Positions 1 to 64,000 of a stretch of 64,000 bases of DNA are shown here, piece after piece; within the stretch, counting starts at the first letter, position 1, and each line of letters opens with the position of its first letter. The notes under the pieces were generated by a model. That model saw nothing but the letters and a program-made list of their open reading frames with translations, had not been told where the DNA came from and did no database searches. The stretch comes from an uncultured Candidatus Saccharibacteria bacterium. GTDB lineage: Bacteria; Patescibacteriota; UBA1384; XYA2-FULL-43-10; 1-14-0-10-43-13. The DNA lies in the NCBI GenBank assembly GCA_964406145.1, contig CAYOQP010000002.1, positions 13,537 through 77,536 on the forward strand. The letters run 5' to 3'. A program made the position numbers and the translations under genes.

Positions 1-94
1 ATCCGTTTCACTTTAAGATAATTTCTTAGCAAAGGCACCTCGGTTTATCCGGGGTGTTTTTGTTATTGTTGGATTGTGCTAATATTGAGACGAG

Positions 95-1117
95 ATGGAT
101 TTAAAAAATCGGCTCTCCGAGCTTGGACAAATTTTAAAGATTGACCAGAAAAAGGAGCAACTTCGCTTAATTGAAGAAGAGATGCGCGCTCCTGATTTTT
201 GGCTTGATGAAAAAGTCGCTGGTATTAAGAATCGAGAGCTCAAAAATTTGTCAACCGAGATAAAAGAATTCGATGATCTTGTTGAGATTGCCGAAATTGC
301 GACCGTTGAAGAATTGGAAACATTGCGACCGGAGATTGAAAAGCTTGAGACCTTGGCGCTTTTTTCCGGCAAATACGATAACCACAATGCTATTATCAAT
401 TTTTATGCTGGGGCTGGTGGTGTTGACGCACAGGACTGGACAGAGATGCTCTTGCGAATGTATTTGCGCTGGGCAGAGAATCACGACGCTCTAATTGAGG
501 TGATTGACAAGTCGATGGGAACTGAAGCGGGCATAAAAAGCGCTACTATCGAAATTAAAATGCCTTATGCTTATGGTAGCTTGAGAGGCGAGTCTGGAGT
601 GCATCGACTGGTCAGACAGTCTCCTTTTAATGCCAAGGGCTTGCGTCAGACATCTTTTGCCTTAGTAGAAGTAATGCCAGAGATCGAAACAGATTCTGAA
701 GTAAATATTGAAGCCAAGGATGTTCGAGTTGATGTTTATCGGGCTGGTGGTCATGGTGGTCAATCGGTCAATACGACCGATTCGGCTGTTAGAATTACTC
801 ATATCCCGACCAATATTGTTGTTACTTGTCAAAATGAACGAAGCCAGCTACAGAATAAAGAGGTTGCGATGAAAGTTTTGCGATCTCGTCTGGCTCAGCT
901 TTTGATCGAGCAACACAAGGAAAGAGTTGAAGAGCTGAAAGGGGACTTTACTGCGCCGGAGTGGGGGAATCAGATTCGTTCCTACGTTCTTCACCCATAT
1001 AAGATGGTCAAGGATCATCGGACGAATGTCGAATCCAAAAATCCCGACGAAGTCTTGGCCGGCGATATTGATGATTTTATAAAAGCAGAGTTAAAATCCA
1101 GCGCAATTGAAAATTAG
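95..1117 (+). CDS. prfB: peptide chain release factor 2
   Basis: RF2-specific SPF tripeptide (SPFNAKGLRQTSFA) and GGQ motif (GGHGGQSVNTTDSAVRITHIPT). Single uninterrupted ORF with no programmed +1 frameshift site. Confidence 0.9.
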   Translation: MDLKNRLSELGQILKIDQKKEQLRLIEEEMRAPDFWLDEKVAGIKNRELKNLSTEIKEFDDLVEIAEIATVEELETLRPEIEKLETLALFSGKYDNHNAIINFYAGAGGVDAQDWTEMLLRMYLRWAENHDALIEVIDKSMGTEAGIKSATIEIKMPYAYGSLRGESGVHRLVRQSPFNAKGLRQTSFALVEVMPEIETDSEVNIEAKDVRVDVYRAGGHGGQSVNTTDSAVRITHIPTNIVVTCQNERSQLQNKEVAMKVLRSRLAQLLIEQHKERVEELKGDFTAPEWGNQIRSYVLHPYKMVKDHRTNVESKNPDEVLAGDIDDFIKAELKSSAIEN

Positions 1118-1159
1118 ACTATAATCATACTTCGTAATCCATAAATACTTGGAGGGTAA

Positions 1160-1915
1160 ATGGATCAGATCACAACAATCTTGAATAAGTTCTCGAGCTT
1201 CATAGTAGAAAATTCACATTTTGATTTTCATTCTATTTGGTTTCGCCTATTAGTGATGATTGTTTTAACTCTTCTTCTTTCATTCTTGGTTAATTTTTTC
1301 TTAGCTGGATCTGTTTTGGGTCAAAGCTATCGCGTCTTTGTGGCACCCGGAGTGATACTCCATGAGCTGTCTCACGCTTTGTTTTGTTTGCTGACTGGCG
1401 CCAAGATAAAGAAGATCGCATTATTTGACAAAGATGGTGGTAGTGTTGAGCACGAACAATCAAAAGTTCCAGTCCTTGGATCAATCTTGATTTCTTTAGC
1501 GCCATTCGTAACAGGATCAATCGCTATATTCTTTTTCGCTAAGTGGCTTGGACTCAAGGAGATTGATATCTCAAGTCTTAATTTTTCATACAATAGCATT
1601 GTCTCTTTCTTGAAATCGCTTATTAGCGGATTGGATCTGACAAATTACAAAAACTGGATAATTATTTATTTGGCACTATCTGTTGCTGTGACAATGACTC
1701 CAAGCAAACAGGATGTGAAAAATATTGCTATTACTTTTGTTGCTTTATCTTTAATAATTTTTGCTTTAGTCCAATTCACCTCTTTTAATCTTGGCTTGTC
1801 TTTCATACCGGCCGACAAGATCATCCTACTCTTAAACATGGTCGTTGTTTTATTGATTTTGTCCCTTATTTTAAGTATTATAATTTTTACGTTAAGTAAA
1901 TTTTTTAAACGTTAG
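1160..1915 (+). CDS. polytopic membrane protein with HExxH motif (putative membrane-embedded zinc metallopeptidase)
   Basis: Multiple hydrophobic segments; HELSH motif adjacent to a predicted TM; RBS GGAGGG before the ATG. Confidence 0.5.
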   Translation: MDQITTILNKFSSFIVENSHFDFHSIWFRLLVMIVLTLLLSFLVNFFLAGSVLGQSYRVFVAPGVILHELSHALFCLLTGAKIKKIALFDKDGGSVEHEQSKVPVLGSILISLAPFVTGSIAIFFFAKWLGLKEIDISSLNFSYNSIVSFLKSLISGLDLTNYKNWIIIYLALSVAVTMTPSKQDVKNIAITFVALSLIIFALVQFTSFNLGLSFIPADKIILLLNMVVVLLILSLILSIIIFTLSKFFKR

Positions 1916-1931
1916 TAAACAGGAGTTAGAA

Positions 1932-2237
1932 ATGGTTGATTTTAGCAAGATTAAAGACCTTTATGCTTTGCAGAAGAAGGCCCGCCAAGTCCAAAAAGAA
2001 TTGAAGGACATCGAGGTTGAAGCTTCAAGCAATGACGGCTGGGTGACGGTAGTCTTCAATGGTGAACAACATTTGACTGAAATAAATATTAGTGAAGATG
2101 CGCTCAGACCGGAGAACAAGCGTGAACTCGAGAAAGATCTTCGTAATACTATTTCACAAGCCACCTCAAGAGCTCAGGCAGTTGCTGCCGAGAAGATGAA
2201 AGACATTGCCGGCGGACTTGGCATTCCTGGGATGTAA
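1932..2237 (+). CDS. YbaB/EbfC family nucleoid-associated protein
   Basis: About 100 aa; the N-terminal KIKDLYALQKKARQVQKEL and the VTVVFNGEQHL...INISEDAL pattern are typical of YbaB. Confidence 0.8.
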   Translation: MVDFSKIKDLYALQKKARQVQKELKDIEVEASSNDGWVTVVFNGEQHLTEINISEDALRPENKRELEKDLRNTISQATSRAQAVAAEKMKDIAGGLGIPGM

Positions 2238-2263
2238 TTGCAAACTAATTTGGTAAATATTTA

Positions 2264-2884
2264 ATGAAGATTATTGTTGGCTTAGGAAATCCGGGAGAAA
2301 AATATTCTGCCACTCGGCACAATGCTGGTTTTATGTTTGTCGACAAACTGAGTTCTCACCCTGATCTGACTAATGTCGGCGAGAGCCTAGAATTTCATGA
2401 AAATAAAAAGTTTCAGGCCTCGATTGCCGAAACTAGTGCCAAGGGTGAAAAAATCATACTTGTCAAACCTGTAACTTTTATGAATCTTTCCGGTAATGCA
2501 GTTAGAGCGATTCTTGATTTCTATAAATGCGACATTGATGATCTGATTGTTGTCTCTGACGATCTTGATATACCTGTTGGCTATATACGAATCAGGCGGG
2601 AAGGCTCTAGCGGTGGTCAAAAAGGTTTGCAAAGTATCATCGATACTATTGGCAATGATTCTTTTCAGCGAATTCGTATCGGCATAGCTTCTCAAAGTGA
2701 ATCGGGCGAATCTAATAATCAAGCTAGCCGTTATGATGCAGTTGATTTTGTCTTAGGTAAATTTTCCCCACAAGAGAGTTCGAAAATCAAATCTGCAATT
2801 GATGCGGCAATCGAATATTCCTTACCTTTTGTCTTTTCTCAAGAAAAAATGCCTTCACATACAATAAATATCAGTGAAGAATAG
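2264..2884 (+). CDS. pth: peptidyl-tRNA hydrolase
   Basis: N-terminus MKIIVGLGNPGEKYSATRHNAGF is the Pth signature. Confidence 0.9.
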   Translation: MKIIVGLGNPGEKYSATRHNAGFMFVDKLSSHPDLTNVGESLEFHENKKFQASIAETSAKGEKIILVKPVTFMNLSGNAVRAILDFYKCDIDDLIVVSDDLDIPVGYIRIRREGSSGGQKGLQSIIDTIGNDSFQRIRIGIASQSESGESNNQASRYDAVDFVLGKFSPQESSKIKSAIDAAIEYSLPFVFSQEKMPSHTINISEE

Positions 2885-2987
2885 CTCGACTTTTATTAAT
2901 TTGAACTGAGTTGAAAATATGCTCATTTTCTGTTATAAATAATTGTTAGAAAAATAATAATATGTGGGACCCCTCACCCTTTGTCTC

Positions 2988-3233
2988 ATGTTTTATGTCT
3001 ATTTCTTAAAAAGTCATGTTGGTGAACATTGTTACTTCGGTTTTTCCTCTGACTTGAAGAAAAGGCTAGAACAACATAATCAGGGAAAATCTGCTTATAC
3101 AAAAAGATTTATGCCTTGGGAGCTGGTTTACTATGAGGCATATAGCCGAGAAGATTTGGCCCGTGATAGAGAACGACAATTAAAAAGATTTGCCAAATCT
3201 TACGCAATGTTAAAGCGCAGATTAGGATTGTAG
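2988..3233 (+). CDS. GIY-YIG nuclease-superfamily protein, YhbQ/UPF0213-like (catalytic domain only)
   Basis: MFYVYFLKS...GFSSDLKKRLEQHNQGKSAYTKRF...LVYYEAYSREDLARDRERQLKRF matches the short YhbQ-type GIY-YIG pattern. Start chosen at ATG 2988 by family alignment; the track ORF begins at GTG 2964. Confidence 0.75.
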   Translation: MFYVYFLKSHVGEHCYFGFSSDLKKRLEQHNQGKSAYTKRFMPWELVYYEAYSREDLARDRERQLKRFAKSYAMLKRRLGL

Positions 3234-3271
3234 ATAAAGGGTGAGGGGGTTTGACCACAGAAAGGTAATGT

Positions 3272-4078
3272 ATGGCTAAGGAGCCAAAGAAAAAAGAAGA
3301 AGAGATCGAGGAGACTGAAGTCTCAGAGAAGGATCTCTTAAAAGAAGCTGAAGAGCGAGAGAAGGAGCGCAAAGCTGAAGAAGAGGCCCTGAAGGAAGAA
3401 GAGAAAGAGGCCGAAAAAGAAGCTAAGGCCGAAGCAAAAGTTGCTAGACTTGCTCGCAAAGAAACTCATCGGGTCAAGCCACGTCATGCCAAAAAGCATC
3501 GTGCCGCCGCTGAGAAAATTGAAAAGGACAAGGAATATTCGATAAGCGAAGCGATCGATCTTGCTATCGCAACTACTTGTACGAAGTTCGACGCAACTGT
3601 CGAAATGCATGTCAAATTAAATGTTAAAGAGAAAAATATCCGTGGTATGGTTGTTCTTCCTGGCGGAGTCGTCAAGGAAAAAAACATTCTCGAAGTAACC
3701 GAAGCCAATGTTGACGAAGTTATCGAGAAGGTTAAGGCTGGAAAGATCGAATTTGATACCATGCTTGCTGATGTTAAGGTCATGCCAAAATTGGCTCAAC
3801 TGGCCAAAACACTTGGTCCTAAAGGACTCATGCCTTCACCAAAAGCTGGCACAGTTGTTGAAAACGTCAAAGAAGCTGCCGCTGAGTTAAGAGGTGGCAA
3901 GGTTGAATACAGAGCTGACAAATTCAATATTGTTCATATGGCTATTGGAAAAATTTCATTTGGTTCTGAGAAAATTTATCAGAACTTTCAGGCCATTCTG
4001 GATCATCTTCCAAAAAGAATTGATTCAATTTATCTTACCACTACGATGGGACCAAGTGTCAAAGTATCAAAGAAATAA
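3272..4078 (+). CDS. rplA: 50S ribosomal protein L1 with a roughly 90-aa Lys/Glu-rich N-terminal extension
   Basis: Core AKKHRAAAEKI...FDATVEMHVKLNV...GLMPSPKAGTV...KVEYRADKFNIVHMAIGK is canonical L1. There is no in-frame internal start before the core, so the charged extension appears to be genuine. Confidence 0.85.
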   Translation: MAKEPKKKEEEIEETEVSEKDLLKEAEEREKERKAEEEALKEEEKEAEKEAKAEAKVARLARKETHRVKPRHAKKHRAAAEKIEKDKEYSISEAIDLAIATTCTKFDATVEMHVKLNVKEKNIRGMVVLPGGVVKEKNILEVTEANVDEVIEKVKAGKIEFDTMLADVKVMPKLAQLAKTLGPKGLMPSPKAGTVVENVKEAAAELRGGKVEYRADKFNIVHMAIGKISFGSEKIYQNFQAILDHLPKRIDSIYLTTTMGPSVKVSKK

Positions 4079-4088
4079 GTAAAATATA

Positions 4089-4123
4089 AAAAATCACCCC
4101 GATCTCTCAGGGTGATTTTTTAT
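4089..4123 (+). terminator. intrinsic terminator after rplA
   Basis: AATCACCCC...GGGTGATT stem followed by a T-run. Confidence 0.6.
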
Positions 4124-4151
4124 TGACATAGAAGCTAAAAAGTTGTACTAT
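4123..4151 (+). promoter_or_regulatory. sigma70-like promoter (TTGACA-17-TACTAT)
   Basis: Perfect -35 with 17-bp spacer; drives the GC-rich ORF at 4204. Confidence 0.5.
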
Positions 4152-4203
4152 TGGCAGTTCCCTATGGCGTCCATATTGCTATTGGGTTACAAGGAGAAGT
4201 GCT

Positions 4204-4656
4204 TTGCTTAATTGGAAAAAGTTTCGTTATGGCCACTACTATTCTTCCTGTCTCAGTCGGATGATGGCCGCTCTCGAAAATACCGCAGACGAAGCGCGGC
4301 GGATCTTGGCCTTTGTCATTGATCCGACTCTCGTGGAGGTTGTCCCGGAGAGACTGACAGAGCAGTTCGTCGTTGAGATGGTCGAGCTGATGAAGCATGT
4401 GACGCATGATGTTGAGGAAGGGCTCGTCGTTCTCCTCGCTGTCTACATACATGCCAATCCATCGTCTGGCTCACGGCCAGCCATCGTTGAGCGTTTTGAG
4501 AAGATCTGTCTGGATGCGCGTTTCACGGCCGAGATCAGAGCTCTGGCTAATGTGTCAGCGGACCTCAACATCGGGTCGAAGATGCGCAATGTTCGCCCGG
4601 AACATCTGACCTTCGCTCTGCGTTGGCTCACGACAATCATGGAAGAAGGCGATTGA
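4204..4656 (+). CDS. hypothetical protein; GC-rich ORF inserted between rplA and rplJ
   Basis: 150-aa ORF with a TTG start 8 nt after AAGGAG; noticeably higher GC than its neighbours; no recognisable motif. Confidence 0.35.
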   Translation: MLNWKKFRYGHYYSSCLSRMMAALENTADEARRILAFVIDPTLVEVVPERLTEQFVVEMVELMKHVTHDVEEGLVVLLAVYIHANPSSGSRPAIVERFEKICLDARFTAEIRALANVSADLNIGSKMRNVRPEHLTFALRWLTTIMEEGD

Positions 4657-4892
4657 TCGCTACTTCCAACTGCACCGGCCGCGGAGTGACTTAACTCCGC
4701 GGCGTCAGGCATTTCACTATTGACTCACATCTAAATATTTGTTATAAAATAAGAGTTCCATTGACCATGAGGCCCCGGTCACCCTTGCAAAAGGGTGAGG
4801 GGTTAAACTAAAACCTTATGCAGGATAAACATTAGCTCATTTTGAGTTTTTGCCTGCGTAACAGCAGGTTTTTTTAATAAAAAAGGGAAAAA

Positions 4893-5414
4893 ATGCCAAA
4901 AACAAGAGTTAAAAAAGAAGAATTGATCGGCAAACTTGATGAGCAGATTGCAAATGCTAAGTCTGCTGTTTTGGTCAATTATAAAGGTTTGAAAGTTGTC
5001 GAAACTGAAGAATTGAGAAATCTTCTTCGGGCCAAGGGTGTTACTTTCAATGTTGCCAAGAACACATTGGTTAAGATTGCTTTGAAGAAAAATGGTATCA
5101 GCTTCGAAAAAGGAATTTTCGAAAAGCCAGTTGCTATTGCTTTCGCTTCAGCTGACGAAGTTGCTCCGGCTAAAGAGATCGACCTTTTCGCCAAGAAACA
5201 TGAAGCCCTAGAAATTTTGGGTGGTATCTTGGAGAAAAAGATGATTGATGCCGATGCAGTTAAGAAGTTGGCCCTTTTGCCATCACGCGAACAGCTTTTG
5301 GCTAAAATGGTTGGCTCGATCGCTTCGCCACTTTCCGGTATGGTCAACGTCCTGGCTGGCAATTTGCGAGGCTTGGTTAATGTTTTAAATTCTTACAAAG
5401 AGAAAAAAGTATAA
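4893..5414 (+). CDS. rplJ: 50S ribosomal protein L10
   Basis: MPKTRVKKEELIGKLDEQIANAKSAVLVNYKGLKVVETEELR is the typical L10 N-terminus. Confidence 0.9.
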   Translation: MPKTRVKKEELIGKLDEQIANAKSAVLVNYKGLKVVETEELRNLLRAKGVTFNVAKNTLVKIALKKNGISFEKGIFEKPVAIAFASADEVAPAKEIDLFAKKHEALEILGGILEKKMIDADAVKKLALLPSREQLLAKMVGSIASPLSGMVNVLAGNLRGLVNVLNSYKEKKV

Positions 5415-5441
5415 ATAATTAATATATTAAGAAGGATTCAC

Positions 5442-5849
5442 ATGACAGAAGAGAAAACAATTGAGGTTCCTGAGAAATTCAAGGATCTCGTCGAGAAGAT
5501 CGAGAAATTAACTGTTCTTGAGCTTGCAGAACTTGTTAAAGTTTTGGAAGAGAAGTTCGGTGTTTCTGCTGCTGCTCCTGTTGCTATGGTCGCCGGTGGC
5601 GCTCCTGCTGCAGCTGGTGAGCCAGTTGAAGAGAAAACATCTTTTGATGTCGTCTTGGCTGCTGCTGGTGCTCAGAAGATCAACGTCATTAAGGCTGTAA
5701 GAGAAATCAAACCAGACCTAGGACTCAAAGAAGCTAAGGATCTTGTTGATGCCGCTCCAAAGGAACTTTTGAAGGGTGTTAAGAAGGAAGAAGCTGATGC
5801 TGCTAAGGCTAAGCTTGAAGCCGCTGGTGCTACTGTTGAAGTCAAATAA
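5442..5849 (+). CDS. rplL: 50S ribosomal protein L7/L12
   Basis: Ala-rich hinge plus C-terminal [22 protein letters not shown]...[10 protein letters not shown]...[10 protein letters not shown]. Confidence 0.9.
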
Positions 5850-5889
5850 CTAGATAGACAATCTTGAATCTAGAATATTGGAATCTAGA

Positions 5890-5930
5890 AACCCCTCACC
5901 CTTCGCATGAAAGGTGAGGGGTTTTCGTTT
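5890..5930 (+). terminator. intrinsic terminator after rplL (CCCCTCACC palindrome family)
   Basis: AACCCCTCACC...GGTGAGGGGTT stem followed by TTTTCGTTT. Confidence 0.65.
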
Positions 5931-5940
5931 GTCCTTTAGA

Positions 5941-5969
5941 TTGAATAAAATGGCTAAAAATGTTATAAA
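5941..5969 (+). promoter_or_regulatory. sigma70-like promoter (TTGAAT-17-TATAAA) for tgt
   Basis: -35/-10 with 17-bp spacer; the -10 ends about 9 nt before the tgt ATG, implying a near-leaderless mRNA. Confidence 0.4.
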
Positions 5970-5978
5970 AAGTTGATC

Positions 5979-7109
5979 ATGGCCTACAAACTTATAAAAA
6001 AATCAGATAGTGGTATCCGTATTGGAGAGCTGACAACGCCTCATGGGAAAATTGAGACGCCTTTTTTTATGCCCGTGGGGACTGTCGGCTCGGTCAAATC
6101 GGTCTCTCCAGATGAATTAAATAATCTCGGTGCGCAAATAGTCTTATCTAATACTTATCATCTTTATCTTCGTCCTGGCGAAAAATTAATCAAGAGTCTG
6201 GGCGGCTTACACGAATTTATGAAGTGGCCGAAGCCAATCTTGACTGACTCTGGTGGCTACCAGGTATTCTCTCTAGGGGACCGATCTGGTCAGAAGGATC
6301 ATTCGCTGGTCAAGATTACAGAAGAGGGGATTGAATTCTCTTCTCATCTTGATGGTAGTAAACATCTCTTCACTCCTGAAAAAGTCATCGATATTCAGCT
6401 AGATCTTGGTGTCGACATCTTGATGCCATTGGATGTCTGTCCAAGTGGTAGGGCTGATACTAACGAAATAAGAAAGTCTGTCGACCTCACTATCGCTTGG
6501 GCCAAGAGAGCAAAAGTTTATTTTGATAAAAAAGTTGCTAAGTTACCTGTCGCAAAAAGGCCGCTTCTTCATGGTATTGTCCAAGGAGGATTAGACAAAG
6601 ATCTGCGCAGATATTGTGCTGAAGAGTTAATAAAGCTAGATTTCGATGGCTATTCTGTCGGTGGCTTAGCCGTCGACCTGGAGACACGCGATATGTGGGA
6701 TATTGTCAAACTGATGGGGGAGATATTACCAGAGAATAAACAGCGCTATCTTATGGGTGTCGGTACGCCTGACGATATAATCCATGCCACAACTCTAGGC
6801 ATGGATATGTTCGATTGTGTCTTGCCGACAAGGCTGGCACGTCATAGCAATGTCTATATTCCGAAGCGCCAAAAGATAGATATGAAGAAATATGACAACT
6901 TCACACTAGTTAATTTACTCAATTCAAAATACAGAACGGATGGGGGAGTGCTTGATAAAAATTGCGATTGCCCTGCCTGCAAAGGGGGATTCAGCCGAGC
7001 TTATATTTCTCATCTTTTGCGATCCAATGAGATATTGGGCCTAAGATTCACGACACTTCATAATCTTTGGCAATATCTCGATTTAATGAGGAAAATAAGA
7101 GCTAATTGA
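5979..7109 (+). CDS. tgt: tRNA-guanine transglycosylase (queuine tRNA-ribosyltransferase)
   Basis: TPHGKIETPFFMPVGT, LTDSGGYQVFSL and the zinc site CDCPACKG...H. Confidence 0.9.
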   Translation: MAYKLIKKSDSGIRIGELTTPHGKIETPFFMPVGTVGSVKSVSPDELNNLGAQIVLSNTYHLYLRPGEKLIKSLGGLHEFMKWPKPILTDSGGYQVFSLGDRSGQKDHSLVKITEEGIEFSSHLDGSKHLFTPEKVIDIQLDLGVDILMPLDVCPSGRADTNEIRKSVDLTIAWAKRAKVYFDKKVAKLPVAKRPLLHGIVQGGLDKDLRRYCAEELIKLDFDGYSVGGLAVDLETRDMWDIVKLMGEILPENKQRYLMGVGTPDDIIHATTLGMDMFDCVLPTRLARHSNVYIPKRQKIDMKKYDNFTLVNLLNSKYRTDGGVLDKNCDCPACKGGFSRAYISHLLRSNEILGLRFTTLHNLWQYLDLMRKIRAN

Positions 7110-7155
7110 TCTCAAAAAGTGCAATCACGCCGCTTTTCTGTCGGCTATTTTGACG

Positions 7156-7184
7156 TTGACACAAACACGAAAATATGTTAAAAT
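7156..7184 (+). promoter_or_regulatory. sigma70-like promoter (TTGACA-17-TAAAAT) at the left edge of the GC-rich island
   Basis: Consensus -35 with 17-bp spacer; AAGGAG RBS before ATG 7242. Confidence 0.5.
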
Positions 7185-7241
7185 ATCGCAAGCTCAGCCT
7201 GGGAAAGATCGAATTCAGGCGAGCTAACAAGGAGCGGGAAC

Positions 7242-7871
7242 ATGCGTACTTTGATAATTTTGAGCCTTGTGCTCACGGTGGCGATCCCGATGATCGTCCT
7301 TACCGGTTGCGGCCAGAAGCAACCGGACCGTGCCCTTTTGGCTGCGGTGGACTACTCTGGCTCGGTTGATTCCAAGGAGCGCGCCGACTACGTCGGCAAG
7401 CTCGAGGAGCTGATCGACCGGCAGGATGGCAAGGCAGAGGTAACACTCTACGTCTTCGCCAAGACGCCGGAAAAGGTCTACTCTGGCCGACCTCTTGACT
7501 TCACCGACTGCTGGTTGGTGGATGACGAGACCAAGGCTCGTGAGGCCGACAAGACTCGTGGAACGAGTCTTGCTCCCACGCTGGAACAGTATTGCAGGGA
7601 TGCAGCTGCTACCAGCCTGCCAGTGATTGCCGTTCTGTTCACAGACGGTGATTGCTTCGATGTCCCGCGTACCAAGGCGGCGGCAAAGAAGCTGGCAGAA
7701 ATGTCTAATTTCAAATGTCTGATGGTCGGACCGCTGACGACCGATAGACTCGGACTAGAGAACAGTACCCTTTCGCCCCTGCGCGATAGTGGTAAGCTGG
7801 TCACTTGTGGCCAGCACGACGTCGCCGACGCGTTCAACACGCTCATGGCGAAAGTGGGAGGCTCCAAATGA
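7242..7871 (+). CDS. vWA-like lipoprotein
   Basis: Lipoprotein signal (LTGCGQ); MIDAS-like DYSGSVD; VIAVLFTDGD. About 60% GC. Confidence 0.55.
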   Translation: MRTLIILSLVLTVAIPMIVLTGCGQKQPDRALLAAVDYSGSVDSKERADYVGKLEELIDRQDGKAEVTLYVFAKTPEKVYSGRPLDFTDCWLVDDETKAREADKTRGTSLAPTLEQYCRDAAATSLPVIAVLFTDGDCFDVPRTKAAAKKLAEMSNFKCLMVGPLTTDRLGLENSTLSPLRDSGKLVTCGQHDVADAFNTLMAKVGGSK

Positions 7872-9190
7872 CAAACCAGCGTTACACCGACGTAGACGAT
7901 CTCCTGGCGGCTGAGCCCCAGGACACTACCGGAGCCCCCACGGCTCCCGATATGGATGTCATGACCCTGCTGCAGCCGATCAATCATGATCTGGCTGCAT
8001 ACCAGACCGCCATCGACGCGATGGCCGCTTCCTACCCGGAAGAGGCGGCGCGTCTGACAGTTCTGCTGTCCCAGCTTCGCGAGACGGGCAACCGTTTCGA
8101 GGATGCTCGTGCTAGCGCAGAAACGCTGCGCAACCAGCTCATCGGACAGCGCCAGACTCAGCGCAATACGATCGAGACCGACCTGAAAACGGTCGTCTCT
8201 GCTCTCGTACCATTGCGTCAGGCCCACGATGCCAAAGCGGCCGCCTTCCGCCTGGAAGCCGCCAAGTATGGTGTCAGTTGTGAGCCGTCTGGCCCCGCTT
8301 ATCAGGCCGCCCTGGCCGAAAAAGCAGGAGTCGTTATTCCGGAAGAGATCCCGGCCCTGCCGGAACTCATGCCGGAACTGACCCAGAAGACCAAGTTGAT
8401 GGGGCTGAGCGACATCTTCGCCTCGATCCTGGTTGGCCTCTTCGTCGCTGTCTGTGTGTTGAGCGCTTTCGGGTTCTTGACATATCGCGCGATGAAGACG
8501 GGGCAAATTGACCCGATCGCCTGGGTCCTTTCCCCGTTCGGTCCCCTCGTTGTCTTGCTCGTCGGCATTGCCATCGCCTGGGTGACCAGGAACCTGCTCG
8601 AGCTGGAGATGGAGGATTCGTCCAAATCCCAGCGCAGCATGGCTTATGGCTCTGCCATTGCGATCGGCGCCATCTGGCTGGCGGAGATGTTCTTAGAGGC
8701 CTACGGTCTCTTCCGTCTCTCTCAGGAGAAGGCTGCCATCGCGGCGCGCATGACTGGGCAACCGGTCGAGGCAACTCCGCTTGCGTTCCTCGTCATCCTG
8801 GCGCTGATCGTCACGACACCGTACTTCGTCTATAAGGCTCTCAAGGCCTACAACGATACGATGCCGCGGATCAAAGCCTGGCGTGAGCGCAAAGCGGCCG
8901 AGCGCCAACGGGCCGAAGCTCTGGCACAGCGCGCCAGCGCCTGCCAAGCCATAGAGACGCTATGTCGCACGACCCCGCGCCTGCGGGACATCGGCGGCAT
9001 TGTCGCTCAAGCGGACGCGCTCGCGTCGCAGATTGAGCCCCTCGAGGCCCGCGAAGTACTGCTCCGGGAATCCTTAGAGGACCTGGAGGGGGAGCCCGAA
9101 CTCCCTGCCCTTACCCAACAGACACTGCTGCGCTTGCGCACCGGTGTCGAGACCCTCGAGCACCAGCTCGTGGAACGTCTCACGACTTGA
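7868..9190 (+). CDS. polytopic membrane protein with N- and C-terminal coiled-coil regions
   Basis: ATGA overlap with the upstream stop; GGGAGG RBS; four hydrophobic helices in the middle; high GC. Confidence 0.55.
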   Translation: MTNQRYTDVDDLLAAEPQDTTGAPTAPDMDVMTLLQPINHDLAAYQTAIDAMAASYPEEAARLTVLLSQLRETGNRFEDARASAETLRNQLIGQRQTQRNTIETDLKTVVSALVPLRQAHDAKAAAFRLEAAKYGVSCEPSGPAYQAALAEKAGVVIPEEIPALPELMPELTQKTKLMGLSDIFASILVGLFVAVCVLSAFGFLTYRAMKTGQIDPIAWVLSPFGPLVVLLVGIAIAWVTRNLLELEMEDSSKSQRSMAYGSAIAIGAIWLAEMFLEAYGLFRLSQEKAAIAARMTGQPVEATPLAFLVILALIVTTPYFVYKALKAYNDTMPRIKAWRERKAAERQRAEALAQRASACQAIETLCRTTPRLRDIGGIVAQADALASQIEPLEAREVLLRESLEDLEGEPELPALTQQTLLRLRTGVETLEHQLVERLTT

Positions 9191-9214
9191 TGCCTTTACC
9201 GGCATCCCTATCAC

Positions 9215-9250
9215 GCCCTCGGCCAACCGGCCGAGGGCGTTGTGTATCTA
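9215..9250 (+). terminator. intrinsic terminator
   Basis: GCCCTCGGCC-AACC-GGCCGAGGGC perfect hairpin followed by a T-rich stretch. Confidence 0.7.
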
Positions 9251-9317
9251 TGGGATTTTTTACTTTGCCATATACATATATATGTATGAAGAAATCATAT
9301 ATAAAGTCAAATTGTTA

Positions 9318-9346
9318 TTGACAAAATAAATTTAGCGTGGTACAAT
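9318..9346 (+). promoter_or_regulatory. perfect consensus sigma70 promoter P1 (TTGACA-17-TACAAT)
   Basis: Seen directly in the sequence. Confidence 0.6.
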
Positions 9347-9531
9347 GCAGCGTTCTGAGGGTGAGTGAGTGGAAGACCTCAGGAGGTGCAAGATCGATTA
9401 AATAATTACGCTACATAGCAAAAGTGGCAGTAGAGTACTGGTAATTCGTTGGCTCCCCTCCGCCTTCGAGTTGCCAGTACTTTGCCGCCAGACGTATCAA
9501 CTTTACCCAGCTCAAAACAGACAATACAGTC

Positions 9532-9560
9532 TTGACAAAAACAGAAAAATGTAGTATAAT
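9532..9560 (+). promoter_or_regulatory. perfect consensus sigma70 promoter P2 (TTGACA-17-TATAAT)
   Basis: Seen directly; lies 214 bp downstream of P1. Confidence 0.6.
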
Positions 9561-10005
9561 ACTCTTATGCACGATAGGAAATGAAGTCGTGAGCAACACA
9601 CAAAATAGTAACGAAAAGCATGAATACTGGCGCATATGATCGAGGGTAATTGCACAGAATCAAGTTTACCTAGAATCAGGCGACAGCGTCCTGCATAATT
9701 CAATCCATCGCAAGATGGAATCGTGGGTTCCCCCTCCGCCCGCGAGAGTTATGCAGAACAGTGTCGCTTTATTTGTCTCAAAAGAGACAATATAGGGTCA
9801 CCTGCACATTAACAATATTATAAACTTTCTCAGCAAAGAATTAGCTAATCACACACTATGGCGCTCGTAACGGCGTAATCTGATCTTGCGATCACTCGCG
9901 CCAGAGGAAACGCCAGAATAGCCCTGATCTCGATTGGCAACTTCTTGCTGAGAAAGCACACTCCAGCCCGTCAATATGACGGATCTTGATAGAAGGAGAA
10001 AGACG

Positions 10006-10899
10006 ATGAATAAACTCGTCACCCTCATCACTTTGTCCGTCATCTTAGTTATGACGGCTGGACTCAACGCATTTGCCGTCTCTGACGGCTATGCCTACGG
10101 CACGGCCCCTGCGCCGACCATGACCAACCCGGCCCCTGTGCCGGCTACCAGTTCTTCCACTGCTACTGCGAAGGCAGAAGCCGTGATCAATCAGATGATC
10201 ACGAAGAAGACCGTTGTGGTCCACCGCCATGGTGGCGGGACCGTAGTCAACGTGCCGCGGCAAGCGGCACCCGTAGTGAATAACTACATCGTGCCGCCGG
10301 CACCGCCGGCAAAGGAGAACGATATGAGTGGAGTACTGATGGGCCTAGTGGTCCTCGGCTGCATCGCGGTTATCGGCGTCATCGCTTGGATCATTACTGC
10401 CGTCATTCAAGGCGGTATGATCGCTCGCACAGAGCAAGCCGCCGCCGCCCGTGAGACCGCACAGCAAAACGCCATCCAGGCCAATGCATTAGCGGCCGCC
10501 AATGCCGCTGCCCGTATCCCTGGGTATGAAGCGCTCAATCTGAGCGTCACGCCCACTGGCCTGCACATGAACGTGCGCCCAGCGAATCCCACGCCGGTCA
10601 TCCCCGCCGCTCCGGTCGCGCCGCCCCCAACGCCGATCATCATCATCCCGCCGGCTGCGCCTGCCCCTGCGGCCCCCGCCGCTCCGGCTGGCTACATGCC
10701 AGCGCCGGTCTTCACCGTAGCGCCGATCACCCTCGTCCCAGTCGGGCACGCTCCGGCACCCGCCCCGGGACCCGCACCTGCTCCGGCACCTGCCCCTGCA
10801 CCTCGTCCCGCCCCGGGACCCGCACCTGCTCCGGCACCTGCCCCTGCACCTCGTCCCGCCGGTGGTGGTGCTCGCCGCCCCGCTCGCACAACCCCGTAA
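10006..10899 (+). CDS. signal-peptide/TM protein with Pro/Ala-rich tandem-repeat C-terminus
   Basis: AAGGAG RBS; N-terminal signal peptide; one internal TM; PAPAPGPAPAPAPAPAPRPA repeated twice (48-bp DNA tandem repeat). Confidence 0.5.
   Translation: MNKLVTLITLSVILVMTAGLNAFAVSDGYAYGTAPAPTMTNPAPVPATSSSTATAKAEAVINQMITKKTVVVHRHGGGTVVNVPRQAAPVVNNYIVPPAPPAKENDMSGVLMGLVVLGCIAVIGVIAWIITAVIQGGMIARTEQAAAARETAQQNAIQANALAAANAAARIPGYEALNLSVTPTGLHMNVRPANPTPVIPAAPVAPPPTPIIIIPPAAPAPAAPAAPAGYMPAPVFTVAPITLVPVGHAPAPAPGPAPAPAPAPAPRPAPGPAPAPAPAPAPRPAGGGARRPARTTP
10763..10858 (+). repeat. 2 x 48-bp perfect tandem repeat encoding the Pro/Ala-rich segment
   Basis: ccccgggacccgcacctgctccggcacctgcccctgcacctcgtcccg occurs twice, head to tail. 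Confidence 0.8.
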
Positions 10900-11017
10900 G
10901 GTTTGTGCGGCAGAGATCCTGTCTCTATGCTCGCCCCCGTGGCGTGCTGGAGACAGTCCTCTGCGAATCATTCCAGACATTCACCCAGCGACCTTGAACT
11001 TGAAGGAGGTTTCAACC

Positions 11018-11569
11018 ATGTCCGACACTCCCGCCGGCACCACCGGCAAAGCGCAGATCAAGCTTCCGCAGCTTCCGCCGGCAGTTGAGCCGGAAGATCT
11101 GCGGACTCGCCTGATGGAAGTGGCAGTTGCCACCCCGTCCGGCGAACGCGCCAAGATGATCGATGCTCTCTCGCGGAAAATGGCCGGTGGCAGCAATGCC
11201 GTCGAGCATCTCCTCGAAGTGATCGAAGACACCAGCGCGGCGCGCGAAGAAATCGTCGGCGCCATCGCCATCCTCATCTCCCCCGCGATCTGGGACAAGT
11301 ACACCAATCCCGATCTGCGTGGAGCTGTCGTCTCCTGGCTCGTGTGGCTGGCCACACAGGAGTTCGACTCCGACATCAGCTTGACCGCGCTGGCGGCAGC
11401 CCAAGCCCTCCTCGCCGAGGGACCGCTCCGCAAGGAGCACGCCAACACAGTCAAAACCTGCATTCTGCAGGCGCGACAGATGGATCCGCCGCTCACCTGG
11501 TCCATCGCCGTCTCGTTCGTCTTCGACTTCGTCGCCAGCAATGGTGGCGAGTCGAAAGACAAGCAATAG
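11018..11569 (+). CDS. hypothetical protein (GC-rich island)
   Basis: GGAGG RBS 7 nt before ATG 11018; high GC; no recognisable motif. Confidence 0.4.
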   Translation: MSDTPAGTTGKAQIKLPQLPPAVEPEDLRTRLMEVAVATPSGERAKMIDALSRKMAGGSNAVEHLLEVIEDTSAAREEIVGAIAILISPAIWDKYTNPDLRGAVVSWLVWLATQEFDSDISLTALAAAQALLAEGPLRKEHANTVKTCILQARQMDPPLTWSIAVSFVFDFVASNGGESKDKQ

Positions 11570-11584
11570 TGAGCATCGCCGCGG

Positions 11585-11648
11585 CCCCCACTCTTCCTGA
11601 AAGGGTGGGGGATTCGCATTTTATAAGGACTTTATTAGTCCTTTTTTT
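11585..11648 (+). terminator. double hairpin terminator at the right edge of the GC-rich island
   Basis: CCCCCACTCTT...AAGGGTGGGGG followed by AAGGACT-TTATT-AGTCCTT and a T7 run. Confidence 0.65.
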
Positions 11649-11667
11649 GGTGCCAATTTTGTCTTAT

Positions 11668-11696
11668 TTGCTTTCGAAAAATAATTGTTTTATGAT
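11668..11696 (+). promoter_or_regulatory. sigma70-like promoter (TTGCTT-17-TATGAT)
   Basis: Precedes the 11741 to 25206 cluster. Confidence 0.45.
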
Positions 11697-11740
11697 GTAA
11701 TAAACAATATAATATATCTAAATTATTTTCTGGAGGGATT

Positions 11741-12100
11741 ATGTCAAGTCAACAAGCACAGGACTCCATTGTTGGTGATATCATTAAAAAAGATCTCATC
11801 GATCTTTTGGGATTAAACGATCTACCTGAGGAGAAGAAAGAAGAGTACCGCAAGACGGCGGCTGAGACAGTCTACAACCGAGCCTTTATCCGTGCTACTG
11901 ATATGCTCGAAGAGATGGGACTACTAGAAGAATACCAGAAGGAAGATCGAGACGAAGAGGGGACTAAAGCCTTTTTTGCGAGTCACGGAATCGATCTGGA
12001 ACAATTGCTTAAAGATGAAGCCTTGATATATAAGACGCAGATGAAGATGTCTGCAGACCTACTGGATGCTGGGATAGACGTAAAAGCCAAAGCGGCTTAA
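11741..12100 (+). CDS. hypothetical small acidic protein
   Basis: GGAGGG RBS; 119 aa. Confidence 0.45.
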   Translation: MSSQQAQDSIVGDIIKKDLIDLLGLNDLPEEKKEEYRKTAAETVYNRAFIRATDMLEEMGLLEEYQKEDRDEEGTKAFFASHGIDLEQLLKDEALIYKTQMKMSADLLDAGIDVKAKAA

Positions 12101-12110
12101 GGGAGGGAAT

Positions 12111-15100
12111 ATGACAGTAGACGGACGAGGTCCATCACCTGAAGAAATGGGAGTAGATGTCAGCCGTGCTGGCGGTGCGGTTGTAGTTGATGCGAGCGAA
12201 GCATCTCCAGATGGTGGTGCTTTTAGTTTGGACGATCTTCCACCAGCAGATGTAGATCCTTTAGCAGGTGAAGATGCAGCTCCTGTTGTAGTTGATGAAA
12301 CACCAGAAGAAGGACTTGTTTCTGCTACTCCAGCCACCCAGGCCGAACCAGTCGCTGGAGCAACACTAGAAAGACCAAAGACTCAACAAGAGCTTGCAAA
12401 AGAAAAGAGAATGACCAAACTTGATGAATCAATCAAAGCGACGGCAAAGTTGGCCGAATCAGGCAAATTGCTGAAAATGGCCAAGTATCGCAAGAAAGAT
12501 GCCGGAGAGCATGTCGTCGATGGTCTTAAAAGCTTTGCCAAAAAAGCTGTCATTGGTGGTGCAATTGGTGGATTTTTTGCTGGTCCTCTTGGAATTCTAG
12601 CTGGTATTGGTGGTGCGGCCGGATCAGAGCTTGGAGTCAGTGTCGGCAAGATCTTTCGCGGTGCAGTCGACAAAATTGGCGAGATGAGTGGCCGCGAAAA
12701 TAAACAAGAAGATCTGAGAAGAGAACTCGAAATTCTCGAATCTGACAGACTTTGTAAATTGGCAGATTTAGCAGTCGCCACAGCAGAAGCAATAAGATTA
12801 CCAGAGGGCGAGAAAATTACTTTCGAAGGCGCTGAGTATACGGCGGATGAAATGCGTCTAAAATATTTTGAATTTGTTACTAAAATGGCTGATCCCAATT
12901 CTGCGGAAAATCAGGCCATGGCAGAGAAAGAGAAGAAATACAAAAAAGGAGAAGTCGGTTGGAAATTATTCAATGGCTTACTTGGTGTTGCTGGCGGCAT
13001 ATTAGCTGGCGGCGCGATAACCGAAGCCATCAGAGCAACACTTACACAACAAATTGCTTTGCATGGTGTTAATATGAAGACTGGCGGTATCGGCGAGCTT
13101 GCTGATACTTATGGCTCAGAGAGTCTAAAGCATATGCAAACCCTAGGCCATAATGTGCATGTGCATAATGGCGGAATAGTTTTTGATTATCAGGGTGGTG
13201 CTGGTGGAGCAGAGCTTCAGGAAATTGGTCAAGCAATGCAGAATGCTCCTGCTTGGCTACAGAATGGTCACTTTTTTAATTCAGAATTAATCCAGCAAGG
13301 CATGCACGAGGCCGAAGGTTTAAGAGCTCAGTTTACTGAGATTGTTGGTCGTGAAGTACAAACAAAAATTTATGGTATTATCGCTGGCATTGGTGCGGCT
13401 TCTGCAGTTGTTGATATGTTTAGGAATGATCGTGGCAAGAAGACTGGTAAAGTCGAGGCTATTTCTAAAGAGACATTATTATCCAGAGATCTTGCGCCGA
13501 CTCCTGCTAGTCCAGCGGCACCTGCGGGGCCAGCGGCACCAGGTGGTGAGGGCGGAGGAGAAGAGCTAGCTCCGATAGAGCTTAGGATCGGTGGTATATA
13601 CGGAGCTCGTACCGATTTGCTTGGTTCTGATGGCGCCGTCATTTTGCCTCGAGACGGCGAAGTCACTTTGGCTAGTGCTGATGCTGCTGCGCGAACAGTT
13701 GTCCTACAGCAGACTAATGCTGATGGGGAGACTGCTACATGGGAAGATTATCCTATCGATCAGTTCCAAACAAATTTTATTTATCTTAGAGGTGGCGCTG
13801 CGCCAGAAACATCAACAGAAGAAGATGAGAATGAAGAGCTTGAGCCTGGTGAAATATCAGCAGATGAGCAAGCCGAGCTTGATGATATGCCGGAGAACGA
13901 GCGGGAGTTCATGGAGGCTGCCTATGCTTTACGTGGTGCAAGGGGCCCAATCGCCAGAGCTGAGAGAGAAAATCCCGACGATGAAGTTACATATGTTGGC
14001 GAGGGCACATTCCAAACTTATCAAGATTTGATGGATGCTGGAGATACGGCTGGATTCGACATTTGGTGGAGCGGCCCAGAATATGGCCATATTCCAAATG
14101 TTGGGACAGCAGAATTTGTAGTTACGGGAGTTGTCTGTAGCCGCAATCCAGATGGCCAACTTCGTGTTGATTTCGAAATTGATATTATTGCAGAACCCGA
14201 TCCAGATATATTGGCTCGAGGCTATGAAAGAAAAGGCTTCTTTAATGAAGCTGGTAATAATGAGTTTGATGCCGAAGCTTTCAGGACCGCAGTAAATGAG
14301 GCATCCTTAACGGAGCCAGTAATAATTAGATTGTCTGATGGTCAAGTACTTCATGCCAATCCTAGTTCAGCTGGAAATGAGGGTTTTTCAATATTCAATC
14401 CAGATAATCCAGATAATCCACCTCAGCCGATAAAGTACAACGAGCTTACAGAAGAAGGTTTGAGTGGTGCTCTGGGTGTGGACTGGTACGTCAAAAAAAG
14501 TACGGAGCCGGTAGTAGAAGAAGCACCACTGGCTGATGGCGAGGACGAAGTTGTGCCTCTGCCAGGAGGCTCAGATGCAGACGCTGAAGTGCCGCTTATT
14601 ACTGAGAAAGAGGCTGGTCTTAATGAAATAAGGACACTGGTTAATCGTCTTGCGGCAGTCGGCCCAGTCAAGGCGGTTAGACACGAAGGCGCAAACGATG
14701 ATATTATTGATCCTGACCCAGGAAAAGTTGATAAATGGTTTCAATTTCATGATGAGATCATTGCGAAGAAGAGCGACTCTGTCTCTATCAGTTTTGTCAC
14801 GGAGGGTATAGAGACTTTTACTGATGGTTCTGAGTATATGCTAACTATAGATGGGACTCCAGAAATTTCAGAAGATGCAGATGGCAAAGTTAAGATTATC
14901 ATCAAGGGTCGTGCTGAAGCTGTCTCTGGTCCTGCGGAAGAGTCTGAATTGCCGGCGCCCGAGGGCGATCCGGCCGCGGCGGAGAAAGAAAGAATCCGTC
15001 AAGAGATCAATGATCTAGCAGTAGAATTGGTGGCTTTTGGGTCGGTAAAGATGAGAAGAACGGACACTGGTGCCGAGTCGCTTGACCCTGGATTTTTCCC

Positions 15101-16814
15101 TGCTTATTTAAAACTCAAAAATACCGCTGAAAGTAACGGCTATGAATTCCGACATACAATTGTTGGAATGAACGCTCTCGCTTCTGGGACAGAATTTTCA
15201 GCTATCTACGATTCTCAAGAGATAATTCAAGATCCAGACGGTAAAATGATTATTAAGGTGGTTGCTCATGTTGAGACGGCTCCAGCGCCAGCAAATCCTG
15301 AAGCTGATTTAGAGTCAGATATTTCTGGTAGTGAAGTTTTGGTTAATGCGGCTACTGGGGAAATCAATCCACCTTCAGCTGTTTCGGCCAAATATCCAGA
15401 TAAACGTTTTTCAATCAAGCCAGACCTGTCCTTCAATAAACCAGCCGTTGATTTTTATGCAAAGATTGATTTAGCGGCTGATTCATTTGGCATTACCCCT
15501 GATCCAGAATATCCTGATCATTTATTTGTTCCAATTACGCTAAAGCCGGCTGATGGTTTCACTGAAGCTGAGCGTGGAGGTTTTTTCCTTGAAGTTGATA
15601 TTTTCGGAAGAAATTGGGATAAATTCAACACTCGTTTCGCTAATCGCGAGACTAGCGGCGAAGTCTTCACTTTGCGTGACAGGAATTTAATTGAGTATAC
15701 GATTACCGGTCAGGATGGCGATGATTATATTATGACTTCAGCTGCAGGTGAGACGAGAATGACAGCCGACAAAATTAAGGCAAACATTGTTGACTGGTAT
15801 GCAAAGGCAGGTGAGGTGTCGACTGGAGCCCCAGAGACTGAGAATACTACGGATGCCCCACCTTCCCCAGAAGCCGGCACGGAGACGACAATTGATGCTG
15901 ATGTTGAAGCTTTAAGCGCACAATTCGTCGGAAAAGAATTTGAGTTTACGAGTCCGACTGATTTTCACAACGTTGAGGCTGATGGTTTTACGCTTGATGA
16001 TCAGATGAAGAAACTTGTAGAGAAATATCCAGATTTTTCAGCCAAGCCGATGTGGTTTTTGCCTGAGTCTGCTTCTGGCAAAGCCAGGATTTCCTCTATA
16101 AAAAAATACGAAAAAGAAGGTTATAAGTATTTTATGGTCAAGTTTGATATTGAAGAACTTAACCCCGATGCAATTTTATCTGCCGCTGGTTATGAACAAA
16201 GAGGAACATTACAAAGTGGGATAAAAGGAAATAATTTAGAGAAATATAAAAAGGCAATAGATTCGGGCGAACAGGTAGTTGTAAGAGATTATAAAGGTGG
16301 TATTTATCTAATGACAGGAAAAAATGCGACCACAGGTGATAGATACTGGGAGGGCAGACCATTCGATCCTATTACTGGTACAATTGGAGAGCCAGTTCCT
16401 AGTTTCGCTATGCCAGTTGACTGGTATGTAAAAAAGGCTGATGGCGGTGCTCCAGTCGGAGAGCCTGCGACTGATACTGGCACAACAGAATCTCCTGTCG
16501 ACGAACCACCAGCTGAAAGATTGCCCTTTGAGCGACTAGAGAATGGCCGTATTCGACTAAATTATCCAGATGGCAAGACCATAGAGCTCGGCGGACCGGA
16601 ATCAGTCACATTGCCGATAACTGAAAAGGGTGAGAAAAAAGATGCTACTGGAGTAATAATGAGTGTCAAGTTTTCGCCGCCAGTGACTGAAGAAACCGAC
16701 CTAGATATCAAGCTTCTAAAGGAAGGATCTACTAGGCTTTCAAAAGTTACTTATAAAGTTAGCGAATTAAAACAATATTTATTAGAGAAGAATCCTGGGC
16801 TACTTAGAGGATAA
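12111..16814 (+). CDS. giant acidic protein (1567 aa) with a Gly-zipper segment and internal DWYVKK repeats
   Basis: GGGAGGG RBS; uninterrupted 4.7 kb ORF; GGAIGGFFAGPLGILAGIGGAAG segment; repeated (V)DWY(V/A)K(K/A) motif three times. Confidence 0.6.
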   Translation: MTVDGRGPSPEEMGVDVSRAGGAVVVDASEASPDGGAFSLDDLPPADVDPLAGEDAAPVVVDETPEEGLVSATPATQAEPVAGATLERPKTQQELAKEKRMTKLDESIKATAKLAESGKLLKMAKYRKKDAGEHVVDGLKSFAKKAVIGGAIGGFFAGPLGILAGIGGAAGSELGVSVGKIFRGAVDKIGEMSGRENKQEDLRRELEILESDRLCKLADLAVATAEAIRLPEGEKITFEGAEYTADEMRLKYFEFVTKMADPNSAENQAMAEKEKKYKKGEVGWKLFNGLLGVAGGILAGGAITEAIRATLTQQIALHGVNMKTGGIGELADTYGSESLKHMQTLGHNVHVHNGGIVFDYQGGAGGAELQEIGQAMQNAPAWLQNGHFFNSELIQQGMHEAEGLRAQFTEIVGREVQTKIYGIIAGIGAASAVVDMFRNDRGKKTGKVEAISKETLLSRDLAPTPASPAAPAGPAAPGGEGGGEELAPIELRIGGIYGARTDLLGSDGAVILPRDGEVTLASADAAARTVVLQQTNADGETATWEDYPIDQFQTNFIYLRGGAAPETSTEEDENEELEPGEISADEQAELDDMPENEREFMEAAYALRGARGPIARAERENPDDEVTYVGEGTFQTYQDLMDAGDTAGFDIWWSGPEYGHIPNVGTAEFVVTGVVCSRNPDGQLRVDFEIDIIAEPDPDILARGYERKGFFNEAGNNEFDAEAFRTAVNEASLTEPVIIRLSDGQVLHANPSSAGNEGFSIFNPDNPDNPPQPIKYNELTEEGLSGALGVDWYVKKSTEPVVEEAPLADGEDEVVPLPGGSDADAEVPLITEKEAGLNEIRTLVNRLAAVGPVKAVRHEGANDDIIDPDPGKVDKWFQFHDEIIAKKSDSVSISFVTEGIETFTDGSEYMLTIDGTPEISEDADGKVKIIIKGRAEAVSGPAEESELPAPEGDPAAAEKERIRQEINDLAVELVAFGSVKMRRTDTGAESLDPGFFPAYLKLKNTAESNGYEFRHTIVGMNALASGTEFSAIYDSQEIIQDPDGKMIIKVVAHVETAPAPANPEADLESDISGSEVLVNAATGEINPPSAVSAKYPDKRFSIKPDLSFNKPAVDFYAKIDLAADSFGITPDPEYPDHLFVPITLKPADGFTEAERGGFFLEVDIFGRNWDKFNTRFANRETSGEVFTLRDRNLIEYTITGQDGDDYIMTSAAGETRMTADKIKANIVDWYAKAGEVSTGAPETENTTDAPPSPEAGTETTIDADVEALSAQFVGKEFEFTSPTDFHNVEADGFTLDDQMKKLVEKYPDFSAKPMWFLPESASGKARISSIKKYEKEGYKYFMVKFDIEELNPDAILSAAGYEQRGTLQSGIKGNNLEKYKKAIDSGEQVVVRDYKGGIYLMTGKNATTGDRYWEGRPFDPITGTIGEPVPSFAMPVDWYVKKADGGAPVGEPATDTGTTESPVDEPPAERLPFERLENGRIRLNYPDGKTIELGGPESVTLPITEKGEKKDATGVIMSVKFSPPVTEETDLDIKLLKEGSTRLSKVTYKVSELKQYLLEKNPGLLRG

Positions 16815-16821
16815 AAGAATT

Positions 16822-17778
16822 ATGGACACATCTACATCTGCAAAAAATGAAGAATTAGGTTCGGCCGGATCAGTGGACATCTATAGTCAGGAAGAGGAGC
16901 TGGATCCATCTTCACTTGATGATGAAACCAGAGTTGAAGTGCTGGATGATTTTTGTAATATTCTTTTGCCTTTAATAGAAAATCACAATTCACTAACTGA
17001 GGCAAAGAAAGATGATGAGGCTGAGCCAATCAGCACGAGAATCACAAAGTTTTTTGTCGACATGGTTCCTTATGGACCAGAATCAGAGCAAGTCTTGAGA
17101 ATGGAAAAAAGCGTCAAAGATGCAACATTGAGAGGCGATCTGCAATCCATCAGAGAGCAGGCTATTGCCGACAGGGAAGATTTGGCTAGGCACGCTGAAT
17201 ATATGGATAAGGTAAGAGGCATGGAGTTTATGACGAAGAAGAAGCTCGATGCGATTCCGGAGCCAGAGCCAATGAAGCCAGTGCCTTCTCTTCAAGAAGT
17301 CATCGATGCCAAGAAAGCCGCTGGTTTATCAACATTTACTTCGCCAAATGACGAGCTAATAATTGATGCAGTTGATCCCGAGACAGTGCCAACGGGCACA
17401 GCAGAAACGGTCGCGGCGACAAGAGACAATGATAATGCCGTGGAAACAGAGCATGCTGCGCCAGTAGAAACGACCAATGTGGTAACTCCAACGGAAGATG
17501 AAGCGCTTAAGACGGCAGAAGCTGTTAAGGTCGCCCCAGAAGAAGCAGAAGTCGAGACTCCAGTCCAGGCGGCTGTTGTCGAAAAGCCAGCAGGAGATAA
17601 TACTATTGATAAAGTCGAGACGCCGGTAGAGGTGACTACTGCCCCAGTTGCTGAGACGACTGATCCCGATAAATTGCCGTGGTGGAAGAGAGTCTTAGGT
17701 CTTGGGTCTAATCCCGACACTTCTCAGGTTGCTGGTGTTGGCCCCAACGGTCCGCTAGTTGAAGAAGAGAAAAAATAG
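16822..17778 (+). CDS. hypothetical acidic protein
   Basis: 318-aa ORF tightly linked to the giant gene. Confidence 0.5.
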   Translation: MDTSTSAKNEELGSAGSVDIYSQEEELDPSSLDDETRVEVLDDFCNILLPLIENHNSLTEAKKDDEAEPISTRITKFFVDMVPYGPESEQVLRMEKSVKDATLRGDLQSIREQAIADREDLARHAEYMDKVRGMEFMTKKKLDAIPEPEPMKPVPSLQEVIDAKKAAGLSTFTSPNDELIIDAVDPETVPTGTAETVAATRDNDNAVETEHAAPVETTNVVTPTEDEALKTAEAVKVAPEEAEVETPVQAAVVEKPAGDNTIDKVETPVEVTTAPVAETTDPDKLPWWKRVLGLGSNPDTSQVAGVGPNGPLVEEEKK

Positions 17779-17780
17779 AT

Positions 17781-20333
17781 ATGTACAGTGGAGGGAATTA
17801 TTATAATAGCGATCCAGGATTATTCGCGGATGGAATTCCGTGGTATTTTTGGTTGATCGGCGTAATTGTTATTATTGTTTTGGTTGCGATTTTCTATCAA
17901 TGGATCAGGCTCTGGATTCTAGCTCGTTTTCAAATGAGGCTTTCTAAGGACTGGGTCATGTACAAGATTTTGGTGCCGAAAGAACGACATGCCGAGGAAG
18001 ATGATCAGCGCAAGAATTTCCAGGAAATGCTAGCAGTTATTGAGCCATTCTATGCTAATCTAAATGCACTCTTTGATAATTCGATGATCAAGAAAATGAC
18101 TGGTCAGGTCAATGTCTCACTCGAAATTATCGCCAAAGACAATGTCATTTCTTTTTATGTTGGTTGTCCGAGAAAAATATCAGAGATTGTTTTGAAAAAT
18201 CTTCATTCTCAGTACGCTCATGCCGAGATTACTGAGGATAATAATTTTTCAATTTTTCCCAAGAAACCTCTTCAGATTGATATTCTGAATCTAAAGCTAA
18301 TCAAGAGATATTTGTTCCCGATTAAGACATACAAGAATCTCGAGGAAGATCCTCTCAATGCTTTGTCAAATTCGCTTTCTAAGCTTACACTTGATCAGCT
18401 GGCTGGAGTACAGATAATGCTGAGACCGACCTCTGGAATGTGGAGATTGCCGATCGAGCGCGCAGCCTTCAATATTCAGCATGGAAAATCGAGAATTTCT
18501 TATTCCTCATCGGCTACAGTCCGAGCCTCTGAAGCCTTTTTCAATTTCATTGGGCAAGCAGCTAATAATGCGACAGGCAAGGGCGAGGAACAACACACCG
18601 AATTTTATGATCCAAAAAATCCCATGAAAGTAACACCGATGCAAGAAGCACAGGTCAAGATGCTTGGCGAGAAGGCGGCTAAACTTGGATTTGAATGTCA
18701 AATTAGAGTTGTGGCGGTTGCTGAGACAAAGGATCAGGCCAAGCAATTGTCTCGACATGTTGCTGGCGCCTTCAATCAGTTCAATTCTCCTGATGCCAAT
18801 GGTTTTGTGACTAAGGAAGTTAAAAAAATGTCAGAGGAATTAGCCAACTATATCTTTAGGGTTTTCGGTCGGGGGCCGAGACTAATTCTTAATACTGAAG
18901 AGCTGGCTTCACTGTTTCATTTCCCAAATCGTTTTGTTGACACACCTAACATTGTTTGGCTGCTTGCCAAGAAGGAGGCGCCGCCAGCAAACTTGCCAAC
19001 CGAAGGCACGATTCTTGGCAAAGCCCTTTACCGTGGTCAGGAGCAGATGATCAAGATCAAACAGGGCGACAGACTTAGACACTTATACCAGATCGGTAAG
19101 ACCGGCGTGGGTAAGACTGTCCTTTTCCAGAACATGATTCTGCAGGATATTCTTGAGGGTAATGGCGTCTGTTATCTGGACCCGAATGGTGACGCGGCCG
19201 AGTGGATATTGAATCATATACCCAAGGAGCGTGCTGACGATGTCATCTACTTCAACCCAGCTGATCGAGAAAGGCCGATGGGTCTCAATATGTTGGAGTG
19301 GAAGACGTCTGATCAGAGAGACTTTTTGGTCCAGGAAGCTATTCAAATTTTTTACAAGCTTTTCGATCCCAATCAGACCGGTATTGTTGGTCCACAGTTT
19401 GAGCACTGGATGCGCAATGCCTCACTGACTTTAATGTCTCACCCTGATGGTGGCACCATCATCGATATCCCGAGACTCTTTACTGATCCAGATTTCGAAA
19501 AGAGTCGAGTCAAATATGTCAAAGATCCAGTTGTCAAATCATTCTGGGAGAAGCAGATGGCCAAGACGGCGGATTTCCATAAATCTGAAATGTTAAACTA
19601 CTTTACCTCAAAGTTTGGTCGTTTCATGACCAACGATATGATGCGCAATATTATTGGTCAGACCAAGTCATCTTTTGATTTCCGAGACATTATGGATAAT
19701 AAGAAGATTTTGATCTGTAATCTCTCGAAAGGTTTGATAGGGGAGATCAACGCATTTCTGCTGGGTATGATAATAGTTTCCAAGATCGCGATGGGAGCCT
19801 TCTCTCGCCAAGATATTCCAGAGAGTGAGCGTATCCCATTCTTTCTCTATGTTGATGAGTTTCAGAACTTTGTGACTGAGGTTTTTGCCACCATCTTGTC
19901 TGAGTCAAGGAAATACAAGCTGTCTCTAAATATTACTAATCAGTATATCGAACAGCTTGATGAGAAGATTAGAGCGGCTGTAATAGGTAATGCCGGCACA
20001 TTGGTGGCCTTTCGAATGGGTGCGGCTGACGCAGAATTTTTCGTCAAGGAATTTGAGCCGCTAAAGCCGGAGGACTTAACGACAATTGATAAGTATAATT
20101 TCTATATCAAAATGCTGATTGATGGGGCACCAACCAAGCCGTTTAACGGTCAAAGTATCTGGCCTGATGATCCAGAAGGAAATCCGAAGCTTGGAGCGGC
20201 GATTAAGGAGCTTTCCAGGATGAAATATGGCAAACCCAAAGAGATGATTGAGACGGAAATCCTAGAACGATCCAAAGTTGCTTCTATTGATTTACCAGGC
20301 CTACAGCCAACTTCAAACCAGCCCACTCTTTAA
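17781..20333 (+). CDS. membrane-anchored FtsK/HerA-superfamily P-loop ATPase (VirD4/TraG/VirB4-like)
   Basis: N-terminal TM; Walker A GKTGVGKT followed by DPNGD; Walker B FFLYVDEFQNF. Confidence 0.7.
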   Translation: MYSGGNYYNSDPGLFADGIPWYFWLIGVIVIIVLVAIFYQWIRLWILARFQMRLSKDWVMYKILVPKERHAEEDDQRKNFQEMLAVIEPFYANLNALFDNSMIKKMTGQVNVSLEIIAKDNVISFYVGCPRKISEIVLKNLHSQYAHAEITEDNNFSIFPKKPLQIDILNLKLIKRYLFPIKTYKNLEEDPLNALSNSLSKLTLDQLAGVQIMLRPTSGMWRLPIERAAFNIQHGKSRISYSSSATVRASEAFFNFIGQAANNATGKGEEQHTEFYDPKNPMKVTPMQEAQVKMLGEKAAKLGFECQIRVVAVAETKDQAKQLSRHVAGAFNQFNSPDANGFVTKEVKKMSEELANYIFRVFGRGPRLILNTEELASLFHFPNRFVDTPNIVWLLAKKEAPPANLPTEGTILGKALYRGQEQMIKIKQGDRLRHLYQIGKTGVGKTVLFQNMILQDILEGNGVCYLDPNGDAAEWILNHIPKERADDVIYFNPADRERPMGLNMLEWKTSDQRDFLVQEAIQIFYKLFDPNQTGIVGPQFEHWMRNASLTLMSHPDGGTIIDIPRLFTDPDFEKSRVKYVKDPVVKSFWEKQMAKTADFHKSEMLNYFTSKFGRFMTNDMMRNIIGQTKSSFDFRDIMDNKKILICNLSKGLIGEINAFLLGMIIVSKIAMGAFSRQDIPESERIPFFLYVDEFQNFVTEVFATILSESRKYKLSLNITNQYIEQLDEKIRAAVIGNAGTLVAFRMGAADAEFFVKEFEPLKPEDLTTIDKYNFYIKMLIDGAPTKPFNGQSIWPDDPEGNPKLGAAIKELSRMKYGKPKEMIETEILERSKVASIDLPGLQPTSNQPTL

Positions 20334-20372
20334 TTAATAAGTCCTAGATTAATATTATTGCGCGACAAAATG

Positions 20373-20401
20373 TTGACGTATTGCTATTTATGTGGTAAGA
20401 T
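20373..20401 (+). promoter_or_regulatory. sigma70-like promoter (TTGACG-17-TAAGAT)
   Basis: Seen directly; internal promoter within the cluster. Confidence 0.4.
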
Positions 20402-20437
20402 AATGGCGTTGTTTAAGAATTATTAAACAAAAATAAA

Positions 20438-20944
20438 ATGCCAACTGAAAAAGAGCTCGAAAGAGTCAAACAATTGCTTGATGCGGCGGAAGCCAGCATC
20501 AGACAGGCGAAGAACGTTTTGTTCACAGCTGAGCTGTCTGAGATGACCAAGGAGTTGTCCAACGGTGATAGCAAGGTGATCGAAGGCGTTTTCAATGGCG
20601 AGAGCATGGTCGGCCCCGATAAAAAGATTTATCCGGTGCCCGCAAACTATGCTTCTAAGTCAAAATTAGTAAGCGGGGATGTCTTAAAGCTTACAATTCT
20701 TGATGATGGCACTTTTCTTTATAAGCAGATCGGGCCGGTCAAACGTAAAAAGGTTATCGGCGAACTTATCGAGGTTGGCGATGGAAAATATATCGTCGAC
20801 ACCAAGAGCGCCGAATATCAAGTTTTGCCTGCGTCAGTAACTTATTTTAAAGCCAAATCAGGTGACAAATTAACAATTCTTTTGCCAGAAGCCGGAGTCT
20901 CCGAGTGGGCGGCAGTAGAAAATTTATTAGAATCAACAATTTAA
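20438..20944 (+). CDS. hypothetical protein
   Basis: 168-aa ORF. Confidence 0.45.
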   Translation: MPTEKELERVKQLLDAAEASIRQAKNVLFTAELSEMTKELSNGDSKVIEGVFNGESMVGPDKKIYPVPANYASKSKLVSGDVLKLTILDDGTFLYKQIGPVKRKKVIGELIEVGDGKYIVDTKSAEYQVLPASVTYFKAKSGDKLTILLPEAGVSEWAAVENLLESTI

Positions 20945-20952
20945 GAGGTAAA

Positions 20953-21987
20953 ATGGTAGTCAAAAACTTTAGCCCCTACAAATTAGTTAGTGAAGCAATT
21001 CATGAATTGAAACCAAATGAGGTTACCGTCATTTCTGGTCGTTTTGGCATTGGTTCTGATCATCTTACTCTTTCTGCTATTGGCAAAAAGCTTAAACTCT
21101 CTAGAGAGCGAATACGTCAAATTGAACGCGAAGCCCTAAAAAAGGTTGCACGTCTGATTGTGAATGAGAAAAATTCTTCTATCAATGAGATTGTTCGTTC
21201 TTTCGAAAAAAATGGTGGCATCACTAGCCATGAAAAAATTGCCGAAAAGTTTCTCGAAGAGAATTATTGGAATGACAAAAACGAGTTCAATTCACTTCAT
21301 CTTATTTTTGTTATTATGCCATCAATTTTGAAAATTGAAAAAACCCAAGAGCTTGAGTCTGGCTGGATGCTAACGTCCTTGTCGAAAGATGACGCAATTA
21401 AAATTATTAACGATTGGGTTGGCCATCTTAAGAAAAATAATAAACCAGAAACTCTTGATGTTTTGATTGATGCTCATCCAGAACACAAGAAATACAAAGT
21501 TACTTTCCTGTCAGAGCTTCCAGAAATTAGTAAGAAACTAGTCAAAACTGATACCGGCCACATTGGTCTATCTTCTTGGCCAGAGGTCAATCCTAAAAAC
21601 GTTCGTGACAAAATATTCTACATCCTAAATCATCATGGTAAGCCAATGCACTTTGAAGACATCGCCAAGGCGATCGTCGACCATAAGTTTGATGGCAAAA
21701 AAATTGTCAAAGCCACAGTTCATAACGAATTGATTGCTGATTCTCGTTTCGTTTTGATTGGCCGTGGAATTTATGCTCTCAAAGAGTGGGGTTATCAACA
21801 GGGTACAGTCTCGGACATCATCAAAGAGATTCTCTCAAAGCATGCCGCTGGTCTTACAGTTGACGAAATCACCAAGAAAGTTTTAGAACAGAGAATGGTT
21901 AAGAAAAATACCATCCTTATCAATCTCCAGACAAAGCCATATTTTAAGAAAATTTCTAAAGAGAAATACGTCCTAAGTAGCTTCTAA
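20953..21987 (+). CDS. sigma-70 region-4-like HTH protein (putative regulator)
   Basis: LTLSAIGKKLKLSRERIRQIEREALKKVAR resembles RpoD region 4.2; AAGAGG RBS before ATG 20953. Confidence 0.55.
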   Translation: MVVKNFSPYKLVSEAIHELKPNEVTVISGRFGIGSDHLTLSAIGKKLKLSRERIRQIEREALKKVARLIVNEKNSSINEIVRSFEKNGGITSHEKIAEKFLEENYWNDKNEFNSLHLIFVIMPSILKIEKTQELESGWMLTSLSKDDAIKIINDWVGHLKKNNKPETLDVLIDAHPEHKKYKVTFLSELPEISKKLVKTDTGHIGLSSWPEVNPKNVRDKIFYILNHHGKPMHFEDIAKAIVDHKFDGKKIVKATVHNELIADSRFVLIGRGIYALKEWGYQQGTVSDIIKEILSKHAAGLTVDEITKKVLEQRMVKKNTILINLQTKPYFKKISKEKYVLSSF

Positions 21988-22059
21988 GGCCCTAGTAAAT
22001 CTTACTCCATAGCAGTATAATGATCTTAGTCGTATTACGACTTAGTTTGCAGTAGGAGT

Positions 22060-25000
22060 ATGAATTACATTTTATACATTATCTATGCTATCCTAATCAT
22101 TGGTCCGATTTACCTTATTTGGGCGATTATGAATATTAATAGAAAAATGAAAAAAGTTGACTGGCTCAATGCACAAGAATACACCATTCTTCGCATTGAT
22201 GTCCCGAAAAATAATGACAAGTCTCCGCTTGCCGCTGAGCAAATGTTTGCCGCTATTCATGGAATTTACTCGGAGAGTGCTAGTTATCAAAATCATCTCT
22301 CTTTCGAAATAGTTTCCAAAGACAAGTTTATCCAATTCTATATCTATCTTCCGGTCCATTTGAAAGATTTTGTCGAAGGGCAAATTTATGCTCAATATCC
22401 GACAGTTGAGATTCAGGAAGTAGGGGATTACACTCAAGAAATCGACCCTAAGTCACAGAACTATGCTACCTGCGAGCTCGGTCTTAATAAGCCTGATGTT
22501 TATCCGATAAAGCAGTTTACTGATTTTGAAGTTGACCCGATTTCCGGCATCACTTCTGTTATGACGAAGCTCAATGCTGGCGAGGAAATTTGGTTTCAGG
22601 TCATGATCAGGCCGATAGGCGATGAGTGGCAGGAAAAGGGTCATGAAATGGTTTCGCACATACGTAACGGCACGTCTCTCAGGGGTAAGGGGCTAGCCGG
22701 TCAGTTCAACAAGACATTAAAACTTTGGTTTAAAGCTTTCTTTATTCAGCTCGTTAAACCAGGAGAGGCTTTTGAAACTAAGCCATCTGAAGTTAAACTT
22801 CATGCTTCCGTTGAGGATGCTCTCAAAAACATTGAACAAAAAATCACCAAGCTGGGTTTTGAGACCAAGATGCGAATCTTGGCTTTGGGCGGAGATAGTG
22901 TTTCGGCCAGAATGAAATGCCAGAATGTTGCTGCTGCCTTCAAGCAATACAACACTACCCACCTAAACGGTTTCAAGGTTGGCGAAATTTTGGTTAACGA
23001 TCATTCGGCTTGGAAGGATTTTGCAGAGCGTTCTTTTGAAGATGATGGTAAGATTTTTAATATTTCCGAACTTGCCTCAATTTATCACTTGCCTCATAGC
23101 TCGGTTTCGACGCCAAATATTGTTTGGTCTGGATCCAAGAAAGGCGAGCCACCTGCTAATTTGCCTCTTCGTGAAAATACTCCAGAGGACGAACTAACTG
23201 TAATCGGTGAGACAAATTTCAGAAACAACTTCAAGGTTTTCGGCATCAAGAAAGATGACAGGCGCCGACATATCTACATTGTTGGTAAGTCTGGTGTAGG
23301 TAAATCAGTTTTGATTGAAAATATGGCTGTCAATGATGTTTGTGCGGGTAGGGGAGTGATTGTGGTCGATCCACATGGCGAACTAGCCGATAAGGTTCTT
23401 TCCTGTATTCCAGAAAACAGAATTAAAGATGTAGTGGTTTTCGATCCATCTGATCGTGAATTTCCGGTTGCCTTTAACCTTCTAGAGCATGTTGATGATG
23501 ACTTTAAGAGTATTGTCGCTTCAGGTTTCGTCGGTATTTTCAAAAAGATTTTTGGCGATTCTTGGGGCCCTCGTCTCGAGCATATTCTTCGAAACACGGT
23601 TTTGGCGCTTCTTGATTTTCCTGATTCGACCATGTTGGACATTCCGAGAATGTTAACTAATAATCGTTTTCGCGAAAAAGTTATCGAAAGAGTAAAGGAC
23701 CCAATCATTAAAGAATTCTGGCTCAATGAATTTGCTTCATTCGATAGCAAGTTCAGAACTGAAGCCGTTTCGCCAATTTTGAACAAGGTTGGACAATTTT
23801 TGTCTTCGGCCACAATCAGACATATTGTTGGTCAGCCAAAATCAACGATTAATATTCGTGAAATTATGGATCAAAAGAAGATAATGATTGTCAATCTTTC
23901 TCGCGGTAAGATCGGTGAGGATAATTCGGCCCTCTTGGGTGCAATGATGATCACCAAAGTTCAGCTTGCGGCTATGAGCCGTGCTGATGTTACTGTCGAT
24001 AATCGACCGGATAGTTATCTTTACGTCGATGAGTTTCAGAACTTTGCCACAGAATCATTCGCTGTTATTCTGGCAGAAGCCAGAAAATATAACTTGAATC
24101 TCACAATGGCTCATCAGTATATTGCTCAGCTTAAGGAGGAAGTGAGAGAGGCTGTCTTTGGTAATGCCGGCACAATTATTTCCTTTAGAGTTGGTGGAGC
24201 CGATGCTGATACTTTGGTCAAAGAGTTTGAACCAGTCTTTGAAACTAATGATATGGTCAATCTTGATAAATATCATATTTACATCAAGCTTCTTGTTGAC
24301 GGTGTTTCCTCCCCGGCATTTTCTGCTCGTACATTGCCTCCAGTCCAAAAACTAACAGGTAATCTTGAAGCTGTGATCAATAATTCGCGTAGCACTTATT
24401 CTCGAACACGTGCTGAAGTTGAGAATATGATCATGCACAGAAGCCAAGAGGAGGAAGAAGAGCTTAAGGCGGAAGCAGAGGCTTTCAAGCAAGGTGGCCT
24501 TGAAGCCCTTTTGTCCAAAAAACCAGTTTCTGTAACCTCTTCCCCAAGTTCTGAAGAGAAAAAGGGCGATCTTGATGTTGAGATTATCCAAGAGCCAGTT
24601 CCGATTAAATGGATCAATCCAGAGAAACCAGAAGTTAAGGATGTGCCAGCCGAGACCAAGACAATCGCTGAGCCATCAGAACCAAGGAACGAAAATGTTG
24701 AGACTAAAAAAGCAGAAGGTCCAAGAGTTGTGAAATATGATAGCATTCTGGACGGTAAAATTTATAAGGAAAGAACGGCTAGGGGAGGGGTGAAATGGTA
24801 TCTCGGGGAAGAGATTGACGAGGAAAAATTAGCCAAGAATAAGGTCTTATTAGATGACGGAGCTCGTAAAATTATTGAATTGTCAAAAGAAGTCGCGCCC
24901 AAAGGGGGAAAGAAAAATAACCAAAACAAGGGTGATGGTCATAAAAAAAATGATCATGAGGCAGGGGAGTCTCATTCTGGAAAAAGTGATAAGGTTGCAG

Positions 25001-25206
25001 AGAAGACTGAAGATAAAGACCCAGAGATAACTAAATTCCCAGAAAATCAAACTGAAAACGACAAGGCTAAAGAAGACAAAGAAGGGGCTGAAATCAAGAC
25101 TGAGCCAGAGGCAAAAATAGTCGCCGATAAAAATAACGATGAGCAGCCTATTAAATCCGATCCTCAGCATCTGGAAGAGGGCCAGTCGGTCAAAATTGGT
25201 GACTAA
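22060..25206 (+). CDS. membrane-anchored FtsK/HerA-superfamily P-loop ATPase paralog with Lys/Glu-rich C-terminal tail
   Basis: N-terminal TM; GKSGVGKS followed by DPHGE; SYLYVDEFQNF; alignable with the 17781 to 20333 protein across the whole ATPase region. Confidence 0.7.
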   Translation: MNYILYIIYAILIIGPIYLIWAIMNINRKMKKVDWLNAQEYTILRIDVPKNNDKSPLAAEQMFAAIHGIYSESASYQNHLSFEIVSKDKFIQFYIYLPVHLKDFVEGQIYAQYPTVEIQEVGDYTQEIDPKSQNYATCELGLNKPDVYPIKQFTDFEVDPISGITSVMTKLNAGEEIWFQVMIRPIGDEWQEKGHEMVSHIRNGTSLRGKGLAGQFNKTLKLWFKAFFIQLVKPGEAFETKPSEVKLHASVEDALKNIEQKITKLGFETKMRILALGGDSVSARMKCQNVAAAFKQYNTTHLNGFKVGEILVNDHSAWKDFAERSFEDDGKIFNISELASIYHLPHSSVSTPNIVWSGSKKGEPPANLPLRENTPEDELTVIGETNFRNNFKVFGIKKDDRRRHIYIVGKSGVGKSVLIENMAVNDVCAGRGVIVVDPHGELADKVLSCIPENRIKDVVVFDPSDREFPVAFNLLEHVDDDFKSIVASGFVGIFKKIFGDSWGPRLEHILRNTVLALLDFPDSTMLDIPRMLTNNRFREKVIERVKDPIIKEFWLNEFASFDSKFRTEAVSPILNKVGQFLSSATIRHIVGQPKSTINIREIMDQKKIMIVNLSRGKIGEDNSALLGAMMITKVQLAAMSRADVTVDNRPDSYLYVDEFQNFATESFAVILAEARKYNLNLTMAHQYIAQLKEEVREAVFGNAGTIISFRVGGADADTLVKEFEPVFETNDMVNLDKYHIYIKLLVDGVSSPAFSARTLPPVQKLTGNLEAVINNSRSTYSRTRAEVENMIMHRSQEEEEELKAEAEAFKQGGLEALLSKKPVSVTSSPSSEEKKGDLDVEIIQEPVPIKWINPEKPEVKDVPAETKTIAEPSEPRNENVETKKAEGPRVVKYDSILDGKIYKERTARGGVKWYLGEEIDEEKLAKNKVLLDDGARKIIELSKEVAPKGGKKNNQNKGDGHKKNDHEAGESHSGKSDKVAEKTEDKDPEITKFPENQTENDKAKEDKEGAEIKTEPEAKIVADKNNDEQPIKSDPQHLEEGQSVKIGD

Positions 25207-25271
25207 ATTTTGAAATTGTGACAGGGGAGAGCCGACCGGGGGAGTGGTCGAAATTTGCACTTTTATTGTCT

Positions 25272-25301
25272 GGGTGATGCTTGGTTCACCCTTTTTATTT
25301 T
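25272..25301 (+). terminator. intrinsic terminator
   Basis: GGGTGA-TGCTTGGT-TCACCC followed by TTTTTATTTT. Confidence 0.65.
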
Positions 25302-25683
25302 ATTTACAGAGGAAATGAAAATAGAGAAGCAGATAGAATGAAAAATAAAATTATATTTTTTGACTAGCCTATTAGTAATTATCAATTTTCGAATCCATCA
25401 GTTTATTTTGGGCCCAAATAATCTCATAAGCTACAAGACAATGTTCAATGTCGCATAACTATCATTATGCGACATTGCTAAATTATGCAACTTACCAACG
25501 ATATAGGTAACTTGGTGATTATCTGATTTTAATCTATGATATATCGCCTATTACTTTGCGAGACTCAAATAAATTTTTTGATTAAATTATTATGATAAGA
25601 TTTATCTGAGATATCCTCTCTTTGTGGCCCGATTCATGCTTCTGCATGCTAGTGGCTTGTTGCAAACATTGGCCTGCCAATAC

Positions 25684-25720
25684 AAAAGCCCCCAGAATCG
25701 ATTCTAAGGGCTTTTTCATA
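25684..25720. terminator. bidirectional hairpin terminator
   Basis: AAAGCCC...GGGCTTTTT with an inner AGAATCGATTCT palindrome; A-run and T-run flank it. Confidence 0.5.
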
Positions 25721-25754
25721 CTTAGTATGACTATTTGTACGTCTTGAGATCAGA

Positions 25755-26111
25755 TTAGGACTTGTCTGTGACCTTTTTTTGTAATTTATTGAGAGTTGCG
25801 GTTTTGAGTTGTCCGATGTTGGCAAAGATTCTTATTATAAAGGCAACAAGTATTGCTAGATACAAATCAAGATTTAATTTATCACCGAAGAAGGTAATTA
25901 GTATCGCAACAGCCATATTGAAAGCTAGACCAGTTAAGAAGACCATGGTGTCGTACTTGTTTTCAGCTGAAGCACGAATAGCCCCAAACAAAGAATCCAT
26001 CACGCCGACTATAGCTACAGCGGTGTATCTAGCGTATTCTGGTGGAATATTAAATTGGAGAAATCCGCCAATAGCGAGACCAAAGGCAAGAGAAATAATT
26101 AATAAATACAT
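25755..26111 (-). CDS. small integral membrane protein
   Basis: 118 aa with three or four hydrophobic helices. Confidence 0.45.
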   Translation of the reverse strand: MYLLIISLAFGLAIGGFLQFNIPPEYARYTAVAIVGVMDSLFGAIRASAENKYDTMVFLTGLAFNMAVAILITFFGDKLNLDLYLAILVAFIIRIFANIGQLKTATLNKLQKKVTDKS

Positions 26112-26263
26112 TTTGACTCCAGACGAATTTAATTTAAATTCTATTTAGAAATCTATTTAGGGCCTGTGGCTTTGAAAGGGAGTCTTTCTTGGGATAAAAA
26201 TTAGCGCAGAAATAGATTTAATAATTTCCTAAACCACTCCCCTCCCCTTATCAAAGAGTGTTT

Positions 26264-27160
26264 TTATTTTGCTTTAAGACTCTTTTTTTGCCACAAAACA
26301 AGTAGCGGAGCGGCGTTGAATATTGAGGAGTAGGTGCCGATAAATATACCGAAGACCAATATCAGAATAAAATGTCTGATTGAGAAGCTACCGAATATTA
26401 GCATTGCGACCAAAACAAGAATTGTGGTCATAGAAGTATTAATTGATCTAACAATGGTCTGATTAATACTCTCTTCAGCGGCCAGAGCGATATCTTCTTT
26501 TGGATTCTTAATGAAGTTTTCTCTGAGACGGTCGTAAACAACAATGGTGTCGTGAACCGAAAAACCCATAATAGTCAAAAGAGCCGTAACAAATAAGGCG
26601 TCGACTTCCATCCAAATATTGAAATGTCCGACGATGGAGACAAATCCGATTGTAATCAAAAGATCGTGTATTAGGGCAATTACAGCACAAACACCAAATT
26701 TCCATGAAGAGAGTGGCTTGGGGACCTTTCTAAAAGCGAATGCAATAAAGATTATTATCCCAATCGATGCCAGCACAACGGCCAAGATTGATTTTTTAGT
26801 TAGATCCTTTCCGATTGTTGGCCCGACAGTGTCATAGCTTGTTTCTGTATAATCACCCATCTGACTCTTGAAGGAAGTGGCTAATGTGGAGTGTTCCTCT
26901 GCGGTCAGTGTTTGCAAGCGCAAAATAACCTTATCGCTCCCACTTTCCTTTATTTGGTAACCATTATAGCCTAGCTTATCTAATTCTGTTTTTGCGATAT
27001 TGATTCGGTCTGATGAAGATGAAGTAAATTCGATAACACTTCCACCCTTATAATCAATGCCAACTTTTAAGCCAAAGATAAATATCGATGCAATTGAAAG
27101 AATGGCTAAAACAATGGAAATAGAAAACCAAACCCAACTGTTTCTTATAATTCTATACAT
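26264..27160 (-). CDS. secF: protein translocase subunit SecF
   Basis: GIDYKGGSVIEF and SecF-type TM pattern; overlaps secD by 8 bp. Confidence 0.9.
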   Translation of the reverse strand: MYRIIRNSWVWFSISIVLAILSIASIFIFGLKVGIDYKGGSVIEFTSSSSDRINIAKTELDKLGYNGYQIKESGSDKVILRLQTLTAEEHSTLATSFKSQMGDYTETSYDTVGPTIGKDLTKKSILAVVLASIGIIIFIAFAFRKVPKPLSSWKFGVCAVIALIHDLLITIGFVSIVGHFNIWMEVDALFVTALLTIMGFSVHDTIVVYDRLRENFIKNPKEDIALAAEESINQTIVRSINTSMTTILVLVAMLIFGSFSIRHFILILVFGIFIGTYSSIFNAAPLLVLWQKKSLKAK

Positions 27161-28448
27161 GGATAAACCTCTTCATTGAACTGCCAGCTAATAATATAAG
27201 GACTGTTCTTGTTAGTGTTATAGCAGTAAACATGCTTATTAAAATCCCGATCATAAGTGTTAGGGCAAAACCCCTGACCGGTCCAGAGCCTGTTGCGAAA
27301 TAAAGAATGAGACTTGTTATCAATGAAGACATGTTCGAGTCTCTAATCGAGTTCCATGACCTTCTAAAGCCATCTTGGATCGACAAGTGTAACTCTTTGC
27401 CAGATTTTAATTCTTCCTTTAACCTTTCAAATATCAAAACATTAGCATCTATCGCCATGCCAATCGAGAGCACAAATCCAGCAATACCAGCTAGTGTCAA
27501 TGTGACCGGAATGAGCTTGTATATTGCCAGGGTAATAATTGCGTAAATTACTAGAGCCAATATAGCGACAAGGCCGGGAAACTTGTAATAAGAAAGCATG
27601 AAAACAGAGATCAGAAGTAAGCCGATAAGACCAGCAACTATGCTTTGTTTTAGAGAGTCTTTACCAAGAGTCGCTCCAACATTTTGTTGTCCTATAAGTT
27701 TAGTTGGAACAGGAAGCATGCCTTCGTTAAGTCTTTTTGCTAGCTGTTGTGCCTCCTTTATGTCTTTTGAGCCGGTAATAACTGCTTCTCCGCTAGAAAT
27801 CTCTTCGTTGACGTTTGGTGCGGAAACTATTTTATTGTCCAAGACAATGGCGATTCTTTTATTGACATTATTTTTGGTGAGTTCTTGAAATTTGGCTTTA
27901 CCAGCGTTATCAAACTGAATTGATACTACTGGGGAAGACTGAACCATCTGGCTTGATCCACCCTGAAATGTTGCATCAGCCTTAACTAGACTTTTTCCTG
28001 TGAGATCTGATTTCTGCCAATAACCTGGATAAGAAAAATTAGAATCATAATAATCTTTAAGCTGATTCCCTGTTTCGGCGGTGGCTTCCGTCATAAAAAC
28101 CAATTCGTAGGTATCCCCTATTTTTTTGATAGCATTATCAATATCCTTGATTCCGGGAAGCTCAATAATGATTCTATCGCCGCCAGAAGTTTGAATGTTT
28201 GGCTCGGAAACTCCGAGCTGGTTTATCCTTTGTGAGAATACGCTTTTTAGATTATCTAAATCCTTGAACTTATCTGCTGATTCTGAGAGATCAGCTTGGT
28301 ATGTTAGTTCTGTGCCGCCGACAAGATCGAGTCCTAGAGAAGCTTTAATCTTCTCGCCACCAAGAAAACTTTGTGGTAAATCAACAAAAACAGCCAAAGC
28401 AATGACTATAACAATAAAAGAAAGCATGATCCAAAGTTTTGTACGCAT
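27153..28448 (-). CDS. secD: protein translocase subunit SecD
   Basis: LGLDLVGGTELTYQAD and periplasmic domain followed by a 6-TM pattern. Confidence 0.9.
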   Translation of the reverse strand: MRTKLWIMLSFIVIVIALAVFVDLPQSFLGGEKIKASLGLDLVGGTELTYQADLSESADKFKDLDNLKSVFSQRINQLGVSEPNIQTSGGDRIIIELPGIKDIDNAIKKIGDTYELVFMTEATAETGNQLKDYYDSNFSYPGYWQKSDLTGKSLVKADATFQGGSSQMVQSSPVVSIQFDNAGKAKFQELTKNNVNKRIAIVLDNKIVSAPNVNEEISSGEAVITGSKDIKEAQQLAKRLNEGMLPVPTKLIGQQNVGATLGKDSLKQSIVAGLIGLLLISVFMLSYYKFPGLVAILALVIYAIITLAIYKLIPVTLTLAGIAGFVLSIGMAIDANVLIFERLKEELKSGKELHLSIQDGFRRSWNSIRDSNMSSLITSLILYFATGSGPVRGFALTLMIGILISMFTAITLTRTVLILLAGSSMKRFIHV

Positions 28449-28506
28449 TAAAATCTCCTGCTAATAATTCTATTATAGCAAAATTATTTAGTCAATCGTA
28501 TAGTCA

Positions 28507-29160
28507 TTAAATAATAGGGCAAATTACAGCTTTGCCGTCTTTGATGAGCTTAGGCAGAACGTCTTCTTCGATCATCGAAAAACCCTTGGGGATATAATTT
28601 AGGACTTCGGGATCAAATATATATATGCCTCTCATGTCATCAAGACTATCAGTTGCGATTGTAGCAATAAAACTATGCTTCTTGTGAAAGTTGAGAAGAT
28701 GGGTTATCTCAATTTCAGTAAAACGATTGTGATTTACGACAACAAAAGTGCCTCTTAATTCTTTTTTTAATATAGACAGTGCTCCACCAGAGCCCTCTCC
28801 TTTGTCATTATATATTAATTGGAGTCCATAAGATTCTTCGGCTTCAATTTTTTCCTTAACCTTATCGCCCAAGAAACCAACGGCGATATTTACTTTTTCA
28901 AAGCCATTCTTTTTCAATTCAGCAAATATTTTCTGAGTGTTAGGAATTGATTTTAAGGCATCATCACCGCCGAGCAGAATAACTGCGCTGTTGGTATCTT
29001 TTGTACCTAGGCCTTTTAGTATTAGAGATTCAATAGCGTGAGATCTATTTCTGACCGATGTACCGTCAATAGTACGGTCAACTTTATCGAGGACGTTTTT
29101 CTTTATCGAGATTGTGATTCTTTCGCGCTCCATTAAACTCCTTAGACTAATAATATTCAT
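28507..29160 (-). CDS. nucleotidyltransferase-family protein with N-terminal ribbon-helix-helix-like segment
   Basis: ERITISIKKNVLDKVDRTIDG...RSHAIESLI is RHH-like; AVILLGGDD...LIYNDKGEGSGGAL...VVNHNRF...FH is NTP-transferase-like. Confidence 0.5.
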   Translation of the reverse strand: MNIISLRSLMERERITISIKKNVLDKVDRTIDGTSVRNRSHAIESLILKGLGTKDTNSAVILLGGDDALKSIPNTQKIFAELKKNGFEKVNIAVGFLGDKVKEKIEAEESYGLQLIYNDKGEGSGGALSILKKELRGTFVVVNHNRFTEIEITHLLNFHKKHSFIATIATDSLDDMRGIYIFDPEVLNYIPKGFSMIEEDVLPKLIKDGKAVICPII

Positions 29161-29214
29161 AACTTATCATAAACAAAAAAGGCTAGTCAAATTAAATATG
29201 AATAGTTACGAATA

Positions 29215-30180
29215 TTATTTTTTATTGAGCGTCGATAGGAATTTTTTGAAATCTTCAGGAAGCTCGGCCTCAAAAGTTCTAGGTCTATTTTCTCCTGGCA
29301 GAGTTATGGAGAGATTTTTTGAGTGTAGAAGTTGTCTCGGAATTGCGTATTTTGCAGATATTTCACGACTATCTTTATTGAAATAAGAAGTATCTCCAAT
29401 AATTGGAAATCCAGCAAGTTTTGCTTGAGAGCGAATTTGATGAGTTCTGCCTGTCTTAATATCAAACTCGATTAAGGAAACTTTCTTGTTATCTTTTGTA
29501 AAAAAATAATCTAGGAGATTATATTTTGATATTGCCTTCTTGCCCTTGTTCTCCCCTACTTCGGTGAATTCTTTGCGATTTTTTTCGCTACGTCCAAGGA
29601 AGTTCACTAACTCCCCGTTTTCATTTTTTGGCCAACCAGCACAAATGGCCCAATATATTTTTTTAACAGTTCTATTTTGCATTTGACGGGAAAGAGAATG
29701 CATCGCTCTAGCATTTTTGGCGACTATAATTGTTCCAGAGGTGTCCTTGTCAAGACGATGGACGAGGCCAGGTCTCAGCAGGGAGACTTTGGATTCTTTG
29801 TCATAAACAGCATTTTTTATTTGTGGAAAATGTGCCAACAAAGCGTTAATAAGTGTACCGTTTTTTGTTGATAAAGCTGGATGGACAACCAATCCTGCTT
29901 GTTTATTGATGACTATTACGTCTTTGTCTTCGTAAATAATATTAAGAGGAATTTTCTCTGGTCCTAGATCAATCGTTTCTATCTCGATGAAGTTGACCTC
30001 GATCATATCACCAGCTTTGATGCGGTAGCTTGACTTGCTTGTTGATTCGTTAACTTTGACGTAACCAGATTTAATTAAATTAGCAAAGTAATTTCTTGAA
30101 TAATCTGAGAACTTTTCCGACAAAAATTGGTCGAGCCTGATGGAATTAAAACCTTCGTTTATGGTTATTGTTTGTTTCAT
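29215..30180 (-). CDS. rluD: RluA-family pseudouridine synthase (RluD-like)
   Basis: S4-like N-terminus; HRLDKDTSGTIIVAKN catalytic motif. Confidence 0.85.
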   Translation of the reverse strand: MKQTITINEGFNSIRLDQFLSEKFSDYSRNYFANLIKSGYVKVNESTSKSSYRIKAGDMIEVNFIEIETIDLGPEKIPLNIIYEDKDVIVINKQAGLVVHPALSTKNGTLINALLAHFPQIKNAVYDKESKVSLLRPGLVHRLDKDTSGTIIVAKNARAMHSLSRQMQNRTVKKIYWAICAGWPKNENGELVNFLGRSEKNRKEFTEVGENKGKKAISKYNLLDYFFTKDNKKVSLIEFDIKTGRTHQIRSQAKLAGFPIIGDTSYFNKDSREISAKYAIPRQLLHSKNLSITLPGENRPRTFEAELPEDFKKFLSTLNKK

Positions 30181-31022
30181 TTAATATATTTTTTAATATT
30201 TGTATCGCTGTTCATTCGATATCGGGATAATTCTAGCGGACCGTCAAAGTCGGCAATGCCTGATTTTGTGGTTGTTGCATATTTATATCCGGCGCCTTTT
30301 ACTATTTCTATTGTCTCTAAAGTATATTTTCCTGCCGGATAGCAGAAGGAAATAACATTTTTGCCAATAATGCTTTCGAGTCTTGTCTTGCTTTGGCTGA
30401 TTTCGTTTGATGCTTTCGTTGTGTTTGCCGTCGAGAGATCGATGTGCGACAGAGTGTGAGAACCAATTTCTATACCATTATCAGCAATTTCCCTTATCTG
30501 ATCCGTGGTTATGTAATTAGCTCCATCATTATTGGCTATGACATACACAACTGCGGTCATATTTCTTTTTCTTAATTCCGGGTAAGCCGTCGTATAAAAA
30601 TCTTTATAACCATCATCAAAGGTCAATATTATTGGTTTCGTTGGAATATTGCCCTGTTCAATATTGTAGAAATTTATGGTTTCATAACCATTCTTTTGGA
30701 TTTCGTCTAATTGCTCGGCGAATTTGGTTGGCTCGACTGAAAGATTTATACCAAGCGTGTCGTTCTGATCTACAACAGTCCGAATGTAGTGATACATCAG
30801 GATTGGAATATTTGGAATTTCATTTATAGGCTGAGCATTCTCGACAATTGGAGTCTTAAGTTCTGCTTCGGCTATGGGATTGTCTATCGTTTTTTCAGCT
30901 TCTTGTCTTGCCTCGGTTTGTTTTTCGGCTGTTTTTTTGTCTGGCATCAGGAAATAAAATATTGATGCACCAGTAAGGCAAATCAACAAGATAATTGAAC
31001 AGATTATTCTTTTTTTATACAT
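30177..31022 (-). CDS. polysaccharide deacetylase (NodB homology)
   Basis: LTFDDGY, HTLSHIDL, signal-anchor N-terminus. Confidence 0.8.
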   Translation of the reverse strand: MYKKRIICSIILLICLTGASIFYFLMPDKKTAEKQTEARQEAEKTIDNPIAEAELKTPIVENAQPINEIPNIPILMYHYIRTVVDQNDTLGINLSVEPTKFAEQLDEIQKNGYETINFYNIEQGNIPTKPIILTFDDGYKDFYTTAYPELRKRNMTAVVYVIANNDGANYITTDQIREIADNGIEIGSHTLSHIDLSTANTTKASNEISQSKTRLESIIGKNVISFCYPAGKYTLETIEIVKGAGYKYATTTKSGIADFDGPLELSRYRMNSDTNIKKYIK

Positions 31023-31024
31023 CT

Positions 31025-32161
31025 TTAATCTATTAACTTTGGCGCTTCTGTCTCATCAATAATATTTTGACTTTTAATTTTATCGACAACTGTCGTCAAA
31101 GCGCGGTTTCTGGTGTTGGCGACAACATCAAATTGTCGTCCAGTCGAAGCGATTCTCTCGCCCAACTTGTTAACTTCTTCGCTGAATTTACTATATTCAG
31201 AATCGAATTTTTGAATTAGGCCAATTATGTGCTGAAGATTTTCCTGATAACGAAAATTTGTATAAGCCTGCTTAACCATGCGCAGAATTGCAGTAAAGCT
31301 GAATGGGCCAGCAAAGATGACTTTTTTCTGCATAGCTTCCTCCCAGACGTCGTTCATCTTGTCGTAGATGACAGAAAAAATCATCTCGTTGGGAATGAAG
31401 AGTATGACAAAGTCGACAGTTTTGTCTTCCGGGTTTATATATTCTCTGCTCGAGACCTGTTTAATCTTGTTTTTAACATCTTGTTTGAACGTACGCCAGT
31501 AGCGTTCTTTTTCTGTCTTATCCTCTGCCTCGGCATATTTTACGAGTGAAGCATATGGAAATTTTACATCAATATTAATCTTGGTTTGGTCTGGTAAGAA
31601 AATTGTGAAGTCTGGTCTCGTGTTTTCGTTTTGTTGCGCTTCATTGTGTCGATAGTCTTGGCCAATAACGAATCCAGCCATCCTTAGTAGATTTTCGGCA
31701 ACTTGTTCACCGAAAGCACCACGCATTTGGTTGTTAGATAAAAGATCCTTTAGTTTGTCGGCGCTGACCTTGAGATCACCAGTGATTTCTTTATAATTTT
31801 TAAGTTCACTTTCTAGGGCTGAGAATGATTTGATTCTTTCGTCATCGCTTTGTTTAAGGCGGTCTTCGTTCTTGTGGATATCTTTTCTGATCTCCTCAAT
31901 TAATTCGGCAATAACCGACTTCTTGCCTTCGAGATCAGTTTTGATTTCATTTTTCTGAACATTCAAGACCTCTTTGGCCAACTGCAAAAAACGCTCAGAA
32001 TTTTTATCAAGAGCCTCGGATGAAATCCGAGCTATTCTATCTTCTAGGATTTTTTCATCTGGCTGAGCAGTTAAATTTTTTTTCTGAATCAAAATATTGG
32101 CAATGATCGAGCCGATCAAAACGGCAACAAAAACAGCAACTACAATTAAAACAATGTCCAT
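31025..32161 (-). CDS. rmuC: DNA recombination protein RmuC
   Basis: N-terminal TM, long coiled coil, RmuC C-terminal domain (MRGAFGEQVAENLL...). Confidence 0.85.
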   Translation of the reverse strand: MDIVLIVVAVFVAVLIGSIIANILIQKKNLTAQPDEKILEDRIARISSEALDKNSERFLQLAKEVLNVQKNEIKTDLEGKKSVIAELIEEIRKDIHKNEDRLKQSDDERIKSFSALESELKNYKEITGDLKVSADKLKDLLSNNQMRGAFGEQVAENLLRMAGFVIGQDYRHNEAQQNENTRPDFTIFLPDQTKINIDVKFPYASLVKYAEAEDKTEKERYWRTFKQDVKNKIKQVSSREYINPEDKTVDFVILFIPNEMIFSVIYDKMNDVWEEAMQKKVIFAGPFSFTAILRMVKQAYTNFRYQENLQHIIGLIQKFDSEYSKFSEEVNKLGERIASTGRQFDVVANTRNRALTTVVDKIKSQNIIDETEAPKLID

Positions 32162-32403
32162 CAGTTCCTTTCTCTAATATCTGATCACATTATATCAAAT
32201 TATTTTTTACCGAACAAATGCCAAACACCTATTGACAAATAAGGCGCTGAGTTGTATAGTAATTGTACGCTTGTTCCCTTGCTAAGGAAGTGGCCGTGTT
32301 AATTAATATATCCATTCATTCATCCAAGAATGCGGCCACTTCCAGCCATCATCGGCCCACCGACTCCCCTGTGTCTCGGTGGGTCTTCTTTTTGTTGGCA
32401 AAT

Positions 32404-35313
32404 TTATACTTTACTGTCTGGACAGATATCCGAGTAAGGGCATTGCTTGCACTGGAAGAGATCGGGCTTAGCCGTAAGATTATTGGCTCTTAAACCAGTG
32501 GCGACGTCAAAGATCATTTTCTTGGTTTCATCTAATTCCTTGAGGCTAAATGTTTTGGTTCCAGTAAGACCGGACTCGATAAAAACTAGTGTTGTTTTGG
32601 GAATTACCTTGAATTTTTCATACCAAGCTAGAGCGTAGATCATCATCTGGGTTGATTCTTTTATCCGTCTTTCAGCATCTTTTTGCTCAACTACATTGGA
32701 AGTTTTAAAGTCTTTAATCTCAGCAGTTTTGTCTTTGCCGCAGACGAGGTCATAGCGGCCATTAACTTTGACGCCATTTTCAGCGAATTCAAACATGGCT
32801 TCGACCTGTGTTGGGATAGTCGGATTATCAATGTCGTCTTGATAGAAACGGGTCAACGTCTCAATCCCCTGCTTAAATCTAAGTTCCTCTTGTTCTCTGG
32901 TGATAAAACCAATGTTTTTGAAAGCCACCTTATAGTCATTGATGAGCTGGTCGAGTGTCGATTGTTCGCCACGAATTTTGCGATTAAAATAGTGATCCAG
33001 TGCGGCATGAACAGCGGTCCCATACATCAAATATTGATTTTCGAGAAGCGGAATTTTGACAACATGAGCGAAATAAAATTTTTTCGGACAAGAATAATAA
33101 TCGTCAATTTGCTGACGTGAAAGCTTTAAAGTTTCGCCAGTAAATTTGTTTGGTAATTTTTTGTGCTTTATTTCAATTTTTTTGAATCTCTCGATCTTCT
33201 CGACTGCAGAGAGTTTGTGTTTGAGCTTGTCTCCTTCTGGCTGGTCGAGAAGCTCTAAAACAAACTGTGAGAGCTTCTTGCTGCGTTTACCGCCATAGTC
33301 CTCAGCAGCTGTTAGAAAAAGATAATCCTTAGCGCGCGTCGTGGCGACATAGAAGAGTCTGCGTTCTTCCTGAAGATGAAAATCTCCTTCTGGTAATCTT
33401 TCGCGGATTAGATCGTCTGGAATCGGTAGGGCTTCACGCTTTTGTCTTGAGGGGAATCTATCGGCGACACAATTGGCAACAAAAACAACTGGCCATTCAA
33501 GTCCCTTGGAAGCATGGGCAGTTAAAATATTAACAGCATCAATGTCTGGATCGATGTCGGACGTTATGACCTCATCGCCAACCTCGAGAATTAATTCTAG
33601 ATTATTCAAAAAGGCGTGGACTCCCCTTTCGTCCGAAGAGTGATTAAAAGCAGAAATGCGATCAAAAAATTTAGCGATATTGTGAACTTTTAATTCATTT
33701 TCAATGTTATTTTCAGAAGATAATTTCTTGAGATAGTTTTTTTCTTTGAGGTAATCATATAAAACTTCACCGCAAGGATCATTTTTCTTTTCTGAATAAT
33801 TCTTGACGTCCAAAATAAGCTCTTTGAGCTTAGTAAAATCTTGTTGAGTTAATTCATCACTAATATCAAGTGTCGGCTGGACTTGTTTGTCAACTATATC
33901 CTTTAGAGAGCGGTTATAACGCTTCGCCTTGGTATAATATTCGGCCAATCCTTCATGTGAGACTCTGTACATCTCGCTAGTAGCAAGCTGATAGAAGGCT
34001 AAGGAGTCATCGGTGTAGACAAGACATTTTAAAAATGCGATAAGCATCTTGATTTCTTGCTGAGCGAATAGTCCTGATGCTCCGGAAAAGATATATGGAA
34101 TTCCGGCGACATTGAGTGATTGGACGAATGGCTCGGCTTGGCTGTTGGCTCTGACTAAAATCGCAAAATCATTATATTTGTAGCCATTTTCTTTTTTGAA
34201 TCTAGTAATAGTCTCAGCAACTTTGTCGGCTTCACACGATAGGTTGTCGCAATAAAGTAATTCCGGCATCCTGCCTCTTTTGGGCGAGATAAGTCGCTTG
34301 TCTATCTTATTTTGGACTTCGAGTCGATCTGGATTGTTGTTTTGGATTAATTTGTATGAAGCATCTAATATCTGTTGGGTTGAGCGATAATTTTGGTTAA
34401 GAACTATCTCTTTTGTCCCAGGATAAGTATTTTTAAAATCTAAAATATTAGAAATAGAAGCGCCACGAAATCGGTAAATCGATTGGTCATCATCTCCTAC
34501 CACTGTTAGATTCTTGTCTTTGGAGGCTAATAATTTAACGATTTCGTTTTGAGCAAAATTGGTGTCTTGAAACTCATCAACTAGAATATATTTAAATCTT
34601 TTTTGGCATTCTGATAGAACTTTCGGATTTTCCTTTAACAATTTATAGGTCATAAAGATCTGATCGCCAAAGTCGAGATTGCCAGACTGAATCATGAGAT
34701 CGCAATAGCGATCATAGGCGTTGGCAAGCTCGAGAGTTTTGTTGTTTTCTTCGTTACTTTCTTCCAAAACTTGTTTCTGGGCATAATCGAGATATGTTTC
34801 TGGTGTGATTAGTTCATCTTTGAGTCGTGAGAAATGAGACAGGAGTGCCTGAATATGACTCAGCGGATTGGCGATCGGACGAAAGTATTTAAGGTCGAAA
34901 GCATAAATATTTTGCCGCATAAAGATAGCTTGTTCTGTCCCGGTCAAAACCTTGAAATTAGCCGGAAGGCCGAGATCGATAGCAAAATCACGTAATAATC
35001 GATCGCCGAAAGCATGAAAAGTCGAAATCCACATATCGGTGTAGCCATAAGGGACAAGCGTATCGACGCGCTCCTCCATCTCCGAGGCGGCCTTTTCGGT
35101 AAAAGTGAGAGCTAGGATTTCAGAGGGTTTGCAGATCTTTTGCTCGATTAAATATGCGATGCGACGAGATATTACGGTTGTCTTACCTGTACCGGCGCCG
35201 GCAATGATTAAAAGAGGTCCATCTTTGTGGGTGACAGCATCTTTTTGGGTGCTATTTAAGCCAGTCAATATTTTTTCAGTTGAATTTTGATTTGAGAAGA
35301 GGTCTTGTTGCAT
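32404..35313 (-). CDS. UvrD/PcrA-like helicase fused to a C-terminal Cas4/AddB-like PD-(D/E)xK nuclease with 4-Cys cluster
   Basis: GAGTGKT Walker A; UvrD motifs; C-terminal C...CKQCPYSDIC. Start set at MQQDLF, 50 bp downstream of the upstream gene. Confidence 0.8.
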   Translation of the reverse strand: MQQDLFSNQNSTEKILTGLNSTQKDAVTHKDGPLLIIAGAGTGKTTVISRRIAYLIEQKICKPSEILALTFTEKAASEMEERVDTLVPYGYTDMWISTFHAFGDRLLRDFAIDLGLPANFKVLTGTEQAIFMRQNIYAFDLKYFRPIANPLSHIQALLSHFSRLKDELITPETYLDYAQKQVLEESNEENNKTLELANAYDRYCDLMIQSGNLDFGDQIFMTYKLLKENPKVLSECQKRFKYILVDEFQDTNFAQNEIVKLLASKDKNLTVVGDDDQSIYRFRGASISNILDFKNTYPGTKEIVLNQNYRSTQQILDASYKLIQNNNPDRLEVQNKIDKRLISPKRGRMPELLYCDNLSCEADKVAETITRFKKENGYKYNDFAILVRANSQAEPFVQSLNVAGIPYIFSGASGLFAQQEIKMLIAFLKCLVYTDDSLAFYQLATSEMYRVSHEGLAEYYTKAKRYNRSLKDIVDKQVQPTLDISDELTQQDFTKLKELILDVKNYSEKKNDPCGEVLYDYLKEKNYLKKLSSENNIENELKVHNIAKFFDRISAFNHSSDERGVHAFLNNLELILEVGDEVITSDIDPDIDAVNILTAHASKGLEWPVVFVANCVADRFPSRQKREALPIPDDLIRERLPEGDFHLQEERRLFYVATTRAKDYLFLTAAEDYGGKRSKKLSQFVLELLDQPEGDKLKHKLSAVEKIERFKKIEIKHKKLPNKFTGETLKLSRQQIDDYYSCPKKFYFAHVVKIPLLENQYLMYGTAVHAALDHYFNRKIRGEQSTLDQLINDYKVAFKNIGFITREQEELRFKQGIETLTRFYQDDIDNPTIPTQVEAMFEFAENGVKVNGRYDLVCGKDKTAEIKDFKTSNVVEQKDAERRIKESTQMMIYALAWYEKFKVIPKTTLVFIESGLTGTKTFSLKELDETKKMIFDVATGLRANNLTAKPDLFQCKQCPYSDICPDSKV

Positions 35314-35362
35314 GGACAAATTATATCTAGCAACCGAACAAAAGTCGAGCGCCTTTGTGAAA

Positions 35363-35980
35363 TTATTGGTTTTTGACCACAATAGTTTCAAGCGAATTAG
35401 CGGCATCCTCACATCGATCGGTTATTCTCTCTAGAAGCTCATAAATCTCTTTCATTTTGATAATCATGATTGGATCTTTTTCGTTCTCGAATAAATTCTC
35501 CAATGTTTTTCTGTGGTATTCGTCGGCCTGATTTTCAATGAAATTAACAAATTCAGTGTGCTTCAAGACTTCATTTAATCCCTTTTTGTTGCTTAAAGCT
35601 CTGACGCCTTTAGCTATCTCGGAGATTGCTTTTTCGGCCAAATGGGCATATTGAAATATTTCACGCGGAGCAACATCAATCTTGTATATATAGAGTCGGC
35701 TCATAGCCATGTCCATAACATCAACGATGTCATCGAGATGACTGGCCAAAGAAGTGATATCTTCTCGATCAATTGGAGTAATAAAAGTTTGATTTAGCGT
35801 CTTAATAATCTTGTGTGTGATCTCATCCGCTGCATGCTCAATCTTTTTGATTCGGATCGATTGTTTTTTTATATTGTCTTCGGCTTCATAGTCCGAGAAG
35901 ACTTTGACTGCTTTTTGGAGTTCGGCAACCTGTTCTTCAAAAAGTTTAAAGAAATCGATATTTTTCGGGAAAATTTGCAT
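35363..35980 (-). CDS. DUF47/PhoU-like phosphate transport regulator
   Basis: Typical Pit-associated PhoU-like family (TIGR00153-like helical protein); lies next to pit. Confidence 0.75.
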   Translation of the reverse strand: MQIFPKNIDFFKLFEEQVAELQKAVKVFSDYEAEDNIKKQSIRIKKIEHAADEITHKIIKTLNQTFITPIDREDITSLASHLDDIVDVMDMAMSRLYIYKIDVAPREIFQYAHLAEKAISEIAKGVRALSNKKGLNEVLKHTEFVNFIENQADEYHRKTLENLFENEKDPIMIIKMKEIYELLERITDRCEDAANSLETIVVKNQ

Positions 35981-35989
35981 TTTTGCTCC

Positions 35990-36988
35990 TTAATTAAAGA
36001 ATTTAATTGCCCAATAAGTTATAAAAGAAAATGTGCCAGCCAAGGGAATTGTTAAAAGCCAAGCCCAGACAATATTAAATGTTACGCCCCAGCGAACGGC
36101 TGACATTCTTTTTGCTGCACCGACGCCTGAAATTGCACCGGTAATAACATGTGTTGTGCTAACGGGAATTCCTAAGTGAGTGGCAAAAAATATGCTAATA
36201 GCGCTTGCTGTCTCTGCGGCGAAGCCATCGATAGGTCTAAGTTTTGTAATTTTTGAGCCCATAGTTTTGACTATCCTCCAACCTCCAAATAATGTTCCGA
36301 GCGCAATTGCACCATGACAAGACAATACTATCCATAGGGGAATATCGAATGTTTTCATAATTCCGGCCGAAAATAGAAGACTGGCGATAATGCCCATTGT
36401 CTTTTGAGCGTCATTTCCGCCGTGGCCCAAGCTATAAAGGGCGGCAGAAAAGAGTTGTAAAATTTTCGACCATTTGTTGACTTTAGCGAGTGGTTGTTTG
36501 CGAACAAGCCAACTAATTGCTGTTATTAGAATTAATCCCAAGAATAGACCAATAGCTGGTGCTAAAACAATGAAAATTAAGGTTTTGGTCCAACCACTTG
36601 CAATGATTACCCCAAAACCCGCTTTTGCGATTGCTGCTCCAGCGTATCCGCCGATAAGTGCGTGCGAAGAACTAGTTGGTAGGCCCAAATACCAAGTAGT
36701 TAAATTCCAGACTATAGTACCAATTAAACCAGCAAGAATTACGGTTTGATCAACTTGACTGATGTCGATCATGCCTTTGCCGATTGTCTTTGCAACAGCG
36801 GTTCCGAAGACTAAGAAGGCGATAAAATTAAAAAAGGCTGCCCAAATGACAGCTTGTTTTGGAGATAGAACTCTAGTTGAGACTACTGTGGCAATTGAAT
36901 TTGCAGCATCATGGAATCCGTTAGTAAAATCAAAAATAAGAGCAATTAAGATAATAATTATTACAATTGGAAGAATTTCTGATGTCAT
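35990..36988 (-). CDS. pit: inorganic phosphate transporter, PiT family
   Basis: GFHDAANSIATVVSTRVL signature and duplicated PiT TM repeats. Confidence 0.9.
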   Translation of the reverse strand: MTSEILPIVIIIILIALIFDFTNGFHDAANSIATVVSTRVLSPKQAVIWAAFFNFIAFLVFGTAVAKTIGKGMIDISQVDQTVILAGLIGTIVWNLTTWYLGLPTSSSHALIGGYAGAAIAKAGFGVIIASGWTKTLIFIVLAPAIGLFLGLILITAISWLVRKQPLAKVNKWSKILQLFSAALYSLGHGGNDAQKTMGIIASLLFSAGIMKTFDIPLWIVLSCHGAIALGTLFGGWRIVKTMGSKITKLRPIDGFAAETASAISIFFATHLGIPVSTTHVITGAISGVGAAKRMSAVRWGVTFNIVWAWLLTIPLAGTFSFITYWAIKFFN

Positions 36989-37043
36989 CTTCCGTCATAC
37001 TATCAACCCAATCTTATCGTGTCTAGTGGATATCTTCATTCGC

Positions 37044-37070
37044 CAACAAAAAACCGGCTTTCGGCCGGCC
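37044..37070 (-). terminator. terminator/attenuator-like hairpin in the pit 5' leader
   Basis: On the minus strand: GGCCGGCCGAAAGCCGG followed by U6, about 55 nt upstream of the pit start. Confidence 0.4.
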
Positions 37071-37210
37071 AAGCTCCTTCGTGCTTCCTCACACAATGTG
37101 TGAGGAAATCATCAAAGAACTTTGAGAGTATTGATGTCTCCACCAACATCATCAACGATATATATTATAACATACTCATTCGTATAAAGTCAAGAGGGTA
37201 TTATTTGAGC

Positions 37211-37236
37211 AAATAAAAAACATCCGTTAAGGATGT
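37211..37236 (-). terminator. intrinsic terminator (minus strand) at the end of a GC-rich noncoding region
   Basis: On the minus strand: ACAUCC-UUAAC-GGAUGU followed by UUUUUUAUUU. Confidence 0.6.
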
Positions 37237-37800
37237 AGCTCGCTCCAACCCGGGTGGAAGATGTTCCCGGGTTGGAGCCTGCGAGCGCGCCTGTGCGTAG
37301 AGTGCGGTCAGGCGCATTGTGAGGGCTTGCCCCTCTTGATAGCGGTGAAACGCTGACGATCGCCCTAGCATCACGGGCGTGTCACGGTGTGTTGGTTTTT
37401 GACCGCTCGAAAGCGGTCGGTGGTCTGTGTCGTCCACGTTTGAAGCCGTGCACGACTCTCGATGAACCCTGAGGGCTTATCGAGGTTAAGAAGTAGTGGG
37501 GGTGATGTTCCCGCCTAGTGGAGCCTGTTCGGACTCCGACAACGCGGGTGCACATCGACCTCGGTCTTGGTGACTGCTTCCACCAATGTCGTAGCAGGTG
37601 AAGCGGGCGGGCCGCTCACTGCTAAAGCTTGAGTGATCTCTGATTGGATCGAGACGATGGCCCGGATGCTTGGAGCAACGGGAGCCACGGAAACGTATAC
37701 CGAGATCACTTGGGCCGGTGGAGGAGGACTTTGAATGATAAGCATTCACTTTCTCCTACCGAGAGTCTTTGAACACTGTCACACAGCTTGACACTAGCTC
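37237..37800 (-). ncRNA. candidate structured noncoding RNA of unassigned family (GC-rich, ORF-free)
   Basis: About 560 bp of markedly GC-rich DNA in an AT-rich genome. No plausible protein. Many strong hairpins, including a 13-bp perfect stem GCTCCAACCCGGG/CCCGGGTTGGAGC. Bounded by a minus-strand intrinsic terminator. Confidence 0.35.
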
Positions 37801-37879
37801 AGTGCTCAATGCAAAAATGGTAGCAAAAACATGTTTTGCTTGTCAATAATATAGATTGGTATTTGCTAATTAAGCTTCT

Positions 37880-38227
37880 CTATTTTTTGAGTAGGTCGTC
37901 AAGTTTGGCTTGCAATTCTTCGCCCGAACGCATTCCAACCATAGTCTCAATGGCCTTGCCTTCTTGAAAAATAATAAAGGTTGGCACACTCATAACACCA
38001 TATTCGATTGCGATTTCTTTAATCTCGTCTATATCAACTTTAGCAATTTTGACTTTATCGATGTTCTTATATTTTTCAATCATTTCATCAAGAATCGGCC
38101 CCATCATTTGACATGGACCACACCAGACAGCGAAGAAATCAACCAAAACTGGATTTTTTCCGGCTATTAAATTGTCGAATTCTTCTTTTGTGCCAACGTG
38201 AACTATTTTTTCTTTTTTGTCGGTCAT
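37880..38227 (-). CDS. trxA: thioredoxin
   Basis: WCGPC active site. Confidence 0.9.
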   Translation of the reverse strand: MTDKKEKIVHVGTKEEFDNLIAGKNPVLVDFFAVWCGPCQMMGPILDEMIEKYKNIDKVKIAKVDIDEIKEIAIEYGVMSVPTFIIFQEGKAIETMVGMRSGEELQAKLDDLLKK

Positions 38228-38246
38228 TTTCTCTCCTGTTTTCTAA

Positions 38247-38699
38247 TTAATTTTTATCTTTGGTTAGTTTTTCGGCTTCTTTTTGAAATTTTGATGCAGA
38301 GCCGAAGCTTTTGTAAACGGATAGGAATCTTAAGTATGCGACGTCATCTATCTCTTTTAGTCTCTCAATGGCAAATTTGCCTATCTGTTTGCTTGAGACG
38401 AATCTAGTTTTTAATTTGGTTACATCGTGCTCGATGGCATCAATAATGGATTCAATCTGCGTACAGGTGACCGGACGTTTTTCTAGGGCGATATGAATGC
38501 CATTGGAAAGTTTTTGGCGTTGGTAATCCTCAGACGTGCCATTGCGCTTAATGACCTTAATGCGTGGTGACTCAACACGTTCATAGGTGGTAAATCGATA
38601 GCGACAACGCAAACATTCGCGGCGGCGCCTGATCAATCTATCATCGTCGCGAGAATCTAAAACTTTGGTGTCAGACTTTTTACATTCAGGACAAAGCAT
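38247..38699 (-). CDS. nrdR: transcriptional repressor NrdR
   Basis: MLCPECKKSDTKVLDSR...CLRCRYRFTTYE zinc ribbon plus ATP-cone. Confidence 0.9.
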   Translation of the reverse strand: MLCPECKKSDTKVLDSRDDDRLIRRRRECLRCRYRFTTYERVESPRIKVIKRNGTSEDYQRQKLSNGIHIALEKRPVTCTQIESIIDAIEHDVTKLKTRFVSSKQIGKFAIERLKEIDDVAYLRFLSVYKSFGSASKFQKEAEKLTKDKN

Positions 38700-38785
38700 G
38701 TGCTATATATCCCATAAATAATACACAAAATAATTGTACAGACACAAAATATAGTGGTCAATACTAAATACGGACCAGACAAACC

Positions 38786-38814
38786 AAAAAACCCCGACAA
38801 ATCGGGGTTTTTTG
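38786..38814. terminator. bidirectional intrinsic terminator downstream of ftsZ
   Basis: AAAAAACCCCGA-CAAA-TCGGGGTTTTTT. Confidence 0.7.
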
Positions 38815-38830
38815 GGAATATTTCTTAGAA

Positions 38831-39988
38831 TTATTTCAATTTTCTACGTATAAAGGCAGGAACTTCGAGCTCATCCTCGTCATCTTCCTCTTCTTGTCGG
38901 GAAAGCTCTGGTTTGACTGGTTCTGGTTCTGGAGCAAAAAAAGCTCGATCGTTGCGGCGAAGAATCTGTGATGAGGGAATTTCAGAGATTGGTGTTTCAG
39001 CCGGAGTATAGAGTTTTTTCTGTGTGCGGCTCTGTTCTGATTCAAAGCCAGTCGCAATTACAGTGATCTTAACTTCTCCTTGCATTGCTTCATCAATGAT
39101 GGCGCCAAAGATAATGTTGGCGTCGGCATCAGCGGCTTCAGTGATAGCCTTAGCTGCTTCGTCAATCTCATACATACCAAGATCTGGACCGCCAGTAATA
39201 TTAAAGAGTATTCCTTTGGCTCCATCGATCGATAGCTCAAGGAGTGGAGAGTCGATAGCGGCACGAGCGGCTTCAATAGCGCGATTGTCACCAGTGCCAT
39301 GGCCGATACCCATCAAGGCACTACCAGCATCAGACATGATAGCTTTCACATCGGCAAAGTCAACATTGATAAGGCCATGATAAATGATAAGATCAGCAAT
39401 ACCTTGGACACCCTGTCTCAAGACATCATCGACGATACCAAAAGCGTCGAAAAGTGAGGTTTTCTTATCAATTACTTGTAAGAGTCTATCATTTGGGATT
39501 GTAATAAGAGTGTCAACACGTTCTTTCATCTCGGAAATACCGAGCTCGGCGATTTTTTTGCGTCTCAGACCTTCAAAAGAAAAAGGTTTAGTCACGACGC
39601 CAACAGTAAGAGCTCCAAGCTCTTTGGCGATATCGGCTACAAATGGCGCCGCACCAGTGCCGGTTCCGCCACCCATGCCACAGGTAACAAAAACCATATC
39701 AGCACCTTTTAGCGCCTCATATACTTCTTCTTTATTTTCTTCAATTGATTTTCTTCCGACTTCTGGATCAGCACCAGCACCAAGACCCCGAGTGGTTTCT
39801 TTGCCTATCTGAATCTTGATGGGCGCCTCATTGAATGCAAGCGCTTGAGAATCAGTATTAATCGCAATAAATTCAATACCCCTCAGTTTTGAATTGATCA
39901 TCCGAGTTATTGCACTCCCTCCAGAGCCGCCGACACCAACAACCTTGATGTTTGCGAAATTGGCGAGGTCTGAATTCTTTTCGATCAT
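38831..39988 (-). CDS. ftsZ: cell division protein FtsZ
   Basis: [30 protein letters not shown]. Confidence 0.9.
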
Positions 39989-40023
39989 GTTGGTCCTTAT
40001 ATGGTATGAATACTTAATACTTT

Positions 40024-41271
40024 TTAAGGCAAGATGTGCTTAAAAGCAGACTTAAATTTAGAGACGATATTATTCAGTCCCGGTAAGTCTATACTCAAGG
40101 AATTGCCCGTGGTTGTTCTGTCTTTTCCCCAGATCATCAAACCTATGGTTGTAGAATATATCGGATCTGACAGCTTGTCAATAAGTCCGCTGATCTCAAT
40201 TGCTGGTTTGCCAACTTGAGCAGGTAGCCTCATGGTCTCTTTTGTTAGTTCTACTATGCCTTCGATCTTGGAACCGCCACCGGTAATGATTATGCCGGCC
40301 GGCAAAGAAGTATTACAATTTACTTTGACGAGATTGTCCTGAATGATCAAGAATATCTCGTTAAGTCTAGCTTCAATTATCTCAGCAATGTATTTAAGAT
40401 TGACCTTCTCGGTTTCGTTTTTATCTAATTTTGATAGATCTATTTCTTCTTTTTCGCCGATTCTGTCGGGAAGAGCATAACCGTATTTGAGCTTAATCAT
40501 CTCGGCGAGATCAATGTTAGTCCTAAGGCCGATAGCTATGTCATTGGTTATGTGGGTCGAACCAACTGGTACAACGCCACAAGTTATTAGCTCACCTTCT
40601 TCAAAAACAGCATACGAAGTAGTGTTGGCGCCGATATCAACAAGCATAACGCCGATATCCATCTGGCGACTAGAAAGAAGGACTTTTGATGTGCCGAGTG
40701 GAGAAAAAACCAAATCGGCTATCTCTAATCCTGCTTGTCTGACTGATCGAGTAAGTGACTTTATGGCGTTGGAAGAGGCGGATATGATATTTGCAACAAC
40801 TTCAAGGCGGATGCCGGTCATTCCAACGGGATCTTTGACAACTTCGGTGCCGTCAACAATAAAACTTATCGGAATAACATGGAGAACTTCTCTGTTGGGT
40901 CTGCTTGGTATTGCCTTAGCGGCCTCGACAACACGCATGACATCTTCTTCACTTATTTCTCCGTCTTGACGAGAGACTGCAATAACTCCCCTGCTTTGTT
41001 CGCATTCTATGAATGGTCCGGAAATACCAACAACAGCGTTTTGCAATGGCACTCCAGCCATTCTTTCCGCTTCCTCTAATGATAATGAGATCGCTGAGAC
41101 CGTTTCTTCAATATCGACAATAATACCTTTTCTAATGCCATTGTTCTGGCTTTTGCCAATCCCGATAATATCAATAGCGCCTGCTTCGAATTTGCCAACG
41201 CAAGTGATTACCTTAGTGTTTCCTATGTCTATTCCAACTGATATTTGAGCTTCTCGCACTACACCCTCCAA
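40024..41271 (-). CDS. ftsA: cell division protein FtsA
   Basis: Actin-like ATPase motifs (DIGNTKV..., [11 protein letters not shown]). Confidence 0.85.
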
Positions 41272-41318
41272 TAAACTACTATATAGATTTTATAATAAAA
41301 TGGTCTCTTCTTGCAAGT

Positions 41319-41759
41319 CTAGAAGACCAAATTTTTGATATATGGCATGAAAATCAAGAAACCAACAACCCCGGCAATAATTGCGGCGATTAAAACGGCA
41401 CCTGCCATAGCGTCTTTTGCCGCTCTTATTAGGACGTGATCTTCTGGATGGCAAACATCAAAAACTTTCTCTAGGGCGGTATTAATAATCTCGATAGCGA
41501 ATACCATGATAACGGCAATAAATAAAATAGCTGCCTCTAATCGAGATACCTCTAGTATATAGACAGCAATGCCAACAAGAATTGTAATAACTGCATGAAC
41601 TCGGGCATTTTGTTCAGATTTAAGCAAAAATATCACTCCTCGAATTGCATGATCAAAACTCGATAAAAACTTATTGGAATTAAATTTTTTGTAACATATT
41701 ACTTCGTCTGAGGCATGAACTCTGGATAATTCTTCTTCTGACATTTTTTTATTTTCCAT
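41319..41759 (-). CDS. dgkA: diacylglycerol/undecaprenol kinase family protein
   Basis: DAGK_prokar pattern (FDHAIRG...EIINTALE...). Confidence 0.75.
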   Translation of the reverse strand: MENKKMSEEELSRVHASDEVICYKKFNSNKFLSSFDHAIRGVIFLLKSEQNARVHAVITILVGIAVYILEVSRLEAAILFIAVIMVFAIEIINTALEKVFDVCHPEDHVLIRAAKDAMAGAVLIAAIIAGVVGFLIFMPYIKNLVF

Positions 41760-41770
41760 TGTTGTTCCTT

Positions 41771-42160
41771 TTATAAATTACAGTTGATTAGTTCGGCAGC
41801 CTTGTTCCAATCAGACTCGTTTTCTTCGTGGTCATATCCCAAAAGATGCAATAAACCGTGTTTAACAACGTCTTCAATCTCTTCATTTTTTTTATTAACA
41901 TCATCTAAAGAAATCACAATATCTCCGAGTAGCACTATTTTTTGATTTGGAATTTTTGCTTGAGGAAAAGACAAAACGTCGGTTGGCCTATTGATATTGC
42001 GATATTTACAATTGAGCTCAGTAATTTCTTCAGCGGAGATGAATATAATATTAAGATGAGCGTTTTTTATCTTAAAAACATCAAGGCAATCAACGATGAT
42101 ATTTTTAATTTTAGATATTTCTATATTTTCTGAATTAGATTGAATCTGAATTTTGTTCAT
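41771..42160 (-). CDS. ybeY: rRNA maturation RNase YbeY
   Basis: HGLLHLLGYDHE metal-binding motif. Confidence 0.85.
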   Translation of the reverse strand: MNKIQIQSNSENIEISKIKNIIVDCLDVFKIKNAHLNIIFISAEEITELNCKYRNINRPTDVLSFPQAKIPNQKIVLLGDIVISLDDVNKKNEEIEDVVKHGLLHLLGYDHEENESDWNKAAELINCNL

Positions 42161-43070
42161 GCTTGGCCGTGATTCTTTGGTGATAAATAGATTTTAATGT
42201 TTCGGTAAATGATTTTTTAAGTGTTTCGAAGTCTTGATCGGATAGACCACTATTCTTAAACTGATTTTCGGTTTGTTTGTCTCTGAGTGTGTTTGTAACT
42301 ATCTCATCCATTATTTCTTGGGTTAGATTTGGAACAGCTCGAGTCGCAGCTTCGATAGAATCAGCAAGCATGAGTATGGCTGACTCCTTTGATCTTGGTA
42401 TTGGTCCGGAGTAACGAAAATCAGTTTTTTTGATCTTCAGTCCTCTCTCCTTGGCCTTCTCAAAAAAATACAGAACCTTGGTTGTGCCGTGGTGTTCGGA
42501 GATCATGTCTAGAATCTCTGCTGGAAGATGATGCTCTGCGCCAATTTTTAACCCTGAATCAATATGGCTGATGATTTTTGCAGCCGTTGTTCTGATATAT
42601 TCAGCATTTTCAATTGTTGGGATTTCTTCTCCTGACTGGTTTTCAATAAATCGTGTTGGCGACTCTAGCTTTCCAATATCGTGATAATAGGCAGAAACTC
42701 TTACAAGCATACTGTCTGCACCAATCGATTTGGCTGCCTTTTGTCCCATGATTGATACGTTTATTGAATGATGGAATGTTCCAGGAGCTTCGTAAGCTAG
42801 TTTCAACAATAGAGGATGTGAAAAATTTTCAAAACGAGTCATTTTTTTAAGTGCCAAGACGGCGTCAAAGAAACCAGGAGATAGTGCTATAAAACCGACA
42901 GTAATCGCAATAGATATAAAAACGGCAAAAATAAACCAAACTAAAATCTTAATTATCAGCGAAAAAGACAAGAGAAGAAATAGTGATTCCAAAAGAAGGG
43001 CAGCAAAAGTTATTATCAGAGCAATTGCCAGAGTGGCCAAAATGGATATTTTAGGAATTACTTTTTTCAT
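42135..43070 (-). CDS. 7TM-HD (HDIG) membrane phosphohydrolase, PgpH/YqfF-like
   Basis: HH...H...YYHDIGK HD motif after N-terminal TM helices. Confidence 0.8.
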   Translation of the reverse strand: MKKVIPKISILATLAIALIITFAALLLESLFLLLSFSLIIKILVWFIFAVFISIAITVGFIALSPGFFDAVLALKKMTRFENFSHPLLLKLAYEAPGTFHHSINVSIMGQKAAKSIGADSMLVRVSAYYHDIGKLESPTRFIENQSGEEIPTIENAEYIRTTAAKIISHIDSGLKIGAEHHLPAEILDMISEHHGTTKVLYFFEKAKERGLKIKKTDFRYSGPIPRSKESAILMLADSIEAATRAVPNLTQEIMDEIVTNTLRDKQTENQFKNSGLSDQDFETLKKSFTETLKSIYHQRITAKHEQNSDSI

Positions 43071-43072
43071 TT

Positions 43073-43522
43073 TTATTTTACAGAGAGTTTTTCTCTAACG
43101 ATTTGAGACACAACTGAGCCATCACTTTGATTGCCTATTTCCTTCATTGCGGCGCCTATTACCTTGCCCATGTCACTCGGACCCAATGCTCCAAGATCGG
43201 AAATAATTCGCTCAACAATGGTCTCGATTTGAGCTTTATCAATCTGAGCTGGTAAATAGACATCAAGAAGTCCTATTTCGCTCTTATCTTTATCAACAAG
43301 ATCTAGCCTGTTACCTTTCGTGTACTCAACAATAGCGTCTTGTCGTTGCTTAACTTCTTTGCGTAAAATTTTGATGATTTCATCATCATTAAGGTCGTGT
43401 TTTTCGTTGATCTCACTATTTTTAATAGCACTTTTGAGCAAACGCAAAACAGAGACTTTCTGTTCGTCGTGTGCTTTATATGCACTTATGAAGTCTGATT
43501 CGATCTTTTCTTTTAGAGACAT
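43073..43522 (-). CDS. GatB/YqeY domain protein
   Basis: MSLKEKIESDFISAYKAHDEQKVSVLRLL is the typical YqeY N-terminus. Confidence 0.8.
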   Translation of the reverse strand: MSLKEKIESDFISAYKAHDEQKVSVLRLLKSAIKNSEINEKHDLNDDEIIKILRKEVKQRQDAIVEYTKGNRLDLVDKDKSEIGLLDVYLPAQIDKAQIETIVERIISDLGALGPSDMGKVIGAAMKEIGNQSDGSVVSQIVREKLSVK

Positions 43523-43523
43523 T

Positions 43524-43730
43524 TTACCAACCTCGCTTAAGCTTGTTGATGGCGCTGCGTCTAATAGCTACTTTGCGTCTGAGTCCACGATTGAGTGATT
43601 TTTCAAAAAAACGTTTCTCTTTGGCGACAGTTAAAATACCGCTCTGTTGAACTTCACGGTTAAATCTGCGAACCATTACGTCGATTCTTTCGTCGCCCTT
43701 CTTTTTGACCTCGATCAAGTAAATCACCAC
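43524..43730 (-). CDS. rpsU: 30S ribosomal protein S21
   Basis: EVKKKGDERIDVMVRRFNREVQQSGIL...; conserved rpsU-yqeY neighbourhood. Confidence 0.8.
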   Translation of the reverse strand: MVIYLIEVKKKGDERIDVMVRRFNREVQQSGILTVAKEKRFFEKSLNRGLRRKVAIRRSAINKLKRGW

Positions 43731-43812
43731 CTTTCACTGGAAAAAATGGGAAAACATTCCCTTAGTTTATGTGACAAATTATAACGTAAAATTGTCTTCT
43801 TGGCAAGAGAGT

Positions 43813-44151
43813 TCAAGCAATTGGTCCAAGCTTTGAATCACCCAATAAGTGAAGATGAATGTGGCCAACGACCTGACCAGCATCTGGGCCGGAATTAAAA
43901 ACCAAACGATACCCTGTTTTGTCTAGTTCGAGATCCGAGGCGATCTTCTTGGCCGTAAATACAAGATTGGAGATCATCGGTTTGTCCTTTTCGGCCAATT
44001 CTATGACGGATGTAATGTGTTGCTTGGGTATGATTAAAATGTGAGTTTCGGCCTGCGGGTTGATATCATCAAAGGCGATAAACATCTCATCCTCATATCG
44101 GATTTTTGAGCTGATTGAATGATCGGCAATCTTGCAGAATAAGCAATCCAT
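43813..44151 (-). CDS. HIT family protein
   Basis: Histidine triad VGHIHLHLLG. Confidence 0.8.
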   Translation of the reverse strand: MDCLFCKIADHSISSKIRYEDEMFIAFDDINPQAETHILIIPKQHITSVIELAEKDKPMISNLVFTAKKIASDLELDKTGYRLVFNSGPDAGQVVGHIHLHLLGDSKLGPIA

Positions 44152-44162
44152 ATATTCTCCTT

Positions 44163-44615
44163 TTAAAAAAATTTAAATCTGAATTTAAAATGTGATTTTT
44201 TGCGTTTACCCACACCAACAAGAGCAACCCACTCATTTTTAAGCCATTTTTCTTGAAAATCAAGATCGACTCCTAATCCCCTTTTTCTTAATTCATCGTC
44301 GACAATATCGCCCCTATGCGGAAATTTGGAAAATTGTGGCAACGGTGAGGCGAATCCGTGAGCATAATGACAGAGCTCGTGAGCGATGGTGACCCGGACT
44401 ATCCTTTCTGGTACAGTCTCATTTTTATAGAAACCCGTCACGAGAATCTTGGTATCAGACTTTTTATCTCGTCTATTTGTTTGTCTGATGCTCGCTAGTC
44501 TTCTTCGGGCCATTCTGCCAAATGATATGCTAATCTTATTTAATTTGGGAATATCGCTAAAATAATCTTTCCAAACTGTATCTAGAATTTTTTCAAGCCA
44601 AGCTGTGTCTCTCAT
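44163..44615 (-). CDS. SprT/DUF45-like zinc metallopeptidase-family protein
   Basis: AHELCHYAHG HExxH motif in a small basic protein. Confidence 0.5.
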   Translation of the reverse strand: MRDTAWLEKILDTVWKDYFSDIPKLNKISISFGRMARRRLASIRQTNRRDKKSDTKILVTGFYKNETVPERIVRVTIAHELCHYAHGFASPLPQFSKFPHRGDIVDDELRKRGLGVDLDFQEKWLKNEWVALVGVGKRKKSHFKFRFKFF

Positions 44616-44733
44616 ATGAAAAGATTATCTCACGGAACGAAAATTAATCAATATTTTAGAGGTCGATCTGATCTTGACGCTGGGCTTATTTTGTTATGTT
44701 GCTATGATCAAAAGTTGTGAAACACCTGTGCTA

Positions 44734-44762
44734 TTGACAAAAACACAATAGTGTGCTAATAT
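44734..44762 (+). promoter_or_regulatory. consensus sigma70 promoter (TTGACA-17-TAATAT)
   Basis: Seen directly; about 100 to 150 nt leader before the SLT-domain gene. Confidence 0.55.
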
Positions 44763-44867
44763 ATACTCAGACTTGGAGGTAAATCTTCAGGTTTTTTATT
44801 TAAAAAAGGTTTTAGGAATAAGGCTTTTACTCACGAATTATCCGGCCGAAAATCCTATTTATTCAAG

Positions 44868-45599
44868 ATGCCTCTCTGCTTAGAGAGACTTTGCGTTTTA
44901 TCAAGGAGGGTGTGTGAAAAAATTAAATCGAATCAGAAAATACTTGCGTCAATCGTTGTCGCATTCTTAGTTCTGGCCTCTGCTCCTATTAAGTTGGAAG
45001 CTATGCCAAAATCTTTGGATGTTTCAAGTGCTGACCAAAAGTCAATTTTGGAATTAAGAACAGATAGTCACATGGTTATTTTACCTACCGTAAGTCTTTC
45101 CAAGATTATTCCTGGCGAATCTCTTGCCCAGCGTGAGGCCCGTGAAAAGGCCGAAGCTGCTCTTAAGGCTCAGGCTGAAGCCCAAGCTAAAAGAGATACG
45201 GTTAGCCGTGATGCTCGTGTTGCTGTTAAAACTTACAATGATCCTACTAATTTTGATGAAATTTATCAAAGAGCAGGTGATGCCATGGGTGTAAGCCCGG
45301 CCTTACTTAAGGCAATTCACACTGTTGAGACCGGTGCTTCTGGCTCAACTTATAGAAGCAACCCTTCTGGTGCTACTGGTCCAATGCAGTTTTTGCCTTC
45401 AACTTTCAAAAGACATGGAATTGATGGTAATGGTGATGGAATCGCCGACATTTCTAATGTCGAAGATGCCATTTTTAGCGCCGCCGCTTATCTTAAGGCT
45501 TGTGGTTATCCTGATTTGAAAAAGGCTCTATGGGGTTATAATCCTTCGAGTTCTTATTACAATAAGGTTATGAAGCTTGCAATAAGCTTCGGCCTCTAA
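44868..45599 (+). CDS. secreted lytic transglycosylase (SLT_2/MltB-like domain)
   Basis: Signal peptide; C-terminal GATGPMQFLPSTF...GDGIADI...AIFSAAAYL. The start is uncertain: ATG 44868 and GTG 44910 are both possible. Confidence 0.7.
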   Translation: MPLCLERLCVLSRRVCEKIKSNQKILASIVVAFLVLASAPIKLEAMPKSLDVSSADQKSILELRTDSHMVILPTVSLSKIIPGESLAQREAREKAEAALKAQAEAQAKRDTVSRDARVAVKTYNDPTNFDEIYQRAGDAMGVSPALLKAIHTVETGASGSTYRSNPSGATGPMQFLPSTFKRHGIDGNGDGIADISNVEDAIFSAAAYLKACGYPDLKKALWGYNPSSSYYNKVMKLAISFGL

Positions 45600-45641
45600 T
45601 AAATAAAAAGCCCCTCGCAAGAGGGGCTTTTTATTTATGTA

Positions 45642-46946
45642 TTATATTGTTCCGTTGCCTTTAATGTTCCAGGCAGCAAGGCTACAGTTACCCTGGTTTT
45701 TCTCTTCTATTTCCATTATTCGATTATATTTGGCATTTCGTTCCGATCGACAAGGAGCGCCAGATTTTATTGTACCGCAACCAGAAGCAACTGCCAGATC
45801 GGCAATGAAATGATCTTCTGTTTCTCCGGATCGATGAGAAACAACAACCTTAAAGCCAGAGTCCTCAGCAATCTTAATCGTTTCAAGCATTTCGGTGACT
45901 GTGCCAATCTGATTGGGCTTAATTAATATTCCGGTAGAGGCTTTCTCGGTGATGCCTTTTTTAAGCAGTTCTTTATTTGTGGCATAAATATCATCACCGA
46001 TGATCTCTGTCTTACTACCGATTCTTTGTGTTAGTTCTCTCCAGCCATCCCAATCTTTTTGATCTAACGGGTCTTCAATAGAGATGATTGGATATTTCTC
46101 AGCCCAAGTAGTATAAAAATCTACCATTTCCTCGGTTGTTAGAGATTTGTTTTCGCGATGCAATTCGTAGAATCTGTCTTCTGAATACAAACGGCTGGCA
46201 GCTGGATCGAGAGCAATAAAAACGTCTTCACCGGCGTGATAATCTGCCTCGGCTATTGCCATAAGGAGAAGTTCCATTGCCTGTTCGTTGGAAAACAATG
46301 ATGGTGCATATCCACCTTCGTCGCCGACAAGTGGCTGATAATTTCTTTCTTCTAAGATTGATCCGAGTGCATGAAAAATTTCCGTTCCAGCTCTTAATGC
46401 TTCGGCAAAGGAGGGAAATTTAACTGGTGCTATCATATATTCCTGAAAATCAGTTGATCCAACTGCATGTTTTCCGCCATTCAAAATATTCAAAAGTGGT
46501 AGTGGCAAAAGTGGTCCAGATTGAGCCTTACCCATAATAGAAGCAAGATATTGGTAGAGTTCGACATTTGTGCTTTTGGCGCCGGCTTTAGCTGCGGCCA
46601 TAGACACAGACAAAATAGCATTTGCCCCAAGTTTTGATTTATTGGGTGTACCGTCAATCTCGATCATTCTTCTATCTATATTGGCCAAGTTGCTAATTTC
46701 CATGCCCAATACCGACTCTTTTATAATTGTATTTACGTTTGAGACGGCTTTTAATACGCCTTTGCCCTTATATCTTGATTCATCATTGTCTCTAAGCTCT
46801 AGAGCTTCAGCGTCTCCAGTAGAGGCGCCTGAAGGTACATAGCCGACAGCATAAGTCTGATCATCCAGTAAAATCTCGCAGGAGACGGTTGGGTTGCCAC
46901 GAGAGTCCAAGATTTCTCTGCCGCGGATATCTTTAATTGTTGCCAT
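45642..46946 (-). CDS. eno: enolase
   Basis: MATIKDIRGREILDSRGNPTV and the full enolase pattern. Confidence 0.95.
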   Translation of the reverse strand: MATIKDIRGREILDSRGNPTVSCEILLDDQTYAVGYVPSGASTGDAEALELRDNDESRYKGKGVLKAVSNVNTIIKESVLGMEISNLANIDRRMIEIDGTPNKSKLGANAILSVSMAAAKAGAKSTNVELYQYLASIMGKAQSGPLLPLPLLNILNGGKHAVGSTDFQEYMIAPVKFPSFAEALRAGTEIFHALGSILEERNYQPLVGDEGGYAPSLFSNEQAMELLLMAIAEADYHAGEDVFIALDPAASRLYSEDRFYELHRENKSLTTEEMVDFYTTWAEKYPIISIEDPLDQKDWDGWRELTQRIGSKTEIIGDDIYATNKELLKKGITEKASTGILIKPNQIGTVTEMLETIKIAEDSGFKVVVSHRSGETEDHFIADLAVASGCGTIKSGAPCRSERNAKYNRIMEIEEKNQGNCSLAAWNIKGNGTI

Positions 46947-46964
46947 TTATCCTCCTTAGTATAT

Positions 46965-48113
46965 TTATTGTACAGTTACGCTTGATTCTGGTGGAATAAC
47001 ACAAATCCAGAACTGTCCTCGATTAAAAATAATTTCTTGATTGTTTTCGTCATAAAATATTTCGCGATCTGATGCAGAATTTTTCTTCCAAGTTCCAGTT
47101 ATGGTTTTGCCGTCTAGAAAAATTTTAGCCGAACCAGATCCAACTGTTGTCATTTGAAACCCTGCCTCGTTGATTCTGGTTGTGACTGCTTTTCTATTTA
47201 CTGTCATAACGATGATATTTTTTGGCGAAATTTGATCTTTGGTAATTTTGTCAACATGAGCTTTGCCACCTTGGAATCTTTTATATGAGTTGGTTGCTTT
47301 GTCATAATCAAAGTAAACATCATATGATGCACTAGAAAAATCAACGTTTATTCTTTGTTTTTCTGGCAAAACGAGTGTTGGGTCTGCGGCATCTTTGAAT
47401 TTATAGACTGCAAAGTTGTTTTCGGTTGGATATCCATTTGTGGCAGCTTGTTCCCAAAGTTTCTCGGTTGAAGAATACATTGTGTGTTCTGAAGCTAACC
47501 CAGCGGCATATTCGCGAGCGTAAGGCTTCGAATAGGCGAACTGATCCAGGTCATAAGTTTTTTCAGCCTTGATCTTGTCTAGCGCGTCCATATTTCCACC
47601 AACATGAGCGATATAGGCGTTATAGCCATGAGCCCAATCGACGAAATACGTTCTAACCGATCTAATCGGTCCGACTTTCTCGGCTTGATGTGTGCTAAAA
47701 AGTGCTAAGAATCTTGTGATTCCTCCTTCGGCAATTGCTTCATAAACGACACTCGCCTTGTCGAGGCCTGCTTGTGGTCTAGCATCGACGTGATTTTCAA
47801 CAATTACTCCTAGAGGATGACGAGTAGAAGAATCTTTATCAACCATTAAACCATCCAATACATTGGCATAGGTCATCGGTGTTTCAGTAACAACAACCTC
47901 TGGTTGCTCGATATTAGTAGTCTGTGTTGTTTGCGGTTTCTCGTGTCTCAGAAAGAAAAAACCGATTGCCGATAAAACTATTATCGCCAGAATAATAGAT
48001 CCGATGATGATAATTATTTTTTTGTTTTTTTTGAAATATCTTTTAAATTTAGAGTCAAGTTGTCCGCTGTTGATGACAATCTGTTCTTTGTTTTGATTTT
48101 CTCTCTCCTCCAT
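46965..48113 (-). CDS. DUF3048-domain protein (YerB-like), membrane-anchored
   Basis: N-terminal TM; HPLGVIVENHVDARPQAGL...VVYEAIAEGGITRFLALF. Confidence 0.6.
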   Translation of the reverse strand: MEERENQNKEQIVINSGQLDSKFKRYFKKNKKIIIIIGSIILAIIVLSAIGFFFLRHEKPQTTQTTNIEQPEVVVTETPMTYANVLDGLMVDKDSSTRHPLGVIVENHVDARPQAGLDKASVVYEAIAEGGITRFLALFSTHQAEKVGPIRSVRTYFVDWAHGYNAYIAHVGGNMDALDKIKAEKTYDLDQFAYSKPYAREYAAGLASEHTMYSSTEKLWEQAATNGYPTENNFAVYKFKDAADPTLVLPEKQRINVDFSSASYDVYFDYDKATNSYKRFQGGKAHVDKITKDQISPKNIIVMTVNRKAVTTRINEAGFQMTTVGSGSAKIFLDGKTITGTWKKNSASDREIFYDENNQEIIFNRGQFWICVIPPESSVTVQ

Positions 48114-48126
48114 TGCACTCCTTAAA

Positions 48127-49059
48127 TTAATGCCAGTCTGCTAATATGCCCTTTTTGCCTTCTAGTCTTTGAATATAGTCGAAACATGAAAGGGCAGCTT
48201 TGGCGCCCTCGCCTGCCGAGACAACTATTTGTTTGACTGGAGTTTGAGTTAGATCTCCAGCGGCAAATATGCCTTCGATTGAAGTTGATTGGCGACCGTC
48301 GACTATTACCTGGTTTATTTGATCCATATCAACAAGACCTTGAATCAGCGATCGGTCGATAATAAAACCAATTTCAACAATAACACCATCAGTTGCTAAA
48401 TTTTTGCCAGATTTTAATTTTACGCTTTCAACTTTTGCTTCGCCTATTATTTCTGAAACTTCTTCGTTCATTAAAATCTCAATGTTTTTTAAGCCTTTGA
48501 CTTGTTGAAGCAAGGCCTCTTCTCCGCGGAATTCATTTCCTCGATAAATGAGATAAACCTTTTTGGCGACGGCCGCTGAGACGATGGTCGCTTCAAGGGC
48601 TGAATTTCCACCACCAACAACGCAAACATTTTTGTCTTTAAAGAATGGAGCGTCACATGTTGCGCAATAAGTAACCCCCCTGCCCTTAAGATTTTCCTCA
48701 CCCGGAACGTTGAGCTCTCTTGGTTTTTTGCCAAAAGCAAGTATTATCGACTTGGCTTGATATATTTCTCTGATGGTCTTAACTGTAAACTTCTTGTCTT
48801 TTTTAATTTCCTTGGCCTCATCAAATAATATTTCAGTGCCAAACTTTTTAGCTTGATCAAAAAGTTTTTTGGCTAGCTCGGTTCCAGAGACTTTTTCGAG
48901 TCCAGGATAATTTTCTATTTCACCAGTTCGAGTTATTTGGCCACCAATATCTTTTGTAATCAGCAAAGTTGCAAGACCGCGTCTTGAACAATATATGCCG
49001 GCGGTCAATCCAGCGGGTCCTCCACCGATAATAATAACGTCATACATTTTTTCGTTCAT
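48127..49059 (-). CDS. trxB: thioredoxin-disulfide reductase
   Basis: IIIGGGPAG FAD motif; CATC redox centre. Confidence 0.9.
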   Translation of the reverse strand: MNEKMYDVIIIGGGPAGLTAGIYCSRRGLATLLITKDIGGQITRTGEIENYPGLEKVSGTELAKKLFDQAKKFGTEILFDEAKEIKKDKKFTVKTIREIYQAKSIILAFGKKPRELNVPGEENLKGRGVTYCATCDAPFFKDKNVCVVGGGNSALEATIVSAAVAKKVYLIYRGNEFRGEEALLQQVKGLKNIEILMNEEVSEIIGEAKVESVKLKSGKNLATDGVIVEIGFIIDRSLIQGLVDMDQINQVIVDGRQSTSIEGIFAAGDLTQTPVKQIVVSAGEGAKAALSCFDYIQRLEGKKGILADWH

Positions 49060-50303
49060 GAAAGGATTCCTCTATTTCTTGTGGCCTTGCCGACTCGATC
49101 AATAGCGAGGGCAAAGGCCGCTTCTCTTAATGTACATTTTTTGACTAATGTAAAATTATAAATATCACCAAATGCCTGAGTCATAATCTCGCGAAGTCTT
49201 GACTCAACTTTTTCTAGCGACCAATAATAACGTGATAAATTTTGAACCCATTCAAAGTAACTTACAGTAACGCCACCAGCATTGGCGAGAACGTCAGGAA
49301 TCACATCAATCTCTCTCTTCGCTAATAGCTTATCTGCTTCTGGTGTGGTCGGGCCGTTGGCCAATTCAAGTATTACTTTGGCCTTTATTTCCTTTGCGAT
49401 ATCACTTGTAATAGCGTTTTCCAGTGCAGCTGGGACGAGTATATCTGTTTTTAATGTTAGCAGTGAATTATTTTCAACATTTTTTGTGCCATTCATGTTT
49501 TTGACTGAACCAGTCTTCTTTTTATGGGCCATGGCTTGAATCGGATCTATACCAACACTTGAATAAATAGCACCGCGAGAGTCTGATATTCCAACAATAG
49601 TAATTCCCTCTTCATGAAGAAGTTTGGCAATATTATATCCAGCATTTCCGAATCCCTGAACAATGGCCGTCATATTTTTGGCTATAAGCTTGTGGCTATT
49701 TAGATATTCCATCAAAACAAATTTACCACCGGCAGCTGTTGCAGTATCTCTTCCAAGTGATCCCTCGTTTTCCAATGGTTTTCCAGTAACTACAGCTGGA
49801 GAATGTTCGCGTAAGATCTTGCTATATTCATCCATAACCCATGCCATGATTTTGGCATTTGTATTGACATCCGGGGCAGGGACATCTTTTTTAGGGCCAA
49901 TGAATTCAAATATTTTATCGATGTAGCCGCGAGTTAAATGTTCTAATTCGTGTTCAGATAAGGTTTTGGGATCAACCATAATTCCACCCTTGGCACCACC
50001 AAAGGGAATATTTACAACGGCACATTTAATAGTCATCCAAAGTGATAGAGCTTTAACTTCATCAATATTCACTCCTTGGTGATAACGGATGCCGCCTTTG
50101 TATGGCCCACGAGCATTGTTGTGCTGTATGCGGAAACCCTCAAAAACCTTAATTTTCCCATCATTCATTTTTAAGGGAATCGAGACCTGCAAAATTTTTT
50201 GAGGATATTTTAATATTTCAATCATTTCGTTATCGCAATCAGAAAAACGAGCGGCGGCCTCTATCTGTCTAACAGCGTTTAGATATGGATTTGTTTCTTT
50301 CAT
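49056..50303 (-). CDS. gdhA: Glu/Leu/Phe/Val dehydrogenase (glutamate dehydrogenase)
   Basis: FGGAKGGIMVDPK active-site region. Confidence 0.9.
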   Translation of the reverse strand: MKETNPYLNAVRQIEAAARFSDCDNEMIEILKYPQKILQVSIPLKMNDGKIKVFEGFRIQHNNARGPYKGGIRYHQGVNIDEVKALSLWMTIKCAVVNIPFGGAKGGIMVDPKTLSEHELEHLTRGYIDKIFEFIGPKKDVPAPDVNTNAKIMAWVMDEYSKILREHSPAVVTGKPLENEGSLGRDTATAAGGKFVLMEYLNSHKLIAKNMTAIVQGFGNAGYNIAKLLHEEGITIVGISDSRGAIYSSVGIDPIQAMAHKKKTGSVKNMNGTKNVENNSLLTLKTDILVPAALENAITSDIAKEIKAKVILELANGPTTPEADKLLAKREIDVIPDVLANAGGVTVSYFEWVQNLSRYYWSLEKVESRLREIMTQAFGDIYNFTLVKKCTLREAAFALAIDRVGKATRNRGILS

Positions 50304-50308
50304 ATATT

Positions 50309-50587
50309 CTATAAATTAATTTGAACTCTTATTAATAAAAATTTAAATAGTGACCAAACTATTAAAGAAATGGTTCGTATTGCTGGCCAACCACTTGGAA
50401 ATAGAATGACAAATATTACCACAAAAATCCAGTGTCCGTGTTTAAACATAGAAACAAGCGACCAGACGAGTAGCAGTAAAAGTGTTAAGGATACAAAAAA
50501 CTGAACGCCTGTCGGAAAACCGGCGATGAAACCATCATAGAATGTAAAAATGTAATCCAATATTTTCATGCTATTTCTTGCCCACAA
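50309..50587 (-). CDS. small hydrophobic protein (hypothetical)
   Basis: Two TM helices; weak evidence. Confidence 0.3.
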   Translation of the reverse strand: MWARNSMKILDYIFTFYDGFIAGFPTGVQFFVSLTLLLLLVWSLVSMFKHGHWIFVVIFVILFPSGWPAIRTISLIVWSLFKFLLIRVQINL

Positions 50588-51434
50588 CCATCACGATGTC
50601 GTAGGTGCCACATATGGCTTCGTTGTTTTCCTCTATTATTGTTCTGGTTGGAAATAGGAGTTTTATTGCATCAGCGTTTGTTTTGAAGGCGGTTTTGTAA
50701 TAAATGTATGTACTTTGATAAGTAAACACTTTCGCATTACCCAAGAAACCAACCACGTAGCCGTCGGCCTCCAACGTTTTCTTTATTGTGTTAGCTGAAC
50801 CTGTTATGCCATTGCCGTTTAGCAGTTTGAGCTTAATAGCTGACTTTGCTGTTGTTGTGACAGTTGCAGGAGTTGTTGTTTGTGCTGGTGCAGTTATTGG
50901 AGTAGTTGTCTGGGCTGTCGAGCCGGTTGTTGCTGGCGCAGTTGTGGTCCCAGTAGAATAATCTTGGGGTACTATTTTGACAGTTTGTGTGATGTTGCCA
51001 CCCGTACCATCCTCTTTGCCTGTTTGGGTATTGTAAAAATCCTTTATCTTCTCAAAGTTTTGAAAAGCTAAAAGCGATAGTGCAAAAACCAACAAAAACA
51101 ACAAAAGCCAACGATTAAAAATTCTCTCAAATAAGGATTTTTCCGGGATAGATTTTGCCTTTGACTTTTGGGTTTCTTTGGTCTTCGGTGTTTTGTCGAA
51201 GAAACTTTCAAAATCAGCTACTTTTGAAGGCGCTTTTTCTTCTGTCTTTTCCTCGACTTTTTTTTCTGCAATCTCTTCCTTTGCCTTTTTTGGCTCTGGT
51301 TCGGGAGATTTTTCTGAAGTTTTAATTTTCACTTCCTCTGGTTCATTTTCAATCACAGGAAGCTCATGCGATGGTTTTGCATGATCAGAAAAACGCGAGT
51401 GCTTTCTTGGTTGTATATCGTTTGATATTCCCAC
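50571..51434 (-). CDS. LytR_C (cell envelope-related) domain protein with Thr-rich linker
   Basis: TM anchor; TTAPATTGSTAQTTTPITAPAQTTTP linker; C-terminal LKLLNGNGITGSA...GYVVGFLGNA. Confidence 0.6.
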   Translation of the reverse strand: MGISNDIQPRKHSRFSDHAKPSHELPVIENEPEEVKIKTSEKSPEPEPKKAKEEIAEKKVEEKTEEKAPSKVADFESFFDKTPKTKETQKSKAKSIPEKSLFERIFNRWLLLFLLVFALSLLAFQNFEKIKDFYNTQTGKEDGTGGNITQTVKIVPQDYSTGTTTAPATTGSTAQTTTPITAPAQTTTPATVTTTAKSAIKLKLLNGNGITGSANTIKKTLEADGYVVGFLGNAKVFTYQSTYIYYKTAFKTNADAIKLLFPTRTIIEENNEAICGTYDIVMVVGKK

Positions 51435-51521
51435 GTGCCCCTCACTTATGGTTTTCTAAATTATAGCACAACTAAGTTTGTTGTCTATTTGAGATCTATA
51501 AAAAAGTTTAATTAAATAGTT

Positions 51522-52133
51522 TTATCGAAATTTTCTGATCACACCTTTGACTTTGCCCTGTATAGTGACGCGTTCTTTTTTAAACAACATTGGCTGCATG
51601 GTGTGGTTAGCTGGCTGAAGCCGAACGTTATTTTTTTCCTGATAAAAACGTTTTAGTGTCGCATTAGCGTTATCGATCAAGGCCACAACAATGTCGCCAT
51701 TCTTAGGTGAGGCAGTTTGCTCGATGATAACATAGTCACCTTCTAATATACCATCTTCAATCATTGACTCGCCTCTGACTCTTAGAGCAAAAGTCCGTCG
51801 TCCAAGCATGTCTCTTGGAATATCAATGGTTTCGTTGGTACGGATTGCCTCAATTGGTCTACCAGCGTCGATGATACCCAAAAGTTGAATTGAATGGAGC
51901 TCTATGCCGTCATCAAAAGTTGGTGTTAGTTGAATCGCCCTAGCTTCCATGGCATCTTTGGTTAGATAACCTTTCTCGGCCAAGATACTGACATATTCGG
52001 CGATAGTGCCTGTTGAAGAGAGTTCAAAATAATGGGCTATTTCACGATAGCTAGGTGCATAGCCATTTTCATCAATAAAATTACGTATATAGTCTAATAT
52101 TTCCTTTTGTCTGCGAGTGAGCGGTTCCATTTT
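51522..52133 (-). CDS. lexA: LexA repressor
   Basis: wHTH N-terminus (LTRRQKEILDYI); S24 peptidase with RVRGESM and K in GKV. Confidence 0.85.
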   Translation of the reverse strand, partial: KMEPLTRRQKEILDYIRNFIDENGYAPSYREIAHYFELSSTGTIAEYVSILAEKGYLTKDAMEARAIQLTPTFDDGIELHSIQLLGIIDAGRPIEAIRTNETIDIPRDMLGRRTFALRVRGESMIEDGILEGDYVIIEQTASPKNGDIVVALIDNANATLKRFYQEKNNVRLQPANHTMQPMLFKKERVTIQGKVKGVIRKFR

Positions 52134-52561
52134 GTTCGGTCTCCTTATGCTTACATTATCGAACAAAAACCAAACAAAAGTCAAACAAAATCTGTGGATA
52201 AATCTATCTTTGTTTAGCTATTGACAAAAAAATAAGCTAGGACTATATTACCTTCTAAGGTGAGGTAGTTGCTGGCTAGCAGTTCCCCACGATGACTCGA
52301 CGCACGGCTTTGTGTGAGTTCCGCCATGGTTTCAACCTTGGTATTCTCTATCCCTGGGATACCATCCCAAACTGCCCAACGTCTCTCGTCGTCTGCAAAC
52401 GAGCGCAAATCCCCGCAGCAATGCGTCCGTTCGTTAGCAATTACCGCTTAGCCTTCCGTCAGTGCCACCAGATGGTGGCCCTCTACCTCACCGACTTCTT
52501 TCCGAGATCCGTCACGGCCTATGCCTTGACGGATCTTGACTTTTGTAGCCCGTATTTAGTC

Positions 52562-52780
52562 TTGACAAAGTTATATAAAAAATGTAGAAATAATATGCCA
52601 ATCGCTAGCTTGTCGTCGCGGGGAGACGCCAAGAAGACGATTGGTTTGCCGCCGTGGGGACGCCCACTTTTCCACTGGAGGAGCCTGATTCAGCCCTGTT
52701 TCAGGCTCCTCATAACACACCCGACACATTCAAGGTGATGAGTTTGAGGAAACATGTCCATTGGTTGGACTTTTTTTAAT
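52562..52780 (+). ncRNA. candidate small RNA (promoter TTGACA-17-TAGAAA, 11-bp perfect hairpin, 3' intrinsic terminator) partly antisense to the rlmD 3' end
   Basis: Promoter 52562-52590. Hairpin GAGGAGCCTGA/TCAGGCTCCTC at about 52679-52712. Terminator GUCCA-UUGGU-UGGAC followed by U7 at about 52755-52777. Confidence 0.3.
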
Positions 52781-54000
52781 TCTAGACCATAAGTTTTAAA
52801 TTCTTTGATATCTCTAGCAAAAGTTGCTGGATTGCATGAAACATATATGATCGACTGAAAATTTGTCTGTGAAATCACTTTGATTAACTCTTTGTTCAAT
52901 CCGGCTCGTGGCGGATCAATAATTATTTTGTCAAATTTTTCTCGCTTATTCTTGATAAGCCACATCGTGGCATCGTCGCAAACGAAATCAATATTACTAA
53001 CTTTATTAATTTTTGCATTTGATTTCGCATCATTAACTGCACTTTGAACGACTTCGACACCAAAGACTTTTTTGGCGATAGTTGAGAGGTAAATTCCGAT
53101 TGTGCCAGTACCACAATAAAGGTCTAGCACGTTCTCACCAAATTTAATTTCAGCAAATTCTTTAATTTTGTCATAGAGATTTTTTACACCTAAAGAATTG
53201 GTCTGAAAAAATGAATCAGGCGAAATTTGAAAAGAGTATTTGCCGATTTTCTCATAAATGATTGGTGAGCCATAAAGTAAACGTCTTTTGACATTATGAA
53301 GCGAGCGATTGTGTGTAATTGTGTGATATATCGACTTAATCTCAACAATTTCTTTTAATGCGACTTTCAAATCTTTTTCTTTTATTAGTTCATCCGTGTC
53401 GGTGATCAATTCAACCATTGTTTCGTTGGTGAATTTTCCTTCTCGAATTTTTACTTGGTAAAAACCGTTCAAAGATTCTCTGTCGAGGTTAACAATTTCT
53501 AATATTGTATTTAAAATCTTGTTTGATCTCTCTGATTGCAAAAGACAGCTTTCTGCCTCAACAAAACCATCTTCGAAAAGATAATTATGGCGGGTAAATA
53601 TTTTTTGGCCCGAAGGTTTTTCAATTAAAAAAAATCGGATGGAGTTTCTATAATAAAAAGGCTCACTTGTTTGAATTATCGGCAAAACATCAGTTTTAAT
53701 GCCTTGCCTATCAAGAGTTTCTCGAAAAACCTCTTCCTTGAATTTGAGCTGATTTTGATAGTTAATATTTTGATGCTCACAGCCGCCACATTCGGAAAAA
53801 TATTGACATGGCGGCTCAATACGATCTTTTGACGGCTCAATTATTTTCTTGATCACTGCTTCACAGTAGCTCTTTTTTTGTTTAGAGATCTCGACTTCCA
53901 ATATATCTCCGGGCACACTTTTTTTGACAAAAATAGCCTGACCGTCATTGTGGCCTATCCCCCATCCTTCGTAGATAAGTTTCTCGATTTCGATTTTCAT
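52690..54000 (-). CDS. rlmD: 23S rRNA (uracil-5)-methyltransferase RlmD/RumA family
   Basis: TRAM domain; Fe-S Cys cluster (C..CGGC); class-I SAM methyltransferase motifs; FPQTHHLE C-terminus. Confidence 0.85.
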   Translation of the reverse strand: MKIEIEKLIYEGWGIGHNDGQAIFVKKSVPGDILEVEISKQKKSYCEAVIKKIIEPSKDRIEPPCQYFSECGGCEHQNINYQNQLKFKEEVFRETLDRQGIKTDVLPIIQTSEPFYYRNSIRFFLIEKPSGQKIFTRHNYLFEDGFVEAESCLLQSERSNKILNTILEIVNLDRESLNGFYQVKIREGKFTNETMVELITDTDELIKEKDLKVALKEIVEIKSIYHTITHNRSLHNVKRRLLYGSPIIYEKIGKYSFQISPDSFFQTNSLGVKNLYDKIKEFAEIKFGENVLDLYCGTGTIGIYLSTIAKKVFGVEVVQSAVNDAKSNAKINKVSNIDFVCDDATMWLIKNKREKFDKIIIDPPRAGLNKELIKVISQTNFQSIIYVSCNPATFARDIKEFKTYGLELKKVQPMDMFPQTHHLECVGCVMRSLKQG

Positions 54001-54071
54001 TTTATAATACTTCGGCTGGCAGGCCATCCTTCGTAGATCAATTCCTCAATTTCAATTTTCAAAATAGTTGA

Positions 54072-54725
54072 TTAACCACGAGGCGTGGTCAGCTTGCATT
54101 TACCGGTTTTGACGATATTATTGTCAGCGTCCAGAAGATCGATGCGGACGACTCCGCTGCCGCCCTCAATGAATTTATATTTGGTCTCGGAGATTTGTAC
54201 GAACCAGTAGCCACCTTCTTCAATAGTTGCAACTAAATGTGTGCCATCTGGTCTGGCGAAATCAAGTCTAATATCGGTGTTAAGCGGATCAACCAGATAG
54301 TAGCCGCTCATTGAGCCCGTGGTTAACTGTTCTGGCACAATATTCGTCAAGTCGTATTTCGCTGTAATAATTAGAGCTGTTGTGTCGATAACTGGAGTCG
54401 GATTTGTCTCTGGTATTATTGTGTTTGTTGGGGTTGTTGTAGTTGTGCTCGATGAAGCTACTGGTTTTGTTGTTTGAGTTGTTGTGACTTGTGGAGTTTG
54501 GGTTATTGTTGGCTGTTCCTCTGTATTTTGAGATATTTCTATTTCTGCTGTTTCCTTTTGAAATTGAGCAAAATTTTCTTGTTCGATTCTATTACGCTTG
54601 ACTTCATCATGTTTTTTGATTTGTGGCTGTTTAATAAATATAAAATAAGACAGAGTTGTAATAATCAAAATAAAAATACTCCAAATTGAAATCAAAATTA
54701 TTTTTTTCTTCCCCGGCTCAATCAT
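54072..54725 (-). CDS. membrane-anchored hypothetical protein with Thr-rich linker
   Basis: TM anchor, T-rich stretch, C-terminal globular region. Confidence 0.45.
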   Translation of the reverse strand: MIEPGKKKIILISIWSIFILIITTLSYFIFIKQPQIKKHDEVKRNRIEQENFAQFQKETAEIEISQNTEEQPTITQTPQVTTTQTTKPVASSSTTTTTPTNTIIPETNPTPVIDTTALIITAKYDLTNIVPEQLTTGSMSGYYLVDPLNTDIRLDFARPDGTHLVATIEEGGYWFVQISETKYKFIEGGSGVVRIDLLDADNNIVKTGKCKLTTPRG

Positions 54726-55203
54726 TTGTCTCCTTTGTTTTTCTTATTATATCGAAAAGTGCAATTCCCGTCGCCACGGCAACATTCAGTGAGTTCTTTT
54801 GACCATACATTGGGATTTCTATTATACTGTCGGATAAATCCAATGTGCTCTTTCTGATTCCTTCAATTTCGTTTCCAATAATAATAGCGCAAGATTCCTC
54901 GATGTTTATTTTGGAATATTGGATCGATCGCTTGTCCTGTTCTAAGGCGATAATTTTGACTTCATCTTTTCTCAATTCTGAAATTATTTCCTCAACTTTT
55001 TCATAGTATTCCCAATCGACAAAATCGACGGCGCCAACTGCGGCTCGGTCGATTTCTTTTCGGGGTGGTCTTGGAGTTATACCACAGAGAAATATTTTTA
55101 TAACACCGGCTGCGTCTGCTGTTCGAAAAATAGAACCAACATTTTCCATTGAGCGAATGTTATCTAATATTAGATAGATCTTTTGGGGCTCATTCTGCTT
55201 CAT
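54718..55203 (-). CDS. SpoU/TrmH-family RNA 2'-O-methyltransferase
   Basis: LILDNIRSMENVGSIFRTADAAG and the SPOUT pattern. Confidence 0.8.
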   Translation of the reverse strand: MKQNEPQKIYLILDNIRSMENVGSIFRTADAAGVIKIFLCGITPRPPRKEIDRAAVGAVDFVDWEYYEKVEEIISELRKDEVKIIALEQDKRSIQYSKINIEESCAIIIGNEIEGIRKSTLDLSDSIIEIPMYGQKNSLNVAVATGIALFDIIRKTKETND

Positions 55204-56504
55204 TATAAGCTACAGGTGCATTTGATCAAACGTTTTTTGACCTCTTCGGCAATAACTTTTGAGGAGAAAACTTCCTGTGACGAAGCAGTCAAGTCTCGCA
55301 AAATAATTTCATCCTTAAGAGCTTCTTGCTGACCAATTATGACCGCATACTTAGCATTGAGCTTTGCGGCGCCACGAATTTGCTGTCTTAGACCTTCATT
55401 GGAAGGAACAAAATAAACATTAATGTCTTCTTTGGTCAGAGAATCGTAGATCTTTTTAGAGACTTCCTTGGCTTTCTCGCCAAGCTGAAGAATACAAATT
55501 TCAACACCACGTGGTTCTTCAATCTTTATGTTCTGTTCCTTCATCAAAGAAATTAATCTTTCGACTCCGAAGGAGTAGCCAACGGCTGGAGTTTTTGGCC
55601 CACCAAGAAGCTCGACCAAATCATTATAGCGTCCACCTCCAACGATCGTATTCTGCCTTCCCTTATCGCTCTTCTCGACAATTTCAAAAACAGTTTGAGT
55701 GTAGTAATCAAGTCCGCGTACTAATGTTGGGTCGAGGTCGTATTTTATATTAAAATAGTCCAGATATTCTAATGTCTCTTGAAAATGTTGTTTGCATTCA
55801 GGACAAAGAGAATCTAGCATTATCGGAGCCGATTTGGAAATCTCTTGGCAGTTTTTTTCTTTGCAATCTAGTAATCTTAAGGTATTTGTTTCGTATCGTC
55901 GTTTGCAGTCATCGCAAACTTTTGACAAATTGTCCTTATAATGTTTTTTGAGTTTTGCAATATATTTCGGTCGACATTTTGGACAGCCAATAGAATTGGC
56001 ATAGACCATGAGATTTTTTAATCCCAGTCTATTTAATATCTCCCAGGCAGACATAATAACTAAATAATCAGCTTTAGCACTTGGATCACCGAAGATCTCT
56101 GTGCCAACTTGATAAAACTCTCGGTATCTTCCTTTCTGCGGTCGTTCTCGTCTAAACATTGCGCCAAAATAGAAAAGTCTGACAGGCTGTGACCAGCTAG
56201 CCATACCGTTCTGAACAAACGACCTGACGGCACCAGCAGTTCCTTCTGGTCGCAAAGCGAGGGTTGTGGTGTCATCTTCATTTTTAGAGTCAATCAGAAA
56301 CATTTCTTTCTTGACTATATCTGTGTCGGTGCCTATTCCTCGGGTATAAATTTCGGAGTTTTCAAAATGTGGTAGATCTATTTGGCTGAAACCGAGTCCG
56401 TAGAGAGTAGATTCGGCGACAGATCGAACCTTTGACCAATATGGTTGTTCTTGTGGCAATATGTCTTTAGTGCCGCGAGGGGTTTGAAAGACTTGTTTAG
56501 ACAT
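55203..56504 (-). CDS. hisS: histidyl-tRNA synthetase
   Basis: Class-II motifs; TPRGTKDILP N-terminus; AAGGAG RBS before the chosen ATG. Confidence 0.9.
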   Translation of the reverse strand: MSKQVFQTPRGTKDILPQEQPYWSKVRSVAESTLYGLGFSQIDLPHFENSEIYTRGIGTDTDIVKKEMFLIDSKNEDDTTTLALRPEGTAGAVRSFVQNGMASWSQPVRLFYFGAMFRRERPQKGRYREFYQVGTEIFGDPSAKADYLVIMSAWEILNRLGLKNLMVYANSIGCPKCRPKYIAKLKKHYKDNLSKVCDDCKRRYETNTLRLLDCKEKNCQEISKSAPIMLDSLCPECKQHFQETLEYLDYFNIKYDLDPTLVRGLDYYTQTVFEIVEKSDKGRQNTIVGGGRYNDLVELLGGPKTPAVGYSFGVERLISLMKEQNIKIEEPRGVEICILQLGEKAKEVSKKIYDSLTKEDINVYFVPSNEGLRQQIRGAAKLNAKYAVIIGQQEALKDEIILRDLTASSQEVFSSKVIAEEVKKRLIKCTCSL

Positions 56505-56578
56505 TTTTCTCCTTATTAGTAAAAAGGCTAGTTCTCTAGTGCCAATACTAACAATATTAAATTCAAAAATCAAATGTG

Positions 56579-58459
56579 TTAGAGCTCAATAAATCTTGAG
56601 TGATCAAGAGTAGTCAATCTTTTGCAATTTTTTTTATGTATACGAATGATATGTTCTTTGCCTAGGTAGCCGACAACATCACTGTCTTTTGGTGTTGGTT
56701 TGCAACATTTTGCAAAATCATGCCTAATACTTATTAAAGACGGGTGCTGAGCTGAAATTTGTTCTGATGTTTTTCGTTCTTTTTTTCTCTCAAAAAGACT
56801 GAATTTGGGATATAGAGTTTTTAGAAATTTTATCGGTTTTAGGTTTCTTTCAGCAATTGCGGCGAGAGCTCTGTCTAGTCCCTTGTAAGGTAATTTGGAG
56901 CTAGCGACAATTTTTTCGCTTTTATCTTTGTCGATATCAGGTAGGCCAAACTTAGAAATCTGCTCAGAAACAATTTTAAGACCATATTCAGATAGTTTGT
57001 CAACGGTTTTTTCTCTGGCGAATGATTTTATCCTATTGCGGGCGTATGTTGTTACAACAAAGTTGAGCCAGTCTTGGGACGGAGAACTATTTTTTGATGT
57101 TAATATTTCGACTACATCGCGTGACTGAAGTTTGGTCGAAAGCGGCATTATTCTGTTGTTTATCTTTGCGCCTACACACTTATTTCCGATGCTTGAATGT
57201 ATTCTATAAGCAAAGTCAATCGGAGTTGAATTAATGGGCAAATTAATCAAATCTCCTTTTGGTGTAAATACAAATATTTTTTCTGAAAAGAGTTGATTTT
57301 TAAGTTCTTCGAGAAATTGGCTTTTTCTGCGAATATCTTTAAGTTTATCCAAAGCCTCGAACCATTCTTTGGCATTTTTAGCACTAGTCTTCTCATTGTT
57401 TTGATTATTTTTATAATTCCAATGAGCGAGGTGTCCATGTTCGGCTGATTCGTGCATTTCCTTGGTTCTTATTTGAATCTCGAATATTTTATTGTCCTTA
57501 TTCCTTACGGTAGTATGGAGCGATCGATAACTGTTATTTTTTGGTCGTGCAATATAATCATCCATTAATCTCGGTAGTGGTTCATACATTGTATGAACAA
57601 TTCCTAAGACCCTATAGCAATCCTCGACCGAATCAACAATTATTCTTAGTGCAACAATGTCATATATTCCTTTAGCTGAGCCCTTTCTTCTTATTTTTTT
57701 ATAAAGGCTATATTTGTATTTTTCTCGACCGTTAACGCTGTAAAACTTAACCTTCAAGTCTGAAAGTTTTCTTTTTATGTCCGGAATAACATTATTTATG
57801 ACTGCTAACGGATTTTTGTAAATGTTTCTAGTTTCGATTTTGAATTTTAGATATTCTTCTGGGTATGCCCACGGAAAGGCGGCGTCTTCTAATCGGCCCT
57901 TGATTGATCCCATACCCAATCTTTCGGCAATAGCGGCATAAATGTCGATTGTTTCTCGAGCATAGAACTTTTGTTTGTGTTCCGGGATATGCTTAATGGT
58001 TAGAATATTATCCAGACGATCATAAAGTTTAACAGATATGATTTTGGGGTTAGAAGCTGAGGCGACCAGAAGTTTTCTGTAATTATCAACCTGATCGATA
58101 AATGAAAATTGTCCAGAAAAAACTCTGTTTTTATCCTTAATTTTTACTTGAGAGATTTTTGTTACGCCCTCAACGATTTCTGCGATTTCCTCGCCAAAGT
58201 TTTGTGAAATTTCCTCTTTTGATGTAGCGGTGTCTTCGATCGTGTCATGTAGTAATCCTGAAGCAATTGTGATGGCGTCATACTTATCCTGTATTAAATA
58301 GGAGGCAGTGCGAATCAGATGCAAGAGGTACGGCGATCCAGAAAGTCTTTTTTGGCCATTATGTTTCTTTTTGGCAAAAACAAAAGCCTTCTCAATTAGA
58401 GATTGATCTTGTGTTTTTAGCCCAGCAATTTTATCGGCAAGACTTTTGGGTAGAGACAT
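56579..58459 (-). CDS. rel: bifunctional (p)ppGpp synthetase/hydrolase RelA/SpoT
   Basis: HD domain (HLIRTASYL...HDTIED), RelA_SpoT synthetase domain and TGS region. Confidence 0.9.
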   Translation of the reverse strand: MSLPKSLADKIAGLKTQDQSLIEKAFVFAKKKHNGQKRLSGSPYLLHLIRTASYLIQDKYDAITIASGLLHDTIEDTATSKEEISQNFGEEIAEIVEGVTKISQVKIKDKNRVFSGQFSFIDQVDNYRKLLVASASNPKIISVKLYDRLDNILTIKHIPEHKQKFYARETIDIYAAIAERLGMGSIKGRLEDAAFPWAYPEEYLKFKIETRNIYKNPLAVINNVIPDIKRKLSDLKVKFYSVNGREKYKYSLYKKIRRKGSAKGIYDIVALRIIVDSVEDCYRVLGIVHTMYEPLPRLMDDYIARPKNNSYRSLHTTVRNKDNKIFEIQIRTKEMHESAEHGHLAHWNYKNNQNNEKTSAKNAKEWFEALDKLKDIRRKSQFLEELKNQLFSEKIFVFTPKGDLINLPINSTPIDFAYRIHSSIGNKCVGAKINNRIMPLSTKLQSRDVVEILTSKNSSPSQDWLNFVVTTYARNRIKSFAREKTVDKLSEYGLKIVSEQISKFGLPDIDKDKSEKIVASSKLPYKGLDRALAAIAERNLKPIKFLKTLYPKFSLFERKKERKTSEQISAQHPSLISIRHDFAKCCKPTPKDSDVVGYLGKEHIIRIHKKNCKRLTTLDHSRFIEL

Positions 58460-60964
58460 CTATTGCTCCAGGCTTATCTTGTCCTTTTTGATAACGAGTC
58501 TTATGTCGCCCGTGGCTTGTTCTGTTGCTAATATAATATCAGAGAGAATTGTTTCCACATTGTCTGCAATATATTTTCTAACTGGCCTAGCACCATATTC
58601 TTCATTGTAACTTTTTTCAGCAATAAACGTTGCAACTCTGGCTGGTATGCTTAGGTTTATACCCTGATTTTTGAGCCTATTTTTTAGCTCTTCGAGTTGT
58701 AAATCAACAATTTTTCGAACTGATAACTTGTCAAGCGGGTAAAAAACTATAACGCTATCTAGTCTGTTAACAAATTCCGGCCTGAAAGTTTTTTCGACAG
58801 TCTCGATAATGTTGTCGTGCATTTTGATGTATTTGTTCTCTTGAGATTTGGAATTGCCGAAACCGATGGCGCTTTGGCGTCTTAATATATCGGTGCCCAG
58901 ATTTGAAGTCATAATAATAATAGAATTCTTAAAGTCTACTGTTCTGCCCTTGGCATCAGTTAGTGAGCCGTCTTCCATAATTTGTAGTAATATATTAAAA
59001 ATTTCTGGATGGGCTTTCTCAATCTCGTCAAACAAAATTACTGAATATGGATTTTTACGAATTTTTTCAGTCAACTTGCCACCCTCTTCATAACCAATGT
59101 ATCCGGCTGGTGCTCCAATGAGTCTTGCGACGTTGTGTTTTTCTGCAAACTCAGACATATCTATTTTTACTAATGATTCTTCACTGCCAAAAATTTCACG
59201 GGCCAAAACTTTAGTAAGCTCTGTCTTGCCGACTCCTGTCGGACCGAGAAATATGAATGATCCAATTGGTCTTTTGGGATTAGCAATTCCCGTTCTCGAA
59301 CGCTTAATAGCCTTGACTAATTCGTTGATAGCATTGTCTTGGCCAATAATGTGTTTCTTTAATTTTTTATCAAGGTTAAGGTAATTTTTCTTTTCTTTCA
59401 GAGAAAGGGAGGAAACTGGCACACCGGTCCACTCCGAAACAAGATCGGCTATTTCACCAGCTGTAATAACTGGCCAATTTATCTCTGATTCTACAATATG
59501 AGACTGTATTTTTTCTTGAACCTTGATCTCTTTTTCCCGAAGAAGTGTCGCCTCTTCATATTTTTCGTTTACAATTAAATCCTCTTTTTTCTTTAAAATT
59601 TTAGATAACCTCTTTTTTAAGTCTTCGACTGGGTCAGCTTTGGTCCTTTTAGAGCTGTCTGCGGCACCGGCTTCATCTATAAGATCTATGGCCTTATCAG
59701 GTAAAAATCGATCGTGTATATAACGAATAGATAAGTCTGCTGCGGCCTTAATTGCCTCATCGGAGTATCTGACATTGTGAAATTGTTCATAACGGCTTTT
59801 AATACCGGAAAGAATTTTGATTGTTTCTTCGAGTGTTGGCTCGGTTACATAAATAGGCTGGAATCTGCGCTCAAAGGCTGCATCTTTCTCAATATATTTC
59901 TTATATTCATCAAATGTTGTGGAGCCAATAAGGCGAAGCTGGCCTTTAGCAAGCATGGGTTTGAGTAGATTTGCTGCATCAATTGATCCCTCAGTTGATC
60001 CAGCTCCAACCATCATGTGAATTTCATCGACAAACAAAATAACATTGCCTCTTTTCTCAATTTCAGAGAGAATTTTTTTTATTCTACTTTCGAATTGTCC
60101 ACGATACATCGTTCCGGCCAAGATCGAACCAAGATCAAGTGAAAGTATTTCGGTTTGAGATATTTTTGATGGAACATTGCCGCTGTTAATTTTCTGAGCC
60201 AAGCCCTCGACGATAGCTGTTTTACCAACTCCTGGCTCGCCGATTAGGATTGGATTATTTTTTGTTCTTCTGGATAGAGTTTGGATAAGTCTGTTTATTT
60301 CTTTTTCGCGACCGATTACTGGATCCAATTTTTTTTCATGGGCCAATCTTGTCAAGTTAACAGAAAATGAATCAAGTGCTGACTCTTTCTTGGGCGGATT
60401 AATGGGCTGAACAAAAGATTGCATGCCGCCGAATTGGATTGGGTCGTCAAGTCCGTCATCAGCAATTGATGCCTCTGGGCTAATTATTGACGAAATACTC
60501 CCGGTATTTTCTGGTTGACTAAAAGAATTTTTTATTCCCTTAAAGATTGATTCTATTTGAGCTTTAATTTTGTTTGGATCAATCCCAATCCGTTCGATGA
60601 TCATAAAAGAATTGAATGTTTTGTAGGAAATCAAAGCTAGAAGTAAATGCTCTGATCCAACAGTCGAATGGTTAAATTTTGAAGCAGCCTGAACTGCGAG
60701 TTGAATTGCTTTTTTGGCGTCATTTGTCGCCTCTGTGCCTGAAGATTTTGGATGAGCTATGAGAGAAGATATTAATTCTATACGATCAATTTTTATATTA
60801 AAATTTGCTAATATCTCCGCTGCAAGTGTTTCTTTATTCTGCAGAATGGCTAATAGCTGGTGTTCTGTGTCCTGGCCAGATTTTCTCTCCTTGGCTATTT
60901 TATCTGCCTCGATGAGGGTTTTCTTTAGATTGGGAGTAAATTTTTTGAATATATCGCTGTTCAT
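58460..60964 (-). CDS. clpC: ATP-dependent Clp protease ATP-binding subunit ClpC-like
   Basis: Clp_N repeats; two AAA modules ([16 protein letters not shown]); short UVR-like middle segment. Confidence 0.9.
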
Positions 60965-61047
60965 AATATTTGAGTCCCTAAAATTACTAAATTTCTTTAG
61001 CCTCTAAGTAAGTAGAATATTTCGGCTTGAGATTGCGAGTGCAGAGA

Positions 61048-62130
61048 TTATTCTTCGGGAGTTTCTTTGTCTTCTGTATCTTTTTCTTCCAAAAGCTTTA
61101 TATCGATCCCCCACCCTGTTAGTTTAGAAGCTAGACGTACGTTCTGACCATTTTTACCAATAGCCAGCGATAGATTGTCTTTATCGACGTAAACTGTTGC
61201 CTTGCTATCTTTTGACGAGATGCTGATCTGTCTTGTCTTAGCAGGAGAAAGAGCATTCATAATAAACTGTTCAACATCTTCATCCCATAGGACAATGTCG
61301 ATTTTTTCCATCCCGATTTCGTCCAGAACGGCCTGAACTCTAGTGCCGCGTTGTCCGACGCACGACCCGACCGGATCGATTTTCTCTTCTGTGGCGATGA
61401 CAGCTATCTTGGTTCTGGAGCCCGCTTCTCTGGCAATACTCTTGATCTCAACTGTTCCAGCAAGAATTTCTGGTACTTCTACTTCAAATAGACCACGAAT
61501 GAGATTCTCGTCACTTCGAGATACAATAATTTGTGGTCCTTTGGCTGACTGAGAAACCTCTTTGACATAGACTTTCATTCTTTGACCGGTATAATATTTT
61601 TCGCTCTGGATTTGTTCTGATGGATATAAAATTCCGTTTACCTTACCAAGAGCAATAATTACATTGCGTCCCTCAACCTGAGAAACAGTAGCATTGACGA
61701 CTTTGTGTTCCTTGTCTTTGAATTCAGTGAACATCAAATCTCTCTCAGCTTCACGGATTCGCTGAATAATGACCTGCTTGGCGGTTTGAGCGGCAATGCG
61801 ACCAAAATCTTCGTGATGAGGAAGGGCGACAATAACTTCTTTGCCGATTTCGGCTTTTTTGTCGATCTCTTTAGCTTCTTCGAGAGTTAACTCGTGTTCA
61901 TGTTCTTTGATCTCTTCTGGATCAGCAATGACGTCATAAACACGAAACATCTCGGCTTGACCATTTTCTGCATTAAGCTTGGCGCGAATTATTTGTTTTG
62001 GCTTACCATAATCTTTACGATAGGCCGCAGCGAGAGCCGCTTCAACTGTTTCGATAACGATATCAATATTAAGACCTTTTTCTTCGCACAGGTCCTCAAT
62101 TGCTGCCATGAATGGACTTACTCTTTTCAT
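61048..62130 (-). CDS. nusA: transcription termination/antitermination factor NusA
   Basis: N-terminal domain, S1 and KH domains. Confidence 0.9.
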   Translation of the reverse strand: MKRVSPFMAAIEDLCEEKGLNIDIVIETVEAALAAAYRKDYGKPKQIIRAKLNAENGQAEMFRVYDVIADPEEIKEHEHELTLEEAKEIDKKAEIGKEVIVALPHHEDFGRIAAQTAKQVIIQRIREAERDLMFTEFKDKEHKVVNATVSQVEGRNVIIALGKVNGILYPSEQIQSEKYYTGQRMKVYVKEVSQSAKGPQIIVSRSDENLIRGLFEVEVPEILAGTVEIKSIAREAGSRTKIAVIATEEKIDPVGSCVGQRGTRVQAVLDEIGMEKIDIVLWDEDVEQFIMNALSPAKTRQISISSKDSKATVYVDKDNLSLAIGKNGQNVRLASKLTGWGIDIKLLEEKDTEDKETPEE

Positions 62131-62257
62131 TTTTCTCCTTTATCAATACTACAAGCTAATTATATCATAAGTTGCAAGGTTTTCTTAAAGAAAAAGTGGC
62201 CCGAAGGGTCACTCAATCTTTTTTATTTATACCGAAAAAGATTTCCTGAGTCAAGAG

Positions 62258-63286
62258 CTAGATGGCGCAGCTCTCCAGATATGCCTCTGAGGCATCGGCA
62301 ACCTTCCTCATCACTTTAACTGCCTGGACTGGATATTTGCCATTAGTTGTTTCATCTGAAAGCCAGACATAATGAGCTCCGTCAAAAACTGCATGAGCAA
62401 TATCAGAAATCTCAGCTCTCGTTGGATATGGCGACTCCATCATGTTCTTGAGCATCTGTGTTGCCACAACAGCTGGTTTCAGATGCTGGTGACATTTTCT
62501 TAAAATTCTTTTCTGCAAAATTGGTAGCTGTTCATACGGTGTCTCGACTCCGAGGTCACCTCGAGCGATAACAACAACATCTGAAGCTTCAATAATTTCA
62601 TCAAGGTTTTCTAATGCTTCTCTTCTTTCAACTTTGGACATAACTTTTACATCTCGGTCGCCAATTACCTTTTTGATTTTGGCAATATCGCCGGCGTTTC
62701 CAACAAAAGAAAGGGCGACGTAGTCAACACCAACAGAAAGGACAAATTCGAGATCTCTAATGTCCTTCTCTGTGACAGATGAAGTTGTGAGCTTTGTTGT
62801 TGGCAGATTCAATGCTTTTCTTGGATAAATTGTTCCGCCAATAACAACCTTGGCTTTGAATTTGTGGCTATCCTTACCCGTCTCAGTAATAACTAGTTCA
62901 AGCATACCCGATTCGATAAGCAGTGGATCGCCAACTTTAACATCGGCATGGAGATATGGATCCGTAACGATTAATTCATTAATTTTTTTGTCTTCGCATG
63001 GTTCTGTGACGAAAGTAAGTTCGTCGCCTTCTTCAACCCTCAATCCTTCCTTGGGAATATTTTCGCCCAATCGAATGCTTGGTCCGCGAAGATCCGCTTG
63101 AATCTTTACATCCAACCCGTGTTTTTTATTAATCTTTTTGATTGTATTGTATCTGGCCTCGTACTCGTCGTATTTGCAGTGAGCAAAATTACATCTCATG
63201 ACGTTCATGCCAGCCAAAGCCAGCTTCTCGATCATTTCTGGAGAATCAGTGGATGGTCCAATAGTTGCGATGATTTTTGTTTTCAT
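62258..63286 (-). CDS. pyk: pyruvate kinase (A and B domains only; lacks the C-terminal effector domain)
   Basis: MKTKIIATIGPS...NFAHCKYDEY...; only 342 aa; ends shortly after ...MRKVADASEAYL. Confidence 0.85.
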   Translation of the reverse strand: MKTKIIATIGPSTDSPEMIEKLALAGMNVMRCNFAHCKYDEYEARYNTIKKINKKHGLDVKIQADLRGPSIRLGENIPKEGLRVEEGDELTFVTEPCEDKKINELIVTDPYLHADVKVGDPLLIESGMLELVITETGKDSHKFKAKVVIGGTIYPRKALNLPTTKLTTSSVTEKDIRDLEFVLSVGVDYVALSFVGNAGDIAKIKKVIGDRDVKVMSKVERREALENLDEIIEASDVVVIARGDLGVETPYEQLPILQKRILRKCHQHLKPAVVATQMLKNMMESPYPTRAEISDIAHAVFDGAHYVWLSDETTNGKYPVQAVKVMRKVADASEAYLESCAI

Positions 63287-63418
63287 AAAACCTCTTTTAA
63301 TTAAAAAATGCCCTTCTGGCCTTTAGCTACTATAACATCTCGACGATATTTTTTCAACCATGGTTGAAGTGGACAAATGTTTCATATATATTTTTTATAT
63401 CTATCAAAAAGGAGAAGA

Positions 63419-63841
63419 ATGTCAGAAATTACATTGAGAGTAGAATCACAATATTGGGATGGTGTGATTGAGTTCAATATGAATAAAGACCTATATAATA
63501 AAGAGTTAGTTGAAAATCCTCTTTTCCTCGCCTCTCTTTTGGCAAGCCATATAAACGGAGAACTTGTTAGGAGTGCACGTTCTCTTTTTACTGTAACTAG
63601 AGACGATATCTGTAAAGATATGTCTTTACCTCAAGACCAAAGGAAATACAGAATTACGATACGCCAGGAAATTCCTCGCGAAGAAGTAGTCTCGAAACCC
63701 AGTCGGGAAAATATTGTTACTACCGAGTCTACTCGTCCAACACGCAAAACTTTTGTGCCAGAGCCAGGACCAAGAGGTGAATTGGGCTATGTCGTTCAAG
63801 TTGATGAAGAAATACCACCCGAAGGACAAAAGCTGTCTTGA
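63419..63841 (+). CDS. hypothetical protein
   Basis: AAAGGAG RBS before ATG 63419. Confidence 0.45.
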   Translation: MSEITLRVESQYWDGVIEFNMNKDLYNKELVENPLFLASLLASHINGELVRSARSLFTVTRDDICKDMSLPQDQRKYRITIRQEIPREEVVSKPSRENIVTTESTRPTRKTFVPEPGPRGELGYVVQVDEEIPPEGQKLS

Positions 63842-63928
63842 TTAGATCGTGAAAAATGTTAACCAAGTGTTGACATTTTTTCTTTGTGGCAAGATATTGT
63901 AATAAGTATTCTGCATAAGGAGCATAAA

Positions 63929-64000
63929 ATGACCGACCAGCCTCAACCCCAAGGGTCTGGGACCCTTTTCGCCGAACAAGATGGCGAGCTTGTCGCTAAG
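63929..64000 (+). CDS. 5' end of an ORF (partial, runs off the window)
   Basis: AAGGAG RBS followed by ATG. Confidence 0.3.
   Translation, partial: MTDQPQPQGSGTLFAEQDGELVAK

What the first reader, a model, noticed from the sequence alone, without database searches (positions are those of the whole stretch)
2964..3255. YhbQ-type GIY-YIG mini-gene precisely bracketed by a 13 to 15 bp inverted repeat from a recurrent palindrome family
ACCCCTCACCCTTT (2969-2982) ends 5 bp before the ATG, and AAAGGGTGAGGGGGT (3236-3250) starts 3 bp after the stop. Intact short hairpins of the same sequence (CCCCTCACCCTT-loop-AAGGGTGAGGGG) occur at 4773-4802 and 5890-5923, with a variant at 11585-11611, where they look like terminators. 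Here the loop is replaced by an 81-codon GIY-YIG nuclease gene. Either the nuclease gene has inserted (homed) into a palindromic terminator-like element, or the palindrome family is a mobile cassette that can carry it.
Basis: seen in the sequence. Interest (0 to 1): 0.7.

Follow-up and report, generated by a model that had tools for sequence, protein, structure and literature searches.

The report
Small nuclease gene inside a hairpin
An 81-codon nuclease gene sits in the loop of a conserved hairpin lodged at the tip of the regulatory RNA helix in front of the ribosomal protein L1 gene. The same gene-in-a-hairpin unit recurs at helix tips of rRNA and RNase P RNA, probably in a riboswitch, and next to tRNA genes across ultra-small (CPR) bacteria, which points to a minimal selfish element related to the recently described Ssn nucleases.

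Summary
A 13-bp perfect inverted repeat (17 nt at 94%), CCCCTCACCCTTT/AAAGGGTGAGGGG, brackets an intact 81-aa GIY-YIG gene (2988-3233). ORF-less hairpins with the same arms lie at 4773-4802 and 5890-5923, with a variant at 11585-11611.

The repeat is not a local terminator that the gene happened to hit. In 56 of 80 homologous loci from other genomes, mostly CPR/Patescibacteria, the gene is bracketed by a 10-29 nt repeat with the same core (CCC(C)NCAC...). The right arm runs into the last codons, and proteins that share an arm type are more alike.

Units with the C-rich repeat (one exception) sit inside 16S rRNA, 23S rRNA and RNase P RNA, always on the host RNA's strand, and probably inside a cobalamin riboswitch. 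Some also abut tRNA 5' ends.

In this window the unit replaces the apical hairpin of the conserved L1-binding leader of rplA. Nine relatives keep that leader without the gene.

The closest known system is Ssn/SRM (2025). The protein is nearer to an SRM-flanked Ssn-like protein (37% identity) than to YhbQ/UPF0213 (32%). However, the published SRM motif is absent, and the gene lies inside one split palindrome rather than between two complete hairpins.

Verdict: a real, mobile-looking element and a new variant of a known kind. Nuclease specificity and the way it moves remain inferred.

The parts
2911..2939 (+). Putative rplA promoter (TTGAAA, 17 nt, TATAAA, with TG upstream) that would transcribe the leader, the inserted gene and rplA
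   Evidence: Direct reading. Relatives L083, L085, L087 and L149 have TTGAA(A/G)-N17-TAT(A/T)(A/T)T about 25 nt upstream of the same leader. The consensus scan missed it because it requires T at position 6 of the -10 hexamer. Inferred, not tested.
2963..2969 (+). 5' strand of the L1-binding leader helix (UGUGG) plus the GA bulge
   Evidence: GTGGGA(G) is invariant or nearly so in 9 relatives, directly upstream of rplA. It pairs with CCACA 3255-3259 in the MFE fold.
2970..2986 (+). Left arm of the terminal inverted repeat (perfect core 2970-2982, CCCCTCACCCTTT)
   Evidence: The same core is present in homologous elements.
2988..3233 (+). 81-aa single-domain GIY-YIG nuclease gene, with no recognisable Shine-Dalgarno sequence
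   Evidence: Pfam PF01541 E=1.1e-16. 161 homologues found, mostly from CPR. Catalytic-type residues are invariant. It is the only copy in the window.
3232..3248 (+). Right arm of the inverted repeat (perfect core 3236-3248, AAAGGGTGAGGGG), overlapping the stop codon
   Evidence: In homologues the right arm usually covers the last 4-16 nt of the ORF.
3249..3265 (+). 3' part of the L1 leader: internal loop GUUUGA, helix strand CCACA, then the rplA Shine-Dalgarno sequence AAAGG
   Evidence: GTTTG(T)ACCAC is conserved in relatives. Fold.
3272..4078 (+). rplA (ribosomal protein L1, with a ~95-aa Lys/Glu-rich N-terminal extension)
   Evidence: Pfam PF00687 E=6.7e-34, covering residues 103-261.
4773..4802 (.). 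ORF-less hairpin of the same family (CCCC[GG]TCACCCTT-GCAA-AAGGGTGAGGGG) in the rplJ 5' untranslated region
   Evidence: The GNRA-type loop is on the + strand. It lies 50 nt upstream of an attenuator-like hairpin that is conserved in relatives.
5890..5923 (.). ORF-less hairpin of the same family (AACCCCTCACCCTT-CGCATG-AAAGGTGAGGGGTT) after rplL, with a terminator-like T-rich tail
   Evidence: Flagged as terminator-like.
11585..11611 (.). Variant hairpin (CCCCCACTCTT-loop-AAGGGTGGGGG) after the ORF that ends at 11569
   Evidence: It belongs to the CCCCCAC arm type seen in other genomes.

Best explanation
Window 2970-3248 is a ~280-bp selfish insertion. It is a single-domain GIY-YIG nuclease gene carried in the loop of its own conserved palindrome (CCCCTCACCCTTT...AAAGGGTGAGGGG), and it sits where the apical hairpin of the L1-binding leader of rplA should be.

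Shown: the unit (arms plus gene) is the conserved entity across many CPR genomes. It is absent from the same site in relatives. It lies at helix tips of structured RNAs, on the host RNA's strand. ORF-less hairpins with the same arms accompany it in the same genome.

Inferred, step 1: the unit is transcribed from the host promoter as part of the rplA 5' untranslated region. The two arms pair in the RNA, which closes the L1 helix so the host RNA still folds, while the ORF loops out. The long stem may also be a processing site, as in rRNA intervening sequences.

Inferred, step 2: by analogy with Ssn nucleases, the protein recognises its own hairpin as single-stranded or extruded DNA and cuts near it. 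Repair or recombination then copies the hairpin, with or without the gene. Stem-loop-encoding DNA of highly transcribed RNA genes would be the favoured or tolerated landing place.

The solo hairpins at 4773, 5890 and 11585 are either ORF-less derivatives or non-autonomous copies.
For: Unit conservation. 56 of 80 homologous loci have a bracketing repeat scoring at least 10, against 26 of 400 for mismatched locus pairs. The median arm is 21 nt, the right arm lies inside the ORF end, and the left arm ends 0-16 nt from the ATG. The three closest homologues are all bracketed, and one has the identical CCCCTCACCCTT arm in a different context. Proteins sharing an arm type are more similar in residues not encoded by the arm (58.4% against 52.7%, 0 of 2000 permutations).

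Insertion. 9 of 9 relatives with pth-rplA lack the gene but keep the leader GTGGGAG-hairpin-CGTTTGTACCAC. The leader description matches PMC3616713.

Helix tips and co-orientation. The ORF lies inside 16S rRNA (4 loci), 23S rRNA (7) and RNase P RNA (6-7), all on the + strand of the host RNA. In L073 the 291-nt insert falls in the apical loop of an RNase P helix. L157 has cobalamin riboswitch halves on either side of the element.

Fold. The window RNA 2955-3275 has an MFE of -91.9 kcal/mol (z = -4.1), with the leader helix plus a 17-bp arm stem.

Solo copies. Hairpins with the local arms occur in the same locus: three in the L026 23S rRNA, three in the L011 16S rRNA, and tandem copies in L057. 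Arm 10-mers occur at 1.62 per 10 kb in their own locus against 0.56 in other loci. Solo loops are often GNRA on the host strand, and a degenerate copy is kept by G.U pairs in L073 P12.

Nuclease analogy. Ssn proteins are ~94-aa single-domain GIY-YIG enzymes that cut ssDNA next to their flanking hairpin repeats (PMC11893778). The window protein is 37% identical to an SRM-flanked Ssn-like protein of a related CPR genome. An SRM stem in L083, ATCCCGCAC, equals one arm type of this family.
Against: No biochemical data exist for this clade, so cleavage of the hairpin is purely inferred.

Mismatches in the arms show no bias towards G.U on the sense strand (18 G.T against 12 A.C). The arm data therefore do not distinguish RNA pairing from DNA pairing.

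No near-identical element was found at two different sites, and an abundant identical protein (P0067) always sits in one context. Recent transposition is therefore not demonstrated.

A GIY-YIG nuclease alone cannot carry out strand transfer, so the insertion chemistry is unknown.

There is no target-site duplication at the window site. About a third of homologues, mainly a tRNA-associated subgroup, lack the C-rich repeat.

The relatives used as 'empty sites' are distant (50-56% Pth identity). The L1 leader is identified by conservation and literature, not by an Rfam model.
Confidence: 0.55

Rival explanations
1. Classical homing into a pre-existing host hairpin. The palindromes are ordinary host terminators or leader hairpins, and a free-standing GIY-YIG homing endonuclease gene was inserted into the loop of one of them. 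On this view the arms belong to the host, not to the element.
For: Solo hairpins exist at terminator-like positions (5890-5923). In RNase P (L073) the outer CCCC/GGGG pairs align to positions of the native helix. Relatives have a short native hairpin at the same place in the L1 leader.
Against: The same arm core (CCC(C)NCAC) flanks the gene in 16S rRNA, 23S rRNA, RNase P RNA, tRNA flanks, a probable riboswitch and intergenic sites of unrelated phyla. The arms extend into the ORF and track the protein clade. The native L1 hairpins of relatives have the opposite polarity (G-rich 5' strand) and share no sequence with the arms.
Confidence: 0.12
2. A domesticated Ssn-type host nuclease. The gene is a cellular ssDNA nuclease, for example one that modulates uptake or recombination of foreign DNA as in Neisseria. 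The flanking half-sites and dispersed hairpins are its genomic recognition sites. On this view it is not a mobile element.
For: The Ssn precedent (PMC11893778). Catalytic residues are conserved across 44 homologues. One widespread homologue sits in a fixed context in many samples.
Against: The gene is absent from the orthologous site in all 9 relatives. It lies inside essential structured RNAs, where a cellular gene has no reason to be. Only 3-4 hairpins occur in 64 kb, whereas the Ssn genomes described in the paper carry hundreds of copies (PMC11893778). The published SRM motif is absent.
Confidence: 0.15
3. A passive intervening sequence. The hairpin family spreads or arises by some other route, such as replication template switching at palindromes or another enzyme. 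The GIY-YIG ORF is a passenger or a decaying remnant with no role in spread, and the stem matters only for RNA tolerance or processing.
For: Solo hairpins outnumber ORF-bearing copies. Intermediate ORF-less units with 40-55-nt loops look like decay products (L033 and L057). rRNA intervening sequences removed by RNase III are an established precedent (cited in PMC11270868).
Against: ORFs are intact, with invariant catalytic residues across distant genomes. The arm type co-varies with the protein clade. The nearest characterised relatives cut next to their own hairpins.
Confidence: 0.15
4. Coincidence or plain terminators. The inverted repeat and the similar hairpins are unrelated GC-rich terminators in an AT-rich genome.
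For: The 5890 hairpin has a T-rich tail.
Against: 0 of 100 shuffles reach the observed motif count. A 245-nt 'loop' cannot act as a terminator. The repeat recurs in 56 of 80 homologous loci.
Confidence: 0.01

Closest known systems
Ssn nucleases with NTS/SRM hairpin repeats (Chenal et al. 2025, Nat Commun, PMC11893778)
   Same: Both involve a single-domain GIY-YIG protein of about 80-95 aa whose gene is flanked on both sides by a palindromic repeat that also occurs elsewhere in the genome. The authors themselves note the resemblance to insertion sequences and REP/RAYT. The window protein is 37% identical (hhalign probability 98.7) to an SRM-flanked Ssn-like protein found here in a related CPR contig (L084). 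One arm type (ATCCCGCAC) equals the stem of an SRM in L083.
   Different: In Ssn each flank is a complete 20-50-nt hairpin with a conserved 5' GTCAT. Here the gene lies inside one palindrome, with a half-site on each side. The published SRM pattern gives 0 hits near any of the 81 genes. Copy number is low (3-4 per 64 kb). The C-terminal ...W.R..K..LI..NP..DL tail of the Ssn-like protein is missing. CPR genomes and structured-RNA locations are not mentioned in that paper.
GIY-YIG ORFs in rRNA insertion sequences of CPR bacteria (Tsurumaki et al. 2024, J Bacteriol, PMC11270868, which credits an earlier study, its reference 2)
   Same: It is the same protein family in the same organisms. GIY-YIG ORFs lie in 16S/23S rRNA insertions that are neither group I nor group II introns and are scattered over several sites. 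This is reproduced here in 11 loci.
   Different: [quoted passage not shown] The bracketing repeat, the matching solo hairpins and the non-rRNA sites (L1 leader, RNase P RNA, riboswitch, tRNA flanks) appear to be new.
REP/RAYT (REPINs) and IS200/IS605
   Same: A small gene is flanked by hairpin-forming repeats that also exist as many gene-less copies, with recognition of hairpins in single-stranded DNA. This comparison is drawn in PMC11893778.
   Different: Those systems use a HUH/Y1 transposase capable of strand transfer. Here there is only a GIY-YIG nuclease, with no Y1 domain.
rRNA intervening sequences (IVS) removed by RNase III
   Same: Both are insertions at helix tips of rRNA whose ends pair into a long stem, and some carry a small ORF (background in PMC11270868).
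   Different: In the window the host is an mRNA leader, not rRNA. Processing is untested. The conserved arm sequence and the nuclease gene are not features of the classical intervening sequences.
YhbQ / UPF0213 (PDB 1ZG2 BH0048, 1YWL EF2693) and SLX1
   Same: These are the nearest solved structures (profile E=2e-12 and 8e-9, then SLX1). They share the same compact GIY-YIG (URI) fold family.
   Different: The pairwise score is lower than against the Ssn-like protein (35 against 49 bits). There is no evidence that YhbQ genes are bracketed by repeats.
Intron-encoded and free-standing GIY-YIG homing endonucleases (I-TevI, Seg proteins)
   Same: A GIY-YIG nuclease gene behaves as a selfish insert in or next to essential genes.
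   Different: There is no DNA-binding domain (81 aa in total). No intron was found (Rfam: nothing in the window). NCBIfam group I intron endonuclease scores 14 bits against a cut-off of 56.

Membership tests
GIY-YIG nuclease superfamily | GIY-YIG catalytic domain with conserved Tyr, Tyr, Arg, His/Tyr and Glu residues | tested here: met
   PF01541 E=1.1e-16, 61 bits against a cut-off of 22.6. Y5, Y16, G18, R26, H30 and E62 are invariant in 44 homologues.
Ssn family (cd10448, PMC11893778) | Single-domain protein of about 90 aa with no extra DNA-binding domain | tested here: met
   81 aa, with the domain covering residues 1-69.
Ssn family (cd10448, PMC11893778) | Assignment to CDD cd10448 / membership of the Ssn clade | tested here: inconclusive
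   CDD is not available here. As a proxy, the protein is 37% identical (49 bits, hhalign probability 98.7) to an SRM-flanked Ssn-like protein, against 32% (35 bits) to UPF0213 BH0048. It is closer to the Ssn-like protein but lacks that protein's C-terminal tail.
Ssn family (cd10448, PMC11893778) | Gene flanked by SRM hairpins matching HGTCWYN(0-2)YYVSBRHN(0-5)WNVSBRGN(0-2)RNCYNB | tested here: not met
   0 matches in the window and 0 within -200..+450 of any of the 80 homologous ORFs. As a control, a strict match in L083 and GTCAT-hairpin-GGATC repeats in related contigs L083, L086 and L088 show that the search can find them.
Ssn family (cd10448, PMC11893778) | Cognate repeat dispersed in many copies in the genome | tested here: inconclusive
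   3-4 extra copies in 64 kb, and matching solo copies in other loci. The whole genome is not available.
Ssn family (cd10448, PMC11893778) | Site-specific cleavage of single-stranded DNA next to the hairpin | not testable with these tools
   Needs purified protein and oligonucleotide substrates.
YhbQ / UPF0213 | Closest sequence relationship to UPF0213 proteins | tested here: inconclusive
   The best PDB hits are UPF0213 proteins, but the pairwise score is lower than to the Ssn-like protein. No NCBIfam model matches.
Intron-encoded homing endonuclease | The ORF lies within a group I or group II intron | tested here: not met
   No Rfam family reaches threshold in the window. TIGR01453 scores 14.3 bits against a cut-off of 56.
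Insertion sequence / transposon with terminal inverted repeats | Terminal inverted repeats | tested here: met
   13-17 nt in the window and a median of 21 nt in homologues.
Insertion sequence / transposon with terminal inverted repeats | A transposase (DDE, HUH, serine or tyrosine) and target-site duplication | tested here: not met
   The only domain is GIY-YIG. There is no direct repeat flanking the arms in the window. Direct repeats of 7-12 nt occur only at tRNA-Ala/Val sites.
Ribosomal protein L1 leader (L1-binding mRNA) | Short stem with an internal bulge directly preceding rplA, conserved with compensatory changes | tested here: met
   Alignment A2: helix UGUGG/CCACA with one double compensatory change, a GA bulge, and a variable apical hairpin with compensatory pairs. 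The description is in PMC3616713. No Rfam family matched the leader in relatives. Binding of L1 is untested.
rRNA-type intervening sequence | Removal from the transcript by cleavage of the terminal stem | not testable with these tools
   Needs transcript end-mapping.

The most novel reading that the evidence does not exclude
These units are a previously unrecognised class of autonomous mobile element, about 0.3 kb long, which would be among the smallest known. Each consists of an Ssn-like hairpin-specific nuclease gene carried inside its own recognition palindrome. On this reading the element specifically invades stem-loop-encoding DNA of highly transcribed structured-RNA genes (rRNA, RNase P RNA, riboswitches, ribosomal-protein leaders, tRNA flanks). 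It is expressed from the host RNA's promoter and is tolerated because its ends re-close the host helix. It leaves MITE-like solo hairpins that become part of the host RNA architecture in CPR bacteria.
Probability: 0.3. Interest if true: 0.85.

Novelty: new variant of a known kind. Interest (0 to 1): 0.68.

Why it matters
The finding links two recent, separate observations. One is Ssn hairpin-specific ssDNA nucleases (2025). The other is the unexplained non-intron GIY-YIG insertions in CPR rRNA genes (2024, crediting an earlier study). It connects them through a concrete, testable anatomy: a gene inside one split palindrome.

It offers an explanation for how a protein-coding insert can sit inside rRNA, RNase P RNA, a riboswitch or an autoregulatory leader without destroying it. 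It also suggests that some peripheral helices of CPR structured RNAs are fossils of such elements.

In practical terms, the many arm-and-protein pairs are candidate new sequence specificities for ssDNA-cutting tools. Annotators should expect these units to break covariance-model detection: RNase P RNA, the L1 leader and the cobalamin riboswitch were all missed or truncated here.

Tried and rejected
- Rfam on the whole window at gathering threshold found nothing.
- An Rfam E-value search of the rplJ upstream region, asking whether the 4773 hairpin sits in an L10 leader, gave only a spurious hit. Alignment with relatives' L10 leaders shows only the 3' attenuator hairpin conserved, so this is undecided.
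- No Rfam family matched the relatives' L1 leader, so its identity rests on conservation, covariation and literature.
- NCBIfam gave no specific family.
- tblastn against plasmids, run to obtain Ssn reference sequences, gave one irrelevant hit.
- No supplement of the Ssn paper is held.
- The published SRM pattern was absent.
- G.U against A.C mismatch counts in the arms, meant to separate RNA-level from DNA-level selection, gave 18 against 12, which is uninformative.
- The search for recent transposition failed. Near-identical ORFs occur only at orthologous sites, and the abundant identical protein P0067 is always between ruvX and a tRNA-binding-domain gene.
- No conserved asymmetric flank such as GTCAT was found outside the arms, only a weak A preference.
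- Literature searches for a prior description of the bracketing repeat found none. The library is incomplete, so this is absence of evidence only.
- The idea that the arms are a terminator was rejected because of the 245-nt spacing.
Full report
**1. The observation**

Reading the sequence confirms the finding at the stated coordinates.
- CCCCTCACCCTTT (2970-2982) lies 5 nt before an ATG at 2988.
- The ORF ends with TAG at 3231-3233.
- AAAGGGTGAGGGG follows at 3236-3248.

The repeat finder extends the pair to 17 nt at 94% complementarity (2970-2986 / 3232-3248), so the right arm overlaps the stop codon.

The ORF encodes an 81-aa GIY-YIG domain (PF01541, E=1.1e-16). It lies between pth (PF01195) and rplA (PF00687). 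It is the only GIY-YIG gene in the 64 kb.

CCCCTCACCC with at most one mismatch occurs 6 times against 1.02 expected, and no shuffle of 100 reaches 6.

The ORF-less hairpins are real, with small imperfections:
- 4773-4802 has a 2-nt bulge.
- 5890-5923 has one mismatch.
- 11585-11611 is a variant arm with one G.T pair.

Only the 5890 copy has a terminator-like T tail.

**2. The repeat belongs to the gene, not to the site**

The protein has at least 161 relatives, nearly all 79-105 aa and mostly from CPR/Patescibacteria. Its invariant residues are Y5, Y16, G18, R26, H30, E50 and E62.

I fetched 80 loci encoding relatives (39-58% identity), one genome per species, and looked for inverted repeats between the two flanks.
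- With flanks only, about 45 of 79 loci have a perfect repeat of 9-23 nt. Shuffled flanks give about 6 nt.
- When the last 12 nt of the ORF are included, 56 of 80 loci score at least 10. The control of mismatched locus pairs gives 26 of 400, and those hits arise because the arms resemble each other between loci.

The arms share a core, (A/T)CCC(C)-N-CAC(C)(T)TT. Their median length is 21 nt. The right arm usually covers the last 4-16 nt of the ORF, and the left arm ends 0-16 nt before the ATG, sometimes overlapping it.

The three closest homologues (58-63% identity) are all bracketed. One of them (L157) has the very same CCCCTCACCCTT arm as the window, in a different genomic context.

Proteins that share an arm type are more similar in the 68 residues not encoded by the arm (58.4% against 52.7%; 0 of 2000 label permutations reach this difference). 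Gene and arms therefore travel together.

**3. Where the units sit**

Flank inspection, Rfam, blastn with rRNA references and the RNase P P4 motif, and ARAGORN give the following contexts for the 80 loci.
- 4 loci are inside 16S rRNA.
- 7 loci are inside 23S rRNA.
- 6-7 loci are inside RNase P RNA. Five have the right arm directly followed by AGGAAAGUCC, which I read as the P3 position from general knowledge of RNase P RNA.
- About 21 loci have a same-strand tRNA gene starting 2-90 nt after the stop codon. Only the tRNA-Ala/Val ones carry the C-rich repeat.
- 2 loci abut a tRNA-His gene on the other strand.

In every rRNA and RNase P case the ORF is on the host RNA's strand, and all but L024 carry the C-rich repeat.

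In L073 the covariance-model alignment places the 291-nt insert in the 6-nt apical loop of a helix (model positions 93-98). P12 of the same RNA is a degenerate solo copy (CCCUUAUAC/GUGUGGGGG) held together by G.U pairs.

In L157 the element lies between the 5' half of a cobalamin riboswitch (RF00174, E=0.005, below threshold because the aptamer is split) and a B12-box-like GAGUCAGAAAACC. It is upstream of a DUF4430 gene.

Twenty further loci showed no known RNA next to the ORF.

**4. The window site is the L1 leader**

A metagenome scan with the window's Pth protein returned only distant relatives (50-56% Pth identity, 69-78% L1-core identity).

Nine of these keep pth followed by rplA, and none has a GIY-YIG gene between them.

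All nine carry, just upstream of the rplA start, the motif GTGGGAG, then a short variable hairpin, then CGTTTGTACCAC, then the Shine-Dalgarno sequence.

RNAalifold gives a helix UGUGG/CCACA with one double compensatory change, a GA bulge, and an apical hairpin with compensatory changes. [quoted passage not shown] No Rfam family matched it in the relatives.

In the window the same leader reads GTGGGA | left arm ... ORF ... right arm | GTTTGACCACAGAAAGG. The unit therefore occupies exactly the place of the apical hairpin.

The RNA 2955-3275 folds (MFE -91.9 kcal/mol, z = -4.1) into the leader helix, the asymmetric loop and a 17-bp arm stem, with the ORF looped out.

A promoter-like TTGAAA-N17-TATAAA (2911-2939) precedes the leader, as in relatives. 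There is no separate promoter or Shine-Dalgarno sequence for the nuclease gene, so expression from the rplA transcript is the simplest reading. This is an inference.

**5. Solo hairpins match the resident gene's arms**

Arm 10-mers recur elsewhere in their own locus at 1.62 per 10 kb, against 0.56 per 10 kb in other loci. Examples:
- Three CCCCGCCCTTTC-GCAA/CTAG-GAAAGGGCGGGG hairpins lie in the same 23S rRNA that carries the ORF unit with those arms (L026).
- Three CCCAGCACTT... hairpins lie in the 16S rRNA of L011.
- Two tandem ORF-less units with ~55-nt loops lie in front of a tRNA-Ala gene in L057.

Loops of the short solo copies are often GNRA (GCAA, GCGA) on the host RNA strand. This hints at RNA-level adaptation. 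However, mismatch counts in the arms (18 G.T against 12 A.C) show no strand bias.

**6. Comparison with what is known**

Two papers bear directly on this.

Tsurumaki et al. 2024 (PMC11270868) catalogued insertions in CPR rRNA genes. They noted that all GIY-YIG ORFs lie in insertions that are neither group I nor group II introns, are sparse, and seem 'outside the context of homing'. The paper does not mention inverted repeats or palindromes.

Chenal et al. 2025 (PMC11893778) defined the Ssn family. These are ~94-aa single-domain GIY-YIG proteins that cut single-stranded DNA next to a hairpin repeat (NTS/SRM) that flanks the gene on both sides and is dispersed in the genome. The authors liken the arrangement to insertion sequences and REP/RAYT. 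CPR, rRNA and tRNA are not mentioned.

By chance, the relatives fetched for the empty-site test contain genuine SRM-like repeats (GTCAT-hairpin-GGATC) around pth, several of them in the pth-rplA spacer. They also contain a 94-aa Ssn-like gene flanked by two inverted complete hairpins (L084). This gave an internal reference.
- Window protein against the L084 Ssn-like protein: 37% identity, 49 bits, hhalign probability 98.7.
- Window protein against UPF0213 BH0048, the best solved structure: 32% identity, 35 bits.

'YhbQ-type' is therefore less apt than 'Ssn-related'.

The published SRM pattern is nevertheless absent from all 81 gene neighbourhoods, and the architecture differs: one split palindrome around the gene rather than two complete hairpins. 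One arm type (ATCCCGCAC...) is identical to the stem of an SRM in L083. That is a lead for common ancestry of the recognition sequence, not a test.

**7. Mechanism and confidence**

Shown:
- a discrete unit of arms plus gene, conserved across genomes;
- absence of the unit at the orthologous site in relatives;
- location at helix tips of structured RNAs, with strict co-orientation;
- solo hairpins with matching arms.

Inferred:
- The arms pair in the host transcript, which keeps the host RNA functional and possibly allows processing.
- The nuclease recognises its own hairpin in single-stranded or extruded DNA, as Ssn does, and so promotes copying of the hairpin with or without the gene.
- Stem-loop-encoding, highly transcribed DNA is the preferred or tolerated target.

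I put about 0.55 on this combined account. The weak points are:
- no biochemistry for this clade;
- no demonstrated recent transposition;
- unknown joining chemistry;
- distant 'empty-site' relatives.

The rivals are homing into a host hairpin, a domesticated Ssn-type host nuclease, a passive intervening sequence carrying a passenger ORF, and chance. They are listed with their evidence in the Rival explanations section.

**8. Verdict**

It is not categorically new, because both Ssn/SRM and GIY-YIG insertions in CPR rRNA are published. The following were not found described in the searchable literature:
- the split-palindrome anatomy;
- the conserved arm core;
- the matching solo hairpins;
- the recurrent lodging at helix tips of very different structured RNAs, including an autoregulatory ribosomal-protein leader.

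I rate it a new variant of a known kind, with interest 0.68.

Noticed in passing
L013, L025, L046, L057, L061 (ORF units); L021, L028, L057 (solo units); L031 (tandem): At tRNA-Ala/Val genes the unit is preceded by a direct copy of the first 7-12 nt of the tRNA (for example GGGGCCGGTAG|CCCCTCAC...GTGA|GGGGCCGGTAGCTC...). The tRNA's own GGGG completes the right arm. L031 and L057 carry tandem units, each with its own copy of the tRNA 5' end. This looks like repeated site-specific insertion with a variable-length duplication. I could not fit a mechanism to it.
   Followed up: partly
L017, L029, L049, L055, L064, L071, L072, L074, L075, L076, L080: A second subgroup of GIY-YIG genes matches only residues 1-67 and lacks the C-rich repeat. 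Each lies 2-90 nt upstream of a tRNA-Glu, Ser, Trp or Cys gene and is preceded by a partial copy of that tRNA's 5' 22-50 nt. That copy is often interrupted by twin mini-hairpins (CAGCC-aaa-GGCTG, CACCC-ttt-GGGTG).
   Followed up: partly
L083, L086, L087, L088 (pth-rplA spacers); L084 1456-1740: Relatives of the window organism carry NTS/SRM-like repeats (GTCAT-hairpin-GGATC) in the same spacer. They also carry a classical Ssn-like 94-aa gene flanked by two inverted SRM hairpins. Ssn/SRM systems therefore exist in CPR, which the Ssn paper does not mention. The window itself has none.
   Followed up: partly
L157 2900-3300: A probable cobalamin riboswitch is split by a GIY-YIG unit with the same arm as the window, upstream of a DUF4430 gene. 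Rfam sees only the 5' half, below threshold.
   Followed up: partly
window 3272-3560: rplA encodes a Lys/Glu-rich N-terminal extension of about 95 aa ahead of the Pfam L1 domain (residues 103-261). In relatives the L1 reading frame also opens about 290-400 nt upstream of the conserved core.
   Followed up: no
window 4204-4656 (+) and 4093-4116: A 150-aa ORF with no Pfam hit (per the JGI record) lies between rplA and rplJ. In relatives the L10 leader follows rplA directly. A strong bidirectional terminator-like hairpin sits at 4086-4123. This may be another insertion.
   Followed up: no
window 4715-4892: The Rfam L10 leader is found in three relatives but not in the window, even at E<=1. Only the 3' attenuator hairpin (4852-4869 plus a T run) is conserved. 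The solo hairpin at 4773-4802 lies where the L10-binding domain would be expected.
   Followed up: partly
L011 3601-3885: A 16S rRNA gene carries a GIY-YIG unit and also a group I intron. Three solo hairpins with the GIY-YIG unit's arms lie within the intron's coordinates.
   Followed up: no
L158 1970-2300 (P0067), L040, L042: A further arm type, (A)TCCCGTAGTAG..., brackets some homologues. In L158 the left arm overlaps the 3' end of ruvX, and the gene sits in a tight operon that is identical in dozens of metagenome contigs.
   Followed up: partly
window 12111-16814: A very large ORF (1567 aa) lies directly after the region that contains the hairpins. It was not examined.
   Followed up: no

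What the first reader, a model, noticed from the sequence alone, without database searches (positions are those of the whole stretch)
7150..25300. About 18 kb accessory block inserted between tgt and secDF, with two compositionally distinct parts
Both flanks carry conserved housekeeping genes at the genome-typical roughly 40% GC. The intervening block has its own consensus promoters and terminators. It encodes only lineage-specific or unrecognisable proteins: a vWA-like lipoprotein, membrane proteins, a giant acidic protein, paired FtsK/HerA-type ATPases and a sigma region-4 regulator. The first 4.4 kb is about 60% GC and the remainder about 45 to 48%. This is the profile of a horizontally acquired or strain-variable island.
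Basis: partly seen in the sequence, partly recalled or inferred. Interest (0 to 1): 0.8.

Follow-up and report, generated by a model that had tools for sequence, protein, structure and literature searches.

The report
Native gene cluster, small GC-rich insert
The 18-kb block is not a foreign island: most of it sits at this place in all related Berkelbacteria, only about 2 kb is a true GC-rich insertion, and it also holds an undescribed conserved small RNA next to surface-protein genes that stay GC-rich in AT-rich genomes.

Summary
The sequence features are real, but the "18-kb accessory island" reading fails for three quarters of the block.

- **Conserved order.** RF-YbaB-Pth-L1-L10-L12-tgt-[variable]-ATPase1-(h168)-(sigma4/HARE-HTH)-ATPase2-(DUF1290)-secF-secD recurs in about 60 Berkelbacteria/Patescibacteria loci.
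- **11.7-25.2 kb is native.** Codon and tetranucleotide usage match the host. The giant protein's 45-48% GC comes entirely from its amino acids.
- **7.15-11.6 kb is the only outlier,** and it is composite:
  - 7150-9240 is a self-contained two-gene cassette (MIDAS vWA lipoprotein plus a 4-TM coiled-coil protein, own promoter and terminator). It is absent from other Berkelbacteria at this site and occurs in unrelated contexts elsewhere, so it is a genuine insertion.
  - 9250-9975 (44% GC) is ancestral. It holds two consensus promoters driving two copies of a structured RNA with an invariant CCCCCUCC loop. The RNA has no Rfam match; 20 of 27 base pairs covary across 31 sequences.
  - PA307 and h183 (9976-11570) are GC-rich (GC3 0.66-0.78) yet have positional homologues in relatives.
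- **A clade-wide pattern.** 22 of 33 related loci carry a GC-rich segment at this slot, against 0 of 33 in downstream controls.

Chimerism is excluded by independent assemblies. No integrase, tRNA or flanking repeats were found.

The parts
5973..7109 (+). tgt (queuine tRNA-ribosyltransferase), left anchor of the conserved synteny
   Evidence: Pfam TGT, 446 bits. Lies upstream of the cluster in most loci that reach far enough.
7156..7184 (+). Promoter P1 of the inserted cassette (TTGACA-17-TAAAAT, TG-extended)
   Evidence: 11 of 12 consensus matches. Nearly identical in L083, the 88.6%-identical relative.
7242..7871 (+). vWA209: lipoprotein with a vWA/integrin-I domain and an intact MIDAS motif (D37-x-S39-x-S41, T108, D135)
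   Evidence: Lipobox LTGC in the sequence. Family of 74 cluster representatives with conserved MIDAS residues. Profile hits vWA/integrin I domains in PDB, E 3e-8. AF2 pLDDT 89.5 with vWA-fold matches at probability 1.00. GC3 0.67 against 0.39 expected. dN/dS 0.10 against L083.
7868..9190 (+). TM440: 440-aa membrane protein with coiled-coil ends and about 4 hydrophobic segments; obligate partner of vWA209
   Evidence: Only one other cluster (93% identity) among 5.8 billion proteins. 24% identical (E 2e-22) to the 487-aa gene that follows the vWA homologue in L092; the same pairing occurs in L094 and L096. GC3 0.74. dN/dS 0.13. Hydrophobic segments.
9214..9239 (+). GC-rich hairpin closing the cassette (CGCCCTCGGCC-AACC-GGCCGAGGGCG); terminator-like
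   Evidence: Read from the sequence. One compensatory pair change in L083. No clean U-run follows, so terminator function is inferred.
9318..9346 (+). Promoter P2 (TTGACA-17-TACAAT, TG-extended), drives RNA copy 1
   Evidence: Conserved in L083, L089 and L005.
9423..9503 (+). C-loop RNA, copy 1 (short form: single long hairpin, loop CUCCCCUCCG)
   Evidence: Model R1 gives 35.4 bits, E 8e-5. Fold z-score -3.8 for 9353-9531. Short forms of the same kind occur in L003, L022, L026, L028, L029 and L034.
9532..9560 (+). Promoter P3 (perfect TTGACA-17-TATAAT), drives RNA copy 2
   Evidence: 12 of 12 matches. Conserved in L089 and L005. 28 of 39 RNA copies have a promoter with at most one mismatch 18-123 nt upstream.
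9676..9782 (+). C-loop RNA, copy 2 (long form): outer stem, variable side hairpin, inner hairpin with an invariant 9-nt loop WCCCCCUCC, then a U-rich tail
   Evidence: R1 gives 91.9 bits, E 3e-18; the minus-strand mirror scores only 31 bits. Covariation: 97.7% of cells paired, 20 of 27 pairs with double changes in 31 distinct sequences; slid controls 26-49%. No Rfam match at E<=5.
10006..10899 (+). PA307: signal peptide, one TM helix and a Pro/Ala-rich tail; fast-evolving GC-rich surface/membrane protein. The ORF opens at 9976; the likely start is 10006, behind AAGGAG.
   Evidence: Sequence. 40% identical GC-rich homologue at the same position in L084. The TM/juxtamembrane domain is found by iterated HMM in L041, L018 and L019 at the same position. 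GC3 0.66 against 0.37 expected.
10747..10866 (+). 12-nt periodic (PAPA-coding) repeat inside PA307
   Evidence: Repeat family D1. Both Logan contigs end here, at 10788. It is the only part of the block matching plasmid records, as low-complexity hits.
11018..11569 (+). h183: acidic soluble 183-aa protein, GC3 0.78, no family match
   Evidence: 34% identical homologue follows the PA307 homologue in L084, L085 and L087. No Pfam, PHROG, PADLOC or NCBIfam hit.
11585..11643 (+). Two hairpins ending the GC-rich unit (CCCCCAC...GTGGGGG, then AAGGACT-TTATT-AGTCCTT followed by T7)
   Evidence: Sequence. The second is reported by the terminator scan.
11741..12100 (+). h119: small acidic helical protein; conserved first gene of the giant-protein module
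   Evidence: phmmer hits in 22 further ORFs at the same position (19 distinct loci), E 2e-46 to 4e-6. Alignment A5. Native GC3 of 0.45. SD is GGAGGG.
12111..16814 (+). Giant acidic protein (1567 aa, pI 4.5) with N-terminal Gly-rich hydrophobic segments
   Evidence: A positional equivalent of 700-2000 aa occurs in nearly all relatives with 60-83% ATPase1 identity. 38% identity over 956 aa to L084. GC is fully explained by amino acids; GC3 0.33.
16822..17778 (+). h318: acidic protein (pI 4.3); a poorly conserved slot between the giant protein and ATPase1
   Evidence: Relatives have one or two ORFs of 200-600 aa here. Weak similarity to L084.
17781..20333 (+). ATPase1: N-terminal TM helix, DUF8128 domain and a VirB4/VirD4-like P-loop ATPase domain
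   Evidence: 2850 homologues at E<=1e-10, 60-84% identity in the best 120, carrying PF26449 and often PF02534. Invariant Walker A (GKTGVGKT) and Walker B (YVDEFQ). Fold matches TrwK/VirB4, TrwB and HerA on a model of moderate confidence, pLDDT 68.
20438..20944 (+). h168: conserved small protein between the two ATPases
   Evidence: 50-75% identity at the same position in about 45 loci.
20905..21987 (+). Sigma70 region 4 plus HARE-HTH protein (probable start 20953)
   Evidence: Pfam Sigma70_r4 50.4 bits and HARE-HTH 55.5 bits. 42-81% identity at the same position in relatives.
22060..25206 (+). ATPase2: paralogue of ATPase1 (about 35% identity) with a long charged C-terminal tail
   Evidence: Pfam T4SS-DNA_transf, DUF87, TraG-D_C and TrwB_AAD_bind, all above their cut-offs. 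Conserved in nearly all loci that extend past ATPase1.
25755..26111 (-). DUF1290 small membrane protein; the conserved neighbour before secF
26264..28448 (-). secF and secD, right anchor of the conserved synteny

Best explanation
The block is a composite of native and inserted DNA, not one island.

**1. 17.8-25.2 kb: core locus (shown).** Two membrane-anchored VirB4/VirD4-like ATPases with DUF8128 domains, h168 and a sigma4/HARE-HTH protein sit between tgt and secDF throughout Berkelbacteria and neighbouring Patescibacteria.

**2. 11.7-17.8 kb: native but fast-evolving (shown).** h119, the giant acidic membrane-anchored protein and h318 are present in the subclade with 60-83% ATPase1 identity. 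Their raised GC comes only from amino-acid composition.

**3. The slot between tgt and h119 is hypervariable across the clade (shown).** Its ancestral content is one or two copies of a strongly promoted structured RNA of about 105 nt with an invariant CCCCCUCC loop, followed by one or more GC-rich genes for signal-peptide/transmembrane, Ala/Pro-rich proteins. PA307 and h183 fill that role here.

**4. 7150-9240 is a secondary insertion (shown; route unknown).** In this species and an 88.6%-identical relative, a self-contained cassette (promoter, MIDAS vWA lipoprotein, 4-TM coiled-coil partner, hairpin) was inserted between tgt and the RNA locus. It probably came from a higher-GC gene pool. No recombinase or repeats mark the route.

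**Inferred mechanism**
- The vWA lipoprotein and its membrane partner form a cation-dependent ligand- or host-binding device on the cell surface (about 50%).
- The ATPase pair, with the giant protein and the variable surface proteins, forms an envelope translocation or surface-assembly apparatus rather than a conjugation system (about 35%).
- The RNA is a regulator of this locus, acting in one of two ways:
  - as a trans-acting small RNA whose anti-Shine-Dalgarno-like loop pairs with GGAGG(G) ribosome-binding sites, such as those of h119 and the giant gene; or
  - as a cis-acting leader/attenuator of the GC-rich gene downstream.
- That the RNA is real: about 90%. That it acts by Shine-Dalgarno pairing: about 30%.

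The confidence of 0.8 applies to the structural statement (points 1-4), not to the inferred functions.
For: **Synteny**
- The conserved order appears in about 60 loci. In distant relatives tgt lies 80-560 bp from ATPase1.
- Close relatives carry a 119-aa h119 homologue, a 1937-aa giant protein, a 533-aa protein, ATPase1, and so on.

**Composition**
- GC3 is 0.66-0.78 for four genes only; the giant protein and h318 match expectation.
- Tetranucleotide usage deviates only for 7150-11600.

**Cassette**
- No homologue in any Berkelbacteria locus except L083.
- Homologous vWA-plus-membrane pairs occur in L092, L094 and L096, in unrelated neighbourhoods. One is in a 63% GC contig; in the 43-47% GC contigs the pair is mostly GC-elevated.
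- dN/dS is 0.10-0.13, so both are real genes.
- In L089 the RNA spacer follows tgt directly.

**PA307 and h183**
- GC-rich homologues at the same position in L084; domain homologues in L041, L018 and L019.
- 22 of 33 related loci have a 500-bp window at least 15 GC points above background upstream of ATPase1, against 0 of 33 downstream.

**RNA**
- The spacer is conserved at nucleotide level although the flanking genes are not (nhmmer E down to 1e-29).
- Covariation is strong and the signal is strand-specific.
- All hits lie between tgt and a GC-rich gene across 1.9 Mb searched.
- Consensus promoters lie upstream.

**Chimerism excluded**
- The left junction is identical in two Logan assemblies and recurs, by identical gene products and spacing, on a 39-kb JGI contig whose DNA could not be fetched. 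It is also present in the diverged L083.
- The right junction is spanned by the JGI contig and mirrored in L084 and L087.

**Literature**
- About two VirD4-like homologues per Patescibacteria genome, mostly not next to virB4 (PMC12102498).
Against: - No transcript data: promoters, terminators and the RNA are predictions.
- The donor of the cassette is unknown, and the taxonomy of the genomes carrying its homologues (L092, L094, L096) was not established.
- How genes that appear vertically inherited (the PA307 family) keep GC3 of 0.5-0.8 in genomes of 36-47% GC (local background) is unexplained. Repeated replacement from a high-GC pool would blur the line between "native" and "acquired" for 9976-11570.
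- The functional link between the ATPases, the giant protein and the variable genes rests on conserved adjacency only.
- The ATPase1 model is of moderate confidence (pLDDT 68, pTM 0.48), and a sequence profile found no PDB match.
- Synonymous divergence from L083 is lower in the cassette (dS 0.39) than in tgt (0.83). This could mean a later transfer between the two lineages, or simply codon constraint.
Confidence: 0.8

Rival explanations
1. One reading: the whole 18 kb (7150-25300) is one horizontally acquired or strain-variable island inserted between tgt and secDF.
For: No curated family names most of the proteins. GC is above background up to about 15 kb. The block has strong promoters of its own.
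Against: The same gene order lies between tgt and secDF in about 60 loci across the lineage. ATPase1 is among the best-conserved proteins here, at 60-84% identity. 11.7-25.2 kb has native GC3 and tetranucleotide usage. There is no integrase, tRNA or flanking repeat.
Confidence: 0.03
2. The GC-rich 4.4 kb is an assembly chimera, a piece of a high-GC organism joined into a 40% GC contig.
For: The composition steps are very sharp at 7200 and 11600. The source is a metagenome assembly. Two Logan contigs break inside the segment.
Against: The left junction is 100% identical in two independent Logan assemblies. A 39-kb JGI contig, whose DNA could not be fetched, lists identical gene products and spacing across both junctions. 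An 88.6%-identical relative from another study has the same left junction. L084 and L087 show the homologous right junction. The Logan breaks fall in the 12-nt PAPA repeat. The internal spacer is Berkelbacteria-specific sequence.
Confidence: 0.02
3. All of 7150-11600 is one recent acquisition from a high-GC donor, and the 44% GC spacer came with it.
For: All four genes share high GC3 (0.66-0.78). All have strong promoters and GC-rich hairpins.
Against: The spacer and its RNA are conserved in relatives that lack vWA209-TM440; in L089 the spacer abuts tgt. PA307 and h183 have positional homologues in L084 at only 34-40% identity, so they were present before that split. The vWA-TM pair travels alone elsewhere.
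Confidence: 0.07
4. The slot between tgt and h119 is a cassette-exchange hotspot. GC-rich genes there, including PA307 and h183, are repeatedly replaced from a high-GC mobile gene pool, with the conserved RNA hairpins marking or mediating the exchange. On this view their GC-richness is never ameliorated because residence times are short.
For: 22 of 33 loci hold GC-rich DNA at this slot, against 0 of 33 in controls. Gene content there differs between genomes: the L010/L012 set, the collagen-like L009/L016/L084 set and the ANPLGG-motif L003/L005/L018/L022 set. In L003 and L157 each of two GC-rich genes is preceded by an RNA copy. A similar promoter, GC-rich ORF and hairpin unit (h150) sits between rplA and rplJ.
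Against: PA307's TM domain follows the species relationships as far as can be seen. No recombinase lies nearby. The hairpins have G-U pairs, an invariant loop and strand-specific scores, which point to an RNA rather than a DNA recombination site. Inspection of the alignment shows no RYYYAAC/GTTRRRY core sites of attC.
Confidence: 0.2
5. A rival for the RNA only: the conserved hairpin is a cis-acting leader or conditional terminator controlling the downstream GC-rich gene, not a trans-acting small RNA.
For: It always lies 90-390 nt upstream of a GC-rich gene on the same strand. Copy 2 ends in a U-run like an attenuator. The leader between the RNA and the start codon is partly conserved. No strong consensus promoter was seen between the RNA and the gene in the window.
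Against: Copy 1 lacks a U-run and is followed at once by another promoter. The most conserved part is the loop, not an alternative-pairing segment. A conserved TTRACAA element downstream of the RNA could be the -35 box of a separate gene promoter.
Confidence: 0.4

Closest known systems
Orphan VirD4-type coupling-protein homologues of Patescibacteria (PMC12102498, Microb Genom 2025)
   Same: ATPase1 and ATPase2 are membrane-anchored P-loop ATPases with T4SS-DNA_transf, TraG-D_C and TrwB_AAD_bind signatures. They come as two per genome and do not lie next to virB4, as that paper reports for 5,713 homologues in 2,918 genomes.
   Different: Here they carry the DUF8128 N-domain. The full-length model aligns best with VirB4/TrwK. 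They sit in a fixed tgt-secDF locus with a sigma4/HARE-HTH gene and, in this subclade, a giant acidic protein. The window holds no relaxase or VirB components. Their function is untested.
vWA / integrin I-domain proteins with a MIDAS site (e.g. BatB 3ibs, integrin alpha I domains, TRAP)
   Same: Rossmann-like vWA fold (Foldseek probability 1.00, TM about 0.6) with conserved DxSxS, T and D residues.
   Different: It is a minimal 209-aa lipoprotein with no other domain. It is always paired with a 440-490-aa 4-TM coiled-coil protein. It scores below Pfam gathering thresholds, and the family is small at 74 representatives in 1.8 billion proteins.
Classical genomic islands and integrative elements
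   Same: The 2.1-kb cassette has atypical GC3, patchy distribution and its own promoter and terminator.
   Different: It has no integrase or transposase, no tRNA target and no direct repeats, and it is only two genes long. The other 16 kb of the proposed island is conserved or ancestral.
C-rich-loop regulatory small RNAs of Gram-positive bacteria (RsaE/RoxS type). This comparison comes from my own knowledge and was not tested here.
   Same: It is a small, strongly promoted RNA ending in a hairpin. An exposed C-rich loop is complementary to G-rich Shine-Dalgarno sequences; GGAGGG precedes h119 and the giant gene.
   Different: There is no sequence or Rfam relationship. The C-run sits in one invariant 9-nt loop of a 27-bp covarying structure. 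The copies are tandem and fixed to one locus. No targets are shown.
Integron attC sites / CALIN arrays
   Same: Imperfect hairpins of 60-110 nt lie next to variable promoter-proximal genes, sometimes one per gene (L003, L157).
   Different: The loop, not the stem ends, is invariant. Inspection shows no R''/R' core sites. The G-U pairs and strand asymmetry fit RNA. The elements lie 5' of the genes and carry their own promoters. No IntI is present.

Membership tests
Genomic island (horizontally acquired block) | Composition (GC3, oligonucleotides) differs from the host | tested here: inconclusive
   Met for 7150-9190 and 9976-11570 (GC3 0.66-0.78 against 0.37-0.40 expected; tetranucleotide r = -0.18). 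Not met for 11741-25206 (GC3 0.33-0.47; r = 0.77-0.93 against controls of 0.94-0.97)..
Genomic island (horizontally acquired block) | Absent from the same site in related genomes | tested here: not met
   Not met for 11.7-25.2 kb, which is conserved in about 60 loci. Met only for vWA209-TM440. PA307 and h183 have positional homologues in L084.
Genomic island (horizontally acquired block) | Mobility genes (integrase, transposase, recombinase) | tested here: not met
   None among the block's proteins or ten of the largest ORFs in the rest of the window (Pfam, PHROGs, NCBIfam).
Genomic island (horizontally acquired block) | tRNA/tmRNA target or flanking direct repeats | tested here: not met
   No tRNA or tmRNA in 64 kb. 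No repeat pair brackets 7150-9240 or 7150-11650.
VirB4/VirD4 (T4SS) ATPases of the HerA-FtsK superfamily | Walker A and Walker B motifs | tested here: met
   GKTGVGKT and YVDEFQ are invariant in 20 homologues. ATPase2 has GKSGVGKS and YVDEFQ.
VirB4/VirD4 (T4SS) ATPases of the HerA-FtsK superfamily | Curated family profiles matched above their cut-offs | tested here: met
   ATPase2: T4SS-DNA_transf 35.6 (cut-off 20.1), DUF87 27.3 (23.2), TraG-D_C 25.9 (22), TrwB_AAD_bind 25.0 (20.5). ATPase1 itself is just below (TraG-D_C 21.6 against 22), but many of its homologues carry PF02534. NCBIfam equivalogs are far below their cut-offs.
VirB4/VirD4 (T4SS) ATPases of the HerA-FtsK superfamily | Fold similarity to solved members | tested here: met
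   Foldseek matches TrwK/VirB4 at E 3e-13, TrwB at 4e-9 and HerA at 7e-9. TM-scores are low (0.2-0.5) and the model has pLDDT 68.
Functional type IV secretion or conjugation system | Neighbouring VirB-type channel components, a relaxase or other T4SS genes | tested here: not met
   No such family appears in the block or among the other window proteins scanned. This agrees with PMC12102498: most Patescibacteria T4CP homologues are not near virB4.
vWA domain with MIDAS | DxSxS, T and D metal-site residues | tested here: met
   D37, S39, S41, T108 and D135 are invariant or at least 90% conserved in 50 family members.
vWA domain with MIDAS | vWA fold | tested here: met
   AF2 pLDDT 89.5. The top 50 PDB matches are all vWA or integrin I domains. 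The family profile hits PDB vWA domains at E 3e-8.
vWA domain with MIDAS | Pfam vWA-type family above its gathering score | tested here: not met
   DUF2201 scores 21.3 against 26.4; vWA-TerF-like scores 18.1 against 29.4.
Any described RNA family (Rfam 15) | Covariance-model match | tested here: not met
   No match at gathering thresholds in 64 kb. None at E<=5 in 7000-12200.
Structured non-coding RNA (generic) | Base pairs maintained by compensatory changes, with strand specificity | tested here: met
   97.7% of cells paired against 26-49% in slid controls. 20 of 27 pairs show double changes, reached by 0 of 500 shuffles. Plus-strand scores are 65-104 bits against 25-38 bits on the minus strand.
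Independently transcribed small RNA | Own promoter and intrinsic terminator; a detectable transcript | tested here: inconclusive
   28 of 39 copies have a consensus promoter with at most one mismatch upstream. A U-run follows most second copies but not first copies. Expression cannot be tested with these tools.
Integron gene cassette / attC | R''/R' core sites, a variable loop and a nearby IntI | tested here: not met
   Inspection of A4 shows no RYYYAAC...GTTRRRY cores. The loop is the invariant part. No integrase in the window.

The most novel reading that the evidence does not exclude
Berkelbacteria carry a fixed hypervariable slot between tgt and a conserved giant-protein/ATPase cluster. 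It is marked by tandem copies of an undescribed, strongly promoted RNA whose invariant CCCCCUCC loop mimics the anti-Shine-Dalgarno sequence.

The surface-protein genes downstream of this RNA are held at GC3 0.5-0.86 in genomes of 36-47% GC (local background) by a locus-specific process. That process could be recurrent cassette replacement from a high-GC pool or biased gene conversion. On this reading the RNA regulates the locus or takes part in the exchange. It would be a new RNA class tied to a new mode of surface-gene diversification in episymbiotic bacteria.
Probability: 0.25. Interest if true: 0.75.

Novelty: new member of a known kind. Interest (0 to 1): 0.5.

Why it matters
**For the scan.** A sharp GC step, unnamed proteins and strong promoters do not make an island in candidate-phyla genomes. 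Here 13.5 of the 18 kb is core lineage DNA. Part of the GC signal is amino-acid composition, and part is a clade-wide property of one slot.

**For biology.** Three things become testable.
- A conserved, covarying small RNA that is not in Rfam. It has an anti-Shine-Dalgarno-like loop and occurs in Berkelbacteria and allied Patescibacteria, a group with almost no described regulatory RNAs.
- A locus where genes for exposed proteins stay GC-rich, with high GC3, in AT-rich reduced genomes across deep divergence. Simple acquisition followed by amelioration does not explain this.
- A fixed genomic home, with partners (giant acidic protein, sigma4/HARE-HTH protein), for the two orphan VirD4-like ATPases that the literature reports in most Patescibacteria without a known role.

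Tried and rejected
**Searches that found nothing useful**
- Rfam at gathering thresholds (whole window) and at E<=5 (7000-12200): nothing.
- tRNA/tmRNA scan: none.
- PADLOC: no hits. PHROGs: only two weak vWA-type hits for vWA209. NCBIfam: nothing useful for the unnamed proteins.
- TM440 against phage records (tblastn): no match.
- The 4.5 kb against plasmids (blastn): only the PAPA low-complexity repeat matches.
- TM440 and the RNA pattern against IMG/VR: no true relatives, so a phage origin gains no support.
- Repeat search for att-like direct or inverted repeats around the insert: none credible.

**Ideas considered and dropped**
- Diversity-generating retroelement or shufflon: no reverse transcriptase, invertase or template/variable repeat pair.
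- Integron attC: rejected (see the membership test).
- SRP, 6S, RNase P or tmRNA identity for the RNA: rejected on size, the tandem copies, the loop sequence and the lack of any Rfam signal.
- Minus-strand ORFs in the GC-rich part (7478-8506, 10981-11619 and others): by-products of high GC. The plus-strand genes have signal peptides, homologues and dN/dS of 0.10-0.13.

**Technical failures**
- The search for related loci with the vWA family alignment: no conserved stretch to search with.
- The metagenome pattern scan was too loose: it listed 80 loci (120 matching stretches), of which 11 were true by the covariance model.
- Exact look-up of the tgt ORF from its TTG start failed; the database gene starts two codons later.

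Full report
**1. What the window is**

The window comes from a genome of about 40% GC in the Berkelbacteria branch of Patescibacteria. The closest named homologues of its ATPase and of tgt are from Candidatus Berkelbacteria and Patescibacteria metagenome-assembled genomes. The rest of the window is housekeeping: RF, Pth, L1/L10/L12, tgt, SecDF, an AddA-like helicase, FtsZ/FtsA, enolase, GDH, HisRS, RelA/SpoT and ClpC. No mobility gene, tRNA or Rfam match is present.

**2. Checking the observation**

GC rises from 37% at 7000-7199 to about 60% from 7300 on, and falls from 62% to 30% between 11500 and 11800.

The GC-rich stretch is not uniform:
- vWA209 (7242-7871) and TM440 (7868-9190) are 57-62% GC.
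- A 785-bp ORF-free spacer (9191-9975) is 44%.
- PA307 (9976/10006-10899) and h183 (11018-11569) are 63-65%.

Beyond 11.7 kb, GC is 45-48% only to about 15 kb, then at background.

I partitioned GC into amino-acid and synonymous parts, using the codon usage of 16 host genes as reference.
- The four GC-rich genes would be 46-55% GC with host codons but are 57-66%. Their GC3 is 0.66-0.78 against 0.37-0.40 expected.
- For the giant protein and h318, observed GC equals expected GC (0.45 vs 0.47; 0.47 vs 0.47), and GC3 is 0.33-0.40.
- So the "second compositional part" is an amino-acid effect of an acidic, Ala/Gly/Pro-rich protein, not foreign DNA.

Tetranucleotide frequencies agree: r = -0.18 for 7150-11600, 0.77 for 11741-17778 and 0.93 for 17781-25206, against 0.94-0.97 for control segments.

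**3. Synteny**

I fetched 80 loci around ATPase1 homologues from one genome per species, plus loci from exact-protein look-ups.

tblastn of the window's proteins shows one recurring order: RF-YbaB-Pth-L1-L10-L12-tgt-[variable]-ATPase1-(h168)-(sigma4/HARE-HTH)-ATPase2-(DUF1290)-secF-secD.
- In distant relatives (ATPase1 about 50% identical), tgt ends 80-560 bp before ATPase1 and ATPase2 follows directly.
- In the subclade with 60-83% identity, 5.6-9.5 kb lies between tgt and ATPase1. It always contains an h119-type gene (22 further ORFs at that position in 19 distinct loci), a giant ORF of 700-2000 aa, and one or two more ORFs.

ATPase1 is highly conserved: 2850 homologues at E<=1e-10, with 60-84% identity in the best 120. 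A 2025 survey found about two VirD4-like homologues per Patescibacteria genome, mostly away from virB4, with a possibly exapted function (PMC12102498). The two ATPases here fit that description.
- Walker A and B motifs are invariant.
- ATPase2 passes four T4CP/HerA Pfam thresholds.
- A moderate-confidence model of ATPase1 (pLDDT 68) matches TrwK/VirB4, TrwB and HerA.

**4. Is the GC-rich part an artefact?**

No.
- Window 1-10788 is 100% identical to two Logan assemblies from other runs. Both end in the 12-nt PAPA repeat of PA307.
- A 39-kb JGI contig lists the same genes across both junctions into the giant gene. Its DNA could not be fetched, so this rests on identical products and spacing.
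- L083, from another study, is 88.6% identical over the tgt 3' end, vWA209, TM440 and the start of the spacer.
- L084 and L087 show the homologous PA307-like, h183-like and h119 order.

**5. The vWA209-TM440 cassette (7150-9240)**

Both genes are under purifying selection relative to L083: dN/dS 0.10 and 0.13, with tgt at 0.04.

vWA209:
- It has a lipobox.
- It belongs to a small family, 74 representatives among 1.8 billion proteins.
- The family keeps the MIDAS residues DxSxS, T and D.
- Its profile hits integrin I and vWA domains in PDB.
- Its model (pLDDT 89.5) has the vWA fold.

TM440 has only its own 93% variant among 5.8 billion proteins by word search.

The nearest vWA209 homologues are each followed by a membrane protein of 445-487 aa. 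They are L092 (43% identity, on a 1.04-Mb contig), L094 and L096. The L092 and L094 partners are detectably homologous to TM440, at E 2e-21 and 1e-15.
- These pairs sit in unrelated neighbourhoods.
- One is in a 63% GC contig.
- In the 43-47% GC contigs the pair is mostly GC-elevated too.

No other Berkelbacteria locus has the pair. In L089 the spacer follows tgt directly. L005, L003 and L090 carry a different pair of ORFs after tgt (433-464 aa, then 97 aa) at normal GC.

So this 2.1-kb unit is a true insertion, with its own promoter (7156-7184) and closing hairpin (9214-9239; one compensatory change in L083). There is no integrase, tRNA or repeat to explain the route. No phage or plasmid relative was found.

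**6. The spacer and its RNA (9250-9975)**

The ORF-free spacer is conserved at nucleotide level in many relatives, unlike the protein genes around it. nhmmer E-values are 1e-29 for L005 and 2e-23 for L089, with at least 14 further loci.

The conserved core is a structure of about 105 nt:
- an outer stem of 8 plus 7 pairs,
- a 6-pair stem,
- a variable side hairpin,
- an inner 6-pair hairpin capped by an invariant loop WCCCCCUCC,
- and, in second copies, a U-run.

RNAalifold finds 17 of 28 pairs with compensatory changes. Counting on my own alignment of 22 sequences gives 97.9% of cells paired, against 25-53% in slid controls. On the model-fitted alignment of 31 distinct sequences:
- 97.7% of cells are paired;
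- 20 of 27 pairs show double changes, in 151 cells;
- 0 of 500 shuffles reach this.

That second alignment leans towards the structure by construction.

Covariance model R1 scores 65-104 bits on the plus strand and 25-38 bits on the mirror strand.

In about 1.9 Mb searched, every true hit lies downstream of tgt and just upstream of a GC-rich gene. Often there are two tandem copies, and in L003 and L157 there is one copy before each of two GC-rich genes.

The window has:
- copy 2 at 9676-9782 (91.9 bits);
- a short-form copy 1 at 9423-9503 (35.4 bits);
- no copy elsewhere.

28 of 39 copies have TTGACA-17-TAnAAT, with at most one mismatch, 18-123 nt upstream. The whole 64-kb window holds only nine such sites. 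P2, P3 and the initial transcribed sequences align between the window, L089 and L005. There is no Rfam match and no hit in viral contigs.

I conclude that this is an undescribed structured RNA family. Whether it is a trans-acting small RNA or a leader/attenuator cannot be settled without transcript data. The loop is complementary to GGAGG(G), and GGAGGG precedes h119 and the giant gene. Strong Shine-Dalgarno sites are common, though, so this is only a lead.

**7. PA307 and h183, and the clade-wide GC anomaly**

PA307 has a signal peptide, one TM helix and a Pro/Ala tail.
- L084 (ATPase1 83% identical) has a GC-rich homologue at 40% identity, followed by an h183 homologue at 34%, at the same position.
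- Iterated HMM searches join the TM/juxtamembrane domains of the GC-rich genes at that position in L041, L018 and L019.
- Other relatives have non-homologous or barely alignable GC-rich genes there. Their architecture is similar: a signal peptide, Ala/Pro/Gly/Gln-rich or collagen-like repeats, a coiled coil with an ANPLGG motif, and one TM helix.

Quantitatively, 22 of 33 loci with ATPase1 identity of at least 60% have a 500-bp window at least 15 GC points above background between tgt and ATPase1. None of the 33 has one in the downstream control.

So the GC-richness of this slot belongs to the clade, not to this strain. I cannot explain it. The candidates are:
- recurrent replacement from a high-GC pool,
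- biased gene conversion at a recombining surface-antigen locus,
- selection at the RNA or DNA level.

A similar small unit, h150 (its own promoter, a GC-rich ORF and a hairpin), sits between rplA and rplJ.

**8. Verdict**

The block holds:
- a native, conserved ATPase/giant-protein cluster;
- an ancestral RNA locus with persistently GC-rich variable genes;
- one small, genuinely inserted cassette.

The functions proposed below rest on domain content and conserved adjacency. None is demonstrated.
- Surface binding by the vWA pair.
- Translocation or surface assembly by the ATPases.
- Regulation by the RNA.

Noticed in passing
window 37200-37880 (minus strand): An ORF-free stretch of about 55-57% GC in a 40% genome. 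It starts with a promoter-like TTGACA-17-TACCAT and ends in a hairpin plus U-run. It folds to -264.9 kcal/mol against -198.8 +/- 6.7 for shuffles (z = -9.85) and has no Rfam match at E<=1. Candidate large structured RNA of about 600 nt.
   Followed up: partly
window 52221-52690 (+): A near-consensus promoter (TTGACA-17-TATATT at 52221) is followed by about 450 nt at 52% GC with only a junk-looking ORF. Fold z-score is -3.8 and there is no Rfam match. Possibly another unannotated RNA.
   Followed up: partly
window 4124-4704 (h150 ORF 4204-4656, +): A GC-rich ORFan (GC 0.53; GC3 0.61 against 0.40 expected) with its own TTGACA-17-TACTAT promoter and a GC-rich hairpin, wedged between rplA and rplJ. 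No homologue in any fetched locus. It has the same "promoter, GC-rich ORF, hairpin" style as the vWA cassette.
   Followed up: partly
window 9783-10005; L003, L005, L006, L016, L089, L090: A conserved AGYAC-TTRACAA-(n)-ATA element lies 20-40 nt after RNA copy 2. In the window, a long-range stem (about 9828-9845 with about 9940-9958) encloses the PA307 leader. It could be a third promoter or a protein-binding site.
   Followed up: no
window 9567-9590; L089, L005: Right after promoter P3 the transcript begins with a conserved AUGnACGnU that opens a 3-5-codon mini-ORF (MHDRK*, MTIGN*, MHG*). After P2 there is a conserved hairpin CUGAGGG...CUCAGGAGG; L083 has a 31-nt hairpin inserted in its loop.
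   Followed up: no
L005 2435-4058, L003 125-1836, L090 11204-12817: In these relatives the position taken by vWA209-TM440 is occupied by a different pair of ORFs at normal GC (433-464 aa, then 97 aa; acidic and helical in L003 and L005). The tgt-proximal end of the slot is variable in its own right.
   Followed up: partly
window 7242-9190 vs L083: Synonymous divergence from the 88.6%-identical relative is about half as large in the cassette (dS 0.39) as in the adjacent tgt 3' end (dS 0.83). The promoter region 7110-7200 is almost identical. This may reflect codon constraint or a later exchange of the cassette between the two lineages.
   Followed up: no
L010 650-1805, L012 210-1341, L007 1435-1953: Some relatives carry a different set of very GC-rich soluble-protein genes at the same slot (GC3 up to 0.86 in genomes whose local background is 40-47% GC). 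From visual comparison of the sequences, these appear homologous among themselves but not to the window's genes.
   Followed up: no

What the first reader, a model, noticed from the sequence alone, without database searches (positions are those of the whole stretch)
7156..11650. About 60% GC sub-island encoding a vWA-like lipoprotein, a translationally coupled coiled-coil polytopic membrane protein, a Pro/Ala-repeat membrane protein and a hypothetical protein
GC content and codon style contrast sharply with the flanks. The sub-island is bounded by a consensus promoter (7156-7184) and a double-hairpin terminator (11585-11648). vWA domains paired with membrane partners are a recurring theme in conflict and signalling systems.
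Basis: partly seen in the sequence, partly recalled or inferred. Interest (0 to 1): 0.65.

Follow-up and report, generated by a model that had tools for sequence, protein, structure and literature searches.

The report
GC-rich island with vWA membrane pair
A 4.5-kb stretch of unusually GC-rich DNA in an AT-rich freshwater bacterium is real but composite: its core is a rare, unnamed two-gene unit (a metal-binding vWA surface lipoprotein plus a four-pass membrane partner), followed by two strain-specific orphan genes, and what it does is still untested.

Summary
Window 7242-9190 (GC 0.60) and 9976-11569 (GC 0.63; GC3 0.65-0.78) stand out from a 0.40-GC chromosome (GC3 0.30-0.47). The promoter at 7156-7184, the ATGA gene overlap and the double-hairpin terminator are all present.

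It is not one four-gene unit.
- **Block A (7110-9386)** is a self-contained operon: a near-consensus promoter, a lipoprotein with a confident vWA fold and an intact MIDAS metal site, an overlapping 440-aa partner with four TM helices, and its own terminator.
- **A 735-bp low-GC spacer** follows, with two further promoters and two long hairpins.
- **Block B** then carries a Pro/Ala-repeat membrane protein and a 183-aa orphan.

A relative about 11% diverged shares block A and its junction with the TGT (tRNA-guanine transglycosylase) gene. It does not match 9387-11683 at either contig end.

The vWA gene is followed at once by a 440-530 aa partner-type gene in 7 further family members (colinear; pairwise similarity significant in 4), and by a cut-off ORF in an eighth. 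Their gene neighbourhoods differ, and the pair is usually GC-richer than its flanks. The partner matches no Pfam, NCBIfam, PADLOC or PDB family.

Nothing supports a conflict system: there is no NTPase, no effector and no defence-model hit. My best reading is a horizontally spread, integrin-like surface binding or signalling pair. Interest is moderate.

The parts
7156..7184 (+). Promoter P1 of the vWA-partner operon (TTGACA-17-TAAAAT, TG extended -10). It lies in an AT-rich intergenic region that is 97% identical to the relative over 7110-7208.
7242..7871 (+). Gene 1: 209-aa membrane-tethered vWA protein. Signal peptide plus lipobox LTGC (Cys23). MIDAS residues D37-x-S39-x-S41, T108 and D135.
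7868..9190 (+). Gene 2: 440-aa partner whose start overlaps the gene 1 stop (ATGA). It has an N-terminal 180-aa helical region, four TM helices (183-201, 217-235, about 258-280, 303-321), an invariantly acidic residue E277 at the end of TM3, a PY..YK motif at the end of TM4, and a C-terminal 120-aa helical region.
9204..9262 (+). Intrinsic terminator of block A: a nested GC-rich hairpin followed by U6. The relative carries one compensatory T-A to C-G change in the stem.
9318..9346 (+). Promoter P2 (11/12, TG), conserved in the relative. It is followed by a small hairpin at 9353-9385.
9425..9490 (+). Long hairpin 1 with a C-rich loop (CTCCCCTCCGCC).
9532..9560 (+). Promoter P3 (12/12 consensus), about 440 nt upstream of gene 3.
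9674..9773 (+). Long hairpin 2 with a similar C-rich loop (TCCCCCTCCGCC). It lies within a strongly structured leader (z -5.9).
10006..10899 (+). Gene 3: 297 aa from the ATG at 10006, which has the better Shine-Dalgarno sequence (307 aa if the start is 9976). It has a signal peptide ending in AFA, a short ectodomain, one TM helix and a Pro/Ala-rich tail. No family match.
10759..10860 (+). Perfect 48-nt tandem repeat, 2.1 copies, encoding PAPGPAPAPAPAPAPR. Two independent assemblies break here.
11018..11569 (+). Gene 4: 183-aa soluble orphan with a GAAGGAGG Shine-Dalgarno sequence and GC3 0.78. No hit in Pfam, NCBIfam, PADLOC, PHROGs or PDB.
11581..11650 (+). Double-hairpin terminator. Similarity to the relative resumes just downstream, weakly from 11651 and clearly from 11684.

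Best explanation
The region is a composite, horizontally acquired addition to an AT-rich, small-genome-type chromosome. It sits between the TGT gene and a gene for a 119-aa DUF5663-like protein that is followed by a giant ORF.

Block A (7110-9386) is a self-contained operon that exists as a rare, mobile two-gene module in unrelated genomes. It encodes a vWA domain tethered to the outer face of the cytoplasmic membrane by a lipid or a TM anchor, and a four-TM partner whose long N- and C-terminal helical regions lie in the cytoplasm.

**Proposed mechanism (inferred, not shown).** The vWA domain uses its MIDAS-bound divalent cation to bind an acidic ligand outside the cell. It sits on the partner's conserved outer loop 3, where the invariantly acidic residue at the outer end of TM3 (E277) is a candidate MIDAS ligand. 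Binding outside would then be coupled, integrin-style, to the partner's cytoplasmic helices, which act as a scaffold or signal output. In an organism of this type the likely use is surface or host-cell attachment, or envelope sensing.

Block B (about 9387-11683) is a later, strain-variable addition of two orphan envelope or cytoplasmic genes, driven by its own AT-rich promoters.
For: **Shown**
- GC and GC3 contrast.
- Identical junctions in independent assemblies and the same left junction in an 11%-diverged relative.
- Purifying selection on both block A genes, dN/dS 0.10 and 0.13.
- vWA fold: pLDDT 91, pTM 0.84; Foldseek PDB hits are integrin I domains, BatB, ArnB and TRAP at E about 1e-7; the family profile hits PDB vWA domains down to E 2.7e-8.
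- MIDAS residues D37 and T108 are invariant, and S39, S41 and D135 are conserved in at least 90% of 33 aligned homologues. Of 64 full-length family representatives, 56 have a hydrophobic N-terminus and 53 have both MIDAS motifs.
- The exhaustive search finds only 74 representatives. The closest outside this lineage is 43% identical.
- In the 8 other family members whose DNA was read (L005, L007, L008, L010, L012, L014, L017, L018), the vWA gene is followed at once by a partner-sized gene. Spacing runs from an 8-nt overlap to a 31-nt gap. Seven are full length (440-528 aa); the L018 copy is cut by the contig end. The flanking genes differ among the six loci that have flanks.
- All seven full-length partners align colinearly. 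Pairwise similarity to the window partner is significant for four: E 8e-7 with L005, 7e-8 with L010, 4e-13 with L017, 5e-4 with L014. It is marginal for L007 (0.013), and tblastn found no hit for L008 or L012. They share the same four-TM layout and conserved motifs.
- The vWA protein is 41% identical to the L008 copy, while RmuC from the same two genomes is 23% identical.
- Block A has its own terminator, with one compensatory change in the relative.
- The relative's contigs match the window only up to 9386 and again from 11684.

**Inferred:** the N-in/C-in topology (large hydrophilic N-terminus with no signal peptide; K/R-rich segment after TM4), the vWA-loop 3 contact, and the function.
Against: - No experimental or co-folding evidence that the two proteins interact.
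- The partner model was poor (pLDDT 50), so its fold and any coiled coil are unverified.
- No integrase, transposase, tRNA or convincing flanking repeat explains how the DNA got in.
- No GC-rich donor with a close homologue was found. The nearest relatives (35-43% identity) all sit in low-GC contexts and are themselves GC-enriched there. That fits a long-resident, compositionally odd gene pair as well as it fits recurrent transfer.
- The host lineage was not determined.
- The relative's contigs are short, so absence of genes 3-4 from its genome is not proven. Only their absence at both junctions is shown.
Confidence: 0.5

Rival explanations
1. The pair is not a recent import. It is a long-resident module of a low-GC lineage that keeps a gene-specific high GC3, through selection on synonymous sites or biased gene conversion. 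On this view the composition is a property of the module, not a timestamp of transfer.
For: - In five low-GC contexts the module has GC3 of about 0.63-0.74 against 0.37-0.49 next door, although the proteins are only 35-43% identical: window, L014, L017, L018 and the partner gene of L010.
- The three with readable upstream sequence (window, L017, L018) each carry an AT-rich, near-consensus promoter.
- Synonymous divergence from the relative is lower in the island (dS 0.39 [0.28-0.54] and 0.39 [0.31-0.46]) than in both flanking core genes (TGT 0.83 [0.61-1.24]; 119-aa gene 0.64 [0.42-1.08]).
- A DUF5663-like gene paired with a large protein lies near the module in the window, L018 and L012.
Against: - Gene neighbourhoods otherwise differ in every locus.
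- The vWA protein is more similar between the window and L008 (41%) than RmuC is (23%).
- The module takes the host's GC in GC-rich hosts: L012, L007 and L005.
- The dS contrast comes from one pair of genomes and a crude Nei-Gojobori estimate.
- Other GC-rich genes of unrelated kind sit nearby (genes 3-4 and 4204-4656 in the window; several in L010), which looks like general gene influx.
Confidence: 0.2
2. It is an anti-phage or other conflict system, for example a surface lipoprotein that blocks phage entry or triggers a membrane-disrupting four-TM effector.
For: - Sporadic distribution, atypical composition and a variable neighbourhood are typical of defence genes.
- vWA domains recur in conflict systems (PMC7159879).
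- The four-TM protein could in principle act as a pore.
Against: - No PADLOC match below E 0.08, and the two weak hits are to the helical N-terminal region.
- No MoxR or other NTPase, nuclease, protease or other effector domain in 7156-11650.
- No hit to phage, plasmid or viral-contig collections.
- Known vWA conflict systems use cytoplasmic vWA with an ATPase; here the vWA domain is extracytoplasmic.
- Flanks are housekeeping genes, not defence islands.
Confidence: 0.12
3. The whole 4.5 kb is cargo of one integrative or transposable element that inserted downstream of TGT in a single event.
For: - Sharp compositional edges at 7110-7240 and about 11650.
- An imperfect 26-nt inverted repeat at 7093-7118 / 11644-11669, 73% complementary.
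- Many family members assemble as 2-3 kb contigs that end at the module edges.
Against: - No integrase, transposase or recombinase, no tRNA, and no direct repeats.
- The inverted repeat is AT-rich and weak.
- There is an internal terminator, a low-GC spacer and promoters between the two blocks.
- The relative shares only the left block.
Confidence: 0.08
4. It is an assembly chimera or contamination that joins GC-rich DNA from another organism to this contig.
For: The extreme GC step, and the fact that contigs break inside gene 3.
Against: - Two independent Logan assemblies are 100% identical across the left junction, and a third assembly (the Lake Mendota co-assembly contig, DNA not readable) carries the same called genes in the same order through to the 119-aa gene and the giant ORF.
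- A diverged relative has the same left junction.
- The promoters and spacer between the blocks have host-like composition.
- The contig breaks are explained by the 48-nt tandem repeat.
Confidence: 0.02

Closest known systems
Integrin alpha I domains, with tetraspan partners such as tetraspanins or occludin as an architectural analogy
   Same: - Extracellular vWA / I-domain fold with a MIDAS DxSxS-T-D site. The best Foldseek PDB hits are integrin alpha1, alpha2 and alphaM I domains (E about 3e-8 to 1e-6).
- The partner has four TM helices, probably N-in/C-in, with a cytoplasmic helical tail. That is the general layout of occludin and the tetraspanins.
   Different: - Sequence identity is 12-17% only.
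- Here the vWA domain is a separate 209-aa lipoprotein, not part of a heterodimeric receptor.
- The only sequence link to occludin is a non-significant coiled-coil hit (E 0.098).
- No homology with tetraspanins was shown. The analogy concerns how it may work, not membership.
CglB, the vWA lipoprotein adhesin of Myxococcus xanthus gliding focal adhesions (PMC9946355)
   Same: A bacterial lipoprotein built around a vWA domain, used at the cell surface and coupled to a membrane machine (abstract seen).
   Different: - CglB is an outer-membrane protein of a diderm and works with the large Glt machinery.
- Here there is only one partner gene, of an unrelated and unnamed family.
- No sequence relationship was tested beyond the shared fold class.
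BatA/BatB aerotolerance vWA membrane proteins (PDB 3ibs, 4jdu)
   Same: Small bacterial membrane-anchored vWA proteins. They are among the top fold matches (TM-score 0.57-0.63).
   Different: From my own knowledge, not tested here: Bat operons carry MoxR, DUF58, TPR proteins and several vWA genes. None of these is present here. Identity is 16%.
vWA-MoxR, ternary and TerY-type conflict or stress systems (Kaur et al. 2020, PMC7159879)
   Same: A vWA domain in a small, horizontally mobile gene cluster. The weak Pfam hits are to the DUF2201 and TerF-like vWA families.
   Different: - These systems are defined by an accompanying AAA+ or STAND NTPase, or by a kinase/phosphatase, plus effector domains. 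None is present.
- Both Pfam hits are below the gathering score.
- The vWA domain here is extracytoplasmic.
ArnB / VWA2 of Sulfolobus (PDB 5a8j, 8s05)
   Same: Second- and third-best PDB sequence-profile hits (E 7e-7 and 1.8e-6), and a fold match.
   Different: From my own knowledge, not tested here: ArnB is cytoplasmic, has a Sec23/24-like extension and pairs with the FHA protein ArnA. None of this is present here.

Membership tests
von Willebrand factor A (vWA) domain superfamily | Rossmann-like alpha/beta fold with alternating strands and helices | tested here: met
   AlphaFold2 on a 33-sequence alignment gave pLDDT 91 and pTM 0.84, with a beta-alpha repeat pattern. The 50 listed Foldseek PDB matches are almost all vWA or I domains at probability 1.00.
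von Willebrand factor A (vWA) domain superfamily | MIDAS metal site: DxSxS, a Thr, and an Asp in a TDG-like motif | tested here: met
   D37-Y-S39-G-S41, T108 and D135-G136 are present. D37, T108 and G136 are invariant, and S39, S41 and D135 are at least 90% conserved in 33 homologues. 53 of 64 representatives have both motifs. Metal binding itself was not tested.
von Willebrand factor A (vWA) domain superfamily | Score above the curated threshold of a Pfam vWA family | tested here: not met
   DUF2201 scores 21.3 bits against a cut-off of 26.4. vWA-TerF-like scores 18.1 against 29.4. The family profile nevertheless hits PDB vWA domains at E 2.7e-8. It is therefore a divergent, unmodelled vWA subfamily.
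Bacterial lipoproteins | Signal peptide ending in a lipobox [LVI][ASTVI][GAS]C | tested here: met
   The N-terminus reads MRTLIILSLVLTVAIPMIVLTG-C23. At least 23 of 64 family members have a strict lipobox; most of the others have a hydrophobic N-terminal segment instead. Lipidation itself is not testable with these tools.
vWA-MoxR / ternary conflict systems (Kaur et al. 2020) | Adjacent MoxR-type AAA+ or STAND NTPase, and effector domains | tested here: not met
   No ATPase or effector domain in any of the four genes, nor among the called genes around the module in the relatives' loci (precomputed Pfam hits). Paper read.
Known anti-phage defence systems (PADLOC-DB 2.0) | Match to a defence-protein model | tested here: not met
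   No hit for genes 1, 3 or 4. Gene 2 has only E 0.08-0.09 hits in its helical N-terminal region, to LmuB and ZorA.
Genomic island acquired by horizontal transfer | Composition and codon use deviating from the host chromosome | tested here: met
   GC 0.60-0.63 against 0.40, and GC3 0.65-0.78 against 0.30-0.47.
Genomic island acquired by horizontal transfer | Mobility hallmarks: integrase or transposase, tRNA target, flanking direct repeats | tested here: not met
   No such domains, no tRNA in the window, and only a weak AT-rich 26-nt inverted repeat at the edges.
Genomic island acquired by horizontal transfer | Patchy presence among relatives, and homologues in unrelated genomes at other sites | tested here: met
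   9387-11683 is not matched at either junction in the closest relative. Block A homologues lie in different neighbourhoods in the six further family members that have readable flanks. An empty site was not found.
Partner protein: any described family | Significant match to Pfam, NCBIfam, PADLOC, PHROGs or a solved structure | tested here: not met
   The best Pfam hit for the window protein is E 0.049 (HemY_N), and no family is shared by the homologues. NCBIfam gives none. PHROGs gives E 0.064. The best PDB profile hit is E 0.011, to a coiled coil.

The most novel reading that the evidence does not exclude
The vWA lipoprotein and its tetraspan partner form an integrin-like outside-in adhesion or signalling unit. 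Small-genome, probably episymbiotic, AT-rich bacteria either capture it repeatedly or keep it GC-rich by selection at synonymous sites. On this reading the GC-rich state is a maintained property of the module rather than a mark of recent transfer.
Probability: 0.15. Interest if true: 0.7.

Novelty: new variant of a known kind. Interest (0 to 1): 0.4.

Why it matters
Membrane-tethered vWA proteins are known, but this pairing is in none of the protein-family, defence-system or solved-structure libraries I could search. It combines an extracytoplasmic MIDAS-vWA lipoprotein with a dedicated four-TM partner that has long cytoplasmic helices.

If the pair is a minimal two-protein link from the outside of the cell to the inside, it would be a simple bacterial counterpart of integrin-type coupling. 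It would also be a candidate attachment or sensing device in poorly known, small-genome freshwater bacteria.

The repeated finding of a GC-rich copy inside AT-rich genomes, with lower synonymous divergence than its neighbours, is a small but testable puzzle about how foreign or compositionally odd genes persist.

If none of this holds, the region is still a clean, well-bounded example of a layered gene insertion next to a core gene cluster.

Tried and rejected
- **Word-index homologue searches.** For genes 1 and 2 these returned only the 92-93% relative. The profile version returned 3 proteins.
- **GTDB species-representative genomes.** Two scans (gene 2 alone; a four-sequence vWA alignment) found no relative.
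- **JGI metagenome scan.** It found only the 1.04-Mb contig already in hand.
- **Mobile-element collections.** Viral contigs, phage genomes and plasmids gave no hit for the genes queried: genes 1, 2 and 4 against viral contigs and plasmids, genes 1 and 2 against phage genomes. Gene 3 was not queried.
- **RNA searches.** Rfam on 6500-12500 found nothing at E up to 1. There is no tRNA in the window.
- **Partner structure.** Only two near-identical sequences were allowed into the job. The model had pLDDT 50, so no fold search was run on it. The AFDB50 fold library was unavailable.
- **Genes 3 and 4.**
  - No family or PDB hit.
  - No relative in any fetched locus.
  - The third genes beside the module in L005 and L012 are unrelated.
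  - Supporting calls: 7, 33, 44, 45, 71, 72, 91.
- **Giant ORF.** The idea that the downstream giant ORF is shared with module-bearing relatives was rejected: only a weak hit to the L018 771-aa protein (E 8e-4) and none to L012.
- **Host lineage.** It could not be determined. Accession searches showed only that one source is the Lake Mendota co-assembly.
- **5' UTR hairpin at 7190-7225.** It is not better than shuffles (z -1.15).

Full report
**1. The observation**

The window averages 0.416 GC. Two stretches stand out: 7242-9190 at 0.603 and 9976-11569 at 0.634. The remainder is 0.403. All 1500-bp windows above 0.52 GC start between 6701 and 10901, and the sliding profile shows sharp steps at about 7200 and 11600.

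The contrast lies in codon use, not only in amino-acid content. GC3 of the four genes is 0.67, 0.74, 0.65 and 0.78, against 0.30-0.47 for nearly every other gene measured.

|---|---|---|
| Promoter 7156-7184 | 11 of 12 consensus positions, with an extended -10 | 53 |
| Gene 1 / gene 2 coupling | Stop and start overlap as ATGA at 7868-7871 | 4, 70 |
| Double hairpin at 11581-11650 | -36.8 kcal/mol, z -4.05; second hairpin followed by a T-run | 53, 88 |
| Pro/Ala repeat | Perfect 48-nt unit, 2.1 copies | 102 |

**2. Not an artefact**

Two independent Logan assemblies are 100% identical to the window. The exact gene 1 protein also lies on a 39-kb contig of the Lake Mendota co-assembly that has the same called genes in the same order, although that contig's DNA could not be read. 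The two Logan contigs both stop at 10788, inside the tandem repeat, which explains the breaks.

A relative from another sample (L003) has the same TGT-to-vWA junction and is about 89% identical in DNA across the block A genes.

**3. Context**

Upstream lie RF2, Pth, L1, L10, L7/L12 and TGT. Downstream lie a 119-aa gene, a 1567-aa ORF with no domain, two paralogous TraG/VirD4-like ATPases, SecDF, an AddA-type helicase-nuclease, FtsA/FtsZ, enolase, RelA and ClpB. This is a cellular chromosome of low GC. The gene content resembles small-genome (CPR-like) bacteria, but the lineage was not established.

**4. The island is composite**

Gene 2 is followed by a strong terminator at 9204-9262 (z -5.9). 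Its stem shows a compensatory T-A to C-G change in the relative.

Next comes a 735-bp spacer at 0.42 GC. It has two more near-consensus promoters (9318-9346, 9532-9560) and two long hairpins with similar C-rich loops.

The relative's contigs match the window up to 9386 (L003) and again only from 11684, weakly from 11651 (L016). The 271 nt upstream of that point in L016 match nothing in the window.

- Block A, with its promoter and the first spacer promoter, is therefore shared by the two lineages.
- The stretch holding the second promoter unit and genes 3-4 is not found at either junction.
- The relative's contigs are short, so I can say the arrangement differs. I cannot say that genes 3-4 are absent from its genome.

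**5. Gene 1**

Pfam gives only sub-threshold hits to two vWA families. An exhaustive HMMER search of 1.84 billion representatives found 74 proteins at E up to 0.001. Nearly all are 200-250 aa and match over their full length. The best outside this lineage is 43% identical.

In an alignment of 33 of them, D37, T108 and G136 are invariant, and S39, S41 and D135 are at least 90% conserved. That is the complete MIDAS site.

The family profile hits solved vWA domains at E down to 2.7e-8. AlphaFold2 on the alignment gave pLDDT 91 and pTM 0.84. The 50 listed Foldseek matches in the PDB are almost all vWA or I domains: integrin alpha1/2/M, BatB, ArnB, TRAP and pilus adhesins.

The N-terminus is a signal peptide ending in the lipobox LTGC. 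Across 64 full-length representatives:
- 56 have a hydrophobic N-terminus;
- at least 23 have a strict lipobox;
- 53 have both MIDAS motifs.

The domain is therefore tethered to the membrane on the outside.

**6. Gene 2 and the two-gene module**

I read the DNA around eight other family members: L005, L007, L008, L010, L012, L014, L017 and L018. In each, the vWA gene is followed immediately on the same strand by a partner-sized gene. Seven are full length at 440-528 aa; in L018 it is cut off by the contig end. Spacing ranges from an 8-nt overlap to a 31-nt gap, and four-nucleotide ATGA-type overlaps occur in four loci.

The partners are only 17-25% identical. All seven full-length ones align colinearly. 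Pairwise similarity to the window protein is as follows:
- significant for four: E 8e-7 with L005, 7e-8 with L010, 4e-13 with L017 and 5e-4 with L014;
- marginal for L007, at E 0.013;
- not detected by tblastn for L008 or L012.

All share:
- a hydrophilic N-terminal region of about 180 aa with no signal peptide;
- four hydrophobic helices;
- an invariant Pro before TM1 and an invariant Gly in TM2;
- an invariantly acidic residue (E277 here; E or D in all nine sequences aligned) followed by [AG]-x-G at the end of TM3;
- a relatively conserved loop;
- a Y..YK-type motif at the end of TM4;
- a K/R-rich helical tail.

No Pfam, NCBIfam, PADLOC, PHROGs or PDB family matches the partner. Only two near-identical sequences could be used for structure prediction. 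That model was poor (pLDDT 50) and shows only that the protein is all-helical, with helices up to 77 residues long.

**7. Genes 3 and 4**

Gene 3 most likely starts at 10006, which has the better Shine-Dalgarno sequence. It then has a signal peptide ending in AFA, a short ectodomain, one TM helix and a Pro/Ala-rich tail.

Gene 4 is a soluble 183-aa protein with a strong Shine-Dalgarno sequence.

Neither has any family, structure or locus match. The genes that follow the module in other genomes are unrelated to them.

**8. Origin**

The gene neighbourhoods differ among the six relatives that have readable flanks. Examples are UMP kinase/Sua5/ThyX in a 1.04-Mb contig, SecY/PIF1 in another, and sugar-metabolism genes in a third.

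The window and L008 share a vWA protein at 41% identity but an RmuC at only 23%. No relative was found in GTDB representatives, plasmids, phages or viral contigs. There is no integrase, transposase, tRNA or convincing flanking repeat. Horizontal spread of the two-gene module is the simplest reading.

One pattern complicates it. The module is also GC-enriched in the other low-GC loci:

| Locus | Module GC3 | Adjacent sequence |
|---|---|---|
| L014 | 0.69 | flanking genes, GC3 0.41-0.49 |
| L017 | 0.66 | upstream non-coding DNA, GC 0.39 |
| L018 | 0.63 | flanking genes, GC3 0.41-0.44 |
| L010 | partner only, 0.63 | low-GC flanks |
| L008 | mildly enriched | low-GC flanks |

In GC-rich hosts the module matches the host. 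These low-GC copies are only 35-43% identical to the window protein.

**9. Divergence from the relative**

| Gene | dS (95% bootstrap range) | dN/dS |
|---|---|---|
| vWA (island) | 0.39 [0.28-0.54] | 0.10 |
| Partner (island) | 0.39 [0.31-0.46] | 0.13 |
| TGT (flank) | 0.83 [0.61-1.24] | about 0.04 |
| 119-aa gene (flank) | 0.64 [0.42-1.08] | about 0.04 |

Both island genes are under purifying selection, so they are functional. Their lower synonymous divergence has two possible explanations. Block A may share a more recent ancestor than its flanks, through later exchange. Or synonymous sites in the module may be constrained. One genome pair and a simple estimator cannot decide between these.

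**10. Mechanism (inferred)**

*Topology.* The large N-terminus has no signal peptide and the segment after TM4 is K/R-rich, which points to N-in/C-in. That places loops 1 and 3 outside, next to the tethered vWA domain.

*Contact.* The most conserved part of the partner is the end of TM3 and loop 3, including the invariantly acidic residue. MIDAS sites typically complete their metal coordination with a ligand carboxylate; that is general knowledge of integrin I domains, not tested here.

*Proposal.* The vWA domain docks on loop 3. Binding of an external acidic ligand at the MIDAS site changes this contact. The change is passed through the four-helix bundle to the long cytoplasmic helices, which act as a scaffold or signalling output.

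*Likely use.* In a small-genome bacterium with a neighbouring giant, fast-evolving ORF and type-IV-secretion-like ATPases, a role in attachment or envelope sensing is plausible.

I put about 0.85 on the anatomy: a composite island and a conserved two-gene membrane module. I put about 0.3 on this specific mechanism.

**11. Comparison with known systems**

Fold and motif place gene 1 in the vWA superfamily, as a divergent subfamily with no existing model. It is not a member of the vWA-MoxR, ternary, TerY or Bat systems, whose defining partners are absent. It is not a known defence system.

The closest functional analogies are integrin I domains with tetraspan partners, and the myxobacterial vWA lipoprotein adhesin CglB. 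The occludin similarity is a non-significant coiled-coil hit.

**12. Verdict**

The finding is real and well bounded, but it is two layered insertions rather than one four-gene unit. The core is an undescribed variant of membrane-tethered vWA systems. Genes 3-4 are orphans. Interest is moderate (0.4).

The most novel reading not excluded is a minimal integrin-like coupling device whose GC-rich composition is maintained, or repeatedly re-imported, in AT-rich genomes.

Noticed in passing
window 9241-9975: A low-GC spacer sits inside the island. It has two near-consensus promoters (9318-9346, 9532-9560) and two long hairpins (9425-9490, 9674-9773) whose loops share a C-rich motif, CTCCCCTCCGCC / TCCCCCTCCGCC. 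That motif occurs 3 times in the window at up to 1 mismatch, against 0.2 expected. The folds have z -4.8 and -5.9, and there is no Rfam match. These could be small RNAs or a long structured leader for gene 3. The relative has a 31-nt insertion in the loop of the first small hairpin.
   Followed up: partly
window 4204-4656: A 150-aa ORF with GC 0.53 and GC3 0.61 sits between the L1 and L10 ribosomal protein genes. It has no family beyond a sub-threshold 'Ovate' hit. It looks like another foreign gene inserted in a core cluster.
   Followed up: partly
window 12111-16814 and L016:699-2639: The 1567-aa ORF with no domain is only 68% identical over its first 650 aa to the relative's copy. The adjacent 119-aa gene is 94% identical and the vWA gene 92%. 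It appears to be a fast-evolving, possibly surface-exposed protein.
   Followed up: partly
window 11741-12100; L018:2765-3115; L012:241-606: The 119-aa gene is a distant relative of DUF5663 proteins: 36% identity to the L018 protein (E 5e-18) and 32% to the L012 protein. A DUF5663-like gene paired with a large domain-less protein lies next to the vWA module in the window and in L018, and about 7 kb away in L012. Whether this reflects function or shared lineage is unknown.
   Followed up: partly
window 17781-20333 and 22060-25206: Two paralogous (35% identical) TraG/VirD4-type coupling-protein-like ATPases flank a 168-aa gene and a sigma-70 region 4 plus HARE-HTH protein.
   Followed up: no
L010:5212-7788 and 10187-11533: In another low-GC locus that carries the module, several unrelated neighbouring genes are also GC-rich (GC3 0.59-0.72). 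They include a 222-aa membrane protein just upstream of the vWA gene. This suggests general influx of GC-rich genes into these genomes.
   Followed up: no
window 7093-7118 and 11644-11669: An imperfect 26-nt inverted repeat (73% complementary, AT-rich) sits exactly at the two outer edges of the island. It is probably chance.
   Followed up: no
window 7110-7208: The intergenic promoter region upstream of the vWA gene is 97% identical to the relative, while the adjacent TGT coding sequence is 87% identical with half of its synonymous sites changed. The region is either under strong constraint or more recently shared.
   Followed up: partly
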